Shown piece by piece: positions 1-64,000 of a DNA stretch of 64,000 nucleotides. Source of the DNA: a virus. Position numbers and translations under genes: made by a program. Below the pieces are notes generated by a model. It saw only the letters and a program-made list of their open reading frames with translations, did not search any database and was not told where the DNA came from. The DNA lies in IMG/VR virus record IMGVR_UViG_3300024261_002043, positions 32,001 through 96,000 of that record; one strand, given 5' to 3'. How positions within the stretch are numbered: the stretch's first letter is position 1; every line of letters starts with the position of its first letter.

Positions 1-57
1 TTTTTTATCAAATAGCTCTGATATTTTGCCGGTTATTACACTTTTAAATTCACTCAT
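1..57 (-). CDS. Partial CDS (5' end; runs off window), hypothetical protein MSEFKSVITGKISELFDKK...
   Basis: ATG at 57 preceded by AGGAGG SD; open frame to the window edge; ATACTTA motif upstream. Confidence 0.7.
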   Translation of the reverse strand, partial: MSEFKSVITGKISELFDKK

Positions 58-97
58 GTTGCCTCCTGTTTGCTATGTTACTTTATTAAAATCATAG

Positions 98-104
98 TAA
101 GTAT
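98..104 (-). promoter_or_regulatory. Candidate late promoter ATACTTA (ATANTTA motif)
   Basis: Lies just after a terminator, about 40 nt upstream of an SD-led start; same motif recurs upstream of other genes. Confidence 0.45.
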
Positions 105-136
105 TCCAATTATAAGAACACGATAGAAAGTTAAAT

Positions 137-165
137 AAAAAAACGGGGCCTCAATGAGACCCCGT
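137..165 (-). terminator. Rho-independent terminator
   Basis: Minus-strand ACGGGGTCTC-ATT-GAGGCCCCGT stem (one G-U pair) followed by a T-run, downstream of the 204 stop codon. Confidence 0.9.
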
Positions 166-203
166 CAAAATTTCTAGCAAGCTAGTTATTTTTATTTGTT
201 AGA

Positions 204-2027
204 TTATGAACGATCGATAGCAGATACAAGATCTTCGTAAACAAGAGCAAACGAGAATTTAAGCTCGTTGGTTCCTGAAACTGCATAATCAACAGTAGCA
301 GCAGCTCTATCTGTTTCGCTACCAGACTTCATAAGCTGTCCGTTAACATAGACATCTAGCTTATTAGGTCCTACAGCCGTACTAAACGAGGAAACATCAC
401 CAGCTAGTTTGGTGAGTGTTACCGCGGTACCAGCGCTTGTGGTTTCTGCGATAGAACCTGAGAACAACGTTGGCTCTCCGGATGTAACGCTTGAGAACAA
501 GGTATTAATAGCGCCTAAGACAGAAGTCGAGGTACTAAAGTTGCTGATGTACGTTGACGCCTCGGAACTACTAGGAGTTTCGAAAAGTAATGCTTGAGCA
601 TTTACACCGGCTAGCGCCGCTATCGCAGAGAAAGCGAACGTTCCATCGGTTTGAATACCAACACTCTGAGAACCGTCAAGGAAGACAGGTCCTGCAGCAG
701 CAGCGATACCAACGTTTGTAGCACCAGACAACATAAGTCCTGCAGCTGATGTCTTAATTACAGATTGTGCACCTGCTGTGACATCAAAAGAACCAGAGGC
801 AGCAACATCCATACCAGTTGAACCGTCGTGTGTAAACGTGACATCTTCACCATCACCGAAAGCCAAGACACTAGAGTCATCTTCAAGGTGAACCTTAGGG
901 GTATCGAGGAGAACCTCGGTAGAAGCCTCAAGCTCAATAGTCGGAGCAACAGGCTTCAACAAGGTTCCAGCTGCAAGATCGAGTTGACCATCAGCAGATG
1001 AAGAAATTGATTCAGCACCGTCAGCTTGAACAAACGCAAGCTTGTCTTCGCCACCAGCAAGCACAAGACCAACACCATCTGCATGAGTCAACGTTGTTGC
1101 AGCATCAGCACCGAATGACAGTGTTTGAGAGTCAACAGGCATTGTAATATTACCTGCAGAGCCACCGATCTTTAATAATGATGTACCGGCACTCTTAATT
1201 TGAGTCTCAGTACTACCAAACTTGGTGTCCAGTATAATTGCAGCACCAGAAGATGCACCACCCTTAACTGCAACAGCGTTAACGGCGTCGATGATGACAC
1301 CACCACTACCATCAAAAGGGTTACCACCGGTTGAACCAGAACTCTGTAGGAGTAAAATACCGTGTGCCGATGCAACATTTAGACCGGCTGATGCACCACC
1401 TTCTAGTTTGTTCGCATGAACAGATGACCATGATGCGTGACCGGATGTCGCTAAGGCACCGGGCGAGACATAGCCCTTTTGTGAGGCGCCTGATACACTC
1501 ATCGATTTGACGTGTGAATAACCCGGGGCGAACTTAACGAGGAGCGACGAGTCGCTTGAGCTGAATGCCGACGTCAATTCGAAAACAATATCGTTGCTGT
1601 CGCTGTCTCGAAGTACGATAAGAGTGCCCTTGGCTAATGACGATGGCGATGACCAGCTACTATTCTTCGTAAGACTGGTATCAGAATATGAGACCATGCT
1701 ATTATCGATGAAGTTTGAGACGGAGTTAATCGACCCGACTGTCAAACGACCTAAAGCCATTGCATCGTCAGATGTTGGTTTAAGGCTTACAAGGCCGTCA
1801 GACGACGCTGGCGACTTATACTCACCAGGCTCAACAGCACCGAATGCAACGTCACCAGACATATTTGAGAGTGCTTGGGCATAATATTTAAATATTTCCT
1901 GTGCACTTGGTATATTGCCCTCGCTAAGGGAGGCAATTGCAGTACCCTTCGCTAGCGAAGTAGGCTTCATATCTGTTAATGAGCCTGTAATTTGTTGTAA
2001 TCTAATCTGTGTTCTAGACTTAGACAT
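204..2027 (-). CDS. Virion structural / fibre-like protein
   Basis: S/G/T/A-rich beta-type sequence; C-terminal LDVYVNGQL..SGS..DY domain shared with 2561-3451; start moved to ATG 2027 (GAGGA SD). Confidence 0.7.
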   Translation of the reverse strand: MSKSRTQIRLQQITGSLTDMKPTSLAKGTAIASLSEGNIPSAQEIFKYYAQALSNMSGDVAFGAVEPGEYKSPASSDGLVSLKPTSDDAMALGRLTVGSINSVSNFIDNSMVSYSDTSLTKNSSWSSPSSLAKGTLIVLRDSDSNDIVFELTSAFSSSDSSLLVKFAPGYSHVKSMSVSGASQKGYVSPGALATSGHASWSSVHANKLEGGASAGLNVASAHGILLLQSSGSTGGNPFDGSGGVIIDAVNAVAVKGGASSGAAIILDTKFGSTETQIKSAGTSLLKIGGSAGNITMPVDSQTLSFGADAATTLTHADGVGLVLAGGEDKLAFVQADGAESISSSADGQLDLAAGTLLKPVAPTIELEASTEVLLDTPKVHLEDDSSVLAFGDGEDVTFTHDGSTGMDVAASGSFDVTAGAQSVIKTSAAGLMLSGATNVGIAAAAGPVFLDGSQSVGIQTDGTFAFSAIAALAGVNAQALLFETPSSSEASTYISNFSTSTSVLGAINTLFSSVTSGEPTLFSGSIAETTSAGTAVTLTKLAGDVSSFSTAVGPNKLDVYVNGQLMKSGSETDRAAATVDYAVSGTNELKFSFALVYEDLVSAIDRS

Positions 2028-2156
2028 AATGTTTTTCCTCTTGCACAAAAATGTGCGTTATTTTTTAGGACAAACCGAAAATAAAACTAACGAACAAAAT
2101 AAACGGATTATATAATAAACTAACTAACGGATCGCGCTGCTCTCACAGCGGTAATT

Positions 2157-2393
2157 TTAATTATAGCTTTGCTTTACTAAATTCCTCAAATTTTTTAAAG
2201 CAGAGTCAAATTTAGAAAAGTCGCTGGTAATATATTCAACTGCCAACTGTCTACACTCTTTTTCACCTTCAAAGATAAATGAATATCTACCGCGGTCAGT
2301 ACCAGCGCTTAGGAGCTTACGACTATTTGTGACTAAAAAAGCGGCTGTCCCTAGATCAGCTGTCTCAAAAACGTCGGATTTTTTATCTTGCAC
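2157..2393 (-). CDS. Small phage protein, DUF5659-like
   Basis: FETADLGTAAFL...YSFIF pattern; GTG start with AGGAGG SD. Confidence 0.6.
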   Translation of the reverse strand: MQDKKSDVFETADLGTAAFLVTNSRKLLSAGTDRGRYSFIFEGEKECRQLAVEYITSDFSKFDSALKNLRNLVKQSYN

Positions 2394-2430
2394 TTACTGA
2401 GTACCTCCTACTATACCTTAGCGTGGTCAA

Positions 2431-2478
2431 TTATGATAGCACGACTGTATTCATTCATAGCTACCGTGCTATCAATAA
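2431..2478. repeat. Intergenic inverted repeat / RNA hairpin
   Basis: TGATAGCACG (2434-2443) and CGTGCTATCA (2465-2474) are perfect 10-bp arms with extendable flanks. Confidence 0.6.
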
Positions 2479-2560
2479 CTATCAACGTAAAACTTTTAAA
2501 TCCTGTTCTGTCTAACGATAAAAAACCTTACATATTCCTTACATGAAGTGATGTATGGTT

Positions 2561-3451
2561 CTAAGATACTGTATACACCACGATATCAAGCACGTCATCT
2601 ACTTGCGTATCAAAACAAAGTTTTAGAGAGTGCGGAGGAGAGATATAATAGTCTCGAGCTGCTGTGGCTACTTCATATGAGGATCCGCTATGCAAAAGCT
2701 GGCCATTTAAAAAGATGTCTATGCTGTTTGGATCATAGCTTACAGACTCAAAATCAGGCTCGTATACATTATAAGGACTACCTGCTGACACGCTAGAAGT
2801 AACCCAAAACACATCTTTTTTTCTTGATAACGAACCAGTCGATGAGGTTGCGACGACAGTATCTAACATATCACCAATATACAGGTAGGCTTCTACGTAA
2901 TCAGGGTTCTCTGAATGGTCTCCTGTACCCGGTGGGTCCTGTTGAAAGAACACCCCATTAAAATAGTCAAGGTACCAATCCCTAGCGTCTAGAATAGGAA
3001 TCTGTGTCCCAGAGCCTTTCGCTGCCGATCCGTTGTAGTAAGGCTTTGCTTCGTAAGCGTTTGCAAAAGATGTGGGAACTATTTGTAGCGCACCTGATGT
3101 AATATTGATTGTCTGACTATTAACAAACGGGTAAATCCCCTTTTTAGGGTTAGATGAATTTGACTCATAATCAGACGGTAACTTTAGCTCAAAACCATGC
3201 CGACCATCAGACGTGTCTGCACCAGCTATGAACGTAGAAGTAAAACGTATATATTCTACCTTACCTGTTATCGTATATAACGATGTAGATGAAGGCGATG
3301 TAGAAATTGTTTCACCAAAAACAGTTTCTGACGTCATAGTTACGCCAGATGGTAATCCTTCATTAGCTAGATCTTTATCATTAGAGGTCTGTGCCTTACC
3401 AGCTAACTTTTTTAAAGATATTAGTCTTTGAGTTTTTGCATCATATCCCAT
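2561..3451 (-). CDS. Virion structural protein
   Basis: In tail block; C-terminal IDIFLNGQLLHSGS..RDY domain paralogous to 204-2027. Confidence 0.7.
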   Translation of the reverse strand: MGYDAKTQRLISLKKLAGKAQTSNDKDLANEGLPSGVTMTSETVFGETISTSPSSTSLYTITGKVEYIRFTSTFIAGADTSDGRHGFELKLPSDYESNSSNPKKGIYPFVNSQTINITSGALQIVPTSFANAYEAKPYYNGSAAKGSGTQIPILDARDWYLDYFNGVFFQQDPPGTGDHSENPDYVEAYLYIGDMLDTVVATSSTGSLSRKKDVFWVTSSVSAGSPYNVYEPDFESVSYDPNSIDIFLNGQLLHSGSSYEVATAARDYYISPPHSLKLCFDTQVDDVLDIVVYTVS

Positions 3452-3454
3452 GTG

Positions 3455-6400
3455 TTAGCTCCATGATATACTCATCTGTGATATATTACCTGTCCAGCTT
3501 GCATCAGCCTCAATTTTTACCACTATATACTCATTAGCGCCTGCTGATTGCGTCCCGAACGTGCCGGCATTGGATGCATTTAAAGAAGAATCAAGTGAAC
3601 CGTTAAGACAACCGTCACCATCGCTTACTTGTCCGGTAGCAAAAGCCTTTGCAAGATCCATCCACCCTGTAGAAAACGAAGATGATGTTTCCGGAAGCTT
3701 TACTAGTACGTGCACATTTGAAGTAGATAAAGACGTCCCTTGCTCGACTATCGTACCTGAACCATTTAAGGTCAATATAAAGTCTGTCTTAGACCCTCCG
3801 GACGTGTTTTGAAAATATCTATAAAATGTTCTTAAGCCAGATGATATCGTTGAATAGTCCACATTGCTACTAGGCCCGTTCGCTATAGATCCACCATCGG
3901 ATGTGTTCCTAAAATCTCCTGAAACAGCACCTTGGCGAGGAGCACGTAATGCGCTGTTATAAAATAGCAGACCGTTTAAAGACAGCAAACTTGTGGAAGA
4001 GTTCCATACAGCTCCTGAATCTGTTACGGCAGCTTGATTGTCGTAGCTTCCTGAGGCTCTTCTATAACTTTCGCCCCTAAACGGTTCGGATGTTGTTGTA
4101 GCAGTATCGGAAAGATTATACAATAATATTCCTGATATTGATTGTGAACCAGCGCTAGATAAGCTTGACTTAAGAGGAGCAGGTACGTTTACAGATACGG
4201 ATATTGATTGGTTTAGCAAAGGATCTGTATTAATAGTTGCAGATCCTGTTATTTGAAGAAGCTTAGATTCATCTTCCCCAGCACCGTGATTGATTGTTGG
4301 AAATGCTTGCGCAGGAGTAGAACAGTTTGTCCCCGTGAATGTTATATTGTTTGAAGAATAGACATTTCTGTATGCGTTTAGGGCACGCACACGGTATTGT
4401 GCTGTACCAGCAGTGTGATATGTAACACCTGACAATTGCTTAGTACCTGTCATCGACAGTCCATCAAACACCGAATTATCTGCTGACAGCGCATTAGAAT
4501 TAGAATCATTTACCCATTCTACGTAGTTACATGTTGTACTTGTGCTGCCTATAGTATGTACAACCCTAGCATAATTCCAGCCGTTTGCTTGATCTGTCGT
4601 TGCTATTGTGTATGTTCCTGTCCTGTGCTTAAACGTAGAAAATGAAGAGCCATCTGCAAAAGCTCCATTAGTAACGGCAGATAAATTAAATCCCGAACCG
4701 TTAGAGTTTAAGCTATTACCTGAACCGAATGAGCTTAGGTCAACAGAGTGCTTTTCAGTTGAATTATTATTTACGAACAGCTTAAGTGTTCCTTGGTCTC
4801 CGTTTCCGAATGCGCCTACAGCAAAGTTAGGGCTGTCCGGTGAGATATCTGCGTTGAGCGTACCATCTATAACTGTAGCGCCGTTAAGGCATGCAACACG
4901 AACATCATTACCAGAAGTTGTAGATGCATATGATCCATTTATATCTACATTTGACAAGCTACTAGCTGGTGTTAACGTCGATGGTAGAACGTTTGTATAT
5001 CCAGATATTGATTGTGTAGAGCCAAAAGATAAATTTGCCGTCGTTCCTGAGTCTGAGCAACTCATATCATCTAAATTTGGAGCAGCAGAAGGAGCTAATC
5101 CTTTTAAAACCTCGTTAAACCTATCCACGGCGGTCCCCACAGGTGTTTGTGTAGTGAAGTCGGTAAACAACCCATCGGAGTAGCTACCATCCTCTGCTGT
5201 CCCGATTGTACCGGTTAGAGCTATGTCTCCAGAACCGTATGAGTTTAATATAGCAAGGTTTGTTACATCTACCTTGTCTATACTATTTACGGTAGTTGAC
5301 CCAGAAACAAAGTCAATAGCTGTGCCACCTCCGGCGTCACCCGTAAATTTACCATCTGATGCGTATGCAGTAAAACCAGTTGTATTTACAGAAGTAGACA
5401 GTGTATTATCAGAGTACATGGCGAAAGTATTACCGCTTAAGACATCAGCATAGTATTCATTGCCGTTTACTTCTGTCATCCCAACAACGCTTGTTAACGT
5501 TACACCTTGCCCTTCGCTTAAGTTGTGGTTTAACACAGTCGTAACAACACCTGGATTAGCTTGCGTTATGTTTGATATTGATCCTGTTACAGCACCAGAT
5601 CCACCCGCAGCGTCTATTGTTATAGATTTGTCGGAGTTTGTTGTCAAAGTTATGTTTGTACCGGCTTTTAAGTTTGTTTCAACCGTAACAGCAGATGAAC
5701 CGTCAAAAGATAAGGACTTTATTCCAGGACCATTTGTTAATGAATTAGGTACTTTTTTAACTTCGATATCTCCAGACCCATCTAGACCGATTGTATCGTT
5801 GTCATATTGTACGGCTATCGTAGCGGGGTTTGAGTTACCAGCAAATGAGATATCAATGCCAGCACCCTCAGCCATTATCGCAGTTCTGTCTACTATGTCA
5901 GCTAAGCTCGCTATAGATGTTTTTGATACACTAGATAAGCTTGTATTATCAGCTGTTACTACAAAGTGGTTTCTATTAGCAGCGACCGTAGATAGATTTG
6001 TCATATCAACTGAAACTGTTTTTGCTGTTGAGCCGTTGTAACTAAGTGTTCCAATTCCTGGACCGTTTGTTAAAGCTCCTGGTGATGTTGAGGAAGCCGC
6101 AAGTGTTATTTGTCCGGTTGTCGGCGTATTGTAAGATACTGTTATATTTGTTCCACCAACAAGGTAAGGTACACCAGCAGAAGCCTCGTCGTGTTTTGCT
6201 ATTATTGTACCAAAAGTAGTCGTGCCAGAGAATGTGGACGCACCCGAAAACGTATTATCACCTGTTAGCGTATTATTACCAGCTAACGTGGGTATAACTG
6301 ATGTGTCAACAGATAGTGTGGAATCAGCAGCGGCGTTATACGCCGAACCAACAGAATATGTTAGTCCTGTCCCTGATGATAACGAATAACTAGACCCTAA

Positions 6401-7213
6401 GTCTGCAAACTTTTGAGCAAGGATCTTTCTTGTTGCTGATGCAGTTGCATCATATATTAATACGTAGTCCGCAGAACCTTGTAGCGTTGTTGTCGCAACA
6501 GCAGAATTAGGATCTACTAATAATCCTCCGCCTGTACCGGTACCACCAGATATCCCTAGACCACTGTTGGTCGCTAAAGTTACATCTATTGTTTTTGGTG
6601 CTGAATTATTATAAGGGGTATTCGTTAGTCCATCACGAAATGTGATAGGGTTCCCAAGCGATGTCATGGTGGCAGCAGCAGACATTAAATTGTTTACTGA
6701 TATCTTTTTTACATCTCTTGAATTACCGGTGTCACTTGTATCGTGAATAAGAAGATAGTCATCTGAAGCCGGTGTTGCTGATAACTCAGATGCTTGTGTT
6801 GGATTAATTGCTAGACCAAACGAGGTAAGCTCAAGACCGGTGCTTGTAAATAAGTCAATCTCGACCGTAGCGGTAGAAGACCCATCATAGGTAAAGGAGG
6901 TTATACCTCCTGACGCGTTTCCAGACAGTACGGCGCCAGCTCCAACGGTAGCAGATATTGTTATACCACCTGTCACATCCTCCGTTACAGTTACAGATCC
7001 AGAGCCTTTGACATATGCAGAGCCTTGTTTGTCTACTAGCCTACCATCTAGCTGTGCTGAACCTTTTACTATGAGGGAGCTTTTAAATTCATCGTCATCT
7101 AGACCGATCTGGAATGTATGAGGTGTTGCAACCTTGACGACGTTCTTGTTAGTCGACTGCCTTAGAACAAGAAAATCCTGGTTTCTTAGGTCTGTTCTTT
7201 TTCCTTGACTCAT
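3455..7213 (-). CDS. Tail fibre-like structural protein with internal repeats and an E1-FCCH-like domain
   Basis: Repeats LTNGPGI..LS(Y/F)(N/D)GS and DY(L/V)LI.D; ISNITQANPGVVT..HNL..GMTEVNG..TTGFTAY segment. Confidence 0.75.
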   Translation of the reverse strand: MSQGKRTDLRNQDFLVLRQSTNKNVVKVATPHTFQIGLDDDEFKSSLIVKGSAQLDGRLVDKQGSAYVKGSGSVTVTEDVTGGITISATVGAGAVLSGNASGGITSFTYDGSSTATVEIDLFTSTGLELTSFGLAINPTQASELSATPASDDYLLIHDTSDTGNSRDVKKISVNNLMSAAATMTSLGNPITFRDGLTNTPYNNSAPKTIDVTLATNSGLGISGGTGTGGGLLVDPNSAVATTTLQGSADYVLIYDATASATRKILAQKFADLGSSYSLSSGTGLTYSVGSAYNAAADSTLSVDTSVIPTLAGNNTLTGDNTFSGASTFSGTTTFGTIIAKHDEASAGVPYLVGGTNITVSYNTPTTGQITLAASSTSPGALTNGPGIGTLSYNGSTAKTVSVDMTNLSTVAANRNHFVVTADNTSLSSVSKTSIASLADIVDRTAIMAEGAGIDISFAGNSNPATIAVQYDNDTIGLDGSGDIEVKKVPNSLTNGPGIKSLSFDGSSAVTVETNLKAGTNITLTTNSDKSITIDAAGGSGAVTGSISNITQANPGVVTTVLNHNLSEGQGVTLTSVVGMTEVNGNEYYADVLSGNTFAMYSDNTLSTSVNTTGFTAYASDGKFTGDAGGGTAIDFVSGSTTVNSIDKVDVTNLAILNSYGSGDIALTGTIGTAEDGSYSDGLFTDFTTQTPVGTAVDRFNEVLKGLAPSAAPNLDDMSCSDSGTTANLSFGSTQSISGYTNVLPSTLTPASSLSNVDINGSYASTTSGNDVRVACLNGATVIDGTLNADISPDSPNFAVGAFGNGDQGTLKLFVNNNSTEKHSVDLSSFGSGNSLNSNGSGFNLSAVTNGAFADGSSFSTFKHRTGTYTIATTDQANGWNYARVVHTIGSTSTTCNYVEWVNDSNSNALSADNSVFDGLSMTGTKQLSGVTYHTAGTAQYRVRALNAYRNVYSSNNITFTGTNCSTPAQAFPTINHGAGEDESKLLQITGSATINTDPLLNQSISVSVNVPAPLKSSLSSAGSQSISGILLYNLSDTATTTSEPFRGESYRRASGSYDNQAAVTDSGAVWNSSTSLLSLNGLLFYNSALRAPRQGAVSGDFRNTSDGGSIANGPSSNVDYSTISSGLRTFYRYFQNTSGGSKTDFILTLNGSGTIVEQGTSLSTSNVHVLVKLPETSSSFSTGWMDLAKAFATGQVSDGDGCLNGSLDSSLNASNAGTFGTQSAGANEYIVVKIEADASWTGNISQMSISWS

Positions 7214-7232
7214 AAGCTCACGTTGTGTTTAG

Positions 7233-10200
7233 TTAAGAGGCACCTGAGAATCCTGGAACACTAAACACTGTAAAGGGGTCTAATGTTATAAGATCACTAC
7301 TAAATATAATGCTCCTCGATGTATCTCCCTCTATGTAGGGTTTTGATGCAGTAAGCGCAGTCGAAATATTAAAACATGACGTTGCGGATGCATCAGATAT
7401 TGGATTACCTTCTCCATCTAAAAAGATAACTGATACCACAGCTTCTGATTCTCCAGGTGATCGATCTTCATCACCCTTATAATACGTCTTCGAGTACATA
7501 CGTTGCTCTAGCATGTCTCTAAACTGTCCGTATCTATCACTCCTGAATATTGCTGACGGTGATAAATGGTCACAATTCATATATCCATATTTAAACCCTG
7601 TAGGATGACGAAAATTAGCAGCTCCTCTAACGCTATCAGTCTGCCAGGGTATGCCATCACTGCCAGTACCGATATATAACGTACGATTGAAATATCGCCA
7701 CCAACTAAAATCAAGCTGTTTTCTATTTTCTCTTCCCCAGCCGGTTAGACCAGCAAAGAATTGCCTTTGATATTTACTATTATTTTGACTTTTACCGTAT
7801 GCGTCTCCGTCTGTAGACGAATTATCTCCTGCTGCTAAGGCCCAAGTGGATGGGAAGGATGATTCTTGGTAATTTGATTGTCTTACGTTTGCCATATCAC
7901 CGATGGTCGTCATGTCTATGCCACCTTCATACACGTATTTAGGGCTACCCGTTTGGCCTGGATCATACGTATCATAAAACGTGTAGTCATACACATCTTT
8001 GCTACCTGGAAGTCGGTTAGACGGTCCAGTAATGCTCGCTGCGGCCTCAGTATTGTTATACCCTAAATAAGGAGAGATGTTTACGTTCCCGGCGGCGACG
8101 CTGGAAAATAGATTATACGCTGCGGTAGTTCGATCATTAGACTGAAAAGGCGCGGTCAACCTGTACACAGCAGTTGTGTCTCCAGCAAATCTTAGACTTA
8201 AGTCTGTTTTTCTGCGCACATTGGAAAACTTTTGCTCGAACGGAAATGAGTCTTGCCAACCGTGAGCAAAAGCGTAAGTATAGCCTGGAAACAACTCATC
8301 TATATACTCGGCAGATGATGTTACATGAGGCTGCTTCGTTACGTTTAAGTTAACTATCGTATACTTCGAGATAGCGTCAGCGCCGAGGAGAACTTGATCA
8401 CGCGTGCTGCCACCTAACGCTTTCGCGATGTCAAAAGGATCTTGCTGTAAGGTATCAAAGTATACCTCTTTCTCTTCGATTGCCCTAACAAACCTTTGCA
8501 GGCTTCCGCTGAACAATAAATTTCCAGAAGCCTGAGATGCTGCAACTCCCCGGGTTTTTAGCATATAATCTGATCTACTATCATCTGCAAATATGGAGCC
8601 AGTAATATGATATTCTAAATTACTACCCATATAGTCATCATCAGACCCAACAAGAAATTGATCTAGTACAGGGTTGTCATAGTGGATTGCTTCATGAATT
8701 GCATTCGAGTCAAGCTTTTGGCCAGATGTTGTTGCGTAAGGTTTCCCGTCCTTAACATATGTACCATAGAGTACGATTCTGCTAGGACCTGCTAACATTT
8801 TTAAGCTATGACAAGGCTGATACGGATCTTCCAAATTTTGTCTATTATCTTCTACCGGTAATCCGGAGGCTGGATCTCTGTCAGTTTCGTAAGCATAGCC
8901 TGCAGCAATCGATTTTTGGTAATCCCATATACCCCACTTATATGGTGATCTATTATTTGGTAATCCAGATCCTGGGTTCCAGCCGGGTAGTGAGGGTTGA
9001 ACACCTAAGACTAGCTTATCAGAAGGCTGTAACATATAAAGACTATCAACAGTAGGCTCTTTTGAAAACTTTCCTTCTTTTGTTCCTGTAGATATTACTT
9101 TAGCAAAATTTTCGGTCGAAATAGTTGAGGTTGCCGTGGAGTTCCATACTTCATCACTAGACATAAAATATTGTGTTCCACCAAGAGCAAGAGATGACTG
9201 TGTATTTGTATTTTCAGGTTCACCTGCGACTGCAGATCTTATGAACCTTCTAGCCGACGGAAAATCATTACCCTTTGTACCAGGGACCCAGCCACCTTCG
9301 GAAATGACTATAGAATTTCTTACATGATAACGCTTACCGTCTTTTACGAATTTTTCGTACATGGACTCGACGTCAGCACCTGAGCCGGCAGGTGCTGACT
9401 GATAAAAAAGGCTACGTGGTGGGATGGAAATTGGTGGTGCTGTTATAAAGTTAGGAGTTGTTGTTACCCAGTACCCCGGGGTATCTAGTGACCTGGGGAC
9501 TGTTGAGCGAACAGGGACATCTATCTTAAAGTCTTTCTTATAATTTAGGTACTGTCTTTTATACACATTCGCAACAAGTGGAAGTGCTGCTGACTCCCTA
9601 CCTGGTTGCTCTAATGGTCTCCAGGCAGTAGATGCAGTCATAAGAGTAAATCCGCAAAAATTATCAGCATAGTCGAGGTTAGTACCGGCATGGGTTTGAG
9701 ATGCCGACATGAATATGTTGAGGTCTCTTGACAAACCAGAATCCATCCAGCTCTTTGTTGGTCTGTCCTGATAGTACTCTCGTGGTACATCGGACTGTAT
9801 TGCAGGAGCCGTTACGGAAGGGTTTAGACCGTATGCGAGATAGTCTTGTGGCGCATAATGAAAGCTACCAAACCTCATGCGCTCAAAAAATATTCCTTTA
9901 GACTCTATTTTTGTGGATGAATTATACGCGACATCCCATGATGCGGACGGTGCTTCAGAAATACTATCACCAGCTATATAAGAAGGTGTAGTTATTACAG
10001 ACATGCCTGATCCCATAGGCGTACCACCGAGCAGCTTATATTCCGGGGAGGATGTTTTTACAGCAGAGTATTCATCAACTAGATTACCCCCGACATCACC
10101 ATCAGCGACCCGAGGATAACCTATAAACGTATCCAGCGTGTATGTTGTATTGGCTGTGACTTGTGTTCCAGAAAGTAGATACCTTGGATAAGGTGCGCCG

Positions 10201-13200
10201 GATGGATTTCTGGAGGCAATCGCATCGGCCAAAGTTGAACCACCTCCGCCGACATTAGAAGGCTTAATTTCAGGCCAAGAGCTTAGTCCGTTGGAGTTGC
10301 TATCTGTTTCCATTGACCATGAACCTTGAGCTGTATCAGGATAGTCAGAAAATACAGAAGTTTTTTCTGCGCCTATAGGATTAAACCCGGCGTTGTCAAC
10401 TGCAGGCTGTGGATTGGAAGGAATCGTGACATACCCATAATCCCTAATAGACGCGACTTTTATAGCTTGAGGAAATAATGACTGAGCTATAGGTTGATCA
10501 GGTGAGCTAAATAGCTCGTTATAGAACTGAGTCGACCACACTGAACCGGATTGGTGTGCTAAGTATGAATCACGGTGATCCCATATTGTATCTATGAAAG
10601 AGTCAGCGGCATTTGCATAACCGTAATGTGCCATCTGACCGAAGGTTATCATCTCACGAGTTGATGCACAACTAGATGATGTTACCATTCTGACCTTTTT
10701 ATTAGCTTGAATACCTAAAAACTTTTTCCACGTATCGCTGATTAGAGTCGAAGAAAGATATGTTTCATATGGTAATGAACCAAATTTCTCCCTGTTTATC
10801 TTACCGGGTGGTACATCAGCGGAGAGGTTGCCTTTCTGAAACAAGAAAGCTTGGTCAGCGCTAGTTTGGTATGGAGGAAGCGGATACATAGGGGTGCTTG
10901 CGACACCGGATATCGTAAACGAAAACTCATCAACTCTATCGTCTGGCTTCTGTGATTGACGAAGCAGAAAGAAAGAATCTGCCCTCCAAAAAGGAACGCC
11001 GCCGGCGTCTTTAAGCCAGTGACGACGGCCATTGGTGGCAGCATAATCACCGTTGTAGTTTTCATCGTTAAAGTTAACACCGACTATAGGACCAGCAATA
11101 TCAGGTGTACTGTCAGATGAATAAGCTCCAGTTACAATTCCGTTTATACCTCCGGCTAGAACTGGAATAAACGATAAAGCGTGTATTCTATTTGTGAACG
11201 TACTCTGCAGTTGCTGTTGAGTATATTGTCTTCGATTCTGGACACCGACCGACCTTGGTCCGTAAGACGTTGGCATCATCATTGTCGCGGATTGAGATAC
11301 TACATACCCAGGATAGTTAGGGAAAGAAGAGGTATGTAACTTATAGAAGTTAATTAAAGGTGTCGCGGGGCCTGGGCCGTCGGAAGTGCACATTCCGTTT
11401 CGTGATATTAAATAGTTAAGAGCTTTTGACTTATCTGTTGAAAAATTTGCGTAGGTTGGAGTGCCAGAACCCTTTACAGATGTGTATTCCTCATCTTGCC
11501 CTAGTGAATATATAGGCGAGCCGTTAATGAGCTCACCTTGCCTCATGAACACGCCCCAACCCGCTGCGGAGTCAAAGCCAGTCAAATTTTGATCGCCACT
11601 CCATGATGAAGCACTAAGACAAGGGTACATGGTGGGTGAATTTATATCGGCAGCGTCTAAAAAGGGTAAGCGATAGCCTAGAGAGTGTGGGCCTGACTCT
11701 TCTATGGCTGCACCAAATTCAAAAGATACTCTTTCAAGCAAAAAAGGTGAGTCGATATATTTGCTCATGTCTATCAACTGTTCGTCTTTCGCTTCGTATT
11801 TTTTATGTATAGGAAATCCGTATACTGAAGTTGGTAGACCTCTACTCTTAAAATCTGTTAGAGCATTAATACCCTGATTTTCAAATATCGTAAATCCAGA
11901 TGTACCTGTAAAACCTACCGACGCAGAGCTAAAGAAATGTTCATGCTGTGATATAACGGAGGAGATTATAACGTCATTTTTCTCGCTTCCGACGGAGGTT
12001 GTAGCATGACTAGATGAATATACAGTATTAGCACCTGGGATTTCAAAATTGTTGTTGTTACCAGATGTTTGCCAGCTCTTCGTAGAAAAGTTGTAGTAAG
12101 CCATAGAAGAAACTCTGCCGGCGAACGGTTCCCCATCATTTCCAAGTTCTACGCCAATCGTTGTGTCATTCTCTGGATTCAAATCGATAACAATAGCAAT
12201 GTGATCGCCTATAGTTTGATCAAAGTTTTCGTCCACGCCGGCAGCAACAGCTAGCTGGTCTTTTCTTGATATATGAGGGTTTGAATCATCAAATGGAGCT
12301 ATTGTGCCGCCAAGGATGGAAGAGTCTTTAGAAAGTGTTACTGGTGAATTTCTAGTTGATGCATCTAGCAGAGTTGTCTCTACGCTATATTGTCCTGGGT
12401 ATATTATCGCAGAACCCGTTAACCTATGATCTAGATCAGTGTTATGTATATCTCTATAAAAAGACCGAGTGTCACCTTCTTCTCCACGAGCTGTAAGTGA
12501 TGATAAGCCCGGCTTTAATATCTTCGACTCTTGACTACCTGAATATAGCTCTACAGGCAGCATTTCCGGGTACACAACATTCTGGACTATTTCAAAGTCT
12601 AGGGCGTTAGTATCATTGAAAGCAGGTGTTGCCTTAGGGACTACTGTCGGATTCGAAGATTCTGGGTATGATGATTTTGCATCAAGAAGTTGTAGCATCT
12701 TTCTAGGCGCGCGGTTATTAAGCCCCGACTTATACGTATTTTTAACGTTACTTGATCTGGCAACCAAGTCCATCTCAGTTGTTGTTAGCTCTTTATTAAA
12801 AACTGCTATCTCGCCAATGTCCGCGCCGACGACAAAATCAGTCAATGTAAACGCAGGATTAACACCCCCAGTGACCTCTCCGTAACCGACATATAGATTA
12901 GGTCTTTCCAAGTCAAGAGTAGAAGCATTAGCTGCCGTATTAATCGTAGCGCTAGAATACAATTCACCTGTCGATAGATCATACACTCTAGATGACCCAA
13001 CCACTGGTCGTCCTGCAGCATTTCTATAGGCTGTTGCAATTATAGCGACCCAAGTGCTTTTAGGAACATTACCTGATCCCAAAACATGAGTGTTAACAGC
13101 GTCGCTACCGCCATTACCGTGATGTCGTACTTCGAGAGTATTTAGGTCAGCAAAAGATATCGAAAATGTTACCGCTGAAGTTACTGGATCCCCTAGCGCT

Positions 13201-13736
13201 ATAATAGATTTTGCATTTTCTGGATGAAGATTAGCTTTCAACATATACGTAAGTGTATGGTTGTGAGGGTCTAGTTCCGACTTTCCGGATAGTTTGTCAC
13301 CTGCAACTGATTTTCTAACCAAAAATGATCGGTCTAATGCGACACCACTATTCGAGCCTCCGACTGGCAGAGATAAAGATTTTTGAGTATACGGTACTCT
13401 TATCTTACTGCTATCCTCAATGGTCACATCTGTATAAGCAGTGCCACCATACATATCAGAGCCTGATAAATACGCAGTAGGAGTGGCAACAAACGCTCCA
13501 CCGGCGCCTGATATACCTTTAACTACCGTAAAGTTTTGTTCTTCAGAAGCAATGTCAAGAATTATTGAAGGACGATCTACACCACCTATTGGACCGAAGT
13601 CGTACTCTATTTTGTTCATTCTGGCGTATACTAGTGTTGGTAACTCTAGTTGCGCATTTTGACCGCCACCATCAACACCTGTAAAAATCGTGCTAGATAG
13701 ATTAGATATTATCCTAGATTTTCTATTATCTTTCAT
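7233..13736 (-). CDS. Giant (2167 aa) virion/baseplate-associated protein with N-terminal LamG/concanavalin-like domain
   Basis: IGEIAVFNKELTTTEM LamG terminal motif; position in baseplate operon. Confidence 0.65.
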   Translation of the reverse strand: MKDNRKSRIISNLSSTIFTGVDGGGQNAQLELPTLVYARMNKIEYDFGPIGGVDRPSIILDIASEEQNFTVVKGISGAGGAFVATPTAYLSGSDMYGGTAYTDVTIEDSSKIRVPYTQKSLSLPVGGSNSGVALDRSFLVRKSVAGDKLSGKSELDPHNHTLTYMLKANLHPENAKSIIALGDPVTSAVTFSISFADLNTLEVRHHGNGGSDAVNTHVLGSGNVPKSTWVAIIATAYRNAAGRPVVGSSRVYDLSTGELYSSATINTAANASTLDLERPNLYVGYGEVTGGVNPAFTLTDFVVGADIGEIAVFNKELTTTEMDLVARSSNVKNTYKSGLNNRAPRKMLQLLDAKSSYPESSNPTVVPKATPAFNDTNALDFEIVQNVVYPEMLPVELYSGSQESKILKPGLSSLTARGEEGDTRSFYRDIHNTDLDHRLTGSAIIYPGQYSVETTLLDASTRNSPVTLSKDSSILGGTIAPFDDSNPHISRKDQLAVAAGVDENFDQTIGDHIAIVIDLNPENDTTIGVELGNDGEPFAGRVSSMAYYNFSTKSWQTSGNNNNFEIPGANTVYSSSHATTSVGSEKNDVIISSVISQHEHFFSSASVGFTGTSGFTIFENQGINALTDFKSRGLPTSVYGFPIHKKYEAKDEQLIDMSKYIDSPFLLERVSFEFGAAIEESGPHSLGYRLPFLDAADINSPTMYPCLSASSWSGDQNLTGFDSAAGWGVFMRQGELINGSPIYSLGQDEEYTSVKGSGTPTYANFSTDKSKALNYLISRNGMCTSDGPGPATPLINFYKLHTSSFPNYPGYVVSQSATMMMPTSYGPRSVGVQNRRQYTQQQLQSTFTNRIHALSFIPVLAGGINGIVTGAYSSDSTPDIAGPIVGVNFNDENYNGDYAATNGRRHWLKDAGGVPFWRADSFFLLRQSQKPDDRVDEFSFTISGVASTPMYPLPPYQTSADQAFLFQKGNLSADVPPGKINREKFGSLPYETYLSSTLISDTWKKFLGIQANKKVRMVTSSSCASTREMITFGQMAHYGYANAADSFIDTIWDHRDSYLAHQSGSVWSTQFYNELFSSPDQPIAQSLFPQAIKVASIRDYGYVTIPSNPQPAVDNAGFNPIGAEKTSVFSDYPDTAQGSWSMETDSNSNGLSSWPEIKPSNVGGGGSTLADAIASRNPSGAPYPRYLLSGTQVTANTTYTLDTFIGYPRVADGDVGGNLVDEYSAVKTSSPEYKLLGGTPMGSGMSVITTPSYIAGDSISEAPSASWDVAYNSSTKIESKGIFFERMRFGSFHYAPQDYLAYGLNPSVTAPAIQSDVPREYYQDRPTKSWMDSGLSRDLNIFMSASQTHAGTNLDYADNFCGFTLMTASTAWRPLEQPGRESAALPLVANVYKRQYLNYKKDFKIDVPVRSTVPRSLDTPGYWVTTTPNFITAPPISIPPRSLFYQSAPAGSGADVESMYEKFVKDGKRYHVRNSIVISEGGWVPGTKGNDFPSARRFIRSAVAGEPENTNTQSSLALGGTQYFMSSDEVWNSTATSTISTENFAKVISTGTKEGKFSKEPTVDSLYMLQPSDKLVLGVQPSLPGWNPGSGLPNNRSPYKWGIWDYQKSIAAGYAYETDRDPASGLPVEDNRQNLEDPYQPCHSLKMLAGPSRIVLYGTYVKDGKPYATTSGQKLDSNAIHEAIHYDNPVLDQFLVGSDDDYMGSNLEYHITGSIFADDSRSDYMLKTRGVAASQASGNLLFSGSLQRFVRAIEEKEVYFDTLQQDPFDIAKALGGSTRDQVLLGADAISKYTIVNLNVTKQPHVTSSAEYIDELFPGYTYAFAHGWQDSFPFEQKFSNVRRKTDLSLRFAGDTTAVYRLTAPFQSNDRTTAAYNLFSSVAAGNVNISPYLGYNNTEAAASITGPSNRLPGSKDVYDYTFYDTYDPGQTGSPKYVYEGGIDMTTIGDMANVRQSNYQESSFPSTWALAAGDNSSTDGDAYGKSQNNSKYQRQFFAGLTGWGRENRKQLDFSWWRYFNRTLYIGTGSDGIPWQTDSVRGAANFRHPTGFKYGYMNCDHLSPSAIFRSDRYGQFRDMLEQRMYSKTYYKGDEDRSPGESEAVVSVIFLDGEGNPISDASATSCFNISTALTASKPYIEGDTSRSIIFSSDLITLDPFTVFSVPGFSGAS

Positions 13737-14701
13737 TCGTACTCACCAAGCATGTATACATCGCCAAATGTAATTGAACCTGCTGGACTTCCAAAGTAAA
13801 ATCCTCTTGAAGCTCTTTTATCCAACGGGTTCGTTATATCTTCACAAGACGATGAATTAAGAAGCTTTAAGGCGTGCATAATATCACCTTCGTTATGTGC
13901 GTATAATTTAGAATACACTACATTATGGTATTGTTTTTCCCTGAACGATTGTCCTGCAGCAGCTCTAATATCCTGATAGCCTTGAACATCATACGGACTT
14001 TCTTCTTGTGCGTAGCCACCACCACCAATAAAAGCTGACATATCTGAAGACCCTGTGGTCACTGTGGCTGGCGCATCTAGAAATGGAAAATAGCTTTTAT
14101 CGCTTAGCGACCACGTGTCTTTTATTTCTAGACTACCCCACGGTCTTGAAGCTGCGGAGCCGACTAATCCACCCCTAACATTATGTCCTTCATATCTATA
14201 GTCATTTAAGCCTAGTATATTACCTCTTATGTCCAGAGGCTCTATTACACCATTAAACTCATGATCAGGTAACTCACCTAAATTCCACAAATTTACAGGA
14301 TACATAGCTTCATCTGGTGCTTGTATAAAAGAGATAGGATTAAACGAGGTAAGATCAGCGAATGGCTCTCCTTGAAGAGTTACGGGAGGCTGGCCGTATT
14401 GTGACGTCTCTAGATCAAATACTAGACGCTCCTCAAACTTAGACTCATCATCGTTTAAATCACGAGAATCATTGTTGAGAGATATCGTGTCATCAAATTG
14501 TATCGAAGACATTCTAGCGTTATTCTTGAATATAGCTAGCCTTCTGCTATTTGAACCTAGCCGCGGGGAGATGTTACCGTCAACAAACACTTTATCTGTT
14601 TTTACATTAATACCCTGGTAAAAGGGAGATACGGACCCTGTGAGGGTTGCTCTTGTACCTTTTGTTAGGCTTCCGCTTAATACTCTGTCACTATCCGCCA
14701 T
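13733..14701 (-). CDS. Hypothetical virion protein
   Basis: 322 aa ORF with ATGA overlap onto the 2167-aa gene, within the baseplate operon. Confidence 0.65.
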   Translation of the reverse strand: MADSDRVLSGSLTKGTRATLTGSVSPFYQGINVKTDKVFVDGNISPRLGSNSRRLAIFKNNARMSSIQFDDTISLNNDSRDLNDDESKFEERLVFDLETSQYGQPPVTLQGEPFADLTSFNPISFIQAPDEAMYPVNLWNLGELPDHEFNGVIEPLDIRGNILGLNDYRYEGHNVRGGLVGSAASRPWGSLEIKDTWSLSDKSYFPFLDAPATVTTGSSDMSAFIGGGGYAQEESPYDVQGYQDIRAAAGQSFREKQYHNVVYSKLYAHNEGDIMHALKLLNSSSCEDITNPLDKRASRGFYFGSPAGSITFGDVYMLGEYE

Positions 14702-14705
14702 CTTG

Positions 14706-17700
14706 CTACCGCCTCTTCATATTAGCTATCAGCTGTCTTAGGTAAAGCGCGCCTTTAAGATTGCGTCTATCGTTTACCCCCAAATATATGTCACCAGATC
14801 CGTAGGCTACCCTAGGGCGCTCTAAAATATGCGGTTCGACAATCATATTAAATCCTAGATAGTTAGTCTTTTTAGGTATTAGATTTTCTATTATTATATC
14901 GAAAGACTCATCTAACCATCTGAAGAATTCAAAAAATGCGGTGTAGTTCACACTACCAGTTAGACGATTAAAATATATTTCTCTTAACCTTGTTAGTCCC
15001 TGGTATTCTGTCGCGAACATATTTTCTGGCCCACCTATAATATTCTCCAAAGACTCTAGCGTAGCGAATATTTTTATAATATCCTCATTCAGCGCTTGAG
15101 CAACAGAGAACTCTATAGAAAATCTTACATCATCCATCGGCTCAAGATCAGGAGGCAATTCGTATATTGGAGCGAATGAAGAGTCAAAGTCTACTACGTT
15201 TTGAGCAAGATCCATACCAGCAAGTCTAACTTTATTATCGTCAGATATTTCGTCAAACACCGGAGATATTATAGAGAAGTCAAATCTTTCAGGCTTTATT
15301 ATTTGCACGCTTTGCTCAAATCCTCTTAGATATCCAACATTGCTACTGCTACCAGTGTTTAATAAAGATTGCTGTGAAAAATCGACTAACTCCAGGTATC
15401 CAGATGAATTAGACGCAGTCAAAGGTTGATCCGTTGATAAATCAAGACGTAATCTTTCAAACGAACCGGTTACCTCGCTGTTAAAACCAAAATTTACCAG
15501 TGGCTCGTCGACGCCTAAAGACAGAAAGCTTCTAGCATGCTCTTTCACCTCTTTATCAGATAAAGCTTTAGACCAAAAACGAAAATGTCCTGACTTGCCG
15601 GCAAATGCTGTTGTCCGTGCAATATCAGGCACAGTAGAATGGTTTAAGAAATAATTCTTTGTAGTATCTATGCTTTGGTGGCCTACTACTAAAAACGATC
15701 CAGAGTTGTTGATCGCTGCTGAAGTTGTTGGATTACTTTTTAATTGTAGCGCGTTTGGTATGGCACCTAAAGCTGTTTGTGGCGCTTCTAAAAACAACGA
15801 AGATGTGGTATACATCTCGACTATTTCACCAGACTCCTGGCGAGACAGATTTATGAAGTAGCTAGATGATACTTCACTTTCAATAGCGTCATTTCTTTTT
15901 CTGCCGATTGATGTGTACCATTTGTTCCCGTCGAAGATATTCGCGCCGGTCAACTTGAGGCTGAGTGTTTCATCTGTGGAGCTGAATCCGGGTCTGCAAT
16001 ATAGCGTTAGATCTGGATTGTCTGTATCTTCGTCTATATTGGGGTTAGCTACTAAATTTAAAATAACACCATGAGTTGGTGACGACCCTGTTACATGTAT
16101 TCGAAACAAGCTTTGTGGTGACCGAAATGATTTTGCTACAGGAAACTTAAACCGGCCCTCGACTGTCCAACTTCCAGATGTTAACAGCCCGTCGTTTTCA
16201 TTATCAGAAATGCCGTGTGGGGGAAATGATCCAATAGATTCAAATAACCCAGCAGGAGCTGGGGCGCCAAGCTCAAGACGAGATGATGATAAGTACGGGC
16301 TAACCAAATTTGGCTTGCTAGAGTTGAAGCCCTGGCTATCGATAGTTGATGATGGGTCGTATGTTATACTTCCTGAGAAATCTGTTAACGTTGAGACCTC
16401 TGTTATGTTTCTTCTTGACTTTCCTAAGCGCAGCTCTCTTGATCCTCCGTACTCGACAAACCGAAACATTCTGTTTGGATCAATACCAGCAGATCTAAAT
16501 AACGACTTTATAGCATGAACAGTACCTTTTGACGTTATAACTTCATTCATGTTTGTCAGTATTCTACGCCACATTTCATTTTGTAGTAACTTTAGCGAAT
16601 CCGTCTCTCCCCCTGCGCCGGCAACACCCTCACCAGAAAAGAATTGATCGTAATTTGCGTTCTTAAACAGGTTTGGAAGATCGAAACCGTAATACTCAGC
16701 TAAAAATGGCAGCATTTGATCAGCTACGCTTACAGATGAATCATAATCGATATGTACCATTTCAGAAACATGGTCAATCATCATCTTTAGTTCGTCAAAA
16801 CTTCTTGCCCACGTAAAAAGTAGCGCAGATATTATCTGTGGTTGACCTATTTTTGTGGAACCCGGTAATGCGTATTTGTCTGCCGTACTTTTTATACCTT
16901 CGTAGGTTCCTCCTTCTCGTGAGTCACCAGTCGACGTCATAGACGCGCGAGCGATGTCTAAATAATGTTCAGGGATTAAGCTGGTTATGATATTAGGATT
17001 ATTCTCATCGTAAGTAGAGCCGCTAGTCAGTAAGTCTTCATTTAATGCGACAATATCTGCATGACCCGGAAATAACGTGGGATGATAATCTTTTTCCTCG
17101 TACTTGTATAAGCTGTCTACAGGCTTTGCTACTCTTACTTTGGCAGAATAGTTTGATATCCTAGAATGCAAACTTTGACCTGAATGATCCAGCACAACAT
17201 CTGAATTTGCGTATGAACCAGTGGCTTCGTTAAATCTAAGACTCAGCTTGGGATCTTCCTCAGCATATAGCGTTCTAACAGAATATCGATCTATTTCCTG
17301 AGCACTTCTTGTTTTGTGAAATACCCTAAAGTTGTTTATAGATCCTGATAACGTTTGAGTCGGTGTAAAAGTAGTCGTCGACGACCCGGTGCCAATCAGA
17401 AATGGGCTACCACCAGTGTTTATAGATCCAAAAGATGATCTAGACGATACACCCAAAGTTTTAGAACCACTCATTATGAAGCTTTTGTTTGAAGAAGGAG
17501 AGTTATCATATGAAAGACATATGTGCGAAAACTTTCCTTTCTCTAAAGACGCGCTGTTTTGTAATACTAGTGACCCGCTTAAAACGTCAAATTTGACGTC
17601 GACGTTGTCAGCTACAGCTGACGACGCCTCCAAGTATGCGGCGTAGCCCACTCCTTCGCTAGATATATGATGGAATATGTATTGAGGTTCTGACTTTTCA

Positions 17701-18230
17701 TTTGGCACGGAAATGTCTAACTCTATAAAAAATGAATTGTTGTTCGGACTTAGTATCGTTGCTCCATCACTTCTTTTTGATATTGAAGGAAACGTAACTC
17801 CTGCCCTATCATTAACATGTATGTATTGATCGTCATCAAAGGTCAGATATCCGGTATACGAAGGATAACGGTTTAAGATATAGTTCTCAAAACCCGTTAG
17901 GTTATCTAACCAGTTATCGTACTCTTTCCTAGTGCCGTCAAAGGGGAACTGATTTATTATTTTTTCAAATGCAAGATTGACGTTAGTCATAGCAGAGGAA
18001 AAGAATGTGTGATTTTCAAAATTTGAATAATCAACAGGCAGCTGCTGCGTGCTACGAAGAGGAGAACCAGGGGGATCTAGTCTAAATGATCCTGTCAAAC
18101 TATCTGGAGCTGATCCACTCATGGAATTTTGATTTTGCTCTTTTAAAACTCCTGTAGATGTTGTAAAGCGCCGGACAACCCTGGGTGTAAATAACCTTTG
18201 GTTCTGGAATATTCTTTTCTTCCTTGACAT
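14706..18230 (-). CDS. Baseplate wedge protein (gp7/P2 gpI-like core) with two LamG-like domains
   Basis: LPFLAEYYGFDL...SKGTVHAIKSLF motif; SGSINNFRVFHKTRS and GHFRFWSKALSDKEV LamG ends. Confidence 0.7.
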   Translation of the reverse strand: MSRKKRIFQNQRLFTPRVVRRFTTSTGVLKEQNQNSMSGSAPDSLTGSFRLDPPGSPLRSTQQLPVDYSNFENHTFFSSAMTNVNLAFEKIINQFPFDGTRKEYDNWLDNLTGFENYILNRYPSYTGYLTFDDDQYIHVNDRAGVTFPSISKRSDGATILSPNNNSFFIELDISVPNEKSEPQYIFHHISSEGVGYAAYLEASSAVADNVDVKFDVLSGSLVLQNSASLEKGKFSHICLSYDNSPSSNKSFIMSGSKTLGVSSRSSFGSINTGGSPFLIGTGSSTTTFTPTQTLSGSINNFRVFHKTRSAQEIDRYSVRTLYAEEDPKLSLRFNEATGSYANSDVVLDHSGQSLHSRISNYSAKVRVAKPVDSLYKYEEKDYHPTLFPGHADIVALNEDLLTSGSTYDENNPNIITSLIPEHYLDIARASMTSTGDSREGGTYEGIKSTADKYALPGSTKIGQPQIISALLFTWARSFDELKMMIDHVSEMVHIDYDSSVSVADQMLPFLAEYYGFDLPNLFKNANYDQFFSGEGVAGAGGETDSLKLLQNEMWRRILTNMNEVITSKGTVHAIKSLFRSAGIDPNRMFRFVEYGGSRELRLGKSRRNITEVSTLTDFSGSITYDPSSTIDSQGFNSSKPNLVSPYLSSSRLELGAPAPAGLFESIGSFPPHGISDNENDGLLTSGSWTVEGRFKFPVAKSFRSPQSLFRIHVTGSSPTHGVILNLVANPNIDEDTDNPDLTLYCRPGFSSTDETLSLKLTGANIFDGNKWYTSIGRKRNDAIESEVSSSYFINLSRQESGEIVEMYTTSSLFLEAPQTALGAIPNALQLKSNPTTSAAINNSGSFLVVGHQSIDTTKNYFLNHSTVPDIARTTAFAGKSGHFRFWSKALSDKEVKEHARSFLSLGVDEPLVNFGFNSEVTGSFERLRLDLSTDQPLTASNSSGYLELVDFSQQSLLNTGSSSNVGYLRGFEQSVQIIKPERFDFSIISPVFDEISDDNKVRLAGMDLAQNVVDFDSSFAPIYELPPDLEPMDDVRFSIEFSVAQALNEDIIKIFATLESLENIIGGPENMFATEYQGLTRLREIYFNRLTGSVNYTAFFEFFRWLDESFDIIIENLIPKKTNYLGFNMIVEPHILERPRVAYGSGDIYLGVNDRRNLKGALYLRQLIANMKRR

Positions 18231-18231
18231 T

Positions 18232-19803
18232 CTAGACCACCCTAAACGCTATATTTTCTAATTTGACTAATCTTTCTACACTCATGTCATTTACCAAAAG
18301 CTCTATAGAGTAGATTCTTCCCTTTGGTAAACCTGACGGCTTGAAGCTTATAAACATTCCAGATGCATCGGTTGAAACTTTTGTTGAGTTACGTTTTTTA
18401 TCGAACGGAATAATAACTTTTCCTGTTTCTACATCAACGATCCTATAGTAACATGAATCTACAACTATGCTTTTTCTAGTTCTTGGAAGCTTATACGAGT
18501 TTTCGGTTGCCTCTGCGTCTAAGTCTTCTACGAACAATCTGACAGATACCGTCGAACTGTCTTTGTATTCTGATTGCGCACCAACAGGAGTTATATACAG
18601 TCTTCTGTTAGAAAATCCGGATATAGATCTATTCGACTTTTTAACAGTTATCGAACCAGAATAAAAACTCGTAGATAAATCGTTAGTTGACCAGATCTCT
18701 TTAAGCTCTACCTCACCTCTAGTTTTAGGTGTTTGACCAAAGAATGTTGTGTTAAATCTGCTTAGGTTAAATGTCCCAGAATACACTCCTGTCATTCCTT
18801 GACCGGTTGATGAACCGGTATGCTGCGATGCCAAAACAGTAAATGTTGTTTCGCTCTTTGTTCCTGAGCCTGAAACAAACCTAAGAGTTACACAATTTTG
18901 CCCCGTTAATTGAGTCAATGAAGCATCACTAATTAGGTTTGCAGGGTTTCCTGATTCAAAGTTTTTAAGGAATAAAGATGATGATAGATTAAACTGCAAA
19001 TCTAGATGTCTATCCCTTATTGAGTCATCCCAGGTAAGTACTAATCGCGGTCGTAATAGACTATTTTTAGATTGTCTTGACAAAAACCTTTTTACGAACC
19101 TTGTCTTTGTATCACTTTCATCAGATCCGCTAAACGCTATTCTAAAGCCTTTGTTAGGTATATGACCTACTAAGGAAGCAGATACAGCTGTCGTTACGTC
19201 AAGAAATAGATCACCGGGTCCTTCGTCAAAATACTTGGATGAACCAAAATCAACGACTGTACCATCTGCTAGCGTTCCCGTTGTTACATAGTCACCAGCT
19301 ACGGGGGTTTCATCTATTCCTGACAATGGACAAGCCTGTCCTGCTCCAGACATGATCCAAGAAACATTCGAACCATCTAAATAAGACGCGGTTAGAAAAT
19401 TTGCTGTATCGACATCTGAGAACTGTGATGTACTTCTGCCGGCGCCTTCGTCGAACGCCACCGCTAAGGGGTTACATAGAATGCTAAAGTTTCTTGGGAC
19501 CGGTGTACCGGAAGGAACCTCAAATAACTGTAGTTCTGCCTTAAAAGAACTGCTATGTATGTTTAGCGATGATGACAACAGAGGCGGTATTTCAGAGTAG
19601 TCAAACTTTACTAAAATTCTGCTTAACTCTTCAACTGAAGATGTTACTCTAGTCGAGCCTGACATGAAACTGGACTCATCGTACAGCTTAAATAAGTCTA
19701 AAGTACCGGCGCGGCCGACGTTTGCATCTGCTGCCCTAAACTTGTTTGAGATAATTTTGTTTGTAATGTATGTATCTGCGCTTGCTGTTATTATATAAAA
19801 CAT
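18232..19803 (-). CDS. Baseplate-associated protein (DNRLRE-like N-terminal beta domain)
   Basis: ASADTYI...SRILVKFD...AELQLF...RPRLVLTWDD pattern; lies between gp6-like and gp7-like genes. Confidence 0.55.
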   Translation of the reverse strand: MFYIITASADTYITNKIISNKFRAADANVGRAGTLDLFKLYDESSFMSGSTRVTSSVEELSRILVKFDYSEIPPLLSSSLNIHSSSFKAELQLFEVPSGTPVPRNFSILCNPLAVAFDEGAGRSTSQFSDVDTANFLTASYLDGSNVSWIMSGAGQACPLSGIDETPVAGDYVTTGTLADGTVVDFGSSKYFDEGPGDLFLDVTTAVSASLVGHIPNKGFRIAFSGSDESDTKTRFVKRFLSRQSKNSLLRPRLVLTWDDSIRDRHLDLQFNLSSSLFLKNFESGNPANLISDASLTQLTGQNCVTLRFVSGSGTKSETTFTVLASQHTGSSTGQGMTGVYSGTFNLSRFNTTFFGQTPKTRGEVELKEIWSTNDLSTSFYSGSITVKKSNRSISGFSNRRLYITPVGAQSEYKDSSTVSVRLFVEDLDAEATENSYKLPRTRKSIVVDSCYYRIVDVETGKVIIPFDKKRNSTKVSTDASGMFISFKPSGLPKGRIYSIELLVNDMSVERLVKLENIAFRVV

Positions 19804-19810
19804 TTTCTTC

Positions 19811-21655
19811 TTATCTCACTGTCACGACGATGTCATCAGATGGATACCTTACTTCAAACATAGAGCCATTTGGACCTACAATCATTTCTTGTATCGTATT
19901 CCCATCTACACTAAACGTAACGTCGCTGTACGTTCTGGTGTCTATTTTTCCGCTTAGATTAGAAACTTTAAAGTCTACCAAAGATATTACTCCGTCGCTG
20001 TTTAATATCGCGTTCATAATATCTGCCTTCGGAATAGGTTGGTCAATTTGCATGTTTCTTATATCTAATAGGTTCTTAAGATTTATTATAATCCTTTGTG
20101 CAACTTGATTTTTATTAGAATCTGGATGTGCAACGACGTCTATGAAGACACCTAGATTAATAACAGCAGAGTCCATGATGTCATACGCATCGCTAACAGC
20201 CCTATATTCATTTAGATATTTTCTTAAATTCTTCTTCAAGGTATCTGACGACATCTTTAACTTTCCAGATCTATCTCTTGATACTATGAAAATTTGAGAT
20301 GCCAAAGAATTAATAGGGTTTGGTCGTATGCCAACCCTGAATACCCTACCGAATGCATTTGGCAAAGTGTATATTCTAGCTATCAGGTCTGACTTTGTTA
20401 CAATTCTTGATTGACTATTTCTACTGGCAGGTATTTGTGACCTTAGCTCTTCTATAGTCGGTGCGCGGTCACCGTCTAAAGCAGGAAGAGGGTTTGTAAC
20501 GTCTATACTAGACCTCACTGCCGCGGCTTCTGCAGCTAACGCAGCTTGTGGAAACTTTAAAAATAATCTTGTTATTGTGCGTACAGACCCTGCGCCGACA
20601 TTGTGCTTTAGACCTCCGCCGGCCCTATATGATATAGTAACAGTTGTGTTTCTAGGCGATATTCCCAACGTTTGAGTCTGCATCATCTTGTTAGGGTCTA
20701 TGGTAAATCTAGAAAACGTTTTCTTACCGTATAGTGGCAAAGCTAAATCAGAGGGATCTGGAAGCAGATCATTATCCGTTGTCTGGGCGTCACCTGACCC
20801 GAATTGGACTGTTGTTAATTTTGTATCGTAGTCATAGTCTGTTATGAACCTATAGGGTGCCGGAGCAACTTCGAGATTATACTCTACGTCGTCACTATCA
20901 TAAGCTTTATTCATGATCCTTTTAAATACAGTATCTTGAGACAAGGACTCTACTTCGTAATATTCATTCCCATCGCTATCCTTTACGCTGACTATATCTG
21001 TTACATTTTCATCAGGTAATATCAGCTTGCGGAACGCTTTTCTAACATTAGGTATCGGAAATGACTCATCTTTTCTTGTACCAGATATTGTTAGACCCGA
21101 CATGATTACAACAAATGATGTCGGGTTGTTACTCGCGTCAGTAGCAACAACAACCGACTCATATAGATAATTTCCGTCCTTATCTTTTTTAGAGAAATCT
21201 AAATCATCCATTAGAGTAAAGCTAACACCGTCATTAGAAACGAATGTTGTGGATGACTGTACGACGGGAAGCAGATTTCTCTTAGGTATGTATTGACCCT
21301 CTAATACTTCTGCTGGCAGCTCAAAATATATTTTTATCATAGCGACAGAAGGATTTGCGCCTCGCGCTTTGACACCAGCATTTCTTAGATGCCTCTTTAT
21401 GTTTTTATTCTCTACAGCCGTTGACCAGTTTAGCTCATTAAATTGATGATCCAAATAATAAGACATAGTGTCACCAACATATGACGCCATATCTAAAAGT
21501 AGACCTCCTAGCCCTGGCTCTGTAAAGTCCTGTATCTTATCTGAAAAGAATAATTTAGCATGAGAAAATAATTCATTCCGAAAAGACTGGAAGTCTTTTG
21601 CAAGATAATTTCTCTTGTTAGCATTCTTCAGCTGCTTCTTAACGTTAATCGCCAT
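19811..21655 (-). CDS. Baseplate wedge subunit, T4 gp6 / baseplate J-like
   Basis: YLAKDFQSFR...LLLDMASYVGDTMSYYLD; VQFGSG; SYRAGGG; SQSRIVTKSD motifs. Confidence 0.9.
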   Translation of the reverse strand: MAINVKKQLKNANKRNYLAKDFQSFRNELFSHAKLFFSDKIQDFTEPGLGGLLLDMASYVGDTMSYYLDHQFNELNWSTAVENKNIKRHLRNAGVKARGANPSVAMIKIYFELPAEVLEGQYIPKRNLLPVVQSSTTFVSNDGVSFTLMDDLDFSKKDKDGNYLYESVVVATDASNNPTSFVVIMSGLTISGTRKDESFPIPNVRKAFRKLILPDENVTDIVSVKDSDGNEYYEVESLSQDTVFKRIMNKAYDSDDVEYNLEVAPAPYRFITDYDYDTKLTTVQFGSGDAQTTDNDLLPDPSDLALPLYGKKTFSRFTIDPNKMMQTQTLGISPRNTTVTISYRAGGGLKHNVGAGSVRTITRLFLKFPQAALAAEAAAVRSSIDVTNPLPALDGDRAPTIEELRSQIPASRNSQSRIVTKSDLIARIYTLPNAFGRVFRVGIRPNPINSLASQIFIVSRDRSGKLKMSSDTLKKNLRKYLNEYRAVSDAYDIMDSAVINLGVFIDVVAHPDSNKNQVAQRIIINLKNLLDIRNMQIDQPIPKADIMNAILNSDGVISLVDFKVSNLSGKIDTRTYSDVTFSVDGNTIQEMIVGPNGSMFEVRYPSDDIVVTVR

Positions 21656-21661
21656 AAATCT

Positions 21662-22159
21662 TTATCCTGCGCTATATAGAAGTACTTCTATCGTTCTTAG
21701 TTCTGTTCTTAATTTAGGGATCTTATAGCTAATACTAATCCCTATCTTTGCAACATCCTTATTATCAAAGTGATCAACAAATGGAGAGAATGTTTCAAGA
21801 GAAATATAAGGCATGTATTTCATAACTGCCTTACTAACCCTTGACATAGCTTCAGATTGAGCACCTTCATCTTGCATTTCAAAAGTTAGCTCTGCTAAGT
21901 TAGCTCCGAAATCAGGTAAACCTAATCGTTCGCCTTTATTCGTAAGGATTAAATTCTGTAGATTATCATGAATTTGATCTGGGAAATTACGATGCATCTC
22001 TAGAAAACTTTTCCCATCATCAGATAACGCTACAGGTGTTTTTATACCTACTGGAGGTACCTCTACCTGTGAATTTGCCAGCTTACCACTTTGCTCTACA
22101 GATACGCCTGAAGACTTAAAACTGTAAACTTTTCTATCAGAAACTCTTGTTATTGCCAT
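21662..22159 (-). CDS. Baseplate protein gp25/GPW-like (sheath initiator)
   Basis: QIHDNLQNLILTNKGERLGLPDFGANL signature. Confidence 0.9.
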   Translation of the reverse strand: MAITRVSDRKVYSFKSSGVSVEQSGKLANSQVEVPPVGIKTPVALSDDGKSFLEMHRNFPDQIHDNLQNLILTNKGERLGLPDFGANLAELTFEMQDEGAQSEAMSRVSKAVMKYMPYISLETFSPFVDHFDNKDVAKIGISISYKIPKLRTELRTIEVLLYSAG

Positions 22160-22175
22160 TTTGTACCACCGTACC

Positions 22176-22182
22176 TAAATAT
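22176..22182 (-). promoter_or_regulatory. Candidate late promoter ATATTTA
   Basis: About 17 nt upstream of the gp25-like start, heading the baseplate/fibre operon. Confidence 0.5.
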
Positions 22183-22211
22183 CAAGGCGAAAAAAATAGT
22201 GGCACTTATAA

Positions 22212-22487
22212 CTAGTTTAGTGTGCCATTACCCGCGCCGAAGCCTGTACCGACCACTGGACCGGTTGGACCGGCACCTACAACTGCGGTATTCACAGATG
22301 TAACTACTACAGCGGCAGTAGCATATGCATGAATTGCAGCAGCCAGATCTTTGGCAATTTGCCTGTTTATAGCTGCTGGACTAACTTCTACATCTACGTC
22401 GCCAGGGTTGATATAGTCTGTCCTTGCTTTTTCCAGCGCGTTAAAGATTGCTAATTCTAACGGTACCTTCGCTACTCCTAGTGGCAT
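22212..22487 (-). CDS. Small baseplate/spike-associated protein
   Basis: Directly follows the spike gene; LAAAIHAY..VVGAGPTGPVVGTG; start moved to ATG 22487 (GAGGAGG SD). Confidence 0.6.
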   Translation of the reverse strand: MPLGVAKVPLELAIFNALEKARTDYINPGDVDVEVSPAAINRQIAKDLAAAIHAYATAAVVVTSVNTAVVGAGPTGPVVGTGFGAGNGTLN

Positions 22488-22497
22488 AATATCCTCC

Positions 22498-24324
22498 TCA
22501 TTCGCCAAATATCCTGTCAGATTTTAAGGTTTCTATTTCTGACTTTCTTGCATCCATAGCCGTGTTTAATGCATTCGCGGCAGTGTTTATTTGCGGAGAT
22601 GGTGCGCCATAACCGGGGGTGGTATGTGTTAGTAGCTTACTACAGAATGACTTGACATCATCCATTACTTTATTAAGTAGATCCTCTAGCTGCTGGTATC
22701 TAACATATGGTTGGGACTCTCCCTCACCGGGACCCGTACCTACTCCACCATCAGCAGTTGCACGGCCGAGAACTATTTTCGAGCCGTTTATTTGTATAGT
22801 GCCGTCAGGCAGTATCATTATAGCTCCTAGATCATCAGCTGGTGACCCCTCTTTTATTAACCTGATTGAACCATTAATCTCCGGGGCACCAGGCGCTGGT
22901 TCGTCAGCAGCAGCCTTTCTAGCTATAATCCTGATTTCATCTGCCTTAGCTAATATAGCTGATGGATTTTCATCAGTCTTGTTTACTAGATCAAAACTAC
23001 CAAAGCTTTCTCCAATAGCAGTAGGTATTGCAACGCCTTGCTCACTAATACTAAAGTTTTCATCTACATTTGTTGCATGTGAAATAAGCAGTCTTGCAGC
23101 ATCGCCAAAATAATCAGGATCACCTTCTGTGGGGTTATCAGCTCTATTTAGCTCGGCATTATCTGACTCTTGTGGGTTCTTGTTTACCTCTACCCAAGCC
23201 TGTCGACCTTTTTCCGGATCAGGTGAGTTTTTTATTACTCTTGCAGCTGGTGGAAACGGTTCATCAGTCTCGCTATTACCTACAAATCTCCAGTTGTATC
23301 TTCCTCTGCCCGCTACAATGTCTATTGATCCCCAATGCTTTTCCTTTCTACCCTCTATTACATCTTCTGTTTCTGTCGCATTAGAATACTCACTAGATGC
23401 AGGATCATCAGTTTTTTTCCAGCCTCTTTCTTCGCCTAAACAAATAAGCGTGTTGTTTGATCCTTGTATTACTAGATCACCGGGTCTCTTAGTATACCGA
23501 GGGACGTCTTGAGTTCTAAACTGTCTATATCCTGTCGCTATATTTACAATATCTTCGTAAGAGTATTCTTCCTTAAGGGTGAACGCATCCTGATCGCCTG
23601 TACCATTGGGGAAGCCAAATATTCTATCATCTATACCGTTACCATCCTTGTCCAGTGGCTCTGTTCCAGCTTCTGCTTGTCCCGTGTCATCTGGTGTTGC
23701 GGGTGTTACACCCTCTTTTTGCTTAACAGACGTCGCAGCATCAGCCTTATCTTTCGCTGTCTTAGGCACAAGAGAGCCAGCAAACTTTCTATCACCATGA
23801 GTAAAGTTAACATCGTCAATATGATCTGGCTCTGTTATTCTACACATCCAATACATTATCTTTTGCGGAATATCGGGCGAATCTGCCACTAGCCAAACTT
23901 GCTCACCAGGTTTTAGGGGCATGCACAAATGAGGAGGAAAGAATGGGTAAGCTAAAATACCGACCTCTCCTAACTTTTCTTTTTTAGCTATAGTCTCTTT
24001 TTCTTTTTTGGCCTTGGCTTTTTCTTCTTCGCTAGGTTTTTCGGTCGCTTCGGTAGCGGATTTGTCTTTTCCACCAGATATAACTCTAGCGATTATAGAG
24101 TTTCTAGGCGCGGTCGCAAGTAGGTCAGGTGAGTCAACTAGTGCCTTCATTTCCTCTACGTCTTCCTCAGGAAATGCCGCTAGATCATATAGCACTTCAA
24201 CAACTACAGCTCTAGTTAATACAGTGGTTGCAGGTGCGGTATCTTGATTTCTTACCGTTTCAGCAACAGAAGAGTTAGTTTGTAAGGATTCTGATATCGC
24301 ATCCTTACCGGAGCCTACAGCCAT
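22498..24324 (-). CDS. Baseplate central spike / hub protein (gp5/gpV-like)
   Basis: OB-fold-like PLKPGEQVWLV, PGDLVIQGSNNTLICLG, C-terminal HTTPGYGAPS; upstream of gp25-like gene. Confidence 0.7.
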   Translation of the reverse strand: MAVGSGKDAISESLQTNSSVAETVRNQDTAPATTVLTRAVVVEVLYDLAAFPEEDVEEMKALVDSPDLLATAPRNSIIARVISGGKDKSATEATEKPSEEEKAKAKKEKETIAKKEKLGEVGILAYPFFPPHLCMPLKPGEQVWLVADSPDIPQKIMYWMCRITEPDHIDDVNFTHGDRKFAGSLVPKTAKDKADAATSVKQKEGVTPATPDDTGQAEAGTEPLDKDGNGIDDRIFGFPNGTGDQDAFTLKEEYSYEDIVNIATGYRQFRTQDVPRYTKRPGDLVIQGSNNTLICLGEERGWKKTDDPASSEYSNATETEDVIEGRKEKHWGSIDIVAGRGRYNWRFVGNSETDEPFPPAARVIKNSPDPEKGRQAWVEVNKNPQESDNAELNRADNPTEGDPDYFGDAARLLISHATNVDENFSISEQGVAIPTAIGESFGSFDLVNKTDENPSAILAKADEIRIIARKAAADEPAPGAPEINGSIRLIKEGSPADDLGAIMILPDGTIQINGSKIVLGRATADGGVGTGPGEGESQPYVRYQQLEDLLNKVMDDVKSFCSKLLTHTTPGYGAPSPQINTAANALNTAMDARKSEIETLKSDRIFGE

Positions 24325-24327
24325 TGT

Positions 24328-24696
24328 TTACTCCTGTATCCTTGAAAATAGATCATCTGAGTTTATAGCATTATGTTCGTTTTCAGACTTAGATATTATT
24401 TCTGCTAATTTGATCATTTGATCATTCGCTTTATTCATTCTTTCTAGATATTTTGACAGTGTTGATCCTAAGGTCGCATGTTCAGTAGTACCTTGAGACA
24501 TAGTCGTATATGCTTCTACAAAAAGTATATGAGCATTTTGCCGATCTAAAACAGCGTTTTCATAAATCTCTTTCCACAAAATTCTCTTCTTCGAATCGGC
24601 ATGCTCTATTTTTTCAAGAACCTTAGCAAAATCATCGACCCTCTTTTTTAAATCATCAAACTCTTGTAACGTAGATGTCACTTTTTCAACAGTCAT
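24328..24696 (-). CDS. Hypothetical helical protein
   Basis: 122 aa, AGGAG SD, between the sigma-like gene and the spike gene. Confidence 0.7.
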   Translation of the reverse strand: MTVEKVTSTLQEFDDLKKRVDDFAKVLEKIEHADSKKRILWKEIYENAVLDRQNAHILFVEAYTTMSQGTTEHATLGSTLSKYLERMNKANDQMIKLAEIISKSENEHNAINSDDLFSRIQE

Positions 24697-24704
24697 TTTT
24701 TCTC

Positions 24705-25433
24705 CTACAAAAGGTCTACTATCTTTTCATCATGTACGATTGTCTTATAGTGCTTTCTTATTCTAGACATCGCAACAGACAGCTGCTTAGAGTTTAGGCC
24801 AGATATCTCTCTTATATATACATAGATTGCACGCTTATTTAAGAAGTCTAAATTTTCAACATTCTCAAATACTTTTCTAATCGCGTCGATGCATAGGACT
24901 TCGTTAGGCTTCTTTATACGACTCTCTAGCTCGTCTATGACTTTGAACATTTCATTTTTTAGATTTCTTTTTTCTAAAATCTCATCAGGGCCAGGGACAA
25001 CTTGATAATTCGCAATTTTATGTTTGTCAGCAGAGCTTAGATGAGCCATTTCTGACATAGAGACGTGGCGATGGAAATTCTTTTTTGCGTTTCGGCATCT
25101 TATTATAAGCCAGTTTTTTGCAACAACGTTAAAATATGAAAAAGCCTTTGTACCTCTAGCAGGATCCCATTTATGTATTGTCTCGTATAGAAACGCAACG
25201 CAATCTGTCTTCATAGACAATACTGTTTCATACGGAGACTTAAATCCGTAAACATATATCAAGCTTTCGGCTAGCTGATCGAACGCTGGAGCTATTTTTT
25301 CTTTGTATATTACAGCGCGCTTAGACCTGTCTTCTTCCCCCTGGTATTCTTCTATCGAGGCCTGTGTATCCTTAGTAAAATACATATTCCTCTTTTGTCC
25401 AGGCTTTCTTCTTATTATCTTTTTCTTTTTCAT
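24705..25433 (-). CDS. Phage late-transcription sigma factor (T4 gp55-like, divergent sigma-70 region 2)
   Basis: N-terminal MYFT, ETIHKWDPARGTKAFSYFNVVAKN region-2 motif, C-terminal HTH-like IREISGL. Confidence 0.75.
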   Translation of the reverse strand: MKKKKIIRRKPGQKRNMYFTKDTQASIEEYQGEEDRSKRAVIYKEKIAPAFDQLAESLIYVYGFKSPYETVLSMKTDCVAFLYETIHKWDPARGTKAFSYFNVVAKNWLIIRCRNAKKNFHRHVSMSEMAHLSSADKHKIANYQVVPGPDEILEKRNLKNEMFKVIDELESRIKKPNEVLCIDAIRKVFENVENLDFLNKRAIYVYIREISGLNSKQLSVAMSRIRKHYKTIVHDEKIVDLL

Positions 25434-25750
25434 GACATTTCCAGAGGATCCTCTACGGTTCCTTGTTTCATATCAGATGTTAATACATTCGATATATCTA
25501 CTATAGCATCTCTGCATGACTGCATATCTCTATGAATCTTCTTAATTTCAGCAGAGTCAGAGAATAAAGGTATCTCAAGAATCTTATCCATCGACTGTAT
25601 TCTTTCGTCCATCAATTCTAGCGAATCCTCTAACGAGTCTTCGACATCAAGTACTGTAATCCCTAGTCTATATAATATCTTAGCGCAATACGCGGTGGTG
25701 CATGCAAAAAATACACATAAAATTAACAGCAATATCTCAAGAACAGTCAA
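25430..25750 (-). CDS. Membrane-anchored coiled-coil protein
   Basis: N-terminal hydrophobic helix followed by an acidic heptad-like region. Confidence 0.65.
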   Translation of the reverse strand: MTVLEILLLILCVFFACTTAYCAKILYRLGITVLDVEDSLEDSLELMDERIQSMDKILEIPLFSDSAEIKKIHRDMQSCRDAIVDISNVLTSDMKQGTVEDPLEMS

Positions 25751-26915
25751 TTAAGTCACCTAGCGCTTCATCGTATTTTTTAGCTATAGACTTCATAGAG
25801 TAGTTATTGGCCATTTTTTCCATAGATTTTTTAGCCCACTCTCTCGGAACATCAGGGGACTTTCGTAGTTTTTTTACCCTAGACTTAAAGTGGTTTTCGG
25901 AAGGTTGCGCCCACTTAGCACCAGAGCACCAGATCCTATCGTCAACCATTTCATCAGGAATCGCCTCTATCTTATAGTCGACGTCTAGAAATCTTACATC
26001 TTTCATAAAGTCCATATGACCAGAGTGTTTTGTTGCTATAACAGGTAGTCCATTGACTGTAGCATCTAAAATTGGTAGCCCCCAGCCTTCCCCACGGGTT
26101 GCGGCACAGAGCGCATTTACTTTTTCATGAGACATCAAGGAAGAAATTTCTTCACGATCCATTAAACCGTGTAGAACATGAAATCTTGGATAGGGTCCAT
26201 CTCTAACAACAGACAGTATATTCTCAACCGTCCTTGTTGTCACTCTTCTGTCTTGACACGTCAAGCGGCCCATATTCGTCTTTAATATAATACCGACGTC
26301 TTTATCATTCTTAAATTCTTCGCATAACCACTTAATCATATTCATGGTATTTTTTCTGTCTGTCATTGCATGACGACCGGTAATTTGACCAAAAATCAAA
26401 AAATTAAAAGAAGTAGAAATTTTATCTAACCTGTCAGAAAATTCCTTTGAACTAGGTGTAGATTTTAGGCTGCATGTATAACCTTCCGGTACATTAAAGA
26501 TCTTTGATCTATCAAATCCACCGTTGATAAAGGACTCTTTAGAGTATGTACTAGGAACGATTAATCTGTCCATATTTCTAGCAGCGGTAATCCAATGGGG
26601 ATGACATCTATCTGCTTCTATACCGGCGGTTATACCTACGTTTTTAACGGCAAGGTTTGGGTCCCACTCGTCAGGTAGCTGAATCTGTAATGATATGTCT
26701 GCTTTCTTGCCTTCGGGTAGTGGGCCTGAATTTTGCATGATGTCTCCAATTAGACCATCCTCTGCATCCGGATCTACATAATACGTGCACATACCCCATG
26801 GGACTATCTGTGCCCTCACATCCCAGCCCTTAGACTTTGCCCAGCGCCAAACTTGTCTAGTATGTGAACCATATCCTGTTACACTTAAAAGTGGGCCTCT
26901 AACGATAGCGATCAT
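25737..26915 (-). CDS. Glycosyltransferase family 4 (GT-B)
   Basis: TGYGSHTR N-terminal motif; TRGEGWGLPILDA..GLPVIAT. Confidence 0.9.
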   Translation of the reverse strand: MIAIVRGPLLSVTGYGSHTRQVWRWAKSKGWDVRAQIVPWGMCTYYVDPDAEDGLIGDIMQNSGPLPEGKKADISLQIQLPDEWDPNLAVKNVGITAGIEADRCHPHWITAARNMDRLIVPSTYSKESFINGGFDRSKIFNVPEGYTCSLKSTPSSKEFSDRLDKISTSFNFLIFGQITGRHAMTDRKNTMNMIKWLCEEFKNDKDVGIILKTNMGRLTCQDRRVTTRTVENILSVVRDGPYPRFHVLHGLMDREEISSLMSHEKVNALCAATRGEGWGLPILDATVNGLPVIATKHSGHMDFMKDVRFLDVDYKIEAIPDEMVDDRIWCSGAKWAQPSENHFKSRVKKLRKSPDVPREWAKKSMEKMANNYSMKSIAKKYDEALGDLIDCS

Positions 26916-26918
26916 TTA

Positions 26919-28181
26919 TTATAACTCCGAAATATCATAGCGTTCAACAACTCTTTCGCCTTCTCGCCAGTTGTCGACTAGTGTCTTAAGCGAATCATGC
27001 CATTTATCAATGGTGGCTTCCATGCTAAACTCGGACTGTACGTACTCTCTTGCCTTCTCACCGATTGCGCTACGTTCATCTTCACTCATGGAGTATATTT
27101 TATGTATCGCATCGGCTGTGTCTTCTATAGACGAATAGTCCTCGTAAATATACGGTACTGTTTGAGAACCAACACATGACCTAAGCTTTATATCTAGGGC
27201 GACGCCATTCTCTGAACCATCTCGATGGTCTATGACTTGTCTTGTTAGCCCACCGGTTTTTGATGCTATTATCGGGTTTCCGACTTTCATGGACTCTAAA
27301 GTCGCTAGCCCAAAGCCTTCAGCGTACGCGATGTTGAGGCAAACGTCGGATATGTTATGAAGCACGTTCATTTGATCAAATCCGAGTCTTTCCTTAGAAA
27401 ATTTTACGCTATCAAGTACACCAAAGTTGTTTGCTACAGCTATAAGATCTGGACCTTCTTGATCATGAGGATCAGTATGCATTAAAAGTGTAGCGCCTCT
27501 ATCTTCAGGTGTTAACTTTTTCCTAAACTCGCTCCAGGCCTCTATTACGTCGGCCGGCCTTTTTCTTTTAGCATTTCTATTTACCCAAAATACAACAAAG
27601 TCGTCCTTTCTTTGAGACCCTAAAAGCTGCGTCTTAAATCGGTTTTTTTCTTCCTTGGGCAATGGAAAAAACAGTTCATCTGGAAGCGCATGAGGTATAA
27701 AGTTAGTTCTTTCTGGAAAATGCTCTTTAACCATTCTATAAGTTAGATGTGAATGACAATTTATTAAATCTGTTGAGGCATAGTAGTCAAAATTAAACTT
27801 AGGTGTTGGATGATTGTCCCAAACATGCCAATAGGCTATAGGGCATATCTGATGTATTTCATCCTCCATAGCCCATAACCACGTAAAGAATCTAGGATCT
27901 GTAAAGATCATAAGAACGTCAGGTTTTTCTGCAGCTAATGCAACGCGCAGCATATCTGGATTGCCAAAGCCGTCGATAGGCTTAATCACAAAATCAGGAT
28001 GAGGTTGTTGGACTGAATAGTCTACGTGCTTTAGAGCAGCCCCAAATTGCCTTACTGTCCAACAGCCTTTCTCTATCAGGCCGTTCATTAAAAACCTAGA
28101 CTGACACCCAACACCTGACGTACTCATCGCGTGATCAGATAATAAGAGTATCTTCATTTTCTTGCTTTGCATTTCCAGCAC
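26919..28181 (-). CDS. Glycosyltransferase family 4 (GT-B)
   Basis: NRNAKRKR and AEGFGLATLESM..GNPII..TGGL motifs. Confidence 0.9.
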   Translation of the reverse strand: MLEMQSKKMKILLLSDHAMSTSGVGCQSRFLMNGLIEKGCWTVRQFGAALKHVDYSVQQPHPDFVIKPIDGFGNPDMLRVALAAEKPDVLMIFTDPRFFTWLWAMEDEIHQICPIAYWHVWDNHPTPKFNFDYYASTDLINCHSHLTYRMVKEHFPERTNFIPHALPDELFFPLPKEEKNRFKTQLLGSQRKDDFVVFWVNRNAKRKRPADVIEAWSEFRKKLTPEDRGATLLMHTDPHDQEGPDLIAVANNFGVLDSVKFSKERLGFDQMNVLHNISDVCLNIAYAEGFGLATLESMKVGNPIIASKTGGLTRQVIDHRDGSENGVALDIKLRSCVGSQTVPYIYEDYSSIEDTADAIHKIYSMSEDERSAIGEKAREYVQSEFSMEATIDKWHDSLKTLVDNWREGERVVERYDISEL

Positions 28182-28255
28182 TACTCCAAACGATTAAAAA
28201 GCTTATGTGTGTAATCATATCTTATAACAACAGGAAGTATATTTATCTGCTGTAT

Positions 28256-29140
28256 TCACCCAGGACAGTTGGTTGTTCCCTTAAATTCGCAGAACAAGCA
28301 TGACTGTCTATTTTTTAAATAAATACCTCTTCTAACAGACTTTACCATGCTTCTCATTATTGACAAAGCATTCTCTTCAGCTTTTGGACCTACTGATACT
28401 TTAACTAGTTCGCATGTATTACCAGGCTTTCCGCCTCTTTTAAGTAATACAAAACCACACTTAACTTGCTTTGTATCAAATCCATTCTTCTTCATCCAAA
28501 AAGATTTGTATAAAGCAATTTGAGCCCATGTCAAGATATCTCTTCTTTTAGATGCGTACCAACCTTTATCACCTGCTGTCTTCCAGTCAATGACGTAATA
28601 GAATTCCTTACCTTTAATCTTAACTTTTAAGCACGCATCTATGAACCCTTTAAAAAATATATCATATCCATCAACGAACTCGTAAAGTTGTTCCTCTGCG
28701 CTTATAACACTCCACTCATCGAATTCGCTATCTAAAAAAGCTGGTAATTCTTCAAGAGAGTTTTTTGCCCACTCTAACCAAGAAGGAAGATAATCATGAG
28801 ACTTTGGTTTCCAGCCTTGAGACTTTCGATAATCAGCTTGTGACTTTATCCACTCGTCAGAGTCGAAACCTTTTTCTTCCCACGCTTCAGTTATCTTGTT
28901 TAAGACAGCTTGGACGTCCATGGTCTTGGTTTTTAAAAAGTTTTCTATACCGTCATGTAGCGCTGTGCCATAAGAAAGATAAGGACTTGGATCGTCTTTT
29001 ACAATCTTGTCGATATACGTTAGTTTATGCCGCCAAGGACACTCTTTCCAAAGACGAATCTCAGAATAAGAAACATGAGGCTTGTTGGTCGGAAACGAAA
29101 TAAGATCTATTCGTTCTTTATCATTAATATTATTCTTCAT
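28256..29140 (-). CDS. PD-(D/E)XK exonuclease, Cas4/RecB/AddB-like with 4-Cys Fe-S staple
   Basis: SYS..ECPW, YGTALH, GFID, IDWKT, QIALY, CLFCEF..C. Confidence 0.88.
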   Translation of the reverse strand: MKNNINDKERIDLISFPTNKPHVSYSEIRLWKECPWRHKLTYIDKIVKDDPSPYLSYGTALHDGIENFLKTKTMDVQAVLNKITEAWEEKGFDSDEWIKSQADYRKSQGWKPKSHDYLPSWLEWAKNSLEELPAFLDSEFDEWSVISAEEQLYEFVDGYDIFFKGFIDACLKVKIKGKEFYYVIDWKTAGDKGWYASKRRDILTWAQIALYKSFWMKKNGFDTKQVKCGFVLLKRGGKPGNTCELVKVSVGPKAEENALSIMRSMVKSVRRGIYLKNRQSCLFCEFKGTTNCPG

Positions 29141-29148
29141 ACTATCTA

Positions 29149-29177
29149 ATCATAGTAGGAAAATGGTAGGTTTACAA
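29149..29177 (-). promoter_or_regulatory. Sigma-70-type promoter TTGTAA-17bp-TATGAT (probably leaderless transcript)
   Basis: -35 at 29172-29177, -10 at 29149-29154, ATG 8 nt downstream of -10 with no SD. Confidence 0.6.
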
Positions 29178-29183
29178 GATAAT

Positions 29184-30155
29184 CTACTTTAAGCCTTCGA
29201 GTCGTTTGAGATCTGACTCATACATCATCTTTGCCAGTGTGTCTATATCGACCTCTGGGGACCATCCAAGTTTATCTAATGCCTTCTTAGGATCACCTAA
29301 TAAAAGTGGGACCTCGTGTGGACGGAACAACCTTTCGTCAACCTTAACATACTCTTCTACATCTAGACCAGCTATATCAAATACTTTGTTTAAGAAGTCT
29401 CTAACAGTAAAAGTTTCACCAGTAGCTATAACATAATCATCTGGCGACTCTTGCTGTAGCATTAACCACATAGCGTCTACGTAATCTCCGGCAAACCCCC
29501 AGTCTCTTTTTGCATCTAGGTTCCCTAGATATAACTTATCTTGGAGGCCTAACTTTATCTTAGCGGCGGCAAGAGTTATTTTTCTAGTCACAAATGTTTC
29601 ACCTCTACGAGGGCTTTCATGATTAAACAGTATACCACTTGATATGTGCATATTGTAAGAGGCCCTATAGTTTCTGCATAGATTATGTGCGAAGGCTTTA
29701 GCACATGCATAAGGACTTGCTGGTTGGAGAGTTGTTAATTCAGACTGCGGTGCTTCCGGATTGTCACCAAACATTTCAGATGAACTTGCTTGATACATTC
29801 TTATGCTAGGGTCTACTAACCGAATAGCTTCCAAGATCTTTAACGTCCCCATTGCAATTGTGTCAACAGTCTCTATTGGAACATCAAAAGAAACTCTGAC
29901 GTGTGATTGTGCGGCTAAGTTATAGAATTCTTGTGGTCTATACTTTGTTAATAACCTGTATAAAGATGATGAGTCATGTAGTGAGTAATATTCTAAACAA
30001 AGCATTGGGTTATCGAATATATGATCTATTCTATCTGTAGATAATAGGCTAGTTCTTCTTTTTAGACCAACGACCCTATAGCCCTTCTTTAACAAAAGCT
30101 CTGCTAGATATGAGCCGTCTTGTCCTGTTATTCCAGTTATCATAGCTGTTTTCAT
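29184..30155 (-). CDS. gmd: GDP-mannose 4,6-dehydratase
   Basis: ITGITGQDGSYLAELLL, NLAAQSHV, YQASSSEMFG, FNHESPRRGETFVTRKI, LGNLDAKRDWG. Confidence 0.97.
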   Translation of the reverse strand: MKTAMITGITGQDGSYLAELLLKKGYRVVGLKRRTSLLSTDRIDHIFDNPMLCLEYYSLHDSSSLYRLLTKYRPQEFYNLAAQSHVRVSFDVPIETVDTIAMGTLKILEAIRLVDPSIRMYQASSSEMFGDNPEAPQSELTTLQPASPYACAKAFAHNLCRNYRASYNMHISSGILFNHESPRRGETFVTRKITLAAAKIKLGLQDKLYLGNLDAKRDWGFAGDYVDAMWLMLQQESPDDYVIATGETFTVRDFLNKVFDIAGLDVEEYVKVDERLFRPHEVPLLLGDPKKALDKLGWSPEVDIDTLAKMMYESDLKRLEGLK

Positions 30156-30215
30156 AATCACTCCTGATTCATATTACGAATAAGCAATTCATTATATAAA
30201 AGCTTATCCAGATTT

Positions 30216-31076
30216 TCAAATCATCTCTTTAATTTCTGGAATGGTAAATTTTTCAACTTCACTAGAATACTTTCCGTTCTCAAGTATTTTTTCGTGTAGG
30301 TTTTCGCCGGGTTGAAGACCAATCACCTTTATTTTTAGTTCAGAGTTTTTAGGCAGATATTTCTCTGACATTGCTTTCAATAAGTCCCCTATACTCATAG
30401 ACTTCATTTCAGGAACATAGGGTTTTGAGCTATTTGATACCTCCATACATTCGAATATCAAGTCTACAGCTTGATCAACCGTCCAAAAGTATCTGGTCGC
30501 GGTAGGGTCAGTTACGATAACTTCCTTTCCTTCCTGTAATAATTTTTTCCACTTACACAATACAGAGCCTGTTGAATATAGAACATTTCCATACCTGACT
30601 ATTCTAAATTTAGTACTAGGGTAATTTTCTTCAAATTGGTCGAATAGTCTTTCCATCAAATATTTGCTGGCACCATAAACACCAACTACTTGAGCTGCTT
30701 TGTCGGTACTAATACCCATAACGAACTCAAGTTTTTCTACTGCTGCGGCTTCTAGAATATTTAAGGTGCCTAGCACATTAGATTTCACGCACTCCCTTGT
30801 TTGCGTTTCCGCTAGTCCAACATGCTTAAAAGCAGCTAGATGAAAAACTCCGGATACACCTTGAATTGCTTGATGTATGTCAAACTTATCGCATATATCA
30901 CCCGTGAATATTTCTATGCTAGGAAATCTTTGCTTTAGCTCTATTAGCTTTCCTTCGTTTCTAGAAAGCGTTACAACCTTACCACCTGCAGATATAATTT
31001 TTTCAATTAACTCCGAACCTAAAAAGCCGCTACCACCAGTTATCAAGTATCTTTTATTTTTTTCTATGTTTATCAT
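30216..31076 (-). CDS. NDP-sugar 4,6-dehydratase, PseB/CapD (polysaccharide biosynthesis) family
   Basis: TGGSGFLG, HLAAFKHV, ISTDKA, YGASK, VRYGNV, GLQPGENLHE. Confidence 0.88.
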   Translation of the reverse strand: MINIEKNKRYLITGGSGFLGSELIEKIISAGGKVVTLSRNEGKLIELKQRFPSIEIFTGDICDKFDIHQAIQGVSGVFHLAAFKHVGLAETQTRECVKSNVLGTLNILEAAAVEKLEFVMGISTDKAAQVVGVYGASKYLMERLFDQFEENYPSTKFRIVRYGNVLYSTGSVLCKWKKLLQEGKEVIVTDPTATRYFWTVDQAVDLIFECMEVSNSSKPYVPEMKSMSIGDLLKAMSEKYLPKNSELKIKVIGLQPGENLHEKILENGKYSSEVEKFTIPEIKEMI

Positions 31077-31091
31077 TGTTTAAATCCTATA

Positions 31092-31868
31092 CTACGCTCT
31101 TCCAGAGTCGCTACCATCTTGATGCGTAATCATTTTATCATCGTCTTTTGAGCCATAAACATACACTCCCCATTTTTCATGTGCATATTCAAACCCCTCA
31201 CTTTTTATGTCTTTAGTGTACTCGCTATATAAGTTTTGCTCTACTGCCCCGACTAATCTGGGTTGAGGATTGGATGCTATGTCAATCCAGTCCTCAATAA
31301 ATTTGGACACCCTTATTATGTGGGGATGAGTCGCAATAGAATCTGTTTTCATAAGAGCAAAGCTGATGTCTTTTTTTTCTTCTAAATAAGTTTCCCAAAC
31401 ATATCGCTCTTGATCACCAGGAGCCAGATTCGATATATGAGGCTTCCAATTAGGTCGCTTATTAAATCTAACAAAGTTAATATTATTATGATCTTTCATG
31501 AAATGTATTAAACCAGTTATGTCAACGTTTCTTAAGAATTTCCAATCGTGCTCACAACAAAATGCAAAAGGTGTTGTAGTTTCTTTAAGCGCTTTTATGT
31601 AGTTTTTTTGTAACCCGCTAATCTTAACACCTTCATGAGAGTTGTCTACAACAACTACATCTTTTAAATTTCTAAGATTTTCTACATACTCTAAGTGGTG
31701 ATGGTTCGTGGAATCGCTATCGCAATATATCATAAACTTGCAGCCTTCTATTCCTGAGAATCTACTCTTAATCGATTTTATTGTTGCCTCGATGAAGTAT
31801 GTAGATGGCGCAGAAGGTAACACATGCGTTGTCAAAATGACAGTTAACTCTTCATTTAGATTAATCAC
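31092..31868 (-). CDS. Glycosyltransferase (GT-A fold)
   Basis: TVILTTH...PFAFCCEHDW DxD-like motif, NFVRFNKR; GTG start at 31868 just after the fcl stop. Confidence 0.65.
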   Translation of the reverse strand: MINLNEELTVILTTHVLPSAPSTYFIEATIKSIKSRFSGIEGCKFMIYCDSDSTNHHHLEYVENLRNLKDVVVVDNSHEGVKISGLQKNYIKALKETTTPFAFCCEHDWKFLRNVDITGLIHFMKDHNNINFVRFNKRPNWKPHISNLAPGDQERYVWETYLEEKKDISFALMKTDSIATHPHIIRVSKFIEDWIDIASNPQPRLVGAVEQNLYSEYTKDIKSEGFEYAHEKWGVYVYGSKDDDKMITHQDGSDSGRA

Positions 31869-31869
31869 G

Positions 31870-32823
31870 CTAGTATCCTCTGATTTCTGGATAATTTTCC
31901 AAGAACCAGTCACAGGTCTTTTTTAGCCCTTCTCTTAATGGTGTGTATTGGTTTTGAGACCATCCAGAGTCTATTAAGTTTTTATTAGAGCTTGGCTTTC
32001 TATACTGACCTTCTGGCTTAGAGGTATCCCAAATAATCTTTTGATCAAATCCAATAAACTCAGATATCATTTCAGCAACATCCTTTATAGAAACTTCCTG
32101 AACATTTCCAACGTTTATCGGATCAGCGCCGTCGTAATTATCTAACAGAAATAACAATAGCTCAGCCATATCGCCAGAGTATGTAAACTCACGTAATGGA
32201 GTACCGGCGCCCCAAAGAGTTACATTTTCTTTATTAAGCTTGGCCTCGTACATCTTTCTTGTTATGGCAGGTATTACGTGCGAATTCTCTAAATCGTAAA
32301 AGTCATTTTCACCGTACAGGTTATTTGCAACAGCAGTTATAAAGTTACATCCATACTGCTCCCTATACGCTCTAGACTGCACATCTAGCATTCTCTTTGC
32401 GTATGCATATGCGTAGTTTGATTTATGTGGAGGACCGCTATGAATATCGGCTTCAGTTAAAGGATAGCTAACACTGTCTGGATAAATGCACGTGCTTAAT
32501 ACTGATACTACTTTTTTAACGTTGTGCTTTCTTGAATATTCAAGTACGTTAGTGTTTATTAACACGTTATCTCTAAAGAAATCGCCTAAATTTTCCATGT
32601 TAGCTTTTACGCCGCCAACTTTTGCAGCTAAGTGTATTATAGCATCAGGACTGTATTTCGACATCATGGCATCCACTTGCGATGGATCTCTTAGATCATA
32701 ATCTTTTGATGCCACAAACTTTGCATTAGGTATGGAGTTACCGTAGACGTATCCCCACTTTAGAGAATATCCGATCATTCCAGATCCACCAGTAACTAAA
32801 ATCTTATCTTCGTTAATAGACAT
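31870..32823 (-). CDS. fcl: GDP-L-fucose synthase
   Basis: TGGSGMIG, HLAAKVGG, STCIYP, YAYAKR, NLYGEND, SHVIPA, LWGAGTPLREF. Confidence 0.95.
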   Translation of the reverse strand: MSINEDKILVTGGSGMIGYSLKWGYVYGNSIPNAKFVASKDYDLRDPSQVDAMMSKYSPDAIIHLAAKVGGVKANMENLGDFFRDNVLINTNVLEYSRKHNVKKVVSVLSTCIYPDSVSYPLTEADIHSGPPHKSNYAYAYAKRMLDVQSRAYREQYGCNFITAVANNLYGENDFYDLENSHVIPAITRKMYEAKLNKENVTLWGAGTPLREFTYSGDMAELLLFLLDNYDGADPINVGNVQEVSIKDVAEMISEFIGFDQKIIWDTSKPEGQYRKPSSNKNLIDSGWSQNQYTPLREGLKKTCDWFLENYPEIRGY

Positions 32824-32826
32824 TTC

Positions 32827-33561
32827 CTACTCCGCTATGCAAATATACGTTATCTTATAGTCATCTTCGCATGCGGAAAGGTCTAAATTAAACCCTTTAC
32901 AAATCTTTAGCAATTTAAAGCCTGACAATTTAAGCACGTCTGATACTACTTTAGGCGTCCATAGATAGTGTTCTAAACTATACGAGTACTCTTGATCTAG
33001 TTTCTTAACAGTTGTATTTAGCACAACAGAAGACTCCATTAAGTCTACGGTCGGGTTACATTCCACGTATATTTTAACGCCACTATCTTCGTACTCTTTT
33101 TTTTCTACCTTAGGTGAATCTTTGATTGCGGCAACACCATTCCAGCTATCAAAAATAAAGTGGCCGCCTGTTGCCATATTTCTGTTTATTGAAGACATAA
33201 ATGAAATGAGCTTCCCTATATCGCTTATATGATTTACGACGTTAAATAAGCTTACAGCTATATCGTATTGACCGGCTGTCATGCTTTCAATATCTATATT
33301 TTCAAAATTGATGTTTGATAGTTCGTTACTTTTATAGGTGGCAGCTTTAATCATTTGATCAGATATGTCAATACCCTTTACAAAAGAGGCTCCTCTTGTG
33401 GACATTAGTATACTATGGGTCCCTGTTCCACAACCAATATCAATGATACTTTTTCCAGTAAAGCCGTGAGTTATTTTTTCTATAAAGTCTACCTCTAGGC
33501 CATAATCTTTACTGCTATAAAATTTATCATAGTTCTTTACTGCTTCATTATTATACTGCAT
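32827..33561 (-). CDS. Class I SAM-dependent methyltransferase (sugar N/O-methyltransferase-like)
   Basis: IIDIGCGTGTH, GIDISDQMI; overlaps the aminotransferase stop. Confidence 0.88.
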   Translation of the reverse strand: MQYNNEAVKNYDKFYSSKDYGLEVDFIEKITHGFTGKSIIDIGCGTGTHSILMSTRGASFVKGIDISDQMIKAATYKSNELSNINFENIDIESMTAGQYDIAVSLFNVVNHISDIGKLISFMSSINRNMATGGHFIFDSWNGVAAIKDSPKVEKKEYEDSGVKIYVECNPTVDLMESSVVLNTTVKKLDQEYSYSLEHYLWTPKVVSDVLKLSGFKLLKICKGFNLDLSACEDDYKITYICIAE

Positions 33562-34675
33562 CAAAATATTCCCTAATACAGTCACATACATACTCAACCT
33601 GACCTTCTGTTAAGCTAGGGAATACGGGTAAGCATAAACCTCTTTCAAACGCATCAATAGATTTAGAGAAAAAACGATCGTCTAAATCTTGACAAGATGT
33701 AACAGATTCATTCTCTAAAAAGCAAGGCTGCTTACTAAGCGGATAAAAGAATGTTCTGCCTTGAATTCCTTTTTCGTCTAGATATTTAGCTAGTTCGTTG
33801 CTGTTACCTTTTGTTGTTATACAAACCCTGAATGGCACTAAGCTTGACTTTTGATCATGTCCTAATATCTCTATTTGCTTTACGTCTTTAAGCTTATCGA
33901 GGTAAATGTTTCTTAAATAATTTTTTCTATCGTATATGTCCTGTTTCTTTGACATTTGCACAAGCCCAATTGCGCACTGTAGATCATTCATCCTAAAATT
34001 AAACCCGACCTCAGGGTGAATAAAAGTGCCTCTATTTAATCGTCCTTGATTTCTAAGATACATTAACTTCTCGTATGTTTTTTCATCATTTGTACATACG
34101 AAGCCGCCTTCTACAGTGGTAATTGTTTTATCCGCAAAAAATGAAAAGCAACCTACATCCCCAAAGCCGCCGCAGTGCTTGCCATCCCAATACACGCCCA
34201 TAGCCTGTGCAGCATCCTCTATCACCTTTAGATTGTTGGTATTAGCAAAACTCATAACGCTAGTCATATCACACGCAGAGCCATAAATGTGAACAGGCAT
34301 AATTGCTTTAGTCTTACTAGTTAATACTCTGTCACAATCCTTAGTGTCTATTTGTAGAGTTTCTCTATTAATATCTACGAATATAGGGACTGCATCTGCC
34401 ATAAGCACCGCGGTGGCAGAAGCTATAAATGTAAAGTTTGGAACAATTACCTCATCACCTTTACCTACACCAATAGCCTTTAAAGCAAGGTATAACGCCA
34501 AAGTACCGTTAGGAGCTAAGACCCCATATTTCACACCTATTGTATCACAAAGCTGCTCAACAAATAATTTCGCTTTAGGGCCCTCTGTATACCAGTCATT
34601 ATCAAAGCAGTCTTTCATGGAAGCATATTCTTCCATACCGATATTAGGGAATAGTTGTGGAACCTTCATGTGCAT
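33551..34675 (-). CDS. DegT/DnrJ/EryC1/StrS PLP aminotransferase (perosamine synthase-like)
   Basis: NGTLALYLAL, TFIASA, IEDAAQA, FSFFADKTITTVEGG. Confidence 0.93.
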   Translation of the reverse strand: MHMKVPQLFPNIGMEEYASMKDCFDNDWYTEGPKAKLFVEQLCDTIGVKYGVLAPNGTLALYLALKAIGVGKGDEVIVPNFTFIASATAVLMADAVPIFVDINRETLQIDTKDCDRVLTSKTKAIMPVHIYGSACDMTSVMSFANTNNLKVIEDAAQAMGVYWDGKHCGGFGDVGCFSFFADKTITTVEGGFVCTNDEKTYEKLMYLRNQGRLNRGTFIHPEVGFNFRMNDLQCAIGLVQMSKKQDIYDRKNYLRNIYLDKLKDVKQIEILGHDQKSSLVPFRVCITTKGNSNELAKYLDEKGIQGRTFFYPLSKQPCFLENESVTSCQDLDDRFFSKSIDAFERGLCLPVFPSLTEGQVEYVCDCIREYFDAV

Positions 34676-34682
34676 TTCCTCT

Positions 34683-35222
34683 TTATTTTTTGCATAAAAC
34701 GTTAACCATCAGTAGTCTTCCATTTTTAAAATCCATATGGGGAAGATAGCTTCTACTATAGTCGTCATAATCCTTATTATTAAAAGCAGAAAAATCTTGC
34801 CAGTTGTATCTTTCTACGCTAGAAAAACCTATTGACAACAGTTCTTTTCTTAAAAGCTTAAGATCAAAAATCATGCCGTGGAAGTCAGTATAGTCTTTTT
34901 GGCCACCGACAACTAGACCTAACAACGATTCTATGTTTTTGTTTTCTAAATACTCGTGACAGACTGCTTCAAAGTCTGCAGTTGACAGCCGTAATATGCC
35001 ACCTGGTTTAAGCAAATCGTACCAGTGCTCTATTACTTTTTTCCAATCATTTCTACCGAAGTGTTCTATGGCTGCGCAGCTATAAATTTCATCTACTTCT
35101 CCGCTATTAAAGGGTAGTGACTTAATGTCTGCTACTATATCTACATTGGAAAAATCTTGTATATCAACATTTAGATACCCGGGGATAGTTTTTTTTCCGC
35201 AACCTAAGTGTAGTTTTTTCAT
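34683..35222 (-). CDS. SAM-dependent methyltransferase (type 11-like)
   Basis: KLHLGCG, NVDI, IEHF, LLKPGGILRLS. Confidence 0.85.
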   Translation of the reverse strand: MKKLHLGCGKKTIPGYLNVDIQDFSNVDIVADIKSLPFNSGEVDEIYSCAAIEHFGRNDWKKVIEHWYDLLKPGGILRLSTADFEAVCHEYLENKNIESLLGLVVGGQKDYTDFHGMIFDLKLLRKELLSIGFSSVERYNWQDFSAFNNKDYDDYSRSYLPHMDFKNGRLLMVNVLCKK

Positions 35223-36148
35223 TATTGACTATCCATAACATCTATAACCATTTTTTCGGTTACAGCCCAAACGTTATACTCATCAAGAACCTTATTACGA
35301 GCTTCATTTATTTCGTCTATTACACTGCTTGTAATCGGCTCATTCATAACATCGATAAATTGCTCACATGCCAGATTCAGGTTTTCAATGCTAAGTAACC
35401 TATAGCCACCGTTAAAAAAGTCTTCTATATTAGGACATCCCCAATACATGGGTAACGTCCAGCACAGTACTGCTTCTGTAGTTCTGGTAACAAAATTTCT
35501 TAGCCCACCATTCTCTAAAGATATTGATTTTTCGTATGGGTATAAAGCCCCAAACTGACATGTGCCAGAGTTCAGACCTTGTATAGCTGGTCTAGAGACT
35601 GGTACACTACCTCTATAGCTAGCATCAAAATCCTTACTGTTAAGTGAGCTGCTATATACATCTATTTTTGAAGAGTATGCTTGAACAGCGTGAAACAAAA
35701 AGTTAAGCCTAAGCTTCTGACCATGCGTAAAGCTTTTACCAGACATTACACACGTGGCTCTATCCTTATTTTTACTGTCAGGATATTTTAGACTTTTTAA
35801 TTCGTCGTAGTTATACGCTAAACCCCACCTACAATGAGGAGGGTACTGGTTATCATTGTAAGCGAAAACTTTGTCTACTTGAAAGTGTTGGACAAATGGG
35901 TACACATGATCGGGCTCCCGTTGAACGAGTATAACCTTTTGTGTCTTATTAATTTTGGGACATAAATTTGCAGAAGATCCATCAAATGCCACTATACAAT
36001 CAGCTTCATCGACGGAAGAAACGCCTTGGATCATGCCCCATCTACCAGTGGAACCAGGGGTTTGGTTCTTTATATTATTAAAATACTCGCTTGGGCTTTG
36101 GCCCCAGTTATTGACAAAAGCAACTTTTATACTTGTTTTAGATATCAT
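35222..36148 (-). CDS. Glycosyltransferase family 10-like (alpha-1,3/4-fucosyltransferase)
   Basis: YEKSISLENG...TEAVLCWTLPMYWGCPNI matches the GT10 motif. Confidence 0.75.
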   Translation of the reverse strand: MISKTSIKVAFVNNWGQSPSEYFNNIKNQTPGSTGRWGMIQGVSSVDEADCIVAFDGSSANLCPKINKTQKVILVQREPDHVYPFVQHFQVDKVFAYNDNQYPPHCRWGLAYNYDELKSLKYPDSKNKDRATCVMSGKSFTHGQKLRLNFLFHAVQAYSSKIDVYSSSLNSKDFDASYRGSVPVSRPAIQGLNSGTCQFGALYPYEKSISLENGGLRNFVTRTTEAVLCWTLPMYWGCPNIEDFFNGGYRLLSIENLNLACEQFIDVMNEPITSSVIDEINEARNKVLDEYNVWAVTEKMVIDVMDSQ

Positions 36149-36171
36149 AAATTAACCTACGTTTATTCTTT

Positions 36172-36200
36172 ATTGTATCAACAATTTTTTAGTTTTTCAA
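36172..36200 (-). promoter_or_regulatory. Sigma-70-type promoter TTGAAA-17bp-TACAAT
   Basis: -35 at 36195-36200, -10 at 36172-36177, upstream of the GT10 gene. Confidence 0.55.
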
Positions 36201-36208
36201 ACCTTGCT

Positions 36209-37525
36209 TTATTGAATAGCGACTTTATTTATTAGCCTAACATCAGCGACGTCTTTTTCTTCATTCCTGAATTGCTTCATAGCCTTAACAACATCTAGAT
36301 TCGCGAACTTAATACCCTTATAGTAAAAGTGGTTTTGTGGATTAAAGATTATGTCTTTTTTAGAGTGCTGGTAGTATTTCATTTCTTCATTATGACATGA
36401 TACGTCGTGCATTCCGGTATCTATAACATCACCATGATACAAGAAGTCTAAATCTCTACAGTCTCTTAACCCATAAGCAGATAGCACGGCGCTACTATCG
36501 ACACAAAAATCTTCCGTGTCTTTACCGGTTGATATTAACCAACTCTTGAATTTGTCGAAGAAATAGTCAAAGTTACAATCAGCTCTTGGATTAGCTTTGT
36601 TAAGAAAATGAAGACCATTAGGATTTAGTAGATAGCCTGACATCGCTAAAGTTTCAGTATACGTATCGTTAATATGCACAGAGTGTTTTCCAATCTTGAA
36701 AATATCCCTAATTTTTTCCTTTAGCTTAACCGATGTGTCGAAGGATTTCTCTTCAAACCAGTAAAGCTTTACAGGCTCACCTTCTGGAAAGCAATGCCGA
36801 AATTTAGATTGCGCACCTGACCAACTGTTATCAAAATTACCTAACCAAGGATTTCCTCTGGACTCATCCTCATCGTATATGTAGCGTATAAAATTAAACG
36901 CGCCCATGGGTGTCAATGAAATTTGCTTACTATAGATTACATTAGACTCGCTATTTATTAACTCATCCAGCTCTTTATCAAATCCTTTAGCAGAAGGAAA
37001 TACAGATATTATACGCACGTTGTCTTTTAGTTTAGTGTACTGATGGGCAGCTAAATCTGCATACTCTATTGATAGGCCACCTTGTACATAGTCGTTTCTA
37101 TTTAACAGATATCTGTAGTCACAATGGCAGCCAACCAGAGGGTTCTGGTTAAAATCTAATACATCACAAAAGACTTTACTACCTGTTAATAAAGAGGCGG
37201 CGACCCTGTGAGCACCGTTTAAGGGTGAATTTGTTAGGTGATCTACTGGTACAGGACTCTGGTTTTTATCATAACCACTTTCTTTTATAGATCTTATGAT
37301 GTCCTTAAAAGATTCGACGTATTCCCTAATTCCTTCTTTGCGCGGGTTTTGCTCTATTAAGTTGTTCCATACCTTCAAGTGATGTTCGTACGGTGATATA
37401 GCCCAATCATCGTATATACCTTTCTCCATTAGCGAAGCTAACATGTATTTAAACATGATATCAAATCTGTTTGGTGAAATTAAATCAATAGCGTTTATCC
37501 ACTTTTGCCCTTTTTCGTATGACAT
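36209..37525 (-). CDS. Hypothetical protein: ParB/Srx-like N-terminus plus nucleotidyltransferase-like C-terminus
   Basis: SIKESGY..PV..LNGAHRVAA; SSAVLSAYGLRDCRDLDFL...KDVADV; start moved to ATG 37525 (AAGGA SD). Confidence 0.55.
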   Translation of the reverse strand: MSYEKGQKWINAIDLISPNRFDIMFKYMLASLMEKGIYDDWAISPYEHHLKVWNNLIEQNPRKEGIREYVESFKDIIRSIKESGYDKNQSPVPVDHLTNSPLNGAHRVAASLLTGSKVFCDVLDFNQNPLVGCHCDYRYLLNRNDYVQGGLSIEYADLAAHQYTKLKDNVRIISVFPSAKGFDKELDELINSESNVIYSKQISLTPMGAFNFIRYIYDEDESRGNPWLGNFDNSWSGAQSKFRHCFPEGEPVKLYWFEEKSFDTSVKLKEKIRDIFKIGKHSVHINDTYTETLAMSGYLLNPNGLHFLNKANPRADCNFDYFFDKFKSWLISTGKDTEDFCVDSSAVLSAYGLRDCRDLDFLYHGDVIDTGMHDVSCHNEEMKYYQHSKKDIIFNPQNHFYYKGIKFANLDVVKAMKQFRNEEKDVADVRLINKVAIQ

Positions 37526-37527
37526 TG

Positions 37528-38409
37528 TTAATCCTTTATTTTGCATGAATGAATTATTGACATGACGTTTTTAGACTTAAACAATTCTGTCATTGGATTA
37601 TTCACACCTACGACCCTCCATCGAGGATCCCATATTGTATTCCACGTTAAAGGACCAGACTTGCCGAACCAACGTCCGGGGGCGATAACTGATTTTTTGT
37701 TATTATTGTTTGCTAGATACGCGCCCCACCAGCTAAATGAGCTATTCGCTATTATGTGAAGATCACACTTAGACATAAGGCATAGATCATGATATTGGTC
37801 TTTAGAATCATGAAACAAAAATTCTGTTGGTAAGTTATTCTTACACCAGTCATAGTCATCGGAAAAAACCAAGAATTTCACGCCGGGGTTTTCATGCGCT
37901 ATCTGAGAAATAGCTGGATGATAATATTCTTCCCAAGTTAAATTGTGATGAAAGTCAGGCTTAAGTAGATAGTCTGATCGTCTAAAATGTATTGCACATA
38001 TTGGTGAATTATTATTCGACTTTATTTTTGTATACTGGCTTTCGCAGCGCGACTCCACCTGGTCACTAAACTTAAACTCTTCCAGAATCAGATCTTTAAC
38101 ACCCTCAAAATATAGAGGTGATTGATAGAACCCGTTTAGTATAGCATTGTCTCTAACACAAAAGAAGTTTTTGTCAAAAGTAAATTCTAGGGCTTCATTT
38201 GGCTCATATAACCACTTCGCGTCACTTAGTATTTTTTCCTTAGGAACCCTATTGAGACTTAAGTCTTGAAACGCTTTATAAAGTTGAACGTCTATATCTG
38301 GTATAACACCCGCTACATCATTAAATTTACTAATGGAATACAGCGCTGCGTATTGAAACATCTGGTTTCCTAATTGACCATTTTCGCCTAAAGAAAGATA
38401 AGAATACAC
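37528..38409 (-). CDS. Glycosyltransferase family 11 (alpha-1,2-fucosyltransferase)
   Basis: GQLGNQMFQYA, GFYQS, HFRRSDY, FSDD, IIANSSFSWWGAYL. Confidence 0.95.
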   Translation of the reverse strand: MYSYLSLGENGQLGNQMFQYAALYSISKFNDVAGVIPDIDVQLYKAFQDLSLNRVPKEKILSDAKWLYEPNEALEFTFDKNFFCVRDNAILNGFYQSPLYFEGVKDLILEEFKFSDQVESRCESQYTKIKSNNNSPICAIHFRRSDYLLKPDFHHNLTWEEYYHPAISQIAHENPGVKFLVFSDDYDWCKNNLPTEFLFHDSKDQYHDLCLMSKCDLHIIANSSFSWWGAYLANNNNKKSVIAPGRWFGKSGPLTWNTIWDPRWRVVGVNNPMTELFKSKNVMSIIHSCKIKD

Positions 38410-38415
38410 TTGATA

Positions 38416-39585
38416 CTAAACCCTATATAGCTTAAAAAATTGTGGGTTTTCCTTGAAGTATTCGATCACAGATTTATAAGACTTTAACATAGCTGGATTT
38501 ATATTTACTAACTCAGGGCTGACATTGACTACGGCATCAAGTCTAGAAGCAAAGTCTTCATGATTTGTAGACTCATCAAACGCTGCTTGCGCTTCTGCAA
38601 ATATATGTTTTGGAAATCTATTTGGATCGCTATCAGTCCACTTGTCGAATAACTCCCATCTTAATTTATCGTGTAAGTAAAAACCTCTCATCCCTAATCC
38701 GTCCATTACACTGTCTGCGAAAACCATATGCTCGTAAGACATATTATTATTATGGGCTTCATTATGATATAAGTGATAAACATTACAATTGGCTAACGAT
38801 GAGCTCCAGGATAATAATGCACCGGTGTCTGATAGACTACACGCATTCTTTAAAAAAGAAAGATCCTCAGGGCTATAATCCCAAAAAAGTGCATAATCAT
38901 AACCTTGCACCGCATAAAGCAAATTAGCGGATATTAAGATCACACCTCCTGGTGGATAGTTTCCTTGATACCACGAAGGCTGGATCTTATGTTCTTCTAG
39001 AGCTATATCTTTTATACCTTTTTTTTGCTCAAATATGTCTTTTGTATTTTCTTCGTTTACATACAGTATTTTGCGACCTGGAATCGGTTGAGATATCCAA
39101 CAATTAGATCCTGCCTGAAACTGCTCCGCTATAGACTGAATACACGTTTCTAGCCAAAAGTCATCAGTGACTAAATCTACGTCGTAGAATATAAAAGATT
39201 CTGACGGTAGTATTCTTGCAGCTTGATTCATCGCTATAGACTTACTAAATAGCTGGCATGCTGTGTGAATATAGCTTACACCCATTTCCTCACAAATCTT
39301 TTTATGCTCAGGTTTAGTGTTCATTTCCGAAACTACAATTTGCACGTTCTTTGTTTTTGACTTAAGGTTATTAACTTGCTTCACTAAGCAGCTTAAGCTT
39401 TGTATTAGATGGCTTTTACGACCATTGACTGGTATGACAATAGTTACTAGAGGTATTCTATTACTACTATAATCATAGGAGACTAAGTAGCTCGATATTG
39501 AGTTGTATATACCCCGCATTTTTCCTGTCTGCTGCTGAGACATATTAATAAAATGCTGATCTAATTTTTCAAATCTGCCATCCAT
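38416..39585 (-). CDS. Glycosyltransferase (GT2/GT7-like)
   Basis: VTIVIPV, FSKSIAMN, FYDVD, GG..GYD..FWDYSPED. Confidence 0.8.
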   Translation of the reverse strand: MDGRFEKLDQHFINMSQQQTGKMRGIYNSISSYLVSYDYSSNRIPLVTIVIPVNGRKSHLIQSLSCLVKQVNNLKSKTKNVQIVVSEMNTKPEHKKICEEMGVSYIHTACQLFSKSIAMNQAARILPSESFIFYDVDLVTDDFWLETCIQSIAEQFQAGSNCWISQPIPGRKILYVNEENTKDIFEQKKGIKDIALEEHKIQPSWYQGNYPPGGVILISANLLYAVQGYDYALFWDYSPEDLSFLKNACSLSDTGALLSWSSSLANCNVYHLYHNEAHNNNMSYEHMVFADSVMDGLGMRGFYLHDKLRWELFDKWTDSDPNRFPKHIFAEAQAAFDESTNHEDFASRLDAVVNVSPELVNINPAMLKSYKSVIEYFKENPQFFKLYRV

Positions 39586-39586
39586 C

Positions 39587-40342
39587 TTAAGAATCAAACC
39601 TCTTGTATACTTCTCTAGACTTTACTACTTCAACTGCTGATAATTGTTTATCTTCCCTGATCTTACAATCAGATATAGGATTATAGCGGTTATAGCAATA
39701 CAGCCTATTTGGTATGAAAGCATGACGCTCTTGACTCATTTCTAACATCGGCATCATAAATGCAACGTCCCATCCTGCCTCAAAATAATTGCCGGCGTTA
39801 TCTCGCAGATCTTCGTCATTGATGTTATACCATATCTTGCTCTTAAATGTTCTTAGATGAGAGGCGATAAATGGAGCATACCTAAATTTACTATTCATCA
39901 CAGTTTCAGAATCGTACTGTCGACAATTACTATCGGTACCGTCTGGGTGACCAATCCAGTTACCGTATGTAAGAAGTATATGAGGATGCCTAGTATATAC
40001 GTTATCAACAATTTGTAGCGCATATTCTGAATAAAGAAAATCATCTCCATCTATAACCATCATTATGGAGTCTGGCTCATCATTACAAGATAGATGGTTG
40101 AATCCATCTACAATATTTTTTAGCGCTTTTACATTATTTGTATTATGGACAACGCTAAATCTTTTGTCATTCTTTACAAAATCTAATGAATCAATAATTT
40201 CACCAGTCTTGTCTGTAGAGGCGTCGTTAACAATAACACACTCCCAATCCTTAAACACTTGACAGCTAATACTTCTTAAGCATCTCTCAATCCAAAATTC
40301 AGTGTTGAATGTTGGAACAACAATTTTCATTTTATTAGCCAC
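39587..40342 (-). CDS. Glycosyltransferase family 2
   Basis: IVVPTFN, VNDASTD, IDGDD, SHLRTF. Confidence 0.92.
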   Translation of the reverse strand: MANKMKIVVPTFNTEFWIERCLRSISCQVFKDWECVIVNDASTDKTGEIIDSLDFVKNDKRFSVVHNTNNVKALKNIVDGFNHLSCNDEPDSIMMVIDGDDFLYSEYALQIVDNVYTRHPHILLTYGNWIGHPDGTDSNCRQYDSETVMNSKFRYAPFIASHLRTFKSKIWYNINDEDLRDNAGNYFEAGWDVAFMMPMLEMSQERHAFIPNRLYCYNRYNPISDCKIREDKQLSAVEVVKSREVYKRFDS

Positions 40343-41114
40343 TGTGTTTATAACCTTTTTCCTTAGTCTGCCATTCCCATATTAATTTTTCCCTGTCACC
40401 TGTAACGATACCTGATGCTTTAAACATATTATAGTACCAGTCTGCAAGTAATACAGGCACCCTAGCGTCATAATCATCACTCTTCTTTTGAGTGTAATCA
40501 ACCAAGACTTCTGACAGATTCGCGAATGTAAAATGTGGAAAAGCCCTAAACCATAAATGTAGATCTTCTGCTAAAGGAAATAAGCGCTCATACCCACCTA
40601 AGACGTTGATCAGTGATCTTGAAAAAACGACAGAAGGATGGCAGATTTGATTTTGACCATACAAAAAGCCTTTCTTAATACCAGCATCTTCTAGCTGGTA
40701 TTTTACTGCTTTTCCGAATGTCCCTAATTCTTGAATATTCGAATCTTCGTCTAATAATCTTATTTGAGTACCCACTATATCGACATTCGGATTCTCTTTA
40801 AGAAAAGACATTTGTTTTTGTAGCTTCTCAGAATACCAAAAATCATCTCCATCTTGTCTAGCAATCCAATCACCAGTACAGCGGCGTAAACCAGTATTTA
40901 AGGCAGGTACGATGCCAGGATCTTTACACTCGACTATTTTTAGCTCAAAGCAATTAGAGAATTTTTTTGCTATGTCTATTGTTCTATCTGTGCAATTATT
41001 ATCTACAAGTATCACTTCAAAGTCTTTATACGTCTGGTCTGCTACTGATTGTAACGCTCTCTCAATCGTGGATTCGCAATTATAGGCGGGTATAATAACT
41101 GATACTTCTTTCAT
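40335..41114 (-). CDS. Glycosyltransferase family 2
   Basis: VSVIIPAYN, VDNNCTD, ARQDGDD, HPSV, AEDLHLW. Confidence 0.93.
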   Translation of the reverse strand: MKEVSVIIPAYNCESTIERALQSVADQTYKDFEVILVDNNCTDRTIDIAKKFSNCFELKIVECKDPGIVPALNTGLRRCTGDWIARQDGDDFWYSEKLQKQMSFLKENPNVDIVGTQIRLLDEDSNIQELGTFGKAVKYQLEDAGIKKGFLYGQNQICHPSVVFSRSLINVLGGYERLFPLAEDLHLWFRAFPHFTFANLSEVLVDYTQKKSDDYDARVPVLLADWYYNMFKASGIVTGDREKLIWEWQTKEKGYKHSG

Positions 41115-41115
41115 A

Positions 41116-43050
41116 CTAGCTTTCATCCTGCAATTTAATAAACTCTTCTGGGTGTGATCTTTCTATCGACATATGAGGTGTAGGCTTTGTAAAGTCTATT
41201 TTTTCATGAAAAATCCAGCCGCCCATTTCGCTGGCCAGCTTTTCTGACAATTCATCTATATCATTGTCAGTTACATCGCTCCATGCTTTGTCAAACATCA
41301 CATTGTTCTCCGCAGTATCCTCAGAGTCGTGCCTGTACTGACTCTTCCAAAATGATGCCCAATGCATCTTATATTGCTTTATTTTTTTAGAGATATCGTA
41401 CCAAGAATAATGATGTACACCTGGTATTGATGATATTACATGCTCAAACCAGTTTTCATACATAGTTAAAGCTTCACGATTACCAGCTAATGCAGCTACT
41501 CTTACATTATGGACTTCTTCATTATAGAACCCAACGTGCGGTAACCTTTCCCCAGTTTCAGCATGAATATAATCACACGTGTCTGTACCAGGGGCAGCAT
41601 AAATATTACCTGCGTCATCGAATCTCCTAAGCTCTATAGGGATACCTTGTGTGATGTGAGGCTTATTTCTACTTAGTCTCCACTTCCATGGATTAACGTC
41701 AACCCTAACTTTCTCTTTCGATCCCCAATATTCTATTACTGGAAGCGATAAGATGTCTGTTACAACAGGAAATGACCTCATCATATGGATAACTTTTTCG
41801 TAGTCTTCTTCGTGAACAATTTCATCAGCATCCATTTGCCAGCAAAATTCATTAGTGCATAAACTTCTAGCAGTAGCTTTAAGCTTACCGTCTGTTTCAT
41901 ACGCAAATGAAGGATGATCATCAGATACTTCAACCTGTTTAATTACAAGGCGAGACTCGCTTCTTGACCATTCCGATAGTTGACTCCAGGTATCATCAGT
42001 TGACCCACCGTCTACAACAACAACTTCATCGCAAAATTGAAGCATCGATCTGACTGTTGCTTTCCAAGGATACTTCATCTTATTAGCATTTCTCAAAGTA
42101 GTATATCCACTTAAGGTAGGCTTATGTCCATGGATAGACTTAATCGCTCTCCAAAATCTTTCACGAGCAGCGTATAGATAAGAAACCATATCTATATGAC
42201 TTCCTGTAAACCATTCTTCATTTGCATGCTGTACATGCTCATTCAATATTAGCTCACAACCTAACGCCTTTGCTTCGATTACCATTCTTGGGCATGTGTC
42301 TCCTCCACGTGGCAAGTAAACTAAACCTTTTGACTTTGAAAGTTTTTCTAACAACTCGTTATATGGTACATTCCACACGACCTCATATTCTAAATTGTTG
42401 GTCTTACAATGTAGCTCTGCATCTTCAAAACCTTTAATCCAAGATTTTGACCCTAATACTATCCATTTAGTTCGTTCGTCTTTAGACACTGGGTTTTGCT
42501 GGTTTTCATTTACCATAGCAAAAAATGAATTATCAAATACGCTGCTTAATACGACTGAATCATTTTTTAGTAAGAATGGAAATCTGTCGGTATATCTTTT
42601 TTCTTGGTCTTCACTCATAAACCATAAGCTTTTAGATCCATGAAAAAAAGCTGACATCATCTTTCCGTGAATTTGATCATGGCAGTCACAAGGTACACCA
42701 GCTTCTGCTTTATGCTTTTCAATACTTCTGTACTGACAAAATTTATAGTCGTATTCCACAACTGAATAGCTTAAATTTCCGATGATTGTTGGAAACAGAT
42801 TAGGGTTCATAGCAGTTGCGTTTGTAAAGACCCAGTGTTTATCAGCAGCTGACTTAAGCATAGCTAACGACACGTCTTTGGAGTGTACTTTTTGTACAGT
42901 TATATCAACTGCGGACTGAAATAATGCCTCGGTAGTTAACTCAGCACCGCCAACGTAATCTTCTACAAAATAGTCTGCTACAAAAATTACGTCAGCTTCT
43001 ATATCAACTGTTTTTGCAGTTACTGTATTCTCAAATGGACTCTTAAGCAT
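41116..43050 (-). CDS. Two-domain glycosyltransferase (GT-B/GT4-like N-terminus + GT2 C-terminus)
   Basis: GGAELT and DTCPRMVIEAKALGC in the first half; VVVDGGSTDDT and QMDADE in the second half. Confidence 0.85.
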   Translation of the reverse strand: MLKSPFENTVTAKTVDIEADVIFVADYFVEDYVGGAELTTEALFQSAVDITVQKVHSKDVSLAMLKSAADKHWVFTNATAMNPNLFPTIIGNLSYSVVEYDYKFCQYRSIEKHKAEAGVPCDCHDQIHGKMMSAFFHGSKSLWFMSEDQEKRYTDRFPFLLKNDSVVLSSVFDNSFFAMVNENQQNPVSKDERTKWIVLGSKSWIKGFEDAELHCKTNNLEYEVVWNVPYNELLEKLSKSKGLVYLPRGGDTCPRMVIEAKALGCELILNEHVQHANEEWFTGSHIDMVSYLYAARERFWRAIKSIHGHKPTLSGYTTLRNANKMKYPWKATVRSMLQFCDEVVVVDGGSTDDTWSQLSEWSRSESRLVIKQVEVSDDHPSFAYETDGKLKATARSLCTNEFCWQMDADEIVHEEDYEKVIHMMRSFPVVTDILSLPVIEYWGSKEKVRVDVNPWKWRLSRNKPHITQGIPIELRRFDDAGNIYAAPGTDTCDYIHAETGERLPHVGFYNEEVHNVRVAALAGNREALTMYENWFEHVISSIPGVHHYSWYDISKKIKQYKMHWASFWKSQYRHDSEDTAENNVMFDKAWSDVTDNDIDELSEKLASEMGGWIFHEKIDFTKPTPHMSIERSHPEEFIKLQDES

Positions 43051-43157
43051 CTTTTACCTCACCTGGAGTATAGTAAGATGTACGCTGAGAATGTATACGG
43101 CTAGTTTTTTTACTTATTTTCGTGTACAAGCAGAATCATGACAGCTATTATATACTG

Positions 43158-43212
43158 TAACTGAATAACTGAATAACTGAATAACTGAATAACTGAATAA
43201 CTGAATAACTGA
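43158..43212. repeat. Tandem octamer repeat (TAACTGAA) x6 plus a partial 7th copy
   Basis: Read directly from the sequence; degenerate copies continue on both sides. Confidence 0.95.
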
Positions 43213-43275
43213 TAAACTGTTTAACTAATAACTACTAATCTAGATCTTAATACTAATTTAAATACTACTGTATAT

Positions 43276-43303
43276 TAGAATATATAGAATAGAATATATA
43301 GAA
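43276..43303. repeat. Tandem 14-mer TAGAATATATAGAA x2
   Basis: Read directly from the sequence, in the same AT-rich intergenic region. Confidence 0.9.
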
Positions 43304-43346
43304 CACTAAAACTAATCAGCAAAGACATAGCTTGAGATCTATAATG

Positions 43347-46300
43347 CTATTCAGCTTCTAGAATCTCTATTCTTTGCTTTATTTCTTTAAGAGCGTTAAT
43401 TATGTATACACTAAGGGCATGATATGAAACACCTCGAAGCTTATCTGCTGGTAGGTCCCTACCAGTTACTAATTCAGGTATGACTGACTCAACTTCATCT
43501 GCTATTAGCCCAGGACTAAAGTGTGTACGATCATCAGGCTGATTAATATCTCTATACAGTCTAGGTATTAATTGGCAGATCTCGTCTAGTGAATTATTAA
43601 GGTCTTGAATGTCTTTCTTTCCTCGTCGATCAGACGTCCATCTTCTAATTTCACCATTGACATTTCCAACGGCAAGGTAATCATAAGCCCCGGCATCTGA
43701 AGTAGTTCTATCTCGCATCCAGTCAGATCTTACCGTTGAAGTTGAGCCAGAAAGAACCATCGCAACATCCGGGCTTACACCAGTTGAGGTTGAGGATTTA
43801 ACAGCAAAGTTAAGTTGCCCCTGAGCGTAGTTACCGCGGTCTACATAGATTAAACCAGCCCCAGTATTTCCGGCTGATGTACCAAATCCGATTCCTGCAG
43901 CTGAATGACTATCAAACGAGGTGTTTTGAAAGAACATATCAAAATATTCCGGCTTACCCCATGCACTTGCTCCCACCGTCTCACTAGGTAATGTTGCTAT
44001 CTGATCGTTTAGATAAAATGAAGTATTACCACCGGCGGCGCCGGCATCAACAAACTTAAAAGCCACAGATCCAGTCATGCCTAAAGAGCCAATTTCTAAA
44101 CGATCTACTGACACCGAGGTACCGGGTGTAGTTGTTCTTAATAATAAATTAGCACCGCTCTTTTTGACGCCCCCAGTTGTATCCCACGTTTCTGCGGTGA
44201 TGGCTTTGATTTGGGCGCCTGTATATACATCCCCTCCGGCAGCGTTAGTGGTTCCTCTAAAGTCCAGATTTGAAAGCTCGTCGCCACTGGACAAGTTACC
44301 GTCAGTAGGATTTCGTAAGAGCACTAATCTTGCTGGCGACGCCGCGACTGTACTAGTATGCGCAATTTGTGCATTTGGGCTTAAACTGTTCTTTACACTA
44401 AGTTTGTTATCTATATTTCCAGCACCGTCAAAGCTAAGAACAGTATTACCACCAGAGTCCTTTATATCGTCCCCGTTAATTCGTATATCGTTAGTGACCG
44501 TTAGCTCGTTTCCAACAGTTAGATTACCAACAGCTTCTATAGTTGAATCAGTCGGTGTTGCATTAGGGACAATAATAAGGTGGTCAACAGGTGTACCTTT
44601 AGAATTGATATCATTCCCGATAGTAAAATTTTGGTCTGGATGCCGCGACGTTAATATCCAACTATCACCAGCATCATCACTTTTATCTGCAGATAATGTT
44701 AATGTTGCATTTGCATCGTTGGTAGGTTGAACAACAATTAATGATCCTGAAACTGCCAGTTGCCCGGCTATATCAACATTCTTTGTTTGGTTTGGTATAG
44801 ACAGCACTTCTTCATTTAGCGTATTCCTAAGAGTGACATCGTTAGTTGTTCCGTCACCAGTTATAATGCAGCCGTCCACAGCGCTGTAGCCTATAGCAGC
44901 TACGTCAGAAGCGCTAGTATCTCCTCCTACTTGTACTTTACCTGTGAAAGAAGAATATAAAGCAGAGATCACTACAGCTATAGACTTGCTCGCAGCGCCG
45001 GTAGGGGTTACACCAAGTCGAATATTTGTCCCCTCTGCACTGCCGTGTGTCCAGGTTTCTGCCGCGTACGCTTCGACATGTGCTGTATTTGAATATACTA
45101 CGCCGCTATCTTTACCACCAAAGGAATATCGACCTATACCATCTCCGGATGCTACATTGACCTTGGAATGAAACACTCCAATTTCCATAGGGTCGGTCTC
45201 TGATGCTTCATTTCTTAAGTAGAACTGGTTTATATCTGTCCCGGTGATGCTGTGATGAGTTGTATTATAAGATAGATCAGTACCATCAGAAAAGCTTATC
45301 TTATTACCGCTGATTGATAGCTCGTTTCCAACAGTTACGTCACCAGCAAAAACTGCGCCAGGCTCAACCGATGATCCGTCATCACTAAGAGTTAATGCCG
45401 AACGAAATGCATTTACACTAGCTCCAGATGCAGCACCTCTTCTGGCAACTTGAAAAGTTAGTGAGCCACCAACTCCATCGCCTGTACTTTGTCCTGCGCC
45501 TACCGTTAAGCTTTTTCCTGCTTGATCAGTCCCTGCAATTGCGTCAATAGTTATTGAAGAGTTGGTTGTGTTGGTTAACTCTACGTTTCCTTTTAAGCGC
45601 GTCGACCCAGTAACATGAAGTCCTGATCTTGCTGCTACAACCTGCTCGAATCTTGTTTGGACAAAAGCGCTTTCCCCACCCCCTCCGCCTGGAAACAGAG
45701 TAACATGTTTATTACCAGAACTTACATCATTATCGTATAAGCCTCCAGCAACGAAAAAATGTCCAGCAGTACCAACCTGTCCGCCGCCTGTGCTATTCAT
45801 TAACAAAGAATACGGAGAGACAGCAGCTGCTGTGAACTGAATATTTTCACCTGCAGAAACCTCTAAAGCCTCTTCTGCTGTTATAAGCAAATCTCCGTCA
45901 GTACCACCGACACCCGATTCTCTTTGTATAAATGATGAAGCGTTGCCAAAGTATAGGGTCGAGGTTCCGGTTGGAGACGCAACATTCTCACCAATCATAA
46001 CGGCTTTACTAGCACCTTGTACATGCAGATCAACCGCAGGAGATGAAAGCTCTGCATCTCCGCCGATACCGACTGCACCATTCTTCATATGCATAGTGTT
46101 AAAGTAATCCACACCAGCAGCTTTAGTTCCAAACCGTACTCTCCTATCTGAAGCACCACCTTCCCAAATAATCGATGCCATATTAGAGTCATCTGTACCA
46201 AGGTTAACGTAAGCGTTTGTATTGACAACGCTAAACCTTGTGTTCGTAGCATCGTCTGTCAAAGATAAGTCACCACCAATAGCAAACGTAGTGTTAGGTG

Positions 46301-46415
46301 CGCTTGACATACCGATACCAATCTTAGGTCCTACTGCGTCACGCGATGCGGTGACGAATAAATGGTCACCTGTGCTAGACCTTAATTCCAAAGATCCTGT
46401 TGTGTAAATCGACAT
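43347..46415 (-). CDS. Tail fibre/spike protein with C-terminal intramolecular chaperone (peptidase S74)
   Basis: Fibre-type repeats (KIGIG, GAVGIG); C-terminal TSDRRGKKDI...GLIADEV...YHAL..ALKEIKQRIE. Confidence 0.88.
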   Translation of the reverse strand: MSIYTTGSLELRSSTGDHLFVTASRDAVGPKIGIGMSSAPNTTFAIGGDLSLTDDATNTRFSVVNTNAYVNLGTDDSNMASIIWEGGASDRRVRFGTKAAGVDYFNTMHMKNGAVGIGGDAELSSPAVDLHVQGASKAVMIGENVASPTGTSTLYFGNASSFIQRESGVGGTDGDLLITAEEALEVSAGENIQFTAAAVSPYSLLMNSTGGGQVGTAGHFFVAGGLYDNDVSSGNKHVTLFPGGGGGESAFVQTRFEQVVAARSGLHVTGSTRLKGNVELTNTTNSSITIDAIAGTDQAGKSLTVGAGQSTGDGVGGSLTFQVARRGAASGASVNAFRSALTLSDDGSSVEPGAVFAGDVTVGNELSISGNKISFSDGTDLSYNTTHHSITGTDINQFYLRNEASETDPMEIGVFHSKVNVASGDGIGRYSFGGKDSGVVYSNTAHVEAYAAETWTHGSAEGTNIRLGVTPTGAASKSIAVVISALYSSFTGKVQVGGDTSASDVAAIGYSAVDGCIITGDGTTNDVTLRNTLNEEVLSIPNQTKNVDIAGQLAVSGSLIVVQPTNDANATLTLSADKSDDAGDSWILTSRHPDQNFTIGNDINSKGTPVDHLIIVPNATPTDSTIEAVGNLTVGNELTVTNDIRINGDDIKDSGGNTVLSFDGAGNIDNKLSVKNSLSPNAQIAHTSTVAASPARLVLLRNPTDGNLSSGDELSNLDFRGTTNAAGGDVYTGAQIKAITAETWDTTGGVKKSGANLLLRTTTPGTSVSVDRLEIGSLGMTGSVAFKFVDAGAAGGNTSFYLNDQIATLPSETVGASAWGKPEYFDMFFQNTSFDSHSAAGIGFGTSAGNTGAGLIYVDRGNYAQGQLNFAVKSSTSTGVSPDVAMVLSGSTSTVRSDWMRDRTTSDAGAYDYLAVGNVNGEIRRWTSDRRGKKDIQDLNNSLDEICQLIPRLYRDINQPDDRTHFSPGLIADEVESVIPELVTGRDLPADKLRGVSYHALSVYIINALKEIKQRIEILEAE

Positions 46416-49400
46416 TATTCTATATCCTCCAGCGGAGTAAGTCCCATTTTGTATTTTTTGCCTGTTAAATTATTAACCACCACCAACATATCGGGTTCCT
46501 CATATATCGTCCAGTTGCCGCGCTCATTCTTGAGGTGTAAGTCTCCAGTGTATACGTTCGCCCATCTGTGATCTGGTGACCCAAGACTGTAAGTACTATT
46601 AGCTCCAGGAAGCATGCTTCCCGTCATTGCTAAATGACCAGTACCGCCTCCAGCTTCTAATATGATTACACCATTAGATTCAGCATTCTTTAATTTCAGT
46701 TTCTCAACTGAATCTTCTAAAAATCCATGGATCGTTCTGTTGGTGCTCTTTAACGCGATGGTATTGTTACTGTCCATTTGCAGAGTACCATACGCAGTCA
46801 TATATTTTGTACTAGAGATATCTAAAGCTGTTTGACCACCGGACCCAACCTTAAATGACATACCGACATTTTTTGCGCTGATGTCTACTCTTGTGGATCC
46901 TGGATCTACTAACTCTATACTACCTGTAACTGCTAGCGCTGTCGCTCCTGTTCCGGATGAAGCTCCAACCTGCAGTGGTATTGAATTAGCGGTACCAGGA
47001 GGAGTTAGGGTATAGGGGTTTTGAATTCTCAGTGCGCCAGATACCACCATATCTCCACCGAATACTGCGACCCCTCTTTCTACTGTTCCTATTCCTAAGT
47101 CTTCTCTACTATCTATTGCTCCGCTTACGAAGAAGAAGACATCCTTACCAATTTGGTTTGTTCGTCTAGCTACATAGCCGTCTGTCTTACGATCATGGTC
47201 AAACGAAAAAGATCCTGTCGAAGCGATATATGATAGATAGGGAACACTACCATCTTGATGTGTAACAGCGAATACATCTGAATTGTCTGTTACGCTTAGC
47301 GCCGCTAGCTGTGTTAATGTATATGGTGAGCTTGGTGATGCAGTATCAGAAAACTCTAAGTGGTTACCAGATGTCCTTCTAATTTGTACATCAGAATCTC
47401 TAAATCTTAAATAGGGTTCATTGGCAGTAGCACTACTTAGTGTAAGATTTGCTATGTCTAGAGCTGTGACAGAAAATGTACCTTCCAACGCCGTATTACC
47501 AGAAACAACAAGATCACCGGAGACAAGTGTAACACCTCTAGTATTTGAATCTTTAGTCCCAACCGTACCGCTTAATATTGTACGTACGTCTCTGTGCCTA
47601 TTAGCAGTAAACAGACCGGGTAGCTCAGAAAGCGCTGAGCCTACGCTAATGTAACCTTCTCGAATTCCGGTGCCATTAAATTGGTCACTTGCTGATAAGA
47701 CAAGCACTGGACCGCCTACCAGCTCTTCAGAAGAAGCGCTTAATATAAGTCCTGATTCTTCACCAACGTGAGTCGCACCAATGTTAACACCTCTTGACCC
47801 CGTAACACATAATCCTTCTGAATCATTCGCTGAGAATATGTAATGCGCGCTCGTCTGGAATCTAACCTTGGCGTTAGTCCCAGTATCACCGATGACTAAT
47901 ACACCACCAGCATCAGCATGTTGAAGTCTTAACTGATCGGAGAAAGACTTGATCTGCTGTGTCTTTGATCCCCCTTGTCCGTCGAAGTATAGTGCTGTGT
48001 CATCTGCTATTTCAACTCCCCGCACTCCGGACGCGTTGGGAGTTAGGAATATAGATCCATCGTCATTCTGGATTTTTAGTTCAGTTGCACCGGAATTTAT
48101 AGAGGCAGTTACGAATGTATTTGTAAATCCGCTACCGGTTCTGTTTTTGAATATGAGTCCGGCTGCTTGAATATTTACAGGTTGAGCAGCGTCTATACTT
48201 GTAATCGCGCCGTCTTGGACATCCATGTACCCTGCTCTAAATGCTCCAGGAGCCGCAGTACCTTCCGCAGTACCAAAAACAAGCGCGTTATTATTGATAG
48301 TAGAACCTGATGCGATTGCGATACCACCCTTGGTGCTATTAGTCGTCGACCCGGAAGCTAAAATAATTAAGGCATCTTTGACTCTAAGATTTTCGGTACC
48401 AATAGTTGTTACTGAGCCTGATACATTCAAGTCACCAACGACAGTTAGGTTCTTATCAAAAGTTGCATTACCTGAACCGCTAAGGTGTAAAGCTAGGACG
48501 CCATCAGCGCCCTTTATATCTTGACCGTTTATCTGTATGTCACCAGCAATAATAGTTGGAAGAACAGAGCCTCCAAGCGTGATCGCTGTATTACCGTCTG
48601 AACCCTTTATATCACTTCCCATGACTGTAAGATCACCTGCGATCAGTACATTATCATCGGTGTCCATAGTAATTGTGCTGCCGCCATCTGAAGCTTTTAT
48701 TATGTTACCGGCTACTGTAAGGTTTCCAGTCGTTGTAACATCACCACCAGCGCCTAATGTTATATTCGTACCAGCTGAACCTTTAATGTCATTACCAGTA
48801 ACTGTAAGATCACCAGAAACTGAGACATCACCTGAAGCACCTAAAGTTAAGTTAGTGCCAGCTGAGCCTTTTATATCATTTCCGACAACAGTTAGATCAG
48901 CTGCCAAGGAAACATTCTGGTCGACATCCATCGAAATAGTGATCTCACCTTCACTATTCTTTATATCATTACCATTTATTTGAAGGTCACCACCGATAGT
49001 AAAGTCACCCGGCACGGTGAATATAGATAACGGAGATAAGCTAAAGTTACCAGACACATGAACATCACCATCAAATAATGCTAACCCTCTATCATTTGAG
49101 TCCTTAACTCCCCTTGAGCCTGATACATGAAAGAAGACATCCTTATGTGTAGTTGGAAATTGCGTAGCGTATGCGTATACACCGGCGACGCCTTGTACCA
49201 TATTAAAAGATATAGTACCGTCTCTATTAGCTGAGGGATTACTGGTTGTCGGGTCGACGAGTATTCTGGCATATCCAGTCGTATAATCCTCTGGCGTGGT
49301 TTTTATTCCACCGATTACTTTATTAAACGCCTTAAAGTCACCCGGGACGGCGTCATCTACTTCTATTACAGACCGTTCAGACCATAGTGTACCACTGACT

Positions 49401-49660
49401 ACGACGTCACCCCCGAACAGTACAGTACTACCGTCGGCTCTGTTCCAGGCCTCAACAGCAGAATTCGCAGCGCCATCGAAGTACAGCCATACATCGTTAC
49501 CAACCTTTGTCGTATCAAGGCCTGTAGTTAAGCCATCATAGTTCGCGGCTTTTGAACCACTGTAAAACATGAGGTTCAAATTCTTCTTACCAGGGACCAC
49601 TGATCCGGTACCAATAATAGCTCTTGTTCTTACTCTATCTGATCTAAAATCTTTTGCCAT
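46415..49660 (-). CDS. Tail fibre protein with tandem and dispersed repeats
   Basis: Six GDL(T/Q)(V/I).G.DIK repeats; C-terminal YSLGSPDHRWANVYTGDLHL..RGNWTI.E..NNLTGKKYK fibre end. Confidence 0.8.
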   Translation of the reverse strand: MAKDFRSDRVRTRAIIGTGSVVPGKKNLNLMFYSGSKAANYDGLTTGLDTTKVGNDVWLYFDGAANSAVEAWNRADGSTVLFGGDVVVSGTLWSERSVIEVDDAVPGDFKAFNKVIGGIKTTPEDYTTGYARILVDPTTSNPSANRDGTISFNMVQGVAGVYAYATQFPTTHKDVFFHVSGSRGVKDSNDRGLALFDGDVHVSGNFSLSPLSIFTVPGDFTIGGDLQINGNDIKNSEGEITISMDVDQNVSLAADLTVVGNDIKGSAGTNLTLGASGDVSVSGDLTVTGNDIKGSAGTNITLGAGGDVTTTGNLTVAGNIIKASDGGSTITMDTDDNVLIAGDLTVMGSDIKGSDGNTAITLGGSVLPTIIAGDIQINGQDIKGADGVLALHLSGSGNATFDKNLTVVGDLNVSGSVTTIGTENLRVKDALIILASGSTTNSTKGGIAIASGSTINNNALVFGTAEGTAAPGAFRAGYMDVQDGAITSIDAAQPVNIQAAGLIFKNRTGSGFTNTFVTASINSGATELKIQNDDGSIFLTPNASGVRGVEIADDTALYFDGQGGSKTQQIKSFSDQLRLQHADAGGVLVIGDTGTNAKVRFQTSAHYIFSANDSEGLCVTGSRGVNIGATHVGEESGLILSASSEELVGGPVLVLSASDQFNGTGIREGYISVGSALSELPGLFTANRHRDVRTILSGTVGTKDSNTRGVTLVSGDLVVSGNTALEGTFSVTALDIANLTLSSATANEPYLRFRDSDVQIRRTSGNHLEFSDTASPSSPYTLTQLAALSVTDNSDVFAVTHQDGSVPYLSYIASTGSFSFDHDRKTDGYVARRTNQIGKDVFFFVSGAIDSREDLGIGTVERGVAVFGGDMVVSGALRIQNPYTLTPPGTANSIPLQVGASSGTGATALAVTGSIELVDPGSTRVDISAKNVGMSFKVGSGGQTALDISSTKYMTAYGTLQMDSNNTIALKSTNRTIHGFLEDSVEKLKLKNAESNGVIILEAGGGTGHLAMTGSMLPGANSTYSLGSPDHRWANVYTGDLHLKNERGNWTIYEEPDMLVVVNNLTGKKYKMGLTPLEDIE

Positions 49661-49692
49661 TTTTTAATCAAGCTCCAATTGGTTACAGCTAC

Positions 49693-49965
49693 TTACGCTT
49701 CTTTGTAAGGCTTAAGCGCAATAACTTTCCAAAAAATATTCAAAGCCGGTTGGTCCACGCCAACGCTTCTTTCTACTCTAAATTTCCACACACCGCCACT
49801 ATAACTAATATGCTCTACGTAGACTTTTTCACTTCCATCCGCTGCTATTGTGATAACAGGTGTAAAACTGCTGTCAGTTATTCCTGTTGATCCGGATGCT
49901 TTTGCGTCGCCGGCGTCTATAACAAGAGTCCCATTTGCTAATATAGCTTGGCGTCCAGTAATCAT
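49693..49965 (-). CDS. Small beta-rich virion/fibre-associated protein
   Basis: Upstream of the fibre genes; ATGA overlap with the upstream gene. Confidence 0.6.
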   Translation of the reverse strand: MITGRQAILANGTLVIDAGDAKASGSTGITDSSFTPVITIAADGSEKVYVEHISYSGGVWKFRVERSVGVDQPALNIFWKVIALKPYKEA

Positions 49966-50324
49966 GTCTGCATAGCCTGAATATGTACTTTACCAGTAAA
50001 GTTCGCGCTAGCTTCTATAACAGCAATAGCTTTTCTACCTGCGCCGCTAGGAACAGACTGTAGTTCTATAGACCTGATAAATAAATTAATATCAGCCCCC
50101 GGAGCATCGTCTCCTACTGCTGTGACAGTCACAGTGGGTGCCGTTGTATAAGGACCATCTAGCGTTACGCTTTTTATTGCTTCGTCATTAAAGTCTAAAA
50201 TTACAGATTCTAAAACAACATCCCCTGATCCTTCTATTTGAAGCCCTGGGCGTGGTTCAGCTCTAAACCTTGGGTAAACTTTTCTAAAACGATTACGATC
50301 ATATTGTTTTGTTCTTGCAGACAT
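49962..50324 (-). CDS. Small structural protein (fibre-associated, lectin-like YTTAPTVTVT motif)
   Basis: First gene of the fibre operon; GAGGTG SD. Confidence 0.6.
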   Translation of the reverse strand: MSARTKQYDRNRFRKVYPRFRAEPRPGLQIEGSGDVVLESVILDFNDEAIKSVTLDGPYTTAPTVTVTAVGDDAPGADINLFIRSIELQSVPSGAGRKAIAVIEASANFTGKVHIQAMQT

Positions 50325-50342
50325 TTATAGACACCTCAAGCT

Positions 50343-50349
50343 TAAATAT
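50343..50349 (-). promoter_or_regulatory. Candidate late promoter ATATTTA
   Basis: About 19 nt upstream of the fibre operon start. Confidence 0.5.
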
Positions 50350-50362
50350 GTACTTAGAGCGC

Positions 50363-51679
50363 TTAAAGAATCTCTGATGCAATTGAGGCGATATTAGATC
50401 TTTGACCCTTGACTAATTGAATGTGCGCGGCTTCCACATGGTTTCTAAATTTATGAACAACTATAGACAGTCCGTTACTTAACCTGTCTATGTACGGAGT
50501 ATCGATCTGGTCCGTATCTCCCAACAATACGATTTTAGAATTCTTTCCAACTCTAGTTATAATTGTTTTTAACTCATGAACTGTTGCGTTTTGAGCTTCA
50601 TCAACTATCACATACGAGTCATTGAAAGTTCTCCCTCTGATATATGCTAGAGGAGCTACCTCTAACTCTCCTCTTCCCATCATCATTTCAAAATATGTTA
50701 AATCTCTATCACCCATCATTGTTCGAAAATTATCCATTACCGGAGCAAGCCAAGGTGCCATTTTTTCGTCTATGTTCCCTGGTAGATATCCCAAGTCTTT
50801 ACCTACAGGTTGCAGCGACCTGCTGATTATGATCCTGTTGTATCTACCCTCTTGTATACCATCCAAACCAGCCATCAAGGCAACATATGTTTTACCAGAT
50901 CCAGCGATTCCAGTTAGTGTGACTAATTCAATATCACTTCGTAATAGTGCTTCGACCGCAAATTTTTGCTCTTTATTTTTTGACTTAAAATTACTCATCG
51001 CCGAACCCGGCTCATGCTTAAGTGGCGAAAGTATACCACCTCTATACATTGCTATAAGCGAGTTGCCCTCAGCGCTGGTCGCAATAACGAATTCATTTTC
51101 GTATAGAGAGGTTTTATCGTTATTAATCTCTAAAGTGCCATCCTCAAAAAAGCTGTCTATTTCGGACTGTGTAAGACTAACTTCTTTATACCCACTAAAC
51201 GTAGTATTAGCGTCATCCAGATGGTCTTTGTAATAATCCTCAGAAGCTATCCCTAAGGCATCGCACTTAACTCTTAGGTTGATGTCCTTGGTAACTACAA
51301 CTAAAGGCCTCTCGTCGTCTCTGTCAGCCTCTAGCAAGCATGTTGCGAGTATCCTATTGTCTGCTCTATCTCTTGCCAACCCGGTTGGTAGAGAAGATAC
51401 ATCTTCCGCTATTTCTATTCTTACTGTCTGGTCTATAGATAGTTCTTCTTGAACCTGTATACCTTCATCAAGTCTGCCGAACTCCCTCAACTGGTCTAAA
51501 AACCGATTAACATACCTCGCTGCATCTCCGAGTACGCCTTGCTTTTCCTTAAATTTATCTATCTCATCTATAACCTGAAGTGGTAGAATTATATCATTAC
51601 CAGGAAATGAGTGGATAGACTTTTTGTCATAAAGCAGTACGCTAGTGTCGATGATAAAACGCTTTCTTTTAGATATCAA
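50363..51679 (-). CDS. phoH: PIN-PhoH protein (PhoH2/YlaK-like RNase-ATPase)
   Basis: PIN motifs IIDTSVLL..DNRIL..TKDINLRVK; Walker A GIAGSGKT; GYLPG, RGRTF, VDEAQN, GDTDQID. Confidence 0.95.
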   Translation of the reverse strand: MISKRKRFIIDTSVLLYDKKSIHSFPGNDIILPLQVIDEIDKFKEKQGVLGDAARYVNRFLDQLREFGRLDEGIQVQEELSIDQTVRIEIAEDVSSLPTGLARDRADNRILATCLLEADRDDERPLVVVTKDINLRVKCDALGIASEDYYKDHLDDANTTFSGYKEVSLTQSEIDSFFEDGTLEINNDKTSLYENEFVIATSAEGNSLIAMYRGGILSPLKHEPGSAMSNFKSKNKEQKFAVEALLRSDIELVTLTGIAGSGKTYVALMAGLDGIQEGRYNRIIISRSLQPVGKDLGYLPGNIDEKMAPWLAPVMDNFRTMMGDRDLTYFEMMMGRGELEVAPLAYIRGRTFNDSYVIVDEAQNATVHELKTIITRVGKNSKIVLLGDTDQIDTPYIDRLSNGLSIVVHKFRNHVEAAHIQLVKGQRSNIASIASEIL

Positions 51680-51759
51680 AATAAACTCCTTGAAAAACTG
51701 ATACTTCCAATTATAAAATTAAGCATTATTATGATTAATAAAACTCCTTGGAGGAAGTT

Positions 51760-52065
51760 ATGGCTAGAAAAAGCTCTAAAAAAGACCCTACACTAATAAA
51801 CATAGGTGAGCCTATAGAGGGTGAAACATGTTTTAACGTGCATAAGGAATGCTTCGCTGTTTGTCTTGAGAAGGAATGTAGATATTGGCAAGACATGAAT
51901 GGATCAAACCAAAACTGCATTATTAATGCTTCCAACTCTAGCCCGCTTACGCTGCAAGAAGTTGGAAATATTTTTAGTGTCACAAGAATGAGAATATGTC
52001 AAATTGAAAAATCGGCAAAAGAAATACTCAAAGGTATTTTTGAAAAAAGCGATAGAATAACTTAA
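51760..52065 (+). CDS. Stand-alone sigma-70 region 4 HTH protein with Cys-rich N-terminus
   Basis: LTLQEVGNIFSVTRMRICQIEKSA; GGAGG SD before ATG 51760. Confidence 0.85.
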   Translation: MARKSSKKDPTLINIGEPIEGETCFNVHKECFAVCLEKECRYWQDMNGSNQNCIINASNSSPLTLQEVGNIFSVTRMRICQIEKSAKEILKGIFEKSDRIT

Positions 52066-52106
52066 CATACAATTTTAAGTATAACAGATGAAGACAGCGT
52101 TTCAAT

Positions 52107-52132
52107 AAAAAAAGAGGGGCTTAAGCCCCTCT
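52107..52132 (-). terminator. Rho-independent terminator
   Basis: AGAGGGGC-TTAA-GCCCCTCT perfect stem with a T-run on the minus strand, between convergent genes. Confidence 0.9.
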
Positions 52133-52159
52133 CATAAGTCGCCATCACATATGTGTTGA

Positions 52160-52348
52160 CTACTTTTGTACCTCTAGTGTCATCTTAACAAGACTAGCAG
52201 CCTTTGACTTAAGCTCTCTTAAGCCTCTTCTAGCTCGTACGCCAGCCGACTTATTTCCATGTGCATTTTTGTGCACATCAAGCTCTACTTCTTCTACTAG
52301 AGCCTTTAGCTCTTCCCAATTTTCTAGAATGTTTGTTGAATCACTCAT
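52160..52348 (-). CDS. Histone H1-like nucleoid protein (Hc1 family)
   Basis: GNKSAGVRARRGLRELK signature; GGAGG SD. Confidence 0.8.
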   Translation of the reverse strand: MSDSTNILENWEELKALVEEVELDVHKNAHGNKSAGVRARRGLRELKSKAASLVKMTLEVQK

Positions 52349-52622
52349 TTTCAGTTCCTCCAGGATATAATATTTTAACGTGATTTTTGTCTGTGTTATC
52401 AGACTCTACAGGATCTATAGTGCTCCTGATATTTACCATTAACTCTCTATCTTCTAACTCTAATGCTAATGCGCTTATGATAGACTTAATCTGAGTCTGA
52501 TTAACTCCGAAGCGTAAAATTTCAGAAACTATTTCCCTAGATTTCTTTATATCATTAAGCCAATTAGCATCATCTTTCTCTACTGTGACATTAACATCTT
52601 GATCTTGTATTAAACTAGTCAT
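52341..52622 (-). CDS. Hypothetical protein
   Basis: 93 aa ORF overlapping both neighbours (operonic). Confidence 0.7.
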   Translation of the reverse strand: MTSLIQDQDVNVTVEKDDANWLNDIKKSREIVSEILRFGVNQTQIKSIISALALELEDRELMVNIRSTIDPVESDNTDKNHVKILYPGGTENE

Positions 52623-53083
52623 TCAATAACCTCACTTCTGGAAAATGGTTCAATCTCAAATGTCCCATCCCCTTTATGCTTTAAAATCTTACCTGTTTTT
52701 CTTCCATCGTTAAATTCATGTGATAACACTATAAAGTCTTTCGTAGAGTTATCTAGCATAAACTTAACAAACTCAAAATCAGCCAATTCACAATTGTAAG
52801 AGTCTAATAACTTGATAATAGATTCAGGAATAAAAAGTCTTATATCTTCTATCGTGATAGAAGAAGCAGTACCTTCAAAATTATGAAGTATTTCTGATTG
52901 ACAATGTCCAGTCACCCGGTGCAAGATCCCACAATTATTACAATTTGTATGCTTCTCAACCAACGTAGCGTCTTCATTCTCAATAGAAAAAACCACAAAG
53001 CTATGTAGCGGCGGATCTTTCTTAGACTTAAGGGTAGGTAATATACATCTACACTGTATTAAATGCTTTACCCCTTTGCTCAT
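52619..53083 (-). CDS. Putative Zn-binding protein
   Basis: CxC ... CxxC-x3-H-x5-C pattern. Confidence 0.65.
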   Translation of the reverse strand: MSKGVKHLIQCRCILPTLKSKKDPPLHSFVVFSIENEDATLVEKHTNCNNCGILHRVTGHCQSEILHNFEGTASSITIEDIRLFIPESIIKLLDSYNCELADFEFVKFMLDNSTKDFIVLSHEFNDGRKTGKILKHKGDGTFEIEPFSRSEVIE

Positions 53084-53346
53084 TATAGCTTCGTGGCCAT
53101 GATCTTAGAAAAGCTATCAGAAATAACACTTTCCATTGTAGCTGTTATTTTAGAAACAGTATCACGCTCAACTCCATCGGTGACTGCCATCGTCGCTAAA
53201 GCAGCAGCGACTTGATCTTGCGTAAACGTTCTACAGTTTAAGAACAATTCTATACATTCTTTTCTAGTAAGAGTAGTTTCTGTTTCAGTACCGGGTAGTA
53301 CGAACGTGTCCATCTCTTCAACGATTTTCTTTTTTCCTCTTGGCAT
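53083..53346 (-). CDS. Hypothetical protein
   Basis: 87 aa, GGAGG SD, TAATG overlap with the next gene. Confidence 0.7.
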   Translation of the reverse strand: MPRGKKKIVEEMDTFVLPGTETETTLTRKECIELFLNCRTFTQDQVAAALATMAVTDGVERDTVSKITATMESVISDSFSKIMATKL

Positions 53347-53376
53347 GAGTAACCTCCAAATTTTCTATAACCAAAA

Positions 53377-53850
53377 TTACTTTGCATATGCGTCTGCTAA
53401 CCATGACGATGCCCAAGCATCTGGTTTAACAACACACCTATACCCTTGAGATTTTACCCAGGATGTTGCAGAAGTAAACACTAAAGAAGACTTGTACATT
53501 TTATTTGGGTTAATATCTAGATGCACGCTGACATCATCTCTGCTGGTATGTGATGAAACAAGATCAGCTAAAAGTAGGGCTCTTTCAACCTCACCTAGTA
53601 GTCTTAATTTCATATTTAAGAAGTTTTTACGCTTTAGTATTTTTCTAGCAAAGAAGTATGTTCCTCCTTTTCCCGGAGTTATAATCGCAACTACTATGGC
53701 ATATACACAATTGTTTTTTACGAAGTGAGAATCACATCCGACATGTATCATGCTTGATTTACCAACACTAGATAGAAACTCTAGCATGCTACTTAATTTA
53801 ACAGGCTTATGTTGCGCGTTATGCCAGCTTAAGGAATCTAAGGGTGACAT
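53377..53850 (-). CDS. RNase H-like YkuK (DUF458) family protein
   Basis: HVGCDSH, RLLGEV, VHLDIN, VKPDAWASS..AD. Confidence 0.88.
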   Translation of the reverse strand: MSPLDSLSWHNAQHKPVKLSSMLEFLSSVGKSSMIHVGCDSHFVKNNCVYAIVVAIITPGKGGTYFFARKILKRKNFLNMKLRLLGEVERALLLADLVSSHTSRDDVSVHLDINPNKMYKSSLVFTSATSWVKSQGYRCVVKPDAWASSWLADAYAK

Positions 53851-55130
53851 TAATCATCTTCCAATCTAATGATCGCTTTGATATTATTGATGATAGTACG
53901 GTCACTAACTGCTCTTCGTACGGCGGCCGCGGCGTCATTAGCTGGTAAATACTTTATATGATAATTATCAAAGAAATTGCTTCTTGCATTTATAACTCCT
54001 TGATTCGCGCATCTTGATATGTGGGAGAAAAAAGAGCCAAGTTTATCATCTATGATAGGCTTTTCCTGAGGATCAGCTTTTAGATCAAGTATGACATTAC
54101 GAAGAGAGAGCTTGGAAAGTCTAGACTCCAGAATGTCTCTTACATCGTCGACGTTCGATTCATTGAGCTTCTTCTTTATACTAGATCTTAAGTTGTTAAT
54201 GCGAGTCAACTGTTGGTCACCTGGTATTATTGACAGCCTTTTGTTTGCTGTGTTGTAAGATACCCTGACGCTTTCGTAGTCCTCAGCATCCACTGAACTT
54301 AACCTGTTACCTATATCCTTAGTTATTGGTGTCACACCGCATACTGTAGCAATATCCTTAATCTCATTAACACTAGCTACGGAGTCTTCAACAATGAAAG
54401 GTATAACGCTAGTATTTCCCTTTTGCCAGTTAACGAATAGTGTGTTATTAACGTCATCAGAGTATCCTGTAGATACTATAACCGCCTTCTGCTTCGTATT
54501 GTAGCAATACTCTAAGATGTGATGTATCTCACTAACTTCTATTATTTTACCGTTTATGACAAAAACCTTACAGCTACTGAAATCGAAATTGTCTAGATAA
54601 CCTTCAAAAAATTCGCTTAAAAAACAACCAGCTATAAAGCCGCTATCAACCACCAATGTTTCTTCAACACTATTAGAGATCTTTGTTGATATACTTCCTG
54701 AAGCTCCCGCTACATTAACTGCCATTATTAAGTCGTCCATATTATTAAGCATGAACAGATCATCGCAATCTTCTTTAAGACAATTTATTACCTCTGTTGA
54801 ACCAACACGTCGACCTCTTAATTTTGTGTCGCTTATTATAGAGCTGTCGTTTAGACATTTAATATAAAGCTCTATTGCATGAGGACAAGCTCTATTTATC
54901 TTGACAAGACTAGATATAACAAGGTTCTTGATGGAGGACTCGCTATTGTTTAGCCAATATAGAAATGTTCGGAAAGTATCGATCCACCCGACATCATAGA
55001 TAGATGCACCTGCGAGTAGAGAATAGTCTTTGTTTTCTAGCGATTTAGAAAACTTCTTTATGTCTTTAAGAAAGTCACCCTTGATTTTGTCTAAAGGATC
55101 GCCTGTAATGACATCGCTTTTGCTCTTCAT
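53850..55130 (-). CDS. Divergent, shortened GroEL/Cpn60-like protein lacking the ATP-binding motif
   Basis: Apical-domain-like KVFVINGKIIEVSEIHHILE..KAVIV..DDVNNTLFVN; DDVRDILESRLSKLS resembles GroEL DYDREKLQERVAKL; no GDGTTT. Confidence 0.65.
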   Translation of the reverse strand: MKSKSDVITGDPLDKIKGDFLKDIKKFSKSLENKDYSLLAGASIYDVGWIDTFRTFLYWLNNSESSIKNLVISSLVKINRACPHAIELYIKCLNDSSIISDTKLRGRRVGSTEVINCLKEDCDDLFMLNNMDDLIMAVNVAGASGSISTKISNSVEETLVVDSGFIAGCFLSEFFEGYLDNFDFSSCKVFVINGKIIEVSEIHHILEYCYNTKQKAVIVSTGYSDDVNNTLFVNWQKGNTSVIPFIVEDSVASVNEIKDIATVCGVTPITKDIGNRLSSVDAEDYESVRVSYNTANKRLSIIPGDQQLTRINNLRSSIKKKLNESNVDDVRDILESRLSKLSLRNVILDLKADPQEKPIIDDKLGSFFSHISRCANQGVINARSNFFDNYHIKYLPANDAAAAVRRAVSDRTIINNIKAIIRLEDD

Positions 55131-55140
55131 AACACCTCAC

Positions 55141-55431
55141 TTAATGAAGGTTGGTATCATATTTTTTCTTTTCTGACTCTTTAGATACATCTGTCTTAAA
55201 TGTTGAAAACAATTGACCTAGCGCTTGACCTAATTCTTCTGCTTGCTCATTTAAAAGCTTAGCAGTGCTTTCAACTTCTTCTCTATTTTCTTTCTTTTCT
55301 TGCATTTCAAAAGCGTATCTACAAAACGCAAATAATGCTGCACAGCCCCCAACAATCAATGAAGTTGTTAGGTCATGCCAAGAAAGAATTATGGCAAAAA
55401 CTAAAAAATACTCTGGAAACCCGAACCTCAT
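55141..55431 (-). CDS. Small membrane protein
   Basis: Two N-terminal hydrophobic segments and a charged coiled-coil tail. Confidence 0.7.
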   Translation of the reverse strand: MRFGFPEYFLVFAIILSWHDLTTSLIVGGCAALFAFCRYAFEMQEKKENREEVESTAKLLNEQAEELGQALGQLFSTFKTDVSKESEKKKYDTNLH

Positions 55432-55440
55432 TTTATCTCC

Positions 55441-57366
55441 CTAGCTGTCACGCCATAGGTTATTACTGGCATACACTAAAATTTCTTCTGCGGAATCAGC
55501 TGTATAACCATAATCGTCTATTAGCGTTTGTACCATAGAAGAATATTTTTGCTGTTGCTCATCGTCTCTTGTCTTAGACTTAGTAACTATTCTAGCAAGG
55601 TCTTTTACAGAGGTTATGAGGTACGTCTCAATAGCTTCCTTAAGCGGTTCGTAAGAAGTGTAGTCTACTACTTCGCTTCTTCTCATCTTTGAAAACATAT
55701 AAGCAGTAACGTCAGCCCTGAACCCATCTTTACCAGCTCCACTAACCCCTATCGTAGACTCTATAGCGCGCATGAAGTTTTCATCAGGGTTCATATCTTC
55801 ATTGGTAACGCGGTCTTTCATTCTATTCTTTGTCGTATACGCTTCTGCGTTATCAAGATAGTTCTCAAATATTGACTGAGCTTGCTCTTCATATGCCGAT
55901 ATAAATGCCTTAGCTATTTCATTCTCTAATATTCTGAGATATTCATTTCTGACAACGTTACGAATTAACTCAAGGCATTTGTCTTGAAATTCTCTGTCTA
56001 TAATCTGGTCTTTGACCTGTTTGATCAGCGCATCCATTATTGATATAGGAGTTATAAAGGATTTATCTGAATCGCTTAATGCATTATCGACGGCTTTCAT
56101 GATAAATCTAGTAGATATACCCTTCATACCTTCATCATGAGCTTCGTCTCTTAAGTCTCTGATATCGATCTTTTTGACTCTGCCTTTCTCGACAACTTCC
56201 TCGCCGTTATATAATTTAAGCTTAGTAAGAAGGTCACACTTCTGACTCTCCTTTAGTCTACTGAGAACGGAGAACATCGAAGCGACTCTAATGGTATGTG
56301 GCGCGACATGAGCGTCAAAGTTTGATCTAGATAAAATCTTCTCGTATATCTTTATCTCTTGTTCAAGCTCCAATACATACGGCACATTTATCTTTACCAC
56401 TCTGTCTAATATTGCTTCATTAGTATGTTCACTCTGGAAGCGGTTCCACTCTGCTTCATTACAGTGAGCCAATATAACACCATCGAAGTAAAGCATGTCG
56501 TGCTTACCCGGGGCCGGTACTCTCTTCTCCTGTGTCGCAGTGATGATGGTATGGAGAAATTCAATCTCGTTCTTAAAGACCTCCACAAGTTCGACTATGC
56601 CTCGATTACCAACATTAAACGCACCATTTAAGGAGAGCGCTCGAGGGTCATCTTCGGAATACCTGTCAAGCTTAGAGATATCTTCAGATCCAATTAGTAC
56701 AGAGACATCTTGACTATTGGCGTCCATAGGTGGGACAGAAGCTACGCCTCTTCTAGCTCTTTGGGAGAATGTGGTTTCCTTAACCATAAAGTCTTCATAT
56801 CGGCCGTCGTACTCTTCAAAAAGTAGATGTCTGGCAACAGGAGAAAGATCACCCTCAATATTCACATCTAGCATATCATTGAATTTATTCCTTAGTGATC
56901 TAGGAACTAGCTGTAGGGGCTCACCACGCTGCGGATCATTCTTGAGATGATAATACGGCTTGCCGTCTAGAGCGCTTTTAATATGCTCTGTCAGTGCAGA
57001 CTTACCAGCGCCAACGGGACCCATTAGCAAAAGTACTTGTCTACTTTCTTCTCCCTTAAGCGCTGCTGATCTTAAGAACCTCATTAATTTAGATATGACA
57101 CTCTCCATACCAAAGAATTCACTTTGAAAGTAGTCATACGTTTTTATGTTGTCACCATCGAATAGCTTATGCTTTCGCGGATCAGAATCGTCCATTCTAG
57201 AAATACCTTCCTCAGCGATGGAGTCATAAAGTCTTTTATGCGCATGATCAGTTAGGGTAGGGTCTTTCTCTACAAGAGAAAGGTATTCAAGAAACGTTCC
57301 TTCAAACTTCTCTTTTTTCTTTTCTTCTCGTTGCGTCTTTATAATATCTAAATAGTTTTTGGCCAT
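55441..57366 (-). CDS. prkA: PrkA/YeaG family AAA+ serine protein kinase/ATPase
   Basis: FFGME, Walker A GPVGAGKS, DVSVLIGSEDISKL, NRGIVELVEVFK, NEAILDR, EGMKGISTRF. Confidence 0.95.
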   Translation of the reverse strand: MAKNYLDIIKTQREEKKKEKFEGTFLEYLSLVEKDPTLTDHAHKRLYDSIAEEGISRMDDSDPRKHKLFDGDNIKTYDYFQSEFFGMESVISKLMRFLRSAALKGEESRQVLLLMGPVGAGKSALTEHIKSALDGKPYYHLKNDPQRGEPLQLVPRSLRNKFNDMLDVNIEGDLSPVARHLLFEEYDGRYEDFMVKETTFSQRARRGVASVPPMDANSQDVSVLIGSEDISKLDRYSEDDPRALSLNGAFNVGNRGIVELVEVFKNEIEFLHTIITATQEKRVPAPGKHDMLYFDGVILAHCNEAEWNRFQSEHTNEAILDRVVKINVPYVLELEQEIKIYEKILSRSNFDAHVAPHTIRVASMFSVLSRLKESQKCDLLTKLKLYNGEEVVEKGRVKKIDIRDLRDEAHDEGMKGISTRFIMKAVDNALSDSDKSFITPISIMDALIKQVKDQIIDREFQDKCLELIRNVVRNEYLRILENEIAKAFISAYEEQAQSIFENYLDNAEAYTTKNRMKDRVTNEDMNPDENFMRAIESTIGVSGAGKDGFRADVTAYMFSKMRRSEVVDYTSYEPLKEAIETYLITSVKDLARIVTKSKTRDDEQQQKYSSMVQTLIDDYGYTADSAEEILVYASNNLWRDS

Positions 57367-57377
57367 TTTATCCTCTG

Positions 57378-58682
57378 CTAGATTTCGAAAGGTTCGTCTT
57401 CTATTATTGTGTCAAGTTTGACAACATCACCCCATAATGCGCTGATGTGCCGGCATACTACGTCTGCATATTCTAGTTCCAGGTCTCTTCCATCATGATC
57501 ATGAACCAAGCATAGAACATTAGATTCGTCTATATCATCAACCATTATTATTGGAATACTATTACCTCCGACCTGTTTGATTAGGTCTTCCCTAATATTT
57601 TTCCACCCTTGTCCATCACCGACGTCATCTATTTTATATTCATCCTTATGTAACGAATAGCTGAATAGTTCAAGATCTTCACAGTCTTGTTGCGTCAAGT
57701 ATTGTCTTATAAAGCTTTCATCGTTTAAAGATTCTCTAGCTATGAAGCACTCTTCAAGCCCGAATCTTTCTTCTATTCTCTTGAACATATGAAAACCTAA
57801 GTGGTATGGGTTTATCGATCCAGGATGAGGTCTTATGACTTCGTTGTGTGTCTTTAAGAAGGGTATGTGCATACTAGATGGAAGGTCCAGATCATGCATT
57901 AGTCTATAATGCCAAAAAGAAGCCCATCCTTCATTCATTACTTTAGTTCTAATTTGAGGCATAAAATAATACGCTTCATCAGCCACTATACTGATCAGCT
58001 CTCTTTGCCAATCTTCTAGATTAGGGCTAACGTCTGCTATAAACGAAAGTATATCTTCTTCAGGTTGTATCGGTATCTTATTATGATCTGGTACATGTAA
58101 TCTATTTGAATAAAGCCCGAGCTTTATGTCTTCAACTAATTTATTCTGCTGCTGCTTTTGAGGAACATATTTCTTATACCTTCTAGGGACGTTCATGTTT
58201 AGAGCGTGCGCTGAATCTAGAATGCGCTCTACAGCCTCTATCCCTATACTAGGATCCTCTATTAAACCATCGACATATCTCTTCGCGTTACGCATACGTA
58301 ATATAATATTTTCTGGATGTGTATGACTAAACGTTGCGTTATTCTTAAAGAAATCAGAATGACCGATACAGTGAGCCATGATAAGCACTTGAAGGTACAT
58401 GGGGTTCTCTTCCATTAGGTAAGCCAATGAAGGATTGCTATTTATGATTAATTCATATGGTAGCCCTTGCATACCTGAATTATACATTATATGATTTCTT
58501 TCAAATGACTTACCGAAACTCCAGTGCGCGTAATGAGATGGCATACCATGGTATGCCATGCTGCCGATCATTTCATAGTAGTCACAAGTTTCGTATGCTA
58601 ACTCAAACCAGTCAAGTCCATAGTCTGCTGCCATTTTACACAGCTTTTCATCCCATACTTTTAAATTATTTAGAAAGTTCAT
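57378..58682 (-). CDS. spoVR: SpoVR/YcgB family protein
   Basis: GMPSHYAHWSFGK, YELIINSNP, AHCIGHSDFFKNN, TKVMNEGWASFWH, NPYHLG. Confidence 0.96.
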   Translation of the reverse strand: MNFLNNLKVWDEKLCKMAADYGLDWFELAYETCDYYEMIGSMAYHGMPSHYAHWSFGKSFERNHIMYNSGMQGLPYELIINSNPSLAYLMEENPMYLQVLIMAHCIGHSDFFKNNATFSHTHPENIILRMRNAKRYVDGLIEDPSIGIEAVERILDSAHALNMNVPRRYKKYVPQKQQQNKLVEDIKLGLYSNRLHVPDHNKIPIQPEEDILSFIADVSPNLEDWQRELISIVADEAYYFMPQIRTKVMNEGWASFWHYRLMHDLDLPSSMHIPFLKTHNEVIRPHPGSINPYHLGFHMFKRIEERFGLEECFIARESLNDESFIRQYLTQQDCEDLELFSYSLHKDEYKIDDVGDGQGWKNIREDLIKQVGGNSIPIIMVDDIDESNVLCLVHDHDGRDLELEYADVVCRHISALWGDVVKLDTIIEDEPFEI

Positions 58683-59851
58683 GAAACCTCACCTTTAAAA
58701 AACTTATTGAATGCAGGCCAGATGTCTTCTTTATTGGCAATTGCAGCTGTTCTTAATTTTTCAGAAGACAATTTGCTAAATACTGATCCTAAGCTAGTTT
58801 CCTGTAGCCACTTCATACGCTCGGCAGAAGGTTCAATTTCACAATAACCGTAGAATTGTAACTTAGGTAATATCTGACCCACTAATTCTACAACAGCGTC
58901 ATTATCGCTAGGCCAGTTGTCACCATCAGACGAATGAAATACATAAGAATTCCATGATGATGGGTGGTACCTACTGTCTAATATTTCGTTAACGACCTTA
59001 AGCCCGCTAGAAGCTATTGTGCCACCAGAAGATCCTCTTTCAAAAAAGCTTTTTTCATCAACCTCACTAGCTTGAGACTCGTATGATACGAATGCTATTT
59101 CAACCTTATCATATCTAGACCTTACAAAGTGATATAATAGAAAAAAGAAGCTTCTTGATAAGAATTTTTTTGTGGTGCCCATTGAGCCGGATACATCCAT
59201 TAAGAAGAAAATAACGGCATTAGAAGTCTTCTTTTCTGTGACCTTGTAATGCTTGTATCGTAAGTCTTGCTCTATAAAAGAAAAAGATTCTTCTGACTCA
59301 CTCTCACGTTTTCCAGAGTGTTCTTCTTTCTTCATTCTCTTTATTCGCTGTATAGCAGACTTCTTTTTGTCTAGTCTAGGTCTTATACCTTTAGTTCTGT
59401 ATCCTCTTCTTTTTATCTTCTTTGCAACAACCTGAGCATTTTTTTTCTTTTCAAAATTTGGAAGTTCTAAGTCTTTAAACAGGTATTCTGCAACTTGCTC
59501 TAAAGTTAGTTCAACTTCATAAAATTCTTCCCCGGCTTTATTTCCTGCCTTTTCTGGCTTTCCTTTACCGGCTTTCTTTTTCTTCTTACCTATAACTTGA
59601 CCTCTCTCAAGGTCACTGCCAGCACCGGAACCTACAGAATGATTACCATTCTCTCCATACACAAATCTGTATTCTTTGATACCCCTTACAGGTATCTTAA
59701 ACTTCTTCTTTCCGCTTTCCCCAATAATAGATTCTTCAGCTACTATATTGTGGATGCCTTCTTTAATTGCCTTCTCTATTTTCTTTCTATGCCGACCGCG
59801 ATCTCCTGCGGATCTGTCAGCTATCGTTTTGTGCTTTTTAAAAATAGACAT
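58679..59851 (-). CDS. yeaH: YeaH/YhbH (DUF444) vWA-domain protein
   Basis: DRGRHR, LFKDLELPN, MIDAS motif MDVSGSM, GGT, SDGDNW; likely start at MSIFKK (59851), alternative 59872. Confidence 0.93.
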   Translation of the reverse strand: MSIFKKHKTIADRSAGDRGRHRKKIEKAIKEGIHNIVAEESIIGESGKKKFKIPVRGIKEYRFVYGENGNHSVGSGAGSDLERGQVIGKKKKKAGKGKPEKAGNKAGEEFYEVELTLEQVAEYLFKDLELPNFEKKKNAQVVAKKIKRRGYRTKGIRPRLDKKKSAIQRIKRMKKEEHSGKRESESEESFSFIEQDLRYKHYKVTEKKTSNAVIFFLMDVSGSMGTTKKFLSRSFFFLLYHFVRSRYDKVEIAFVSYESQASEVDEKSFFERGSSGGTIASSGLKVVNEILDSRYHPSSWNSYVFHSSDGDNWPSDNDAVVELVGQILPKLQFYGYCEIEPSAERMKWLQETSLGSVFSKLSSEKLRTAAIANKEDIWPAFNKFFKGEVS

Positions 59852-59877
59852 TCGTGTTGTAGGGTCTTTCATAATAC

Positions 59878-59884
59878 TAAGTAT
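59878..59884 (-). promoter_or_regulatory. Candidate late promoter ATACTTA
   Basis: In the short gap ahead of yeaH. Confidence 0.45.
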
Positions 59885-59892
59885 TATTATAG

Positions 59893-60321
59893 TCAGCTGA
59901 GTGCAGAATAAAAGTAGTTAATTGGTGCTATAAGATAATTTAGGCAATTTTCGCAAAATTGCTCTTTGTCTACCCAACTAAAGTCTTCATGTTCTTGGAT
60001 ACCTGTTGTCGGGTTCTTGGTTATTAGAGGTGTGTTGTCAGTCGAAGCGCAAAAAACTGTTAAGGCACCATTTATATGGGGTGTACCGGAAAATAATAAT
60101 TCGTTATCTGATATTATAATTGAGCATTCTTCGAAGCATTCTCTTTTAGCTGTCTGTAACGGCGCCTCGTTATTATCCATAGTACCTTTGGGTATATCAA
60201 ATAAACCATCATCACGAATTAACGCTAACATCTTAGGGTTCTTTAGATGTAATGTATCTTTCTTTAGTATTAAGAAACCTGCTCCAGCCACGCTATTCTT
60301 TTTTCTCTTGCTTTCTTCCAT
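59893..60321 (-). CDS. NUDIX hydrolase
   Basis: PKGTMDNNEAPLQTAKRECFEEC Nudix box. Confidence 0.9.
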   Translation of the reverse strand: MEESKRKKNSVAGAGFLILKKDTLHLKNPKMLALIRDDGLFDIPKGTMDNNEAPLQTAKRECFEECSIIISDNELLFSGTPHINGALTVFCASTDNTPLITKNPTTGIQEHEDFSWVDKEQFCENCLNYLIAPINYFYSALS

Positions 60322-60643
60322 AATCATCTTCTAATCTTATCACGTCACTTAGGTGATTCGTACTTACTTCCATAATCTTTACATATTCACTATCAGGCGC
60401 ACAAAACCTGTGTATTTGTCCAGGACTAACATGAAGTACCTGACCTGGTGAGTGCCACGACATGTTGTTTTCTTTATCGTAATTCACAAGCGTACCTTCT
60501 AATACGTAGATTGTTTCTTCCTTAAAATTGTGGTACTGCTTAGACAAACGATGCCCGGGCGCTATAAAAATGATCTTAGCAACGTAGTCTTTGGTTTTAG
60601 CCCATATAATTTCATATCCCCAAGGCTTGTCTATTTTATTCAT
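60293..60643 (-). CDS. Cupin, mannose-6-phosphate isomerase type II C-terminal-like
   Basis: KPWGYE, RLSKQYH..KEET, PGQIHRF, EVST, RLEDDYGR. Confidence 0.85.
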   Translation of the reverse strand: MNKIDKPWGYEIIWAKTKDYVAKIIFIAPGHRLSKQYHNFKEETIYVLEGTLVNYDKENNMSWHSPGQVLHVSPGQIHRFCAPDSEYVKIMEVSTNHLSDVIRLEDDYGRKQEKKE

Positions 60644-61127
60644 TCTGATCCCCACTTTTGTCTGTTAGCCATGATGATGATTGTATTTTTCCTCCTCCTA
60701 CATTAAATAAGACTTGGCAGCCAATTTTTTGACATATATCCCATTCTGCGATATCACTAGGTTTAGCTCTATCACCACCCTTTGTAAAGAATGCTGGCTT
60801 AAGCTTGTCAATAGCCCCAATACAATTTTGACTGCCATCATCCCAAATTACGACGGCATCAACACCTCGAATACCAGCAATAATTTCTGCCCTTTCATCT
60901 TCGCACATAAATGGCTTGCCTTTTTTGCGTGTTAAAAAACCATCACCGTTAACGATTATGACTGTATAGCCACTATTTTTTTTGGCCAACTCCGTTGTTT
61001 CTATAATACATCTTAAGTGTCCTATATGTAAAGGATCGAACCCACCACATGTAGTATATATTGGAGCTGTATACCCACTGTCTTTATACACAGAAACATA
61101 ATCATCAATGCTTTTATAAACTTTCAC
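60636..61127 (-). CDS. Cytidylyltransferase family protein (TagD/RfaE-like)
   Basis: GGFDPLHIGH, KKGKPFM..ER, KGGDR, KIQSSS. Confidence 0.9.
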   Translation of the reverse strand: MKVYKSIDDYVSVYKDSGYTAPIYTTCGGFDPLHIGHLRCIIETTELAKKNSGYTVIIVNGDGFLTRKKGKPFMCEDERAEIIAGIRGVDAVVIWDDGSQNCIGAIDKLKPAFFTKGGDRAKPSDIAEWDICQKIGCQVLFNVGGGKIQSSSWLTDKSGDQNE

Positions 61128-62746
61128 TTTTTCATACTCCTTCTAAACTCTTGCGGAAATAGAGAACTATTAGAACTAAAGAATCTCTCAAAATCTGAAT
61201 CTAAAATATAGGTAACAGCCGAGTCTTCGTTTGATCTTACCGATCGACCTACAGACTGTACTATCGCTTTAGCTGTTTGTAAAGCGTACCACCATCTCCA
61301 TTTGTTCATTTTTTTCTTCACAAGCTTATCGCCCAGATAAGGATACGGCACCTTACATACAATCTGAAATCTGCTAAGATCATCCTTTAAGTCAACACCC
61401 TCTGACATCGATGGAGATATTAGGACGGTTGGCTTTTTAGATCTTTTGTGCTTTTCCAATATCATGTCACGGTTATGTGATCCATGGATCAGCAGTCTTG
61501 AGCTTCTAATGTTATTCTTTAGAAAATGTGCAATCTTATAAGAGTGGCAATGTATAATCCCTTTTTCGTTATTGTGTTGCTTTAATATTTCTTTTACTGC
61601 CATCGCCATTCTTGGCAACGTGTCATTTATAGATGATGCGTTCATTTTACCAATACCGCTATAAACTATAGGGCGATTTTCTATAGGGAATGGAGAAGGA
61701 AGGCTTATAAACGCAGCTTCTTGTTTTGGTATTCCCGCGCACTCACAAAATGCGTCTCTATCCAAGATAGTTGCAGACATCATAATGACCACGTCACCAT
61801 AACTATAAAGCATATCAGGAGCGTATGGGGCGATATCTATCGGCTTAAATTGTATTTTTCTTGAAGACCTTTGATCTTCATCTATCTTATTTAGAACCCA
61901 ATTATCCTTATCATATAGCTCTAAAAATCTGCGAACTTTACACACATGCTTATCTAACATCTCAAACTTTTTAGCCACATTAGAAAATTCACCAGACTTT
62001 ATTTTCTCTCTCAGCCCAATGTATTTTTCCATCATTTTCTCTAAATGCTTTAGTTTAGAACTGATAGTAGGTACGTAAGTATCAGTGATCCAGTTGATAT
62101 ATTGTAGCTGAGTCATATTTTCTGGTATCGAGAACCCTAGAAAACTAGTGCAAAACTTTTCAGAAAGTGTTACTTCTACAAACTTACTTAACTCATTATC
62201 TACATTGTGGGCCTCATCGATTATTAATACTTGTCTTGGAGTTATCTTACCCGCATATTGCGTCTCTGCTAAGAAGTATGGAAAGTTAGTTACGCTTTCT
62301 TTAGAGTTAAGAAAAGATTCTTTAGCATTTCTATATACACAATTGAATGTGCAAGATTTCCAGAACCGACTCTCCTTCTCGGCGGTCTTTAATGCCCTTA
62401 GACTTTCCCCGCAAGATGTTTTCTTATTAAAGTTGCATGTATAGTTTGACGAAGACTTAATAGACTTCATAGGCCCAGAGAAGCCTCCGAAATCGCTTAC
62501 ATATTGCTCTTGGAGGATCTTTTGTGTTGTCAAGAAATACGCACCCGGATCTTTGTTACTAGCCAAAGAGTTATAGACGTATCTAGATATTGTAAGACCT
62601 ATGGCACTCTTACCTACTCCCGTACCGGCTTCAATGATTACGAACTTCTTTCCACCAGTTATTGAGTCTAGAGCAAAGTCTATAGCTTCTTGCTGCTGGT
62701 CTCTAATCTCTTTATACGGAAAATGCTTCTTTATTTCTCTACTCAT
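61124..62746 (-). CDS. DinG/XPD-like SF2 helicase with Fe-S cysteines
   Basis: Q motif IRDQQ, EAGTGVGKS, IIDEAH, MSATI, EGVDL, QSVGRSVRS; start at ATG 62746 (GGAGG SD). Confidence 0.92.
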   Translation of the reverse strand: MSREIKKHFPYKEIRDQQQEAIDFALDSITGGKKFVIIEAGTGVGKSAIGLTISRYVYNSLASNKDPGAYFLTTQKILQEQYVSDFGGFSGPMKSIKSSSNYTCNFNKKTSCGESLRALKTAEKESRFWKSCTFNCVYRNAKESFLNSKESVTNFPYFLAETQYAGKITPRQVLIIDEAHNVDNELSKFVEVTLSEKFCTSFLGFSIPENMTQLQYINWITDTYVPTISSKLKHLEKMMEKYIGLREKIKSGEFSNVAKKFEMLDKHVCKVRRFLELYDKDNWVLNKIDEDQRSSRKIQFKPIDIAPYAPDMLYSYGDVVIMMSATILDRDAFCECAGIPKQEAAFISLPSPFPIENRPIVYSGIGKMNASSINDTLPRMAMAVKEILKQHNNEKGIIHCHSYKIAHFLKNNIRSSRLLIHGSHNRDMILEKHKRSKKPTVLISPSMSEGVDLKDDLSRFQIVCKVPYPYLGDKLVKKKMNKWRWWYALQTAKAIVQSVGRSVRSNEDSAVTYILDSDFERFFSSNSSLFPQEFRRSMKK

Positions 62747-62783
62747 ATAGTCCTCCAATTCTTATTAATTGTATTAGAGGGAC

Positions 62784-63578
62784 CTATGCTTTACTTAGTT
62801 TTGCTATGATTCTGTCTATGATCTGCAGTGTATATTCAGGACCAACTGTTTCGTACGCTCTATCAATCTTCTTTAGCTTTTCGTAGATGTGCCAATCGTT
62901 GCCACCTGGCTGACATCGATCACCAATGAAGTATACATCTTGATCTCTATAATACATAAGACCGTATGTCTTATCCCAGCCGCCTGGATATATATCAAAA
63001 CTTGTTGATCCCCCAAGCGCAACAGTCACGTTTCCTGACTTGTCATCAATATTTTTCTGTAACAGTTTTTGATAGTGGTCTCTTATTCTTTCTTTAGAAT
63101 CCAGATCCTCCCACTCTTTCCGTTCATACATTCCTGACTCTCTACCTATCGGGCACCAGTTTAAAAGTGATCCTCTATATTGCATAAATGTACCTGTATA
63201 AGGAAGATCTGGATAGTCATTCATAATTTTCAGTTGCAAAGCGCAACATGTTTTTAGTATTTTATTGTAGAGGCTCTTACCTATCTCATTGGTCATACTA
63301 ACGCTCGACGTCTGCTCAAACCCTCTATTTTTTATAAACGCGTATCTTTTCGTACCATTACAAGGAAGCAAATCAACTTTATTTTGTGCCAGATTTGCTA
63401 GGTTTGAAAGTTGAGGAAGTTGCTGTAGTATATAGTTGAAGTCAGAGCCAGTCAATATACCAATATTAGTATACGCAGACAGCTTCAACAATGACTGTAT
63501 GATCGCGCCATCAGCTTTCTCCCTCGGGGGTGTTAATGTTCCATCCATATCGAATAGTACTGTTGTTTTATTTGTCAT
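62784..63578 (-). CDS. Eukaryote-type phosphomannomutase (HAD-IIB, PMM family)
   Basis: LFDMDGTLTPPR, TGSD, YRGSLLNWCPIGR, GGSTSFDIYPGGWDKTY, FIGDR..GGND. Confidence 0.9.
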   Translation of the reverse strand: MTNKTTVLFDMDGTLTPPREKADGAIIQSLLKLSAYTNIGILTGSDFNYILQQLPQLSNLANLAQNKVDLLPCNGTKRYAFIKNRGFEQTSSVSMTNEIGKSLYNKILKTCCALQLKIMNDYPDLPYTGTFMQYRGSLLNWCPIGRESGMYERKEWEDLDSKERIRDHYQKLLQKNIDDKSGNVTVALGGSTSFDIYPGGWDKTYGLMYYRDQDVYFIGDRCQPGGNDWHIYEKLKKIDRAYETVGPEYTLQIIDRIIAKLSKA

Positions 63579-63603
63579 GAAGTTAACCCTTTATCTTATA
63601 GCC

Positions 63604-63610
63604 ATACTTA
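63604..63610 (+). promoter_or_regulatory. Candidate late promoter ATACTTA
   Basis: About 22 nt upstream of the plus-strand protease start. Confidence 0.45.
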
Positions 63611-63632
63611 AATTTAAAATAGGGAGGGAACC

Positions 63633-64000
63633 TTGATAAAAAAAATCACATCCGTAATATTTGGGTTGATTGTCTTTATTGCGACTCTTAGTGGTTGTCT
63701 TACCATATCGAATCCCTCTGGTAGAATTATAAGGACAACCACTGGAGAAGTAATTAAAAAAGATAACTCTTTTTTTCCGATACAGTCATTTGTAATGACA
63801 GCACAATCGTTTATACTTACGTCGGAAGTCTGTAGTAAAGCTGGTGAGTGTGAGCAAAGTATACTAAGCAAATCAAGCTCGGTAGCTTCTGGTGTTATTG
63901 TAAAAACAGATACTGATACAAGCTACGTTCTTACAGCAGGACATGTATGTTTACCTCCCCCTCCTAATACAAGCCTCCCCGGAATTCTAAAAGTCACATA
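63633..64000 (+). CDS. Partial trypsin-like serine protease with lipoprotein signal peptide (not in the ORF track)
   Basis: GGGAGGG SD, TTG start; MIKKITSVIFGLIVFIATLSGC lipobox; ASGVIV...YVLTAGHVC catalytic-His motif; open to the window end. Confidence 0.85.
   Translation, partial: MIKKITSVIFGLIVFIATLSGCLTISNPSGRIIRTTTGEVIKKDNSFFPIQSFVMTAQSFILTSEVCSKAGECEQSILSKSSSVASGVIVKTDTDTSYVLTAGHVCLPPPPNTSLPGILKVT

What the first reader, a model, noticed from the sequence alone, without database searches (positions are those of the whole stretch)
204..49660. Recurring [S/T]-G-S motif marks outer virion proteins: candidate sequon for a phage virion glycosylation system
Seen (hand counts of [ST]GS): 15 in the 1174-aa wedge protein (15 of its 22 GS dipeptides), 12 in the 1081-aa fibre, 5 in the 523-aa protein (5 of 7 GS), 3 in the 322-aa protein, 8 in the 2167-aa protein, and 5 each in the 1022-aa fibre and the 204-2027 protein. 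Most follow a hydrophobic residue (LSGS, VTGS, MSGS, FSGS), variants LTAS/VSAS/LSSS are common, and the motif often sits near the N-terminus (MSIYTTGSL, MADSDRVLSGSL, ..QQITGSL). There are none in the gp6-like, gp25-like and spike proteins, or in PrkA, SpoVR, PhoH and DinG. The 1252-aa fibre is not clearly enriched for its composition. The motif occurs in unrelated folds, so it is not a domain repeat. Inference: it is a recognition sequon for post-translational modification, most simply Ser/Thr O-glycosylation by the glycan island sitting between these genes, giving a glycan-coated virion. Phosphorylation or a structural beta-turn preference are alternatives.
Basis: partly seen in the sequence, partly recalled or inferred. 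Interest (0 to 1): 0.85.

Follow-up and report, generated by a model that had tools for sequence, protein, structure and literature searches.

The report
Ser/Thr-Gly-Ser tag on phage tail proteins
Several outer tail proteins of this uncultured marine T4-like phage carry the ordered tripeptide Ser/Thr-Gly-Ser about six times too often, at conserved beta-strand corners; most phages that share this also share an unusual pair of sugar-transferase genes, so it may mark where the phage attaches sugars to its own particle, but nothing here shows an attached sugar.

Summary
All hand counts reproduce. In a scan of all 8000 tripeptides in the 110-kb genome, SGS and TGS rank first and second. Anagrams (GSS, SSG) sit near expectation, codons are diverse, and local shuffles keep the signal. 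Six proteins carry it (51 observed, 7.8 expected): the 1174-, 1081-, 523- and 322-aa proteins, plus a 795-aa and a 442-aa protein just outside the window. The 1252-, 1022- and 614-aa proteins are not significantly enriched, and the N-terminal bias is not significant.

The sites are conserved across hundreds of relatives. They lie at beta-strand/loop junctions on canonical LamG glycines. The flanking serines are not a fold requirement. The signal recurs in cultured Flavobacterium phage immuto, Microcystis phage Mel-JY01 and Rhodothermus phage RM378. All three share a rare GT4 glycosyltransferase pair, found in 7 of 50,697 phage records. The signal is absent in T4 and weak in a cyanomyovirus. 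One GT4-bearing jumbo phage has few motifs.

Best reading (about 0.4): a structure-directed O-glycosylation tag. Main rival (about 0.33): a clade-specific structural turn motif. Earlier notes of this scan reported the same signal in at least 97 other genomes.

The parts
14706..18230 (-). 1174-aa outer baseplate protein with LamG/pentraxin-type jelly-roll domains; 15 [ST]GS motifs
   Evidence: 15 observed vs 1.8 expected. Pfam Laminin_G_3 39.6 bits, above cutoff. PDB profile and fold matches to LamG/pentraxins. About 8-10 sites are conserved in the family, depending on the threshold. AF2 model pLDDT 80.5 places the sites at strand/loop junctions.
18232..19803 (-). 523-aa baseplate protein next to gp6; 5 motifs (2-9 in homologues, mostly 4-8)
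   Evidence: 5 vs 1.2, p about 0.01. Sites conserved in 22 homologues. AF2 model is of low confidence, pLDDT 60.6.
13733..14701 (-). 322-aa protein; 3 motifs, two near the N-terminus and conserved
   Evidence: 3 vs 0.46, p about 0.01. Positions 9 and 21 are kept in 4 of 4 homologues.
46415..49660 (-). 1081-aa fibre; 12 motifs in fibre-shaft contexts (hydrophobic-x-hydrophobic-[ST]GS-hydrophobic)
   Evidence: 12 vs 2.6, p<0.0005.
7233..13736 (-). 2167-aa structural protein; borderline here (8 motifs) but often clearly enriched in relatives
   Evidence: 8 vs 4.1, p 0.04-0.05. Several homologues have 8-11 vs 1.8-2.8; many other homologues have only 2-4.
43347..46415 (-). 1022-aa fibre with a C-terminal Peptidase_S74 chaperone domain; not significantly enriched
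   Evidence: 5 vs 2.6, p 0.1. Pfam hit.
3455..7213 (-). 1252-aa fibre; not enriched
   Evidence: 5 vs 5.1, p 0.6.
204..2048 (-). 614-aa protein; not significantly enriched
   Evidence: 5 vs 2.5, p 0.05-0.1.
19811..24324 (-). gp6-like wedge protein, gp25-like protein and 608-aa spike-position protein; motif-free internal controls
   Evidence: 0 motifs each. PHROG baseplate wedge hits. gp6 has 0 in all but two of the relatives' homologues.
26919..28181 (-). GT4b: candidate initiating glycosyltransferase (GT-B, GT4)
   Evidence: Pfam Glycos_transf_1 54.9 bits. EX7E (E288..E296) at least 95% conserved, plus KTGG and NRN..RK elements. 61-67% identical across the clade. Homologues in only 7 of 50,697 phage records.
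25737..26915 (-). GT4a: second, more divergent GT4-like protein, always paired with GT4b
   Evidence: Pfam Glycos_transf_1 30.1 bits. E-x7-D at the EX7E position. A GT4 gene is present in 73 of 73 loci with enough flank.
28256..29140 (-). PD-(D/E)XK nuclease, conserved neighbour of the GT4 pair
   Evidence: Pfam PDDEXK_1 70.6 bits. Same adjacency in immuto, near-adjacent in Mel-JY01 (one gene inserted), and in many loci.
29184..43050 (-). Variable sugar island: Gmd, PseB-like dehydratase, epimerase, DegT aminotransferase, methyltransferases, one GT11, four GT2; all soluble
   Evidence: Pfam hits. No integral membrane protein; only one weak hydrophobic peak, in the DegT aminotransferase. Gmd occurs only in close relatives.

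Best explanation
The consensus hydrophobic-[S/T]-[G>A,S]-S-hydrophobic is a recognition tag at beta-strand/loop junctions of the outward-facing baseplate and fibre proteins. A phage-encoded, cytoplasmic glycosyltransferase reads it on folded or folding proteins and O-glycosylates a serine. The most likely enzyme is the conserved GT4b, with GT4a as partner or second transferase. The most likely acceptor is the almost invariant third-position Ser. The variable soluble enzymes of the adjacent island (GDP-fucose and amino-deoxy-sugar synthesis, methyltransferases, GT2/GT11) would then extend the sugar into a lineage-specific glycan, giving a sugar-coated tail.

Shown: the enrichment, its order specificity, its conservation, its position at strand corners, the dispensability of the flanking Ser for the fold, the restricted distribution of the GT4 pair, and its co-occurrence with the motif.

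Inferred: that any sugar is attached, which enzyme does it, and which serine is the acceptor.
For: 1. SGS and TGS are the two most over-represented of 8000 tripeptides. The six enriched proteins have 51 vs 7.8 expected, and 59% of their GS dipeptides follow S/T vs 19% expected. Anagrams are near expectation and codons are diverse.

2. The signal is selected for. Motif serines are conserved at 0.81-0.85 vs 0.49-0.51 for other serines. The p1174 family averages 9.1 vs 1.7 over 108 cluster representatives. It persists in loci whose GC ranges from 31 to 60%.

3. It is not a fold requirement. In the solved LamG relative 4qvs the family's IGSGS and LSGSlDE align to IGKSH and LHGMID. Motif-poor family members keep the Gly but have D/N/A/E flanks.

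4. It occurs in several non-homologous contexts (LamG corners, fibre shafts, a low-confidence N-terminus) and recurs in the fibre and tail proteins of immuto, Mel-JY01 and RM378, some of them without detectable homology to the window's proteins. This points to a factor acting in trans.

5. Those phages and the window's clade share the GT4 pair. It is present in 73 of 73 loci with sufficient flank and in only 7 of 50,697 phage records. T4 lacks both the pair and the motif: SGS 13 vs 10.5, TGS 2 vs 9.7.

6. GT4b keeps its catalytic signature and is more conserved than gp6.

7. No island protein is an integral membrane protein. Digested immuto DNA showed only dA, dC, dT and fdPreQ1, and no glycosylated base was reported (PMC10516641).

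8. In the pLDDT 80.5 model, most structured sites lie at hairpin turns or strand boundaries. This is the geometry that the Aah/TibC protein O-heptosyltransferases recognise. Those enzymes are Ser-specific and modify many sites per substrate (PMC3835316, PMC4358343).
Against: - No chemistry: nothing here shows a sugar on a protein.
- The GT4-motif co-occurrence is confined to one deep clade, so it is close to a single evolutionary event.
- LR756508 has a GT4b homologue, but its p523 and p1174 homologues have 0 and 2 motifs.
- In immuto, Mel-JY01 and RM378 the PD-(D/E)XK-GT4b-GT4a unit lies among replication genes.
- In motif-poor lineages position 1 is replaced mainly by Asn/Asp, as expected for a structural ST/Asx turn cap.
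- Sites are positionally very stable, like structural residues.
- Cyanomyovirus S-BM3, which lacks GT4b, shows a mild excess of SGS and SGT.
- L147/L103 shows 15 motifs without a visible GT4 in the 1.27 kb upstream.
Confidence: 0.4

Rival explanations
1. Purely structural motif. [S/T]-G-S is a clade-specific way of building beta-strand corners: an ST-turn cap, then a Gly with a left-handed conformation, then a small Ser that starts the next strand. It occurs in LamG-type jelly-rolls and fibre shafts. It is inherited and spread by recombination among tail genes, with no modification. The GT4 pair has an unrelated job.
For: - Sites coincide with canonical LamG glycines.
- They lie at hairpin turns and strand boundaries.
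- They are positionally conserved like structural residues.
- In motif-poor lineages position 1 becomes Asn/Asp, the structurally equivalent caps. S/T/N/D together make up about 64% of those cells.
- Fibre-shaft contexts such as LTVSGSLIV look like ordinary fibre repeats.
- S-BM3 shows a mild generic SGS/SGT excess without GT4b.
- LR756508 has GT4b but few motifs.
Against: - The fold tolerates other flanks, yet motif-rich members use S/T 617 times vs D/N 25 times at position 1, although D/N are equally good caps.
- The third position is Ser far more often than Thr or Ala (495:65:53), although Thr suits strand starts.
- The same order-specific excess appears in different structural contexts and in phages of three host phyla, from a thermophile to cold seawater and from GC 31 to 60%.
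- T4 tail proteins built from comparable beta structures show none, and TGS is depleted there.
- Two conserved motifs lie in a low-confidence, probably disordered N-terminus, where no turn is predicted.
Confidence: 0.33
2. A tag for a different trans-acting partner. This could be another modification of serine (phosphorylation, phosphoglycosylation, acylation) or a docking motif for a tail-fibre chaperone or assembly factor shared by the clade. The sugar island would act on the host envelope instead.
For: - The evidence for a trans-acting factor is independent of which factor it is: multiple non-homologous contexts, clade-specific, order-specific.
- GT2/GT4 enzymes of envelope pathways are also soluble and could use host lipid carriers and flippases, so the absence of membrane genes does not exclude a cell-surface target.
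- The phage carries a PrkA-type module downstream.
Against: - No candidate kinase or chaperone was found to co-occur with the motif, whereas the GT4 pair does.
- PrkA-type genes were not seen in the annotation tables of immuto, RM378 or Mel-JY01.
- Dozens of sites per protein is unusual for a chaperone docking motif.
Confidence: 0.17
3. Statistical or compositional artefact: Ser-, Thr- and Gly-rich segments of fibre proteins generate SGS by chance.
For: The proteins are rich in S, T and G. Three of the listed proteins are indeed not enriched once composition is taken into account.
Against: - Local 10- and 20-residue shuffles keep p<0.0005 for the 1174-, 1081- and 795-aa proteins, and p 0-0.0005 for the 442-aa protein.
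- Anagrams of identical composition are two to three times rarer. In immuto they are at expectation while SGS ranks second.
- SGS and TGS top an unbiased list of 8000 tripeptides.
- The excess is reproduced in hundreds of homologues.
Confidence: 0.02

Closest known systems
Bacterial autotransporter heptosyltransferases (BAHT: Aah/AIDA-I, TibC/TibA)
   Same: A cytoplasmic GT-B enzyme O-glycosylates many serines of one beta-rich surface protein. [quoted passage not shown] It is Ser- and not Thr-specific, at sites such as N-S-G-G-A-V and T-S-A-A-V (PMC4358343). Here the motif lies at the same kind of junction, has an invariant Ser and a G/A next to it, and occurs 5-26 times per protein.
   Different: The phage enzymes are GT4 (Glycos_transf_1), not GT9-type heptosyltransferases. 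No iron-finger or dodecamer feature was tested or seen. The substrates are jelly-rolls and fibres, not beta-helical autotransporters. The sequence preference here is much tighter than in BAHT substrates. Modification is unproven.
Virion glycosylation of mycobacteriophages by phage-encoded glycosyltransferases (Freeman et al. 2023, Cell Host Microbe 31:1216; seen only in a reference list; details from my own knowledge)
   Same: Phage-encoded glycosyltransferases decorate the phage's own structural proteins in the host cytoplasm.
   Different: There, as I recall, capsid and tail-tube subunits are modified on C-terminal extensions of siphoviruses of actinobacteria. Here the capsid is not enriched (2 motifs in 657 aa). 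The candidates are baseplate and fibre proteins of T4-like myoviruses, and the sites are internal strand corners with a defined tripeptide. The paper could not be read here.
Chlorovirus capsid glycosylation and the putative virus GT4 enzyme B736L (PDB 3oy2)
   Same: A virus-encoded, host-independent, cytoplasmic glycosylation machinery. B736L is the best solved-structure match of GT4b.
   Different: The match is weak (E 3e-8) and covers only the generic C-terminal GT-B domain. To my knowledge chlorovirus glycans are N-linked at atypical sequons on the capsid protein of a eukaryotic virus.
ST-turn / Asx-turn plus glycine beta-hairpin corners (general protein structure)
   Same: Ser/Thr/Asn/Asp immediately before a Gly at a hairpin or strand start. 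Asn/Asp substitute at position 1 in motif-poor lineages.
   Different: Generic turns use N/D at least as often as S/T and do not fix Ser at the third position. The excess is clade-specific and absent in T4.

Membership tests
T4-like myovirus (distant, 'far-T4' group with immuto, Mel-JY01, RM378) | gp23-type capsid, gp20 portal, gp17 terminase, gp6/gp25 baseplate wedge | tested here: met
   Pfam Gp23 266.7 bits. PHROG portal, terminase and baseplate wedge hits. Nearest capsid proteins are those of immuto, Mel-JY01 and RM378.
LamG / ConA-like jelly-roll (Pfam Laminin_G_3), for the 1174-aa protein | Profile match above the curated cutoff and a matching fold | tested here: met
   39.6 bits vs cutoff 27.6. 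PDB profile hits to 4qvs, 4dqa and pentraxins. Foldseek hits to LamG/pentraxin domains with probability 1.00.
CAZy GT4-type retaining glycosyltransferase (GT-B), for GT4b | Glycos_transf_1 domain and a conserved EX7E motif | tested here: met
   54.9 bits vs cutoff 26.4. E288-x7-E296 conserved at 95% or more in 37 homologues.
CAZy GT4-type retaining glycosyltransferase (GT-B), for GT4a | Glycos_transf_1 domain and a conserved EX7E motif | tested here: inconclusive
   30.1 bits, just above the cutoff. E-x7-D instead of E-x7-E at the aligned position. No PDB sequence match.
BAHT protein O-heptosyltransferases (Aah/TibC) | Enzyme of the heptosyltransferase (GT9-like) family with an iron-finger | tested here: not met
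   Pfam scans of all island proteins gave only GT1/GT4, GT2 and GT11 families. No heptosyltransferase family was hit.
BAHT protein O-heptosyltransferases (Aah/TibC) | [quoted passage not shown] | tested here: met
   In the model, sites 218 and 254 are two-residue hairpin turns. Sites 281, 619 and 714 follow a strand. Sites 295, 685, 843 and 921 precede one. The baseline for such positions is 20%. Whether these serines are acceptors is unknown.
Phage virion glycosylation (mycobacteriophage type) | Phage-encoded glycosyltransferases present | tested here: met
   Seven GT genes in the window.
Phage virion glycosylation (mycobacteriophage type) | Glycan chemically demonstrated on virion proteins | not testable with these tools
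   Needs mass spectrometry or glycan staining of virions.
DNA base glycosylation (T-even type), as the target of the GT genes | Glycosylated nucleosides in phage DNA | tested here: not met
   For the cultured relative immuto only. LC-UV-MS/MS of digested DNA showed dA, dC, dT and fdPreQ1, and no glycosylated nucleoside was reported (PMC10516641). Not tested for the window's own phage.
Lipid-carrier-dependent surface polysaccharide pathway (Wzx/Wzy or ABC type) | Initiating phosphoglycosyl transferase, flippase or polymerase (integral membrane proteins) in the locus | tested here: not met
   No integral membrane protein in any island ORF. The only hydrophobic peaks are an N-terminal one in the 106-aa ORF beside the island and a weak one in the DegT aminotransferase. 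No such Pfam family was hit. Host-supplied components cannot be excluded.

The most novel reading that the evidence does not exclude
A major, mostly uncultured clade of T4-like phages infects Bacteroidota, Rhodothermus and Microcystis and is abundant in the ocean. These phages coat their baseplate and fibres with phage-made glycans through a Ser-specific, structure-directed O-glycosylation system. The conserved GT4b/GT4a pair would be the enzymes. The sequon, hydrophobic-[S/T]-[G/A/S]-S-hydrophobic, sits at beta-strand corners, with dozens of sites per protein. The variable sugar island would diversify the glycan.
Probability: 0.38. Interest if true: 0.8.

Novelty: new variant of a known kind. 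Interest (0 to 1): 0.6.

Why it matters
If the tag is a glycosylation site, it would be the first defined sequon for phage tail glycosylation. It would extend virion glycosylation from a few actinobacteriophages to a very large, environmentally abundant clade of T4-like phages. A sugar coat on the receptor-binding apparatus would bear on host range, resistance to proteases and grazing, particle stickiness in seawater, and the meaning of the 'LPS-like' sugar islands that are usually read as host-surface modification genes.

The question is directly testable, because three cultured phages (immuto, RM378, Mel-JY01) carry both the motif and the enzyme pair.

If the motif is only structural, it is still a clean, clade-wide signature. 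It is useful for recognising outer tail proteins of this group, and it is a curious example of a lineage-specific turn 'dialect'.

Tried and rejected
**Considered and rejected**
- A DNA-level word as the cause. Rejected: all Ser, Thr and Gly codons are used in the motifs.
- A composition or local low-complexity artefact. Rejected by local shuffles and anagram counts.
- N-terminal placement bias. Not significant.
- A single repeated domain. Rejected: the contexts are LamG corners, fibre shafts, tandem [ST]GSF blocks and a disordered N-terminus.
- DNA as the target of the GT genes. Made unlikely for immuto by published nucleoside analysis.

**Tried, with no result**
- Natural experiment with motif-poor p1174 lineages. 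The one metagenome scan and two viral-contig scans recovered only motif-rich relatives. A third viral-contig scan found only distant relatives, of which the one with a full-length homologue whose locus was not left out as a repeat of an identical protein (L064) was the least enriched (5 vs 1.5) and still had the GT4 pair.
- The specific-loss comparison suffers from ascertainment bias and is only suggestive.
- The genome search does not hold the records behind L156 and L147.
- LR756511 was tried as an in-clade GT4b-negative control but has no detectable gp6 homologue.
- The p523 fold was of low confidence.
- Model coordinates are not exposed, so solvent accessibility could not be computed.
- The Freeman et al. 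2023 paper is not held, and the Jabs preprint text is not held beyond the abstract.
- No close relative of the window exists in the phage collection at DNA level or for the 1174-aa protein.


Full report
**What the window is.** The window is bases 32001-96000 of a single 110.6-kb contig. Nearly all genes lie on the minus strand. It is a distant T4-like myovirus, with a gp23-type capsid protein, portal, large terminase, and gp6- and gp25-like baseplate wedge proteins. No close relative exists among 50,697 phage records at DNA level or for the 1174-aa protein. By capsid protein the nearest cultured phages are Flavobacterium phage immuto, Microcystis phage Mel-JY01 and Rhodothermus phage RM378.

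Read in the direction of transcription, the order is: fibres (1081 and 1022 aa), a 17-kb sugar island, small proteins, a 608-aa spike-position protein, gp25, gp6, then the 523-, 1174-, 322-, 2167-, 1252-, 296- and 614-aa proteins.

**Check of the observation.** Against composition-preserving shuffles the enrichment is:
- Very strong for the 1174-aa protein (15 vs 1.8) and the 1081-aa fibre (12 vs 2.6).
- Clear for the 523-aa (5 vs 1.2) and 322-aa (3 vs 0.5) proteins.
- Borderline for the 2167-aa protein.
- Absent for the 1252-, 1022- and 614-aa proteins.

Two more strongly enriched proteins lie just upstream of the window: 795 aa with 11 of 15 GS, and 442 aa with 5 of 8 GS.

In an unbiased list of all 8000 tripeptides, scored against each protein's own composition, SGS (56 vs 22.9) and TGS (43 vs 16.0) rank first and second in the genome. 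Shuffling within windows of 10 or 20 residues leaves the signal intact. Anagrams of the same residues are two to three times rarer: SGS 56, GSS 26, SSG 20. All codons for Ser, Thr and Gly are used within the motifs, so no DNA word underlies it.

Pooled results:
- The six enriched proteins have 51 motifs against 7.8 expected, and 59% of their GS dipeptides follow Ser/Thr against 19% expected.
- The other tail-region proteins have 30 vs 18.
- The rest of the genome has 18 vs 13.

The residue before the motif is hydrophobic in 54% of cases (background 32%). Leu is enriched at -3, hydrophobic residues at +3 and Thr at +4, which is a beta-strand signature.

**Conservation.** Scans of viral and metagenome contigs with gp6 and with 1174-aa homologues returned well over 200 related loci. 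Full-length homologues of the 1174-aa protein carry 5-19 motifs against 1.2-2.8 expected. Homologues of the 523-aa protein mostly carry 3-9 against about 1, and only 0-2 in the most distant ones. gp6 almost always has none.

An exhaustive profile-free search found 441 cluster representatives at E ≤ 1e-30. The 108 full-length representatives among the best 150 average 9.1 motifs against 1.7 expected, with SGS 669 vs GSS 162 and SSG 195. The motifs occupy fixed alignment columns. In the window protein's numbering these are 218, 281, 295, 337, 619, 685, 843 and 921, plus 38 and 46 among closer relatives.

Serines inside motifs are conserved at 0.81-0.85, against 0.49-0.51 for other serines in the same proteins. 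Across the family the three positions behave differently:
- The first position alternates between S and T.
- The middle position is G, less often A or S.
- The third position is almost always S (495 S, 65 T, 53 A).
- The next residue is often an invariant aromatic.

The excess persists in loci whose GC content ranges from 31% to 60%.

**Structure.** The 1174-aa protein matches Pfam Laminin_G_3 above the cutoff. A profile of the family hits LamG-type and pentraxin structures. The AlphaFold model (63-sequence alignment, mean pLDDT 80.5, pTM 0.69) matches LamG/pentraxin domains by Foldseek.

In the alignment to the solved relative 4qvs, the family's 'IGSGS' corresponds to 'IGKSH' and 'LSGSlDE' corresponds to 'LHGMID'. 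The Gly is the canonical LamG feature. The flanking serines are not.

In the model:
- Sites 218 and 254 are two-residue hairpin turns.
- Sites 281, 619 and 714 directly follow a strand.
- Sites 295, 685, 843 and 921 directly precede one.
- Sites 38 and 46 lie in the low-confidence N-terminus.
- Only the non-conserved site 403 lies inside a helix; the non-conserved sites 959 and 1091 lie in loops just after helices.

Such junction positions make up about 20% of the protein. The 523-aa model is too uncertain to use.

In fibres the motif lies in shaft-like contexts such as LNVSGSVTT and LAVSGSLIV. In immuto it also lies in tandem blocks of the form [ST]GSF[ST]GSF.GDGS.LTG. Several non-homologous contexts are therefore involved.

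**The sugar genes.** Window 25737-43050 encodes:
- two GT4 enzymes;
- a PD-(D/E)XK nuclease;
- GDP-mannose 4,6-dehydratase;
- a PseB-like dehydratase;
- an epimerase/reductase;
- a DegT-type aminotransferase;
- two methyltransferases;
- one GT11 and four GT2 enzymes.

None of these proteins is an integral membrane protein. Hydrophobicity analysis finds only one weak peak inside the island, in the DegT aminotransferase, plus an N-terminal peak in the 106-aa ORF just beside it.

Only the GT4 pair is conserved. The order GT4b-GT4a-p106-p242-p122-spike-gp25-gp6-p523-p1174 holds in the relatives. A GT4 gene is present in all 73 loci that have at least 1.5 kb upstream of p106/p242. The nuclease lies further upstream where the flank allows it to be seen. 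Gmd occurs only in close relatives.

GT4b is 61-67% identical across the clade, more than gp6 at 47-50%. It keeps the EX7E signature. GT4a is more divergent and has E-x7-D at that position. The best solved relative of GT4b is the chlorovirus enzyme B736L, but only through the generic C-terminal domain.

**Co-occurrence test.** GT4b homologues occur in only 7 of 50,697 phage records: immuto (four records), Mel-JY01, RM378 and the uncultured 484-kb phage LR756508. The same tripeptide scan gave:

| Phage | GT4b | Result |
|---|---|---|
| immuto | yes | GSF, SGS and TGS rank 1, 2 and 4. GSS and SSG at expectation. Tail spike 26 vs 5.9. A 373-aa protein with 12 of 12 GS in the motif |
| RM378 | yes | TGS and SGS rank 10 and 11 (24 vs 8.5; 28 vs 10.8), anagrams at expectation |
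| Mel-JY01 | yes | 1174-aa homologue 11 vs 1.4. A 718-aa fibre with 9 of 10 GS. 523-aa homologue with 4 of 4 GS |
| T4 (structural half) | no | SGS 13 vs 10.5, TGS 2 vs 9.7, no baseplate or fibre protein enriched |
| S-BM3 (cyanomyovirus) | no | Mild, less specific excess: SGS 37 vs 19.4, SGT 44 vs 20.1 |

LR756508 goes against strict coupling. It has GT4b, but its 523- and 1174-aa homologues have 0 and 2 motifs, and only one fibre has 3 of 4. L147/L103 shows 15 motifs with no GT4 visible in the 1.27 kb upstream of p242. All GT4b-positive phages belong to one deep clade, so the association is close to a single evolutionary event.

In immuto, Mel-JY01 and RM378 the nuclease-GT4b-GT4a unit lies among replication genes, not next to the baseplate. 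That raised the possibility of DNA glycosylation. However, published LC-UV-MS/MS of digested immuto DNA found only dA, dC, dT and fdPreQ1, and no glycosylated nucleoside was reported (PMC10516641).

**Motif-poor lineages.** Six family representatives have 0-3 motifs. They arise at least three times in the tree. One group is a well-supported clade of four, nested among members with 10-13 motifs. They keep the Gly in 77% of cells. They keep position-1 Ser/Thr in only 31%, against 61% for other conserved Ser/Thr columns. The replacements are mostly Asn and Asp.

This cuts both ways. It shows that the fold does not need the hydroxyl residues and that many sites can change together. But Asn and Asp are exactly the residues that can replace Ser/Thr as a turn cap. 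The comparison is also biased, because these sequences were chosen for having few motifs. Their genomic context, which would show whether the GT4 pair was lost, could not be obtained.

**Interpretation.** Artefact is excluded. Three readings remain.

1. *Glycosylation tag (about 0.4).* I favour this reading because the excess is order-specific and clade-specific, is shared by several non-homologous contexts, and is not required by the fold. That points to a factor acting in trans, and the only clade-specific candidate found is the GT4 pair, which sits beside a sugar pathway made of soluble enzymes. [quoted passage not shown] Membership of that family is not met, since the enzymes here are GT4.

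2. *Purely structural turn motif (about 0.33).* This is nearly as likely. The sites are canonical glycine corners, they are positionally stable, N/D substitute at position 1, LR756508 is a partial counter-example, and cyanophage fibres show a mild generic excess.

3. *Another partner, such as a different modification or a chaperone (about 0.17).*

The three readings are not fully exclusive. A structural corner may have been adopted as an acceptor site.

**Literature and earlier notes.** Searches of the held literature found no report of a tail-fibre glycosylation sequon or of this motif. Phage virion glycosylation is known from mycobacteriophages (Freeman et al. 2023, cited). That paper could not be read here.

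Earlier notes of this scan record the same signal in at least 97 other genomes, with similar verdicts. I used them only as leads. I took the two BAHT papers from them and read those myself. The claim in one note that a lineage lacking the island has lost the motif could not be tested here.

Noticed in passing
window 25737-29140; L158 964-4883 (immuto); L166 31375-36302 (Mel-JY01); L160 8212-11893 (RM378): The trio PD-(D/E)XK nuclease, GT4b, GT4a is conserved in the window's clade and in immuto and Mel-JY01; RM378 shows what looks like the same arrangement, but only its GT4b gene was confirmed by search. In those cultured phages it lies among replication genes. In Mel-JY01 a GuaB gene is inserted, and GT4b is annotated as two ORFs (190 and 302 aa).
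   Followed up: partly
genome 1396-3369 (L001:1396-3369, minus strand; outside the window): The 657-aa capsid protein matches gp23 profiles only over residues about 394-647. An N-terminal extension of roughly 390 residues is unexplained.
   Followed up: no
window 3455-7213 (minus strand), residues 553-624: The 1252-aa fibre hits the Pfam E1_FCCH domain of ubiquitin-activating enzymes (E 6.7e-10, 39.3 bits, above the cutoff). This is an odd domain for a phage fibre.
   Followed up: no
L156 (metagenome contig Ga0136555_1000018), 6479-18419: A very distant relative (gp6 32%, 1174-aa homologue 25% identical) still has 11, 14 and 12 motifs in three consecutive baseplate proteins. A 1406-aa ORF lies where the spike and GT4 genes lie in the other loci. 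Whether it has GT4 genes elsewhere is unknown.
   Followed up: partly
L238 (LR756508.1 84734-126623): A 484-kb uncultured phage with a GT4b homologue elsewhere in its genome has almost motif-free homologues of the 523- and 1174-aa proteins.
   Followed up: partly
L158/L159 (immuto 96965-100775 and 135031-136152): Tandem blocks of the form [ST]GSF[ST]GSF.GDGS.LTG recur in several immuto tail proteins, and GSF is the most over-represented tripeptide of that genome.
   Followed up: partly
window 43347-46415 (minus strand), residues 928-984: The 1022-aa fibre ends in a Peptidase_S74 intramolecular chaperone domain, so its C-terminus is probably auto-cleaved after trimer folding.
   Followed up: no
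window 52160-59887: Earlier notes of the scan report a yeaH-spoVR-prkA module here. I did not check the annotation. The large ORFs in this stretch carry 0-1 motifs.
   Followed up: no
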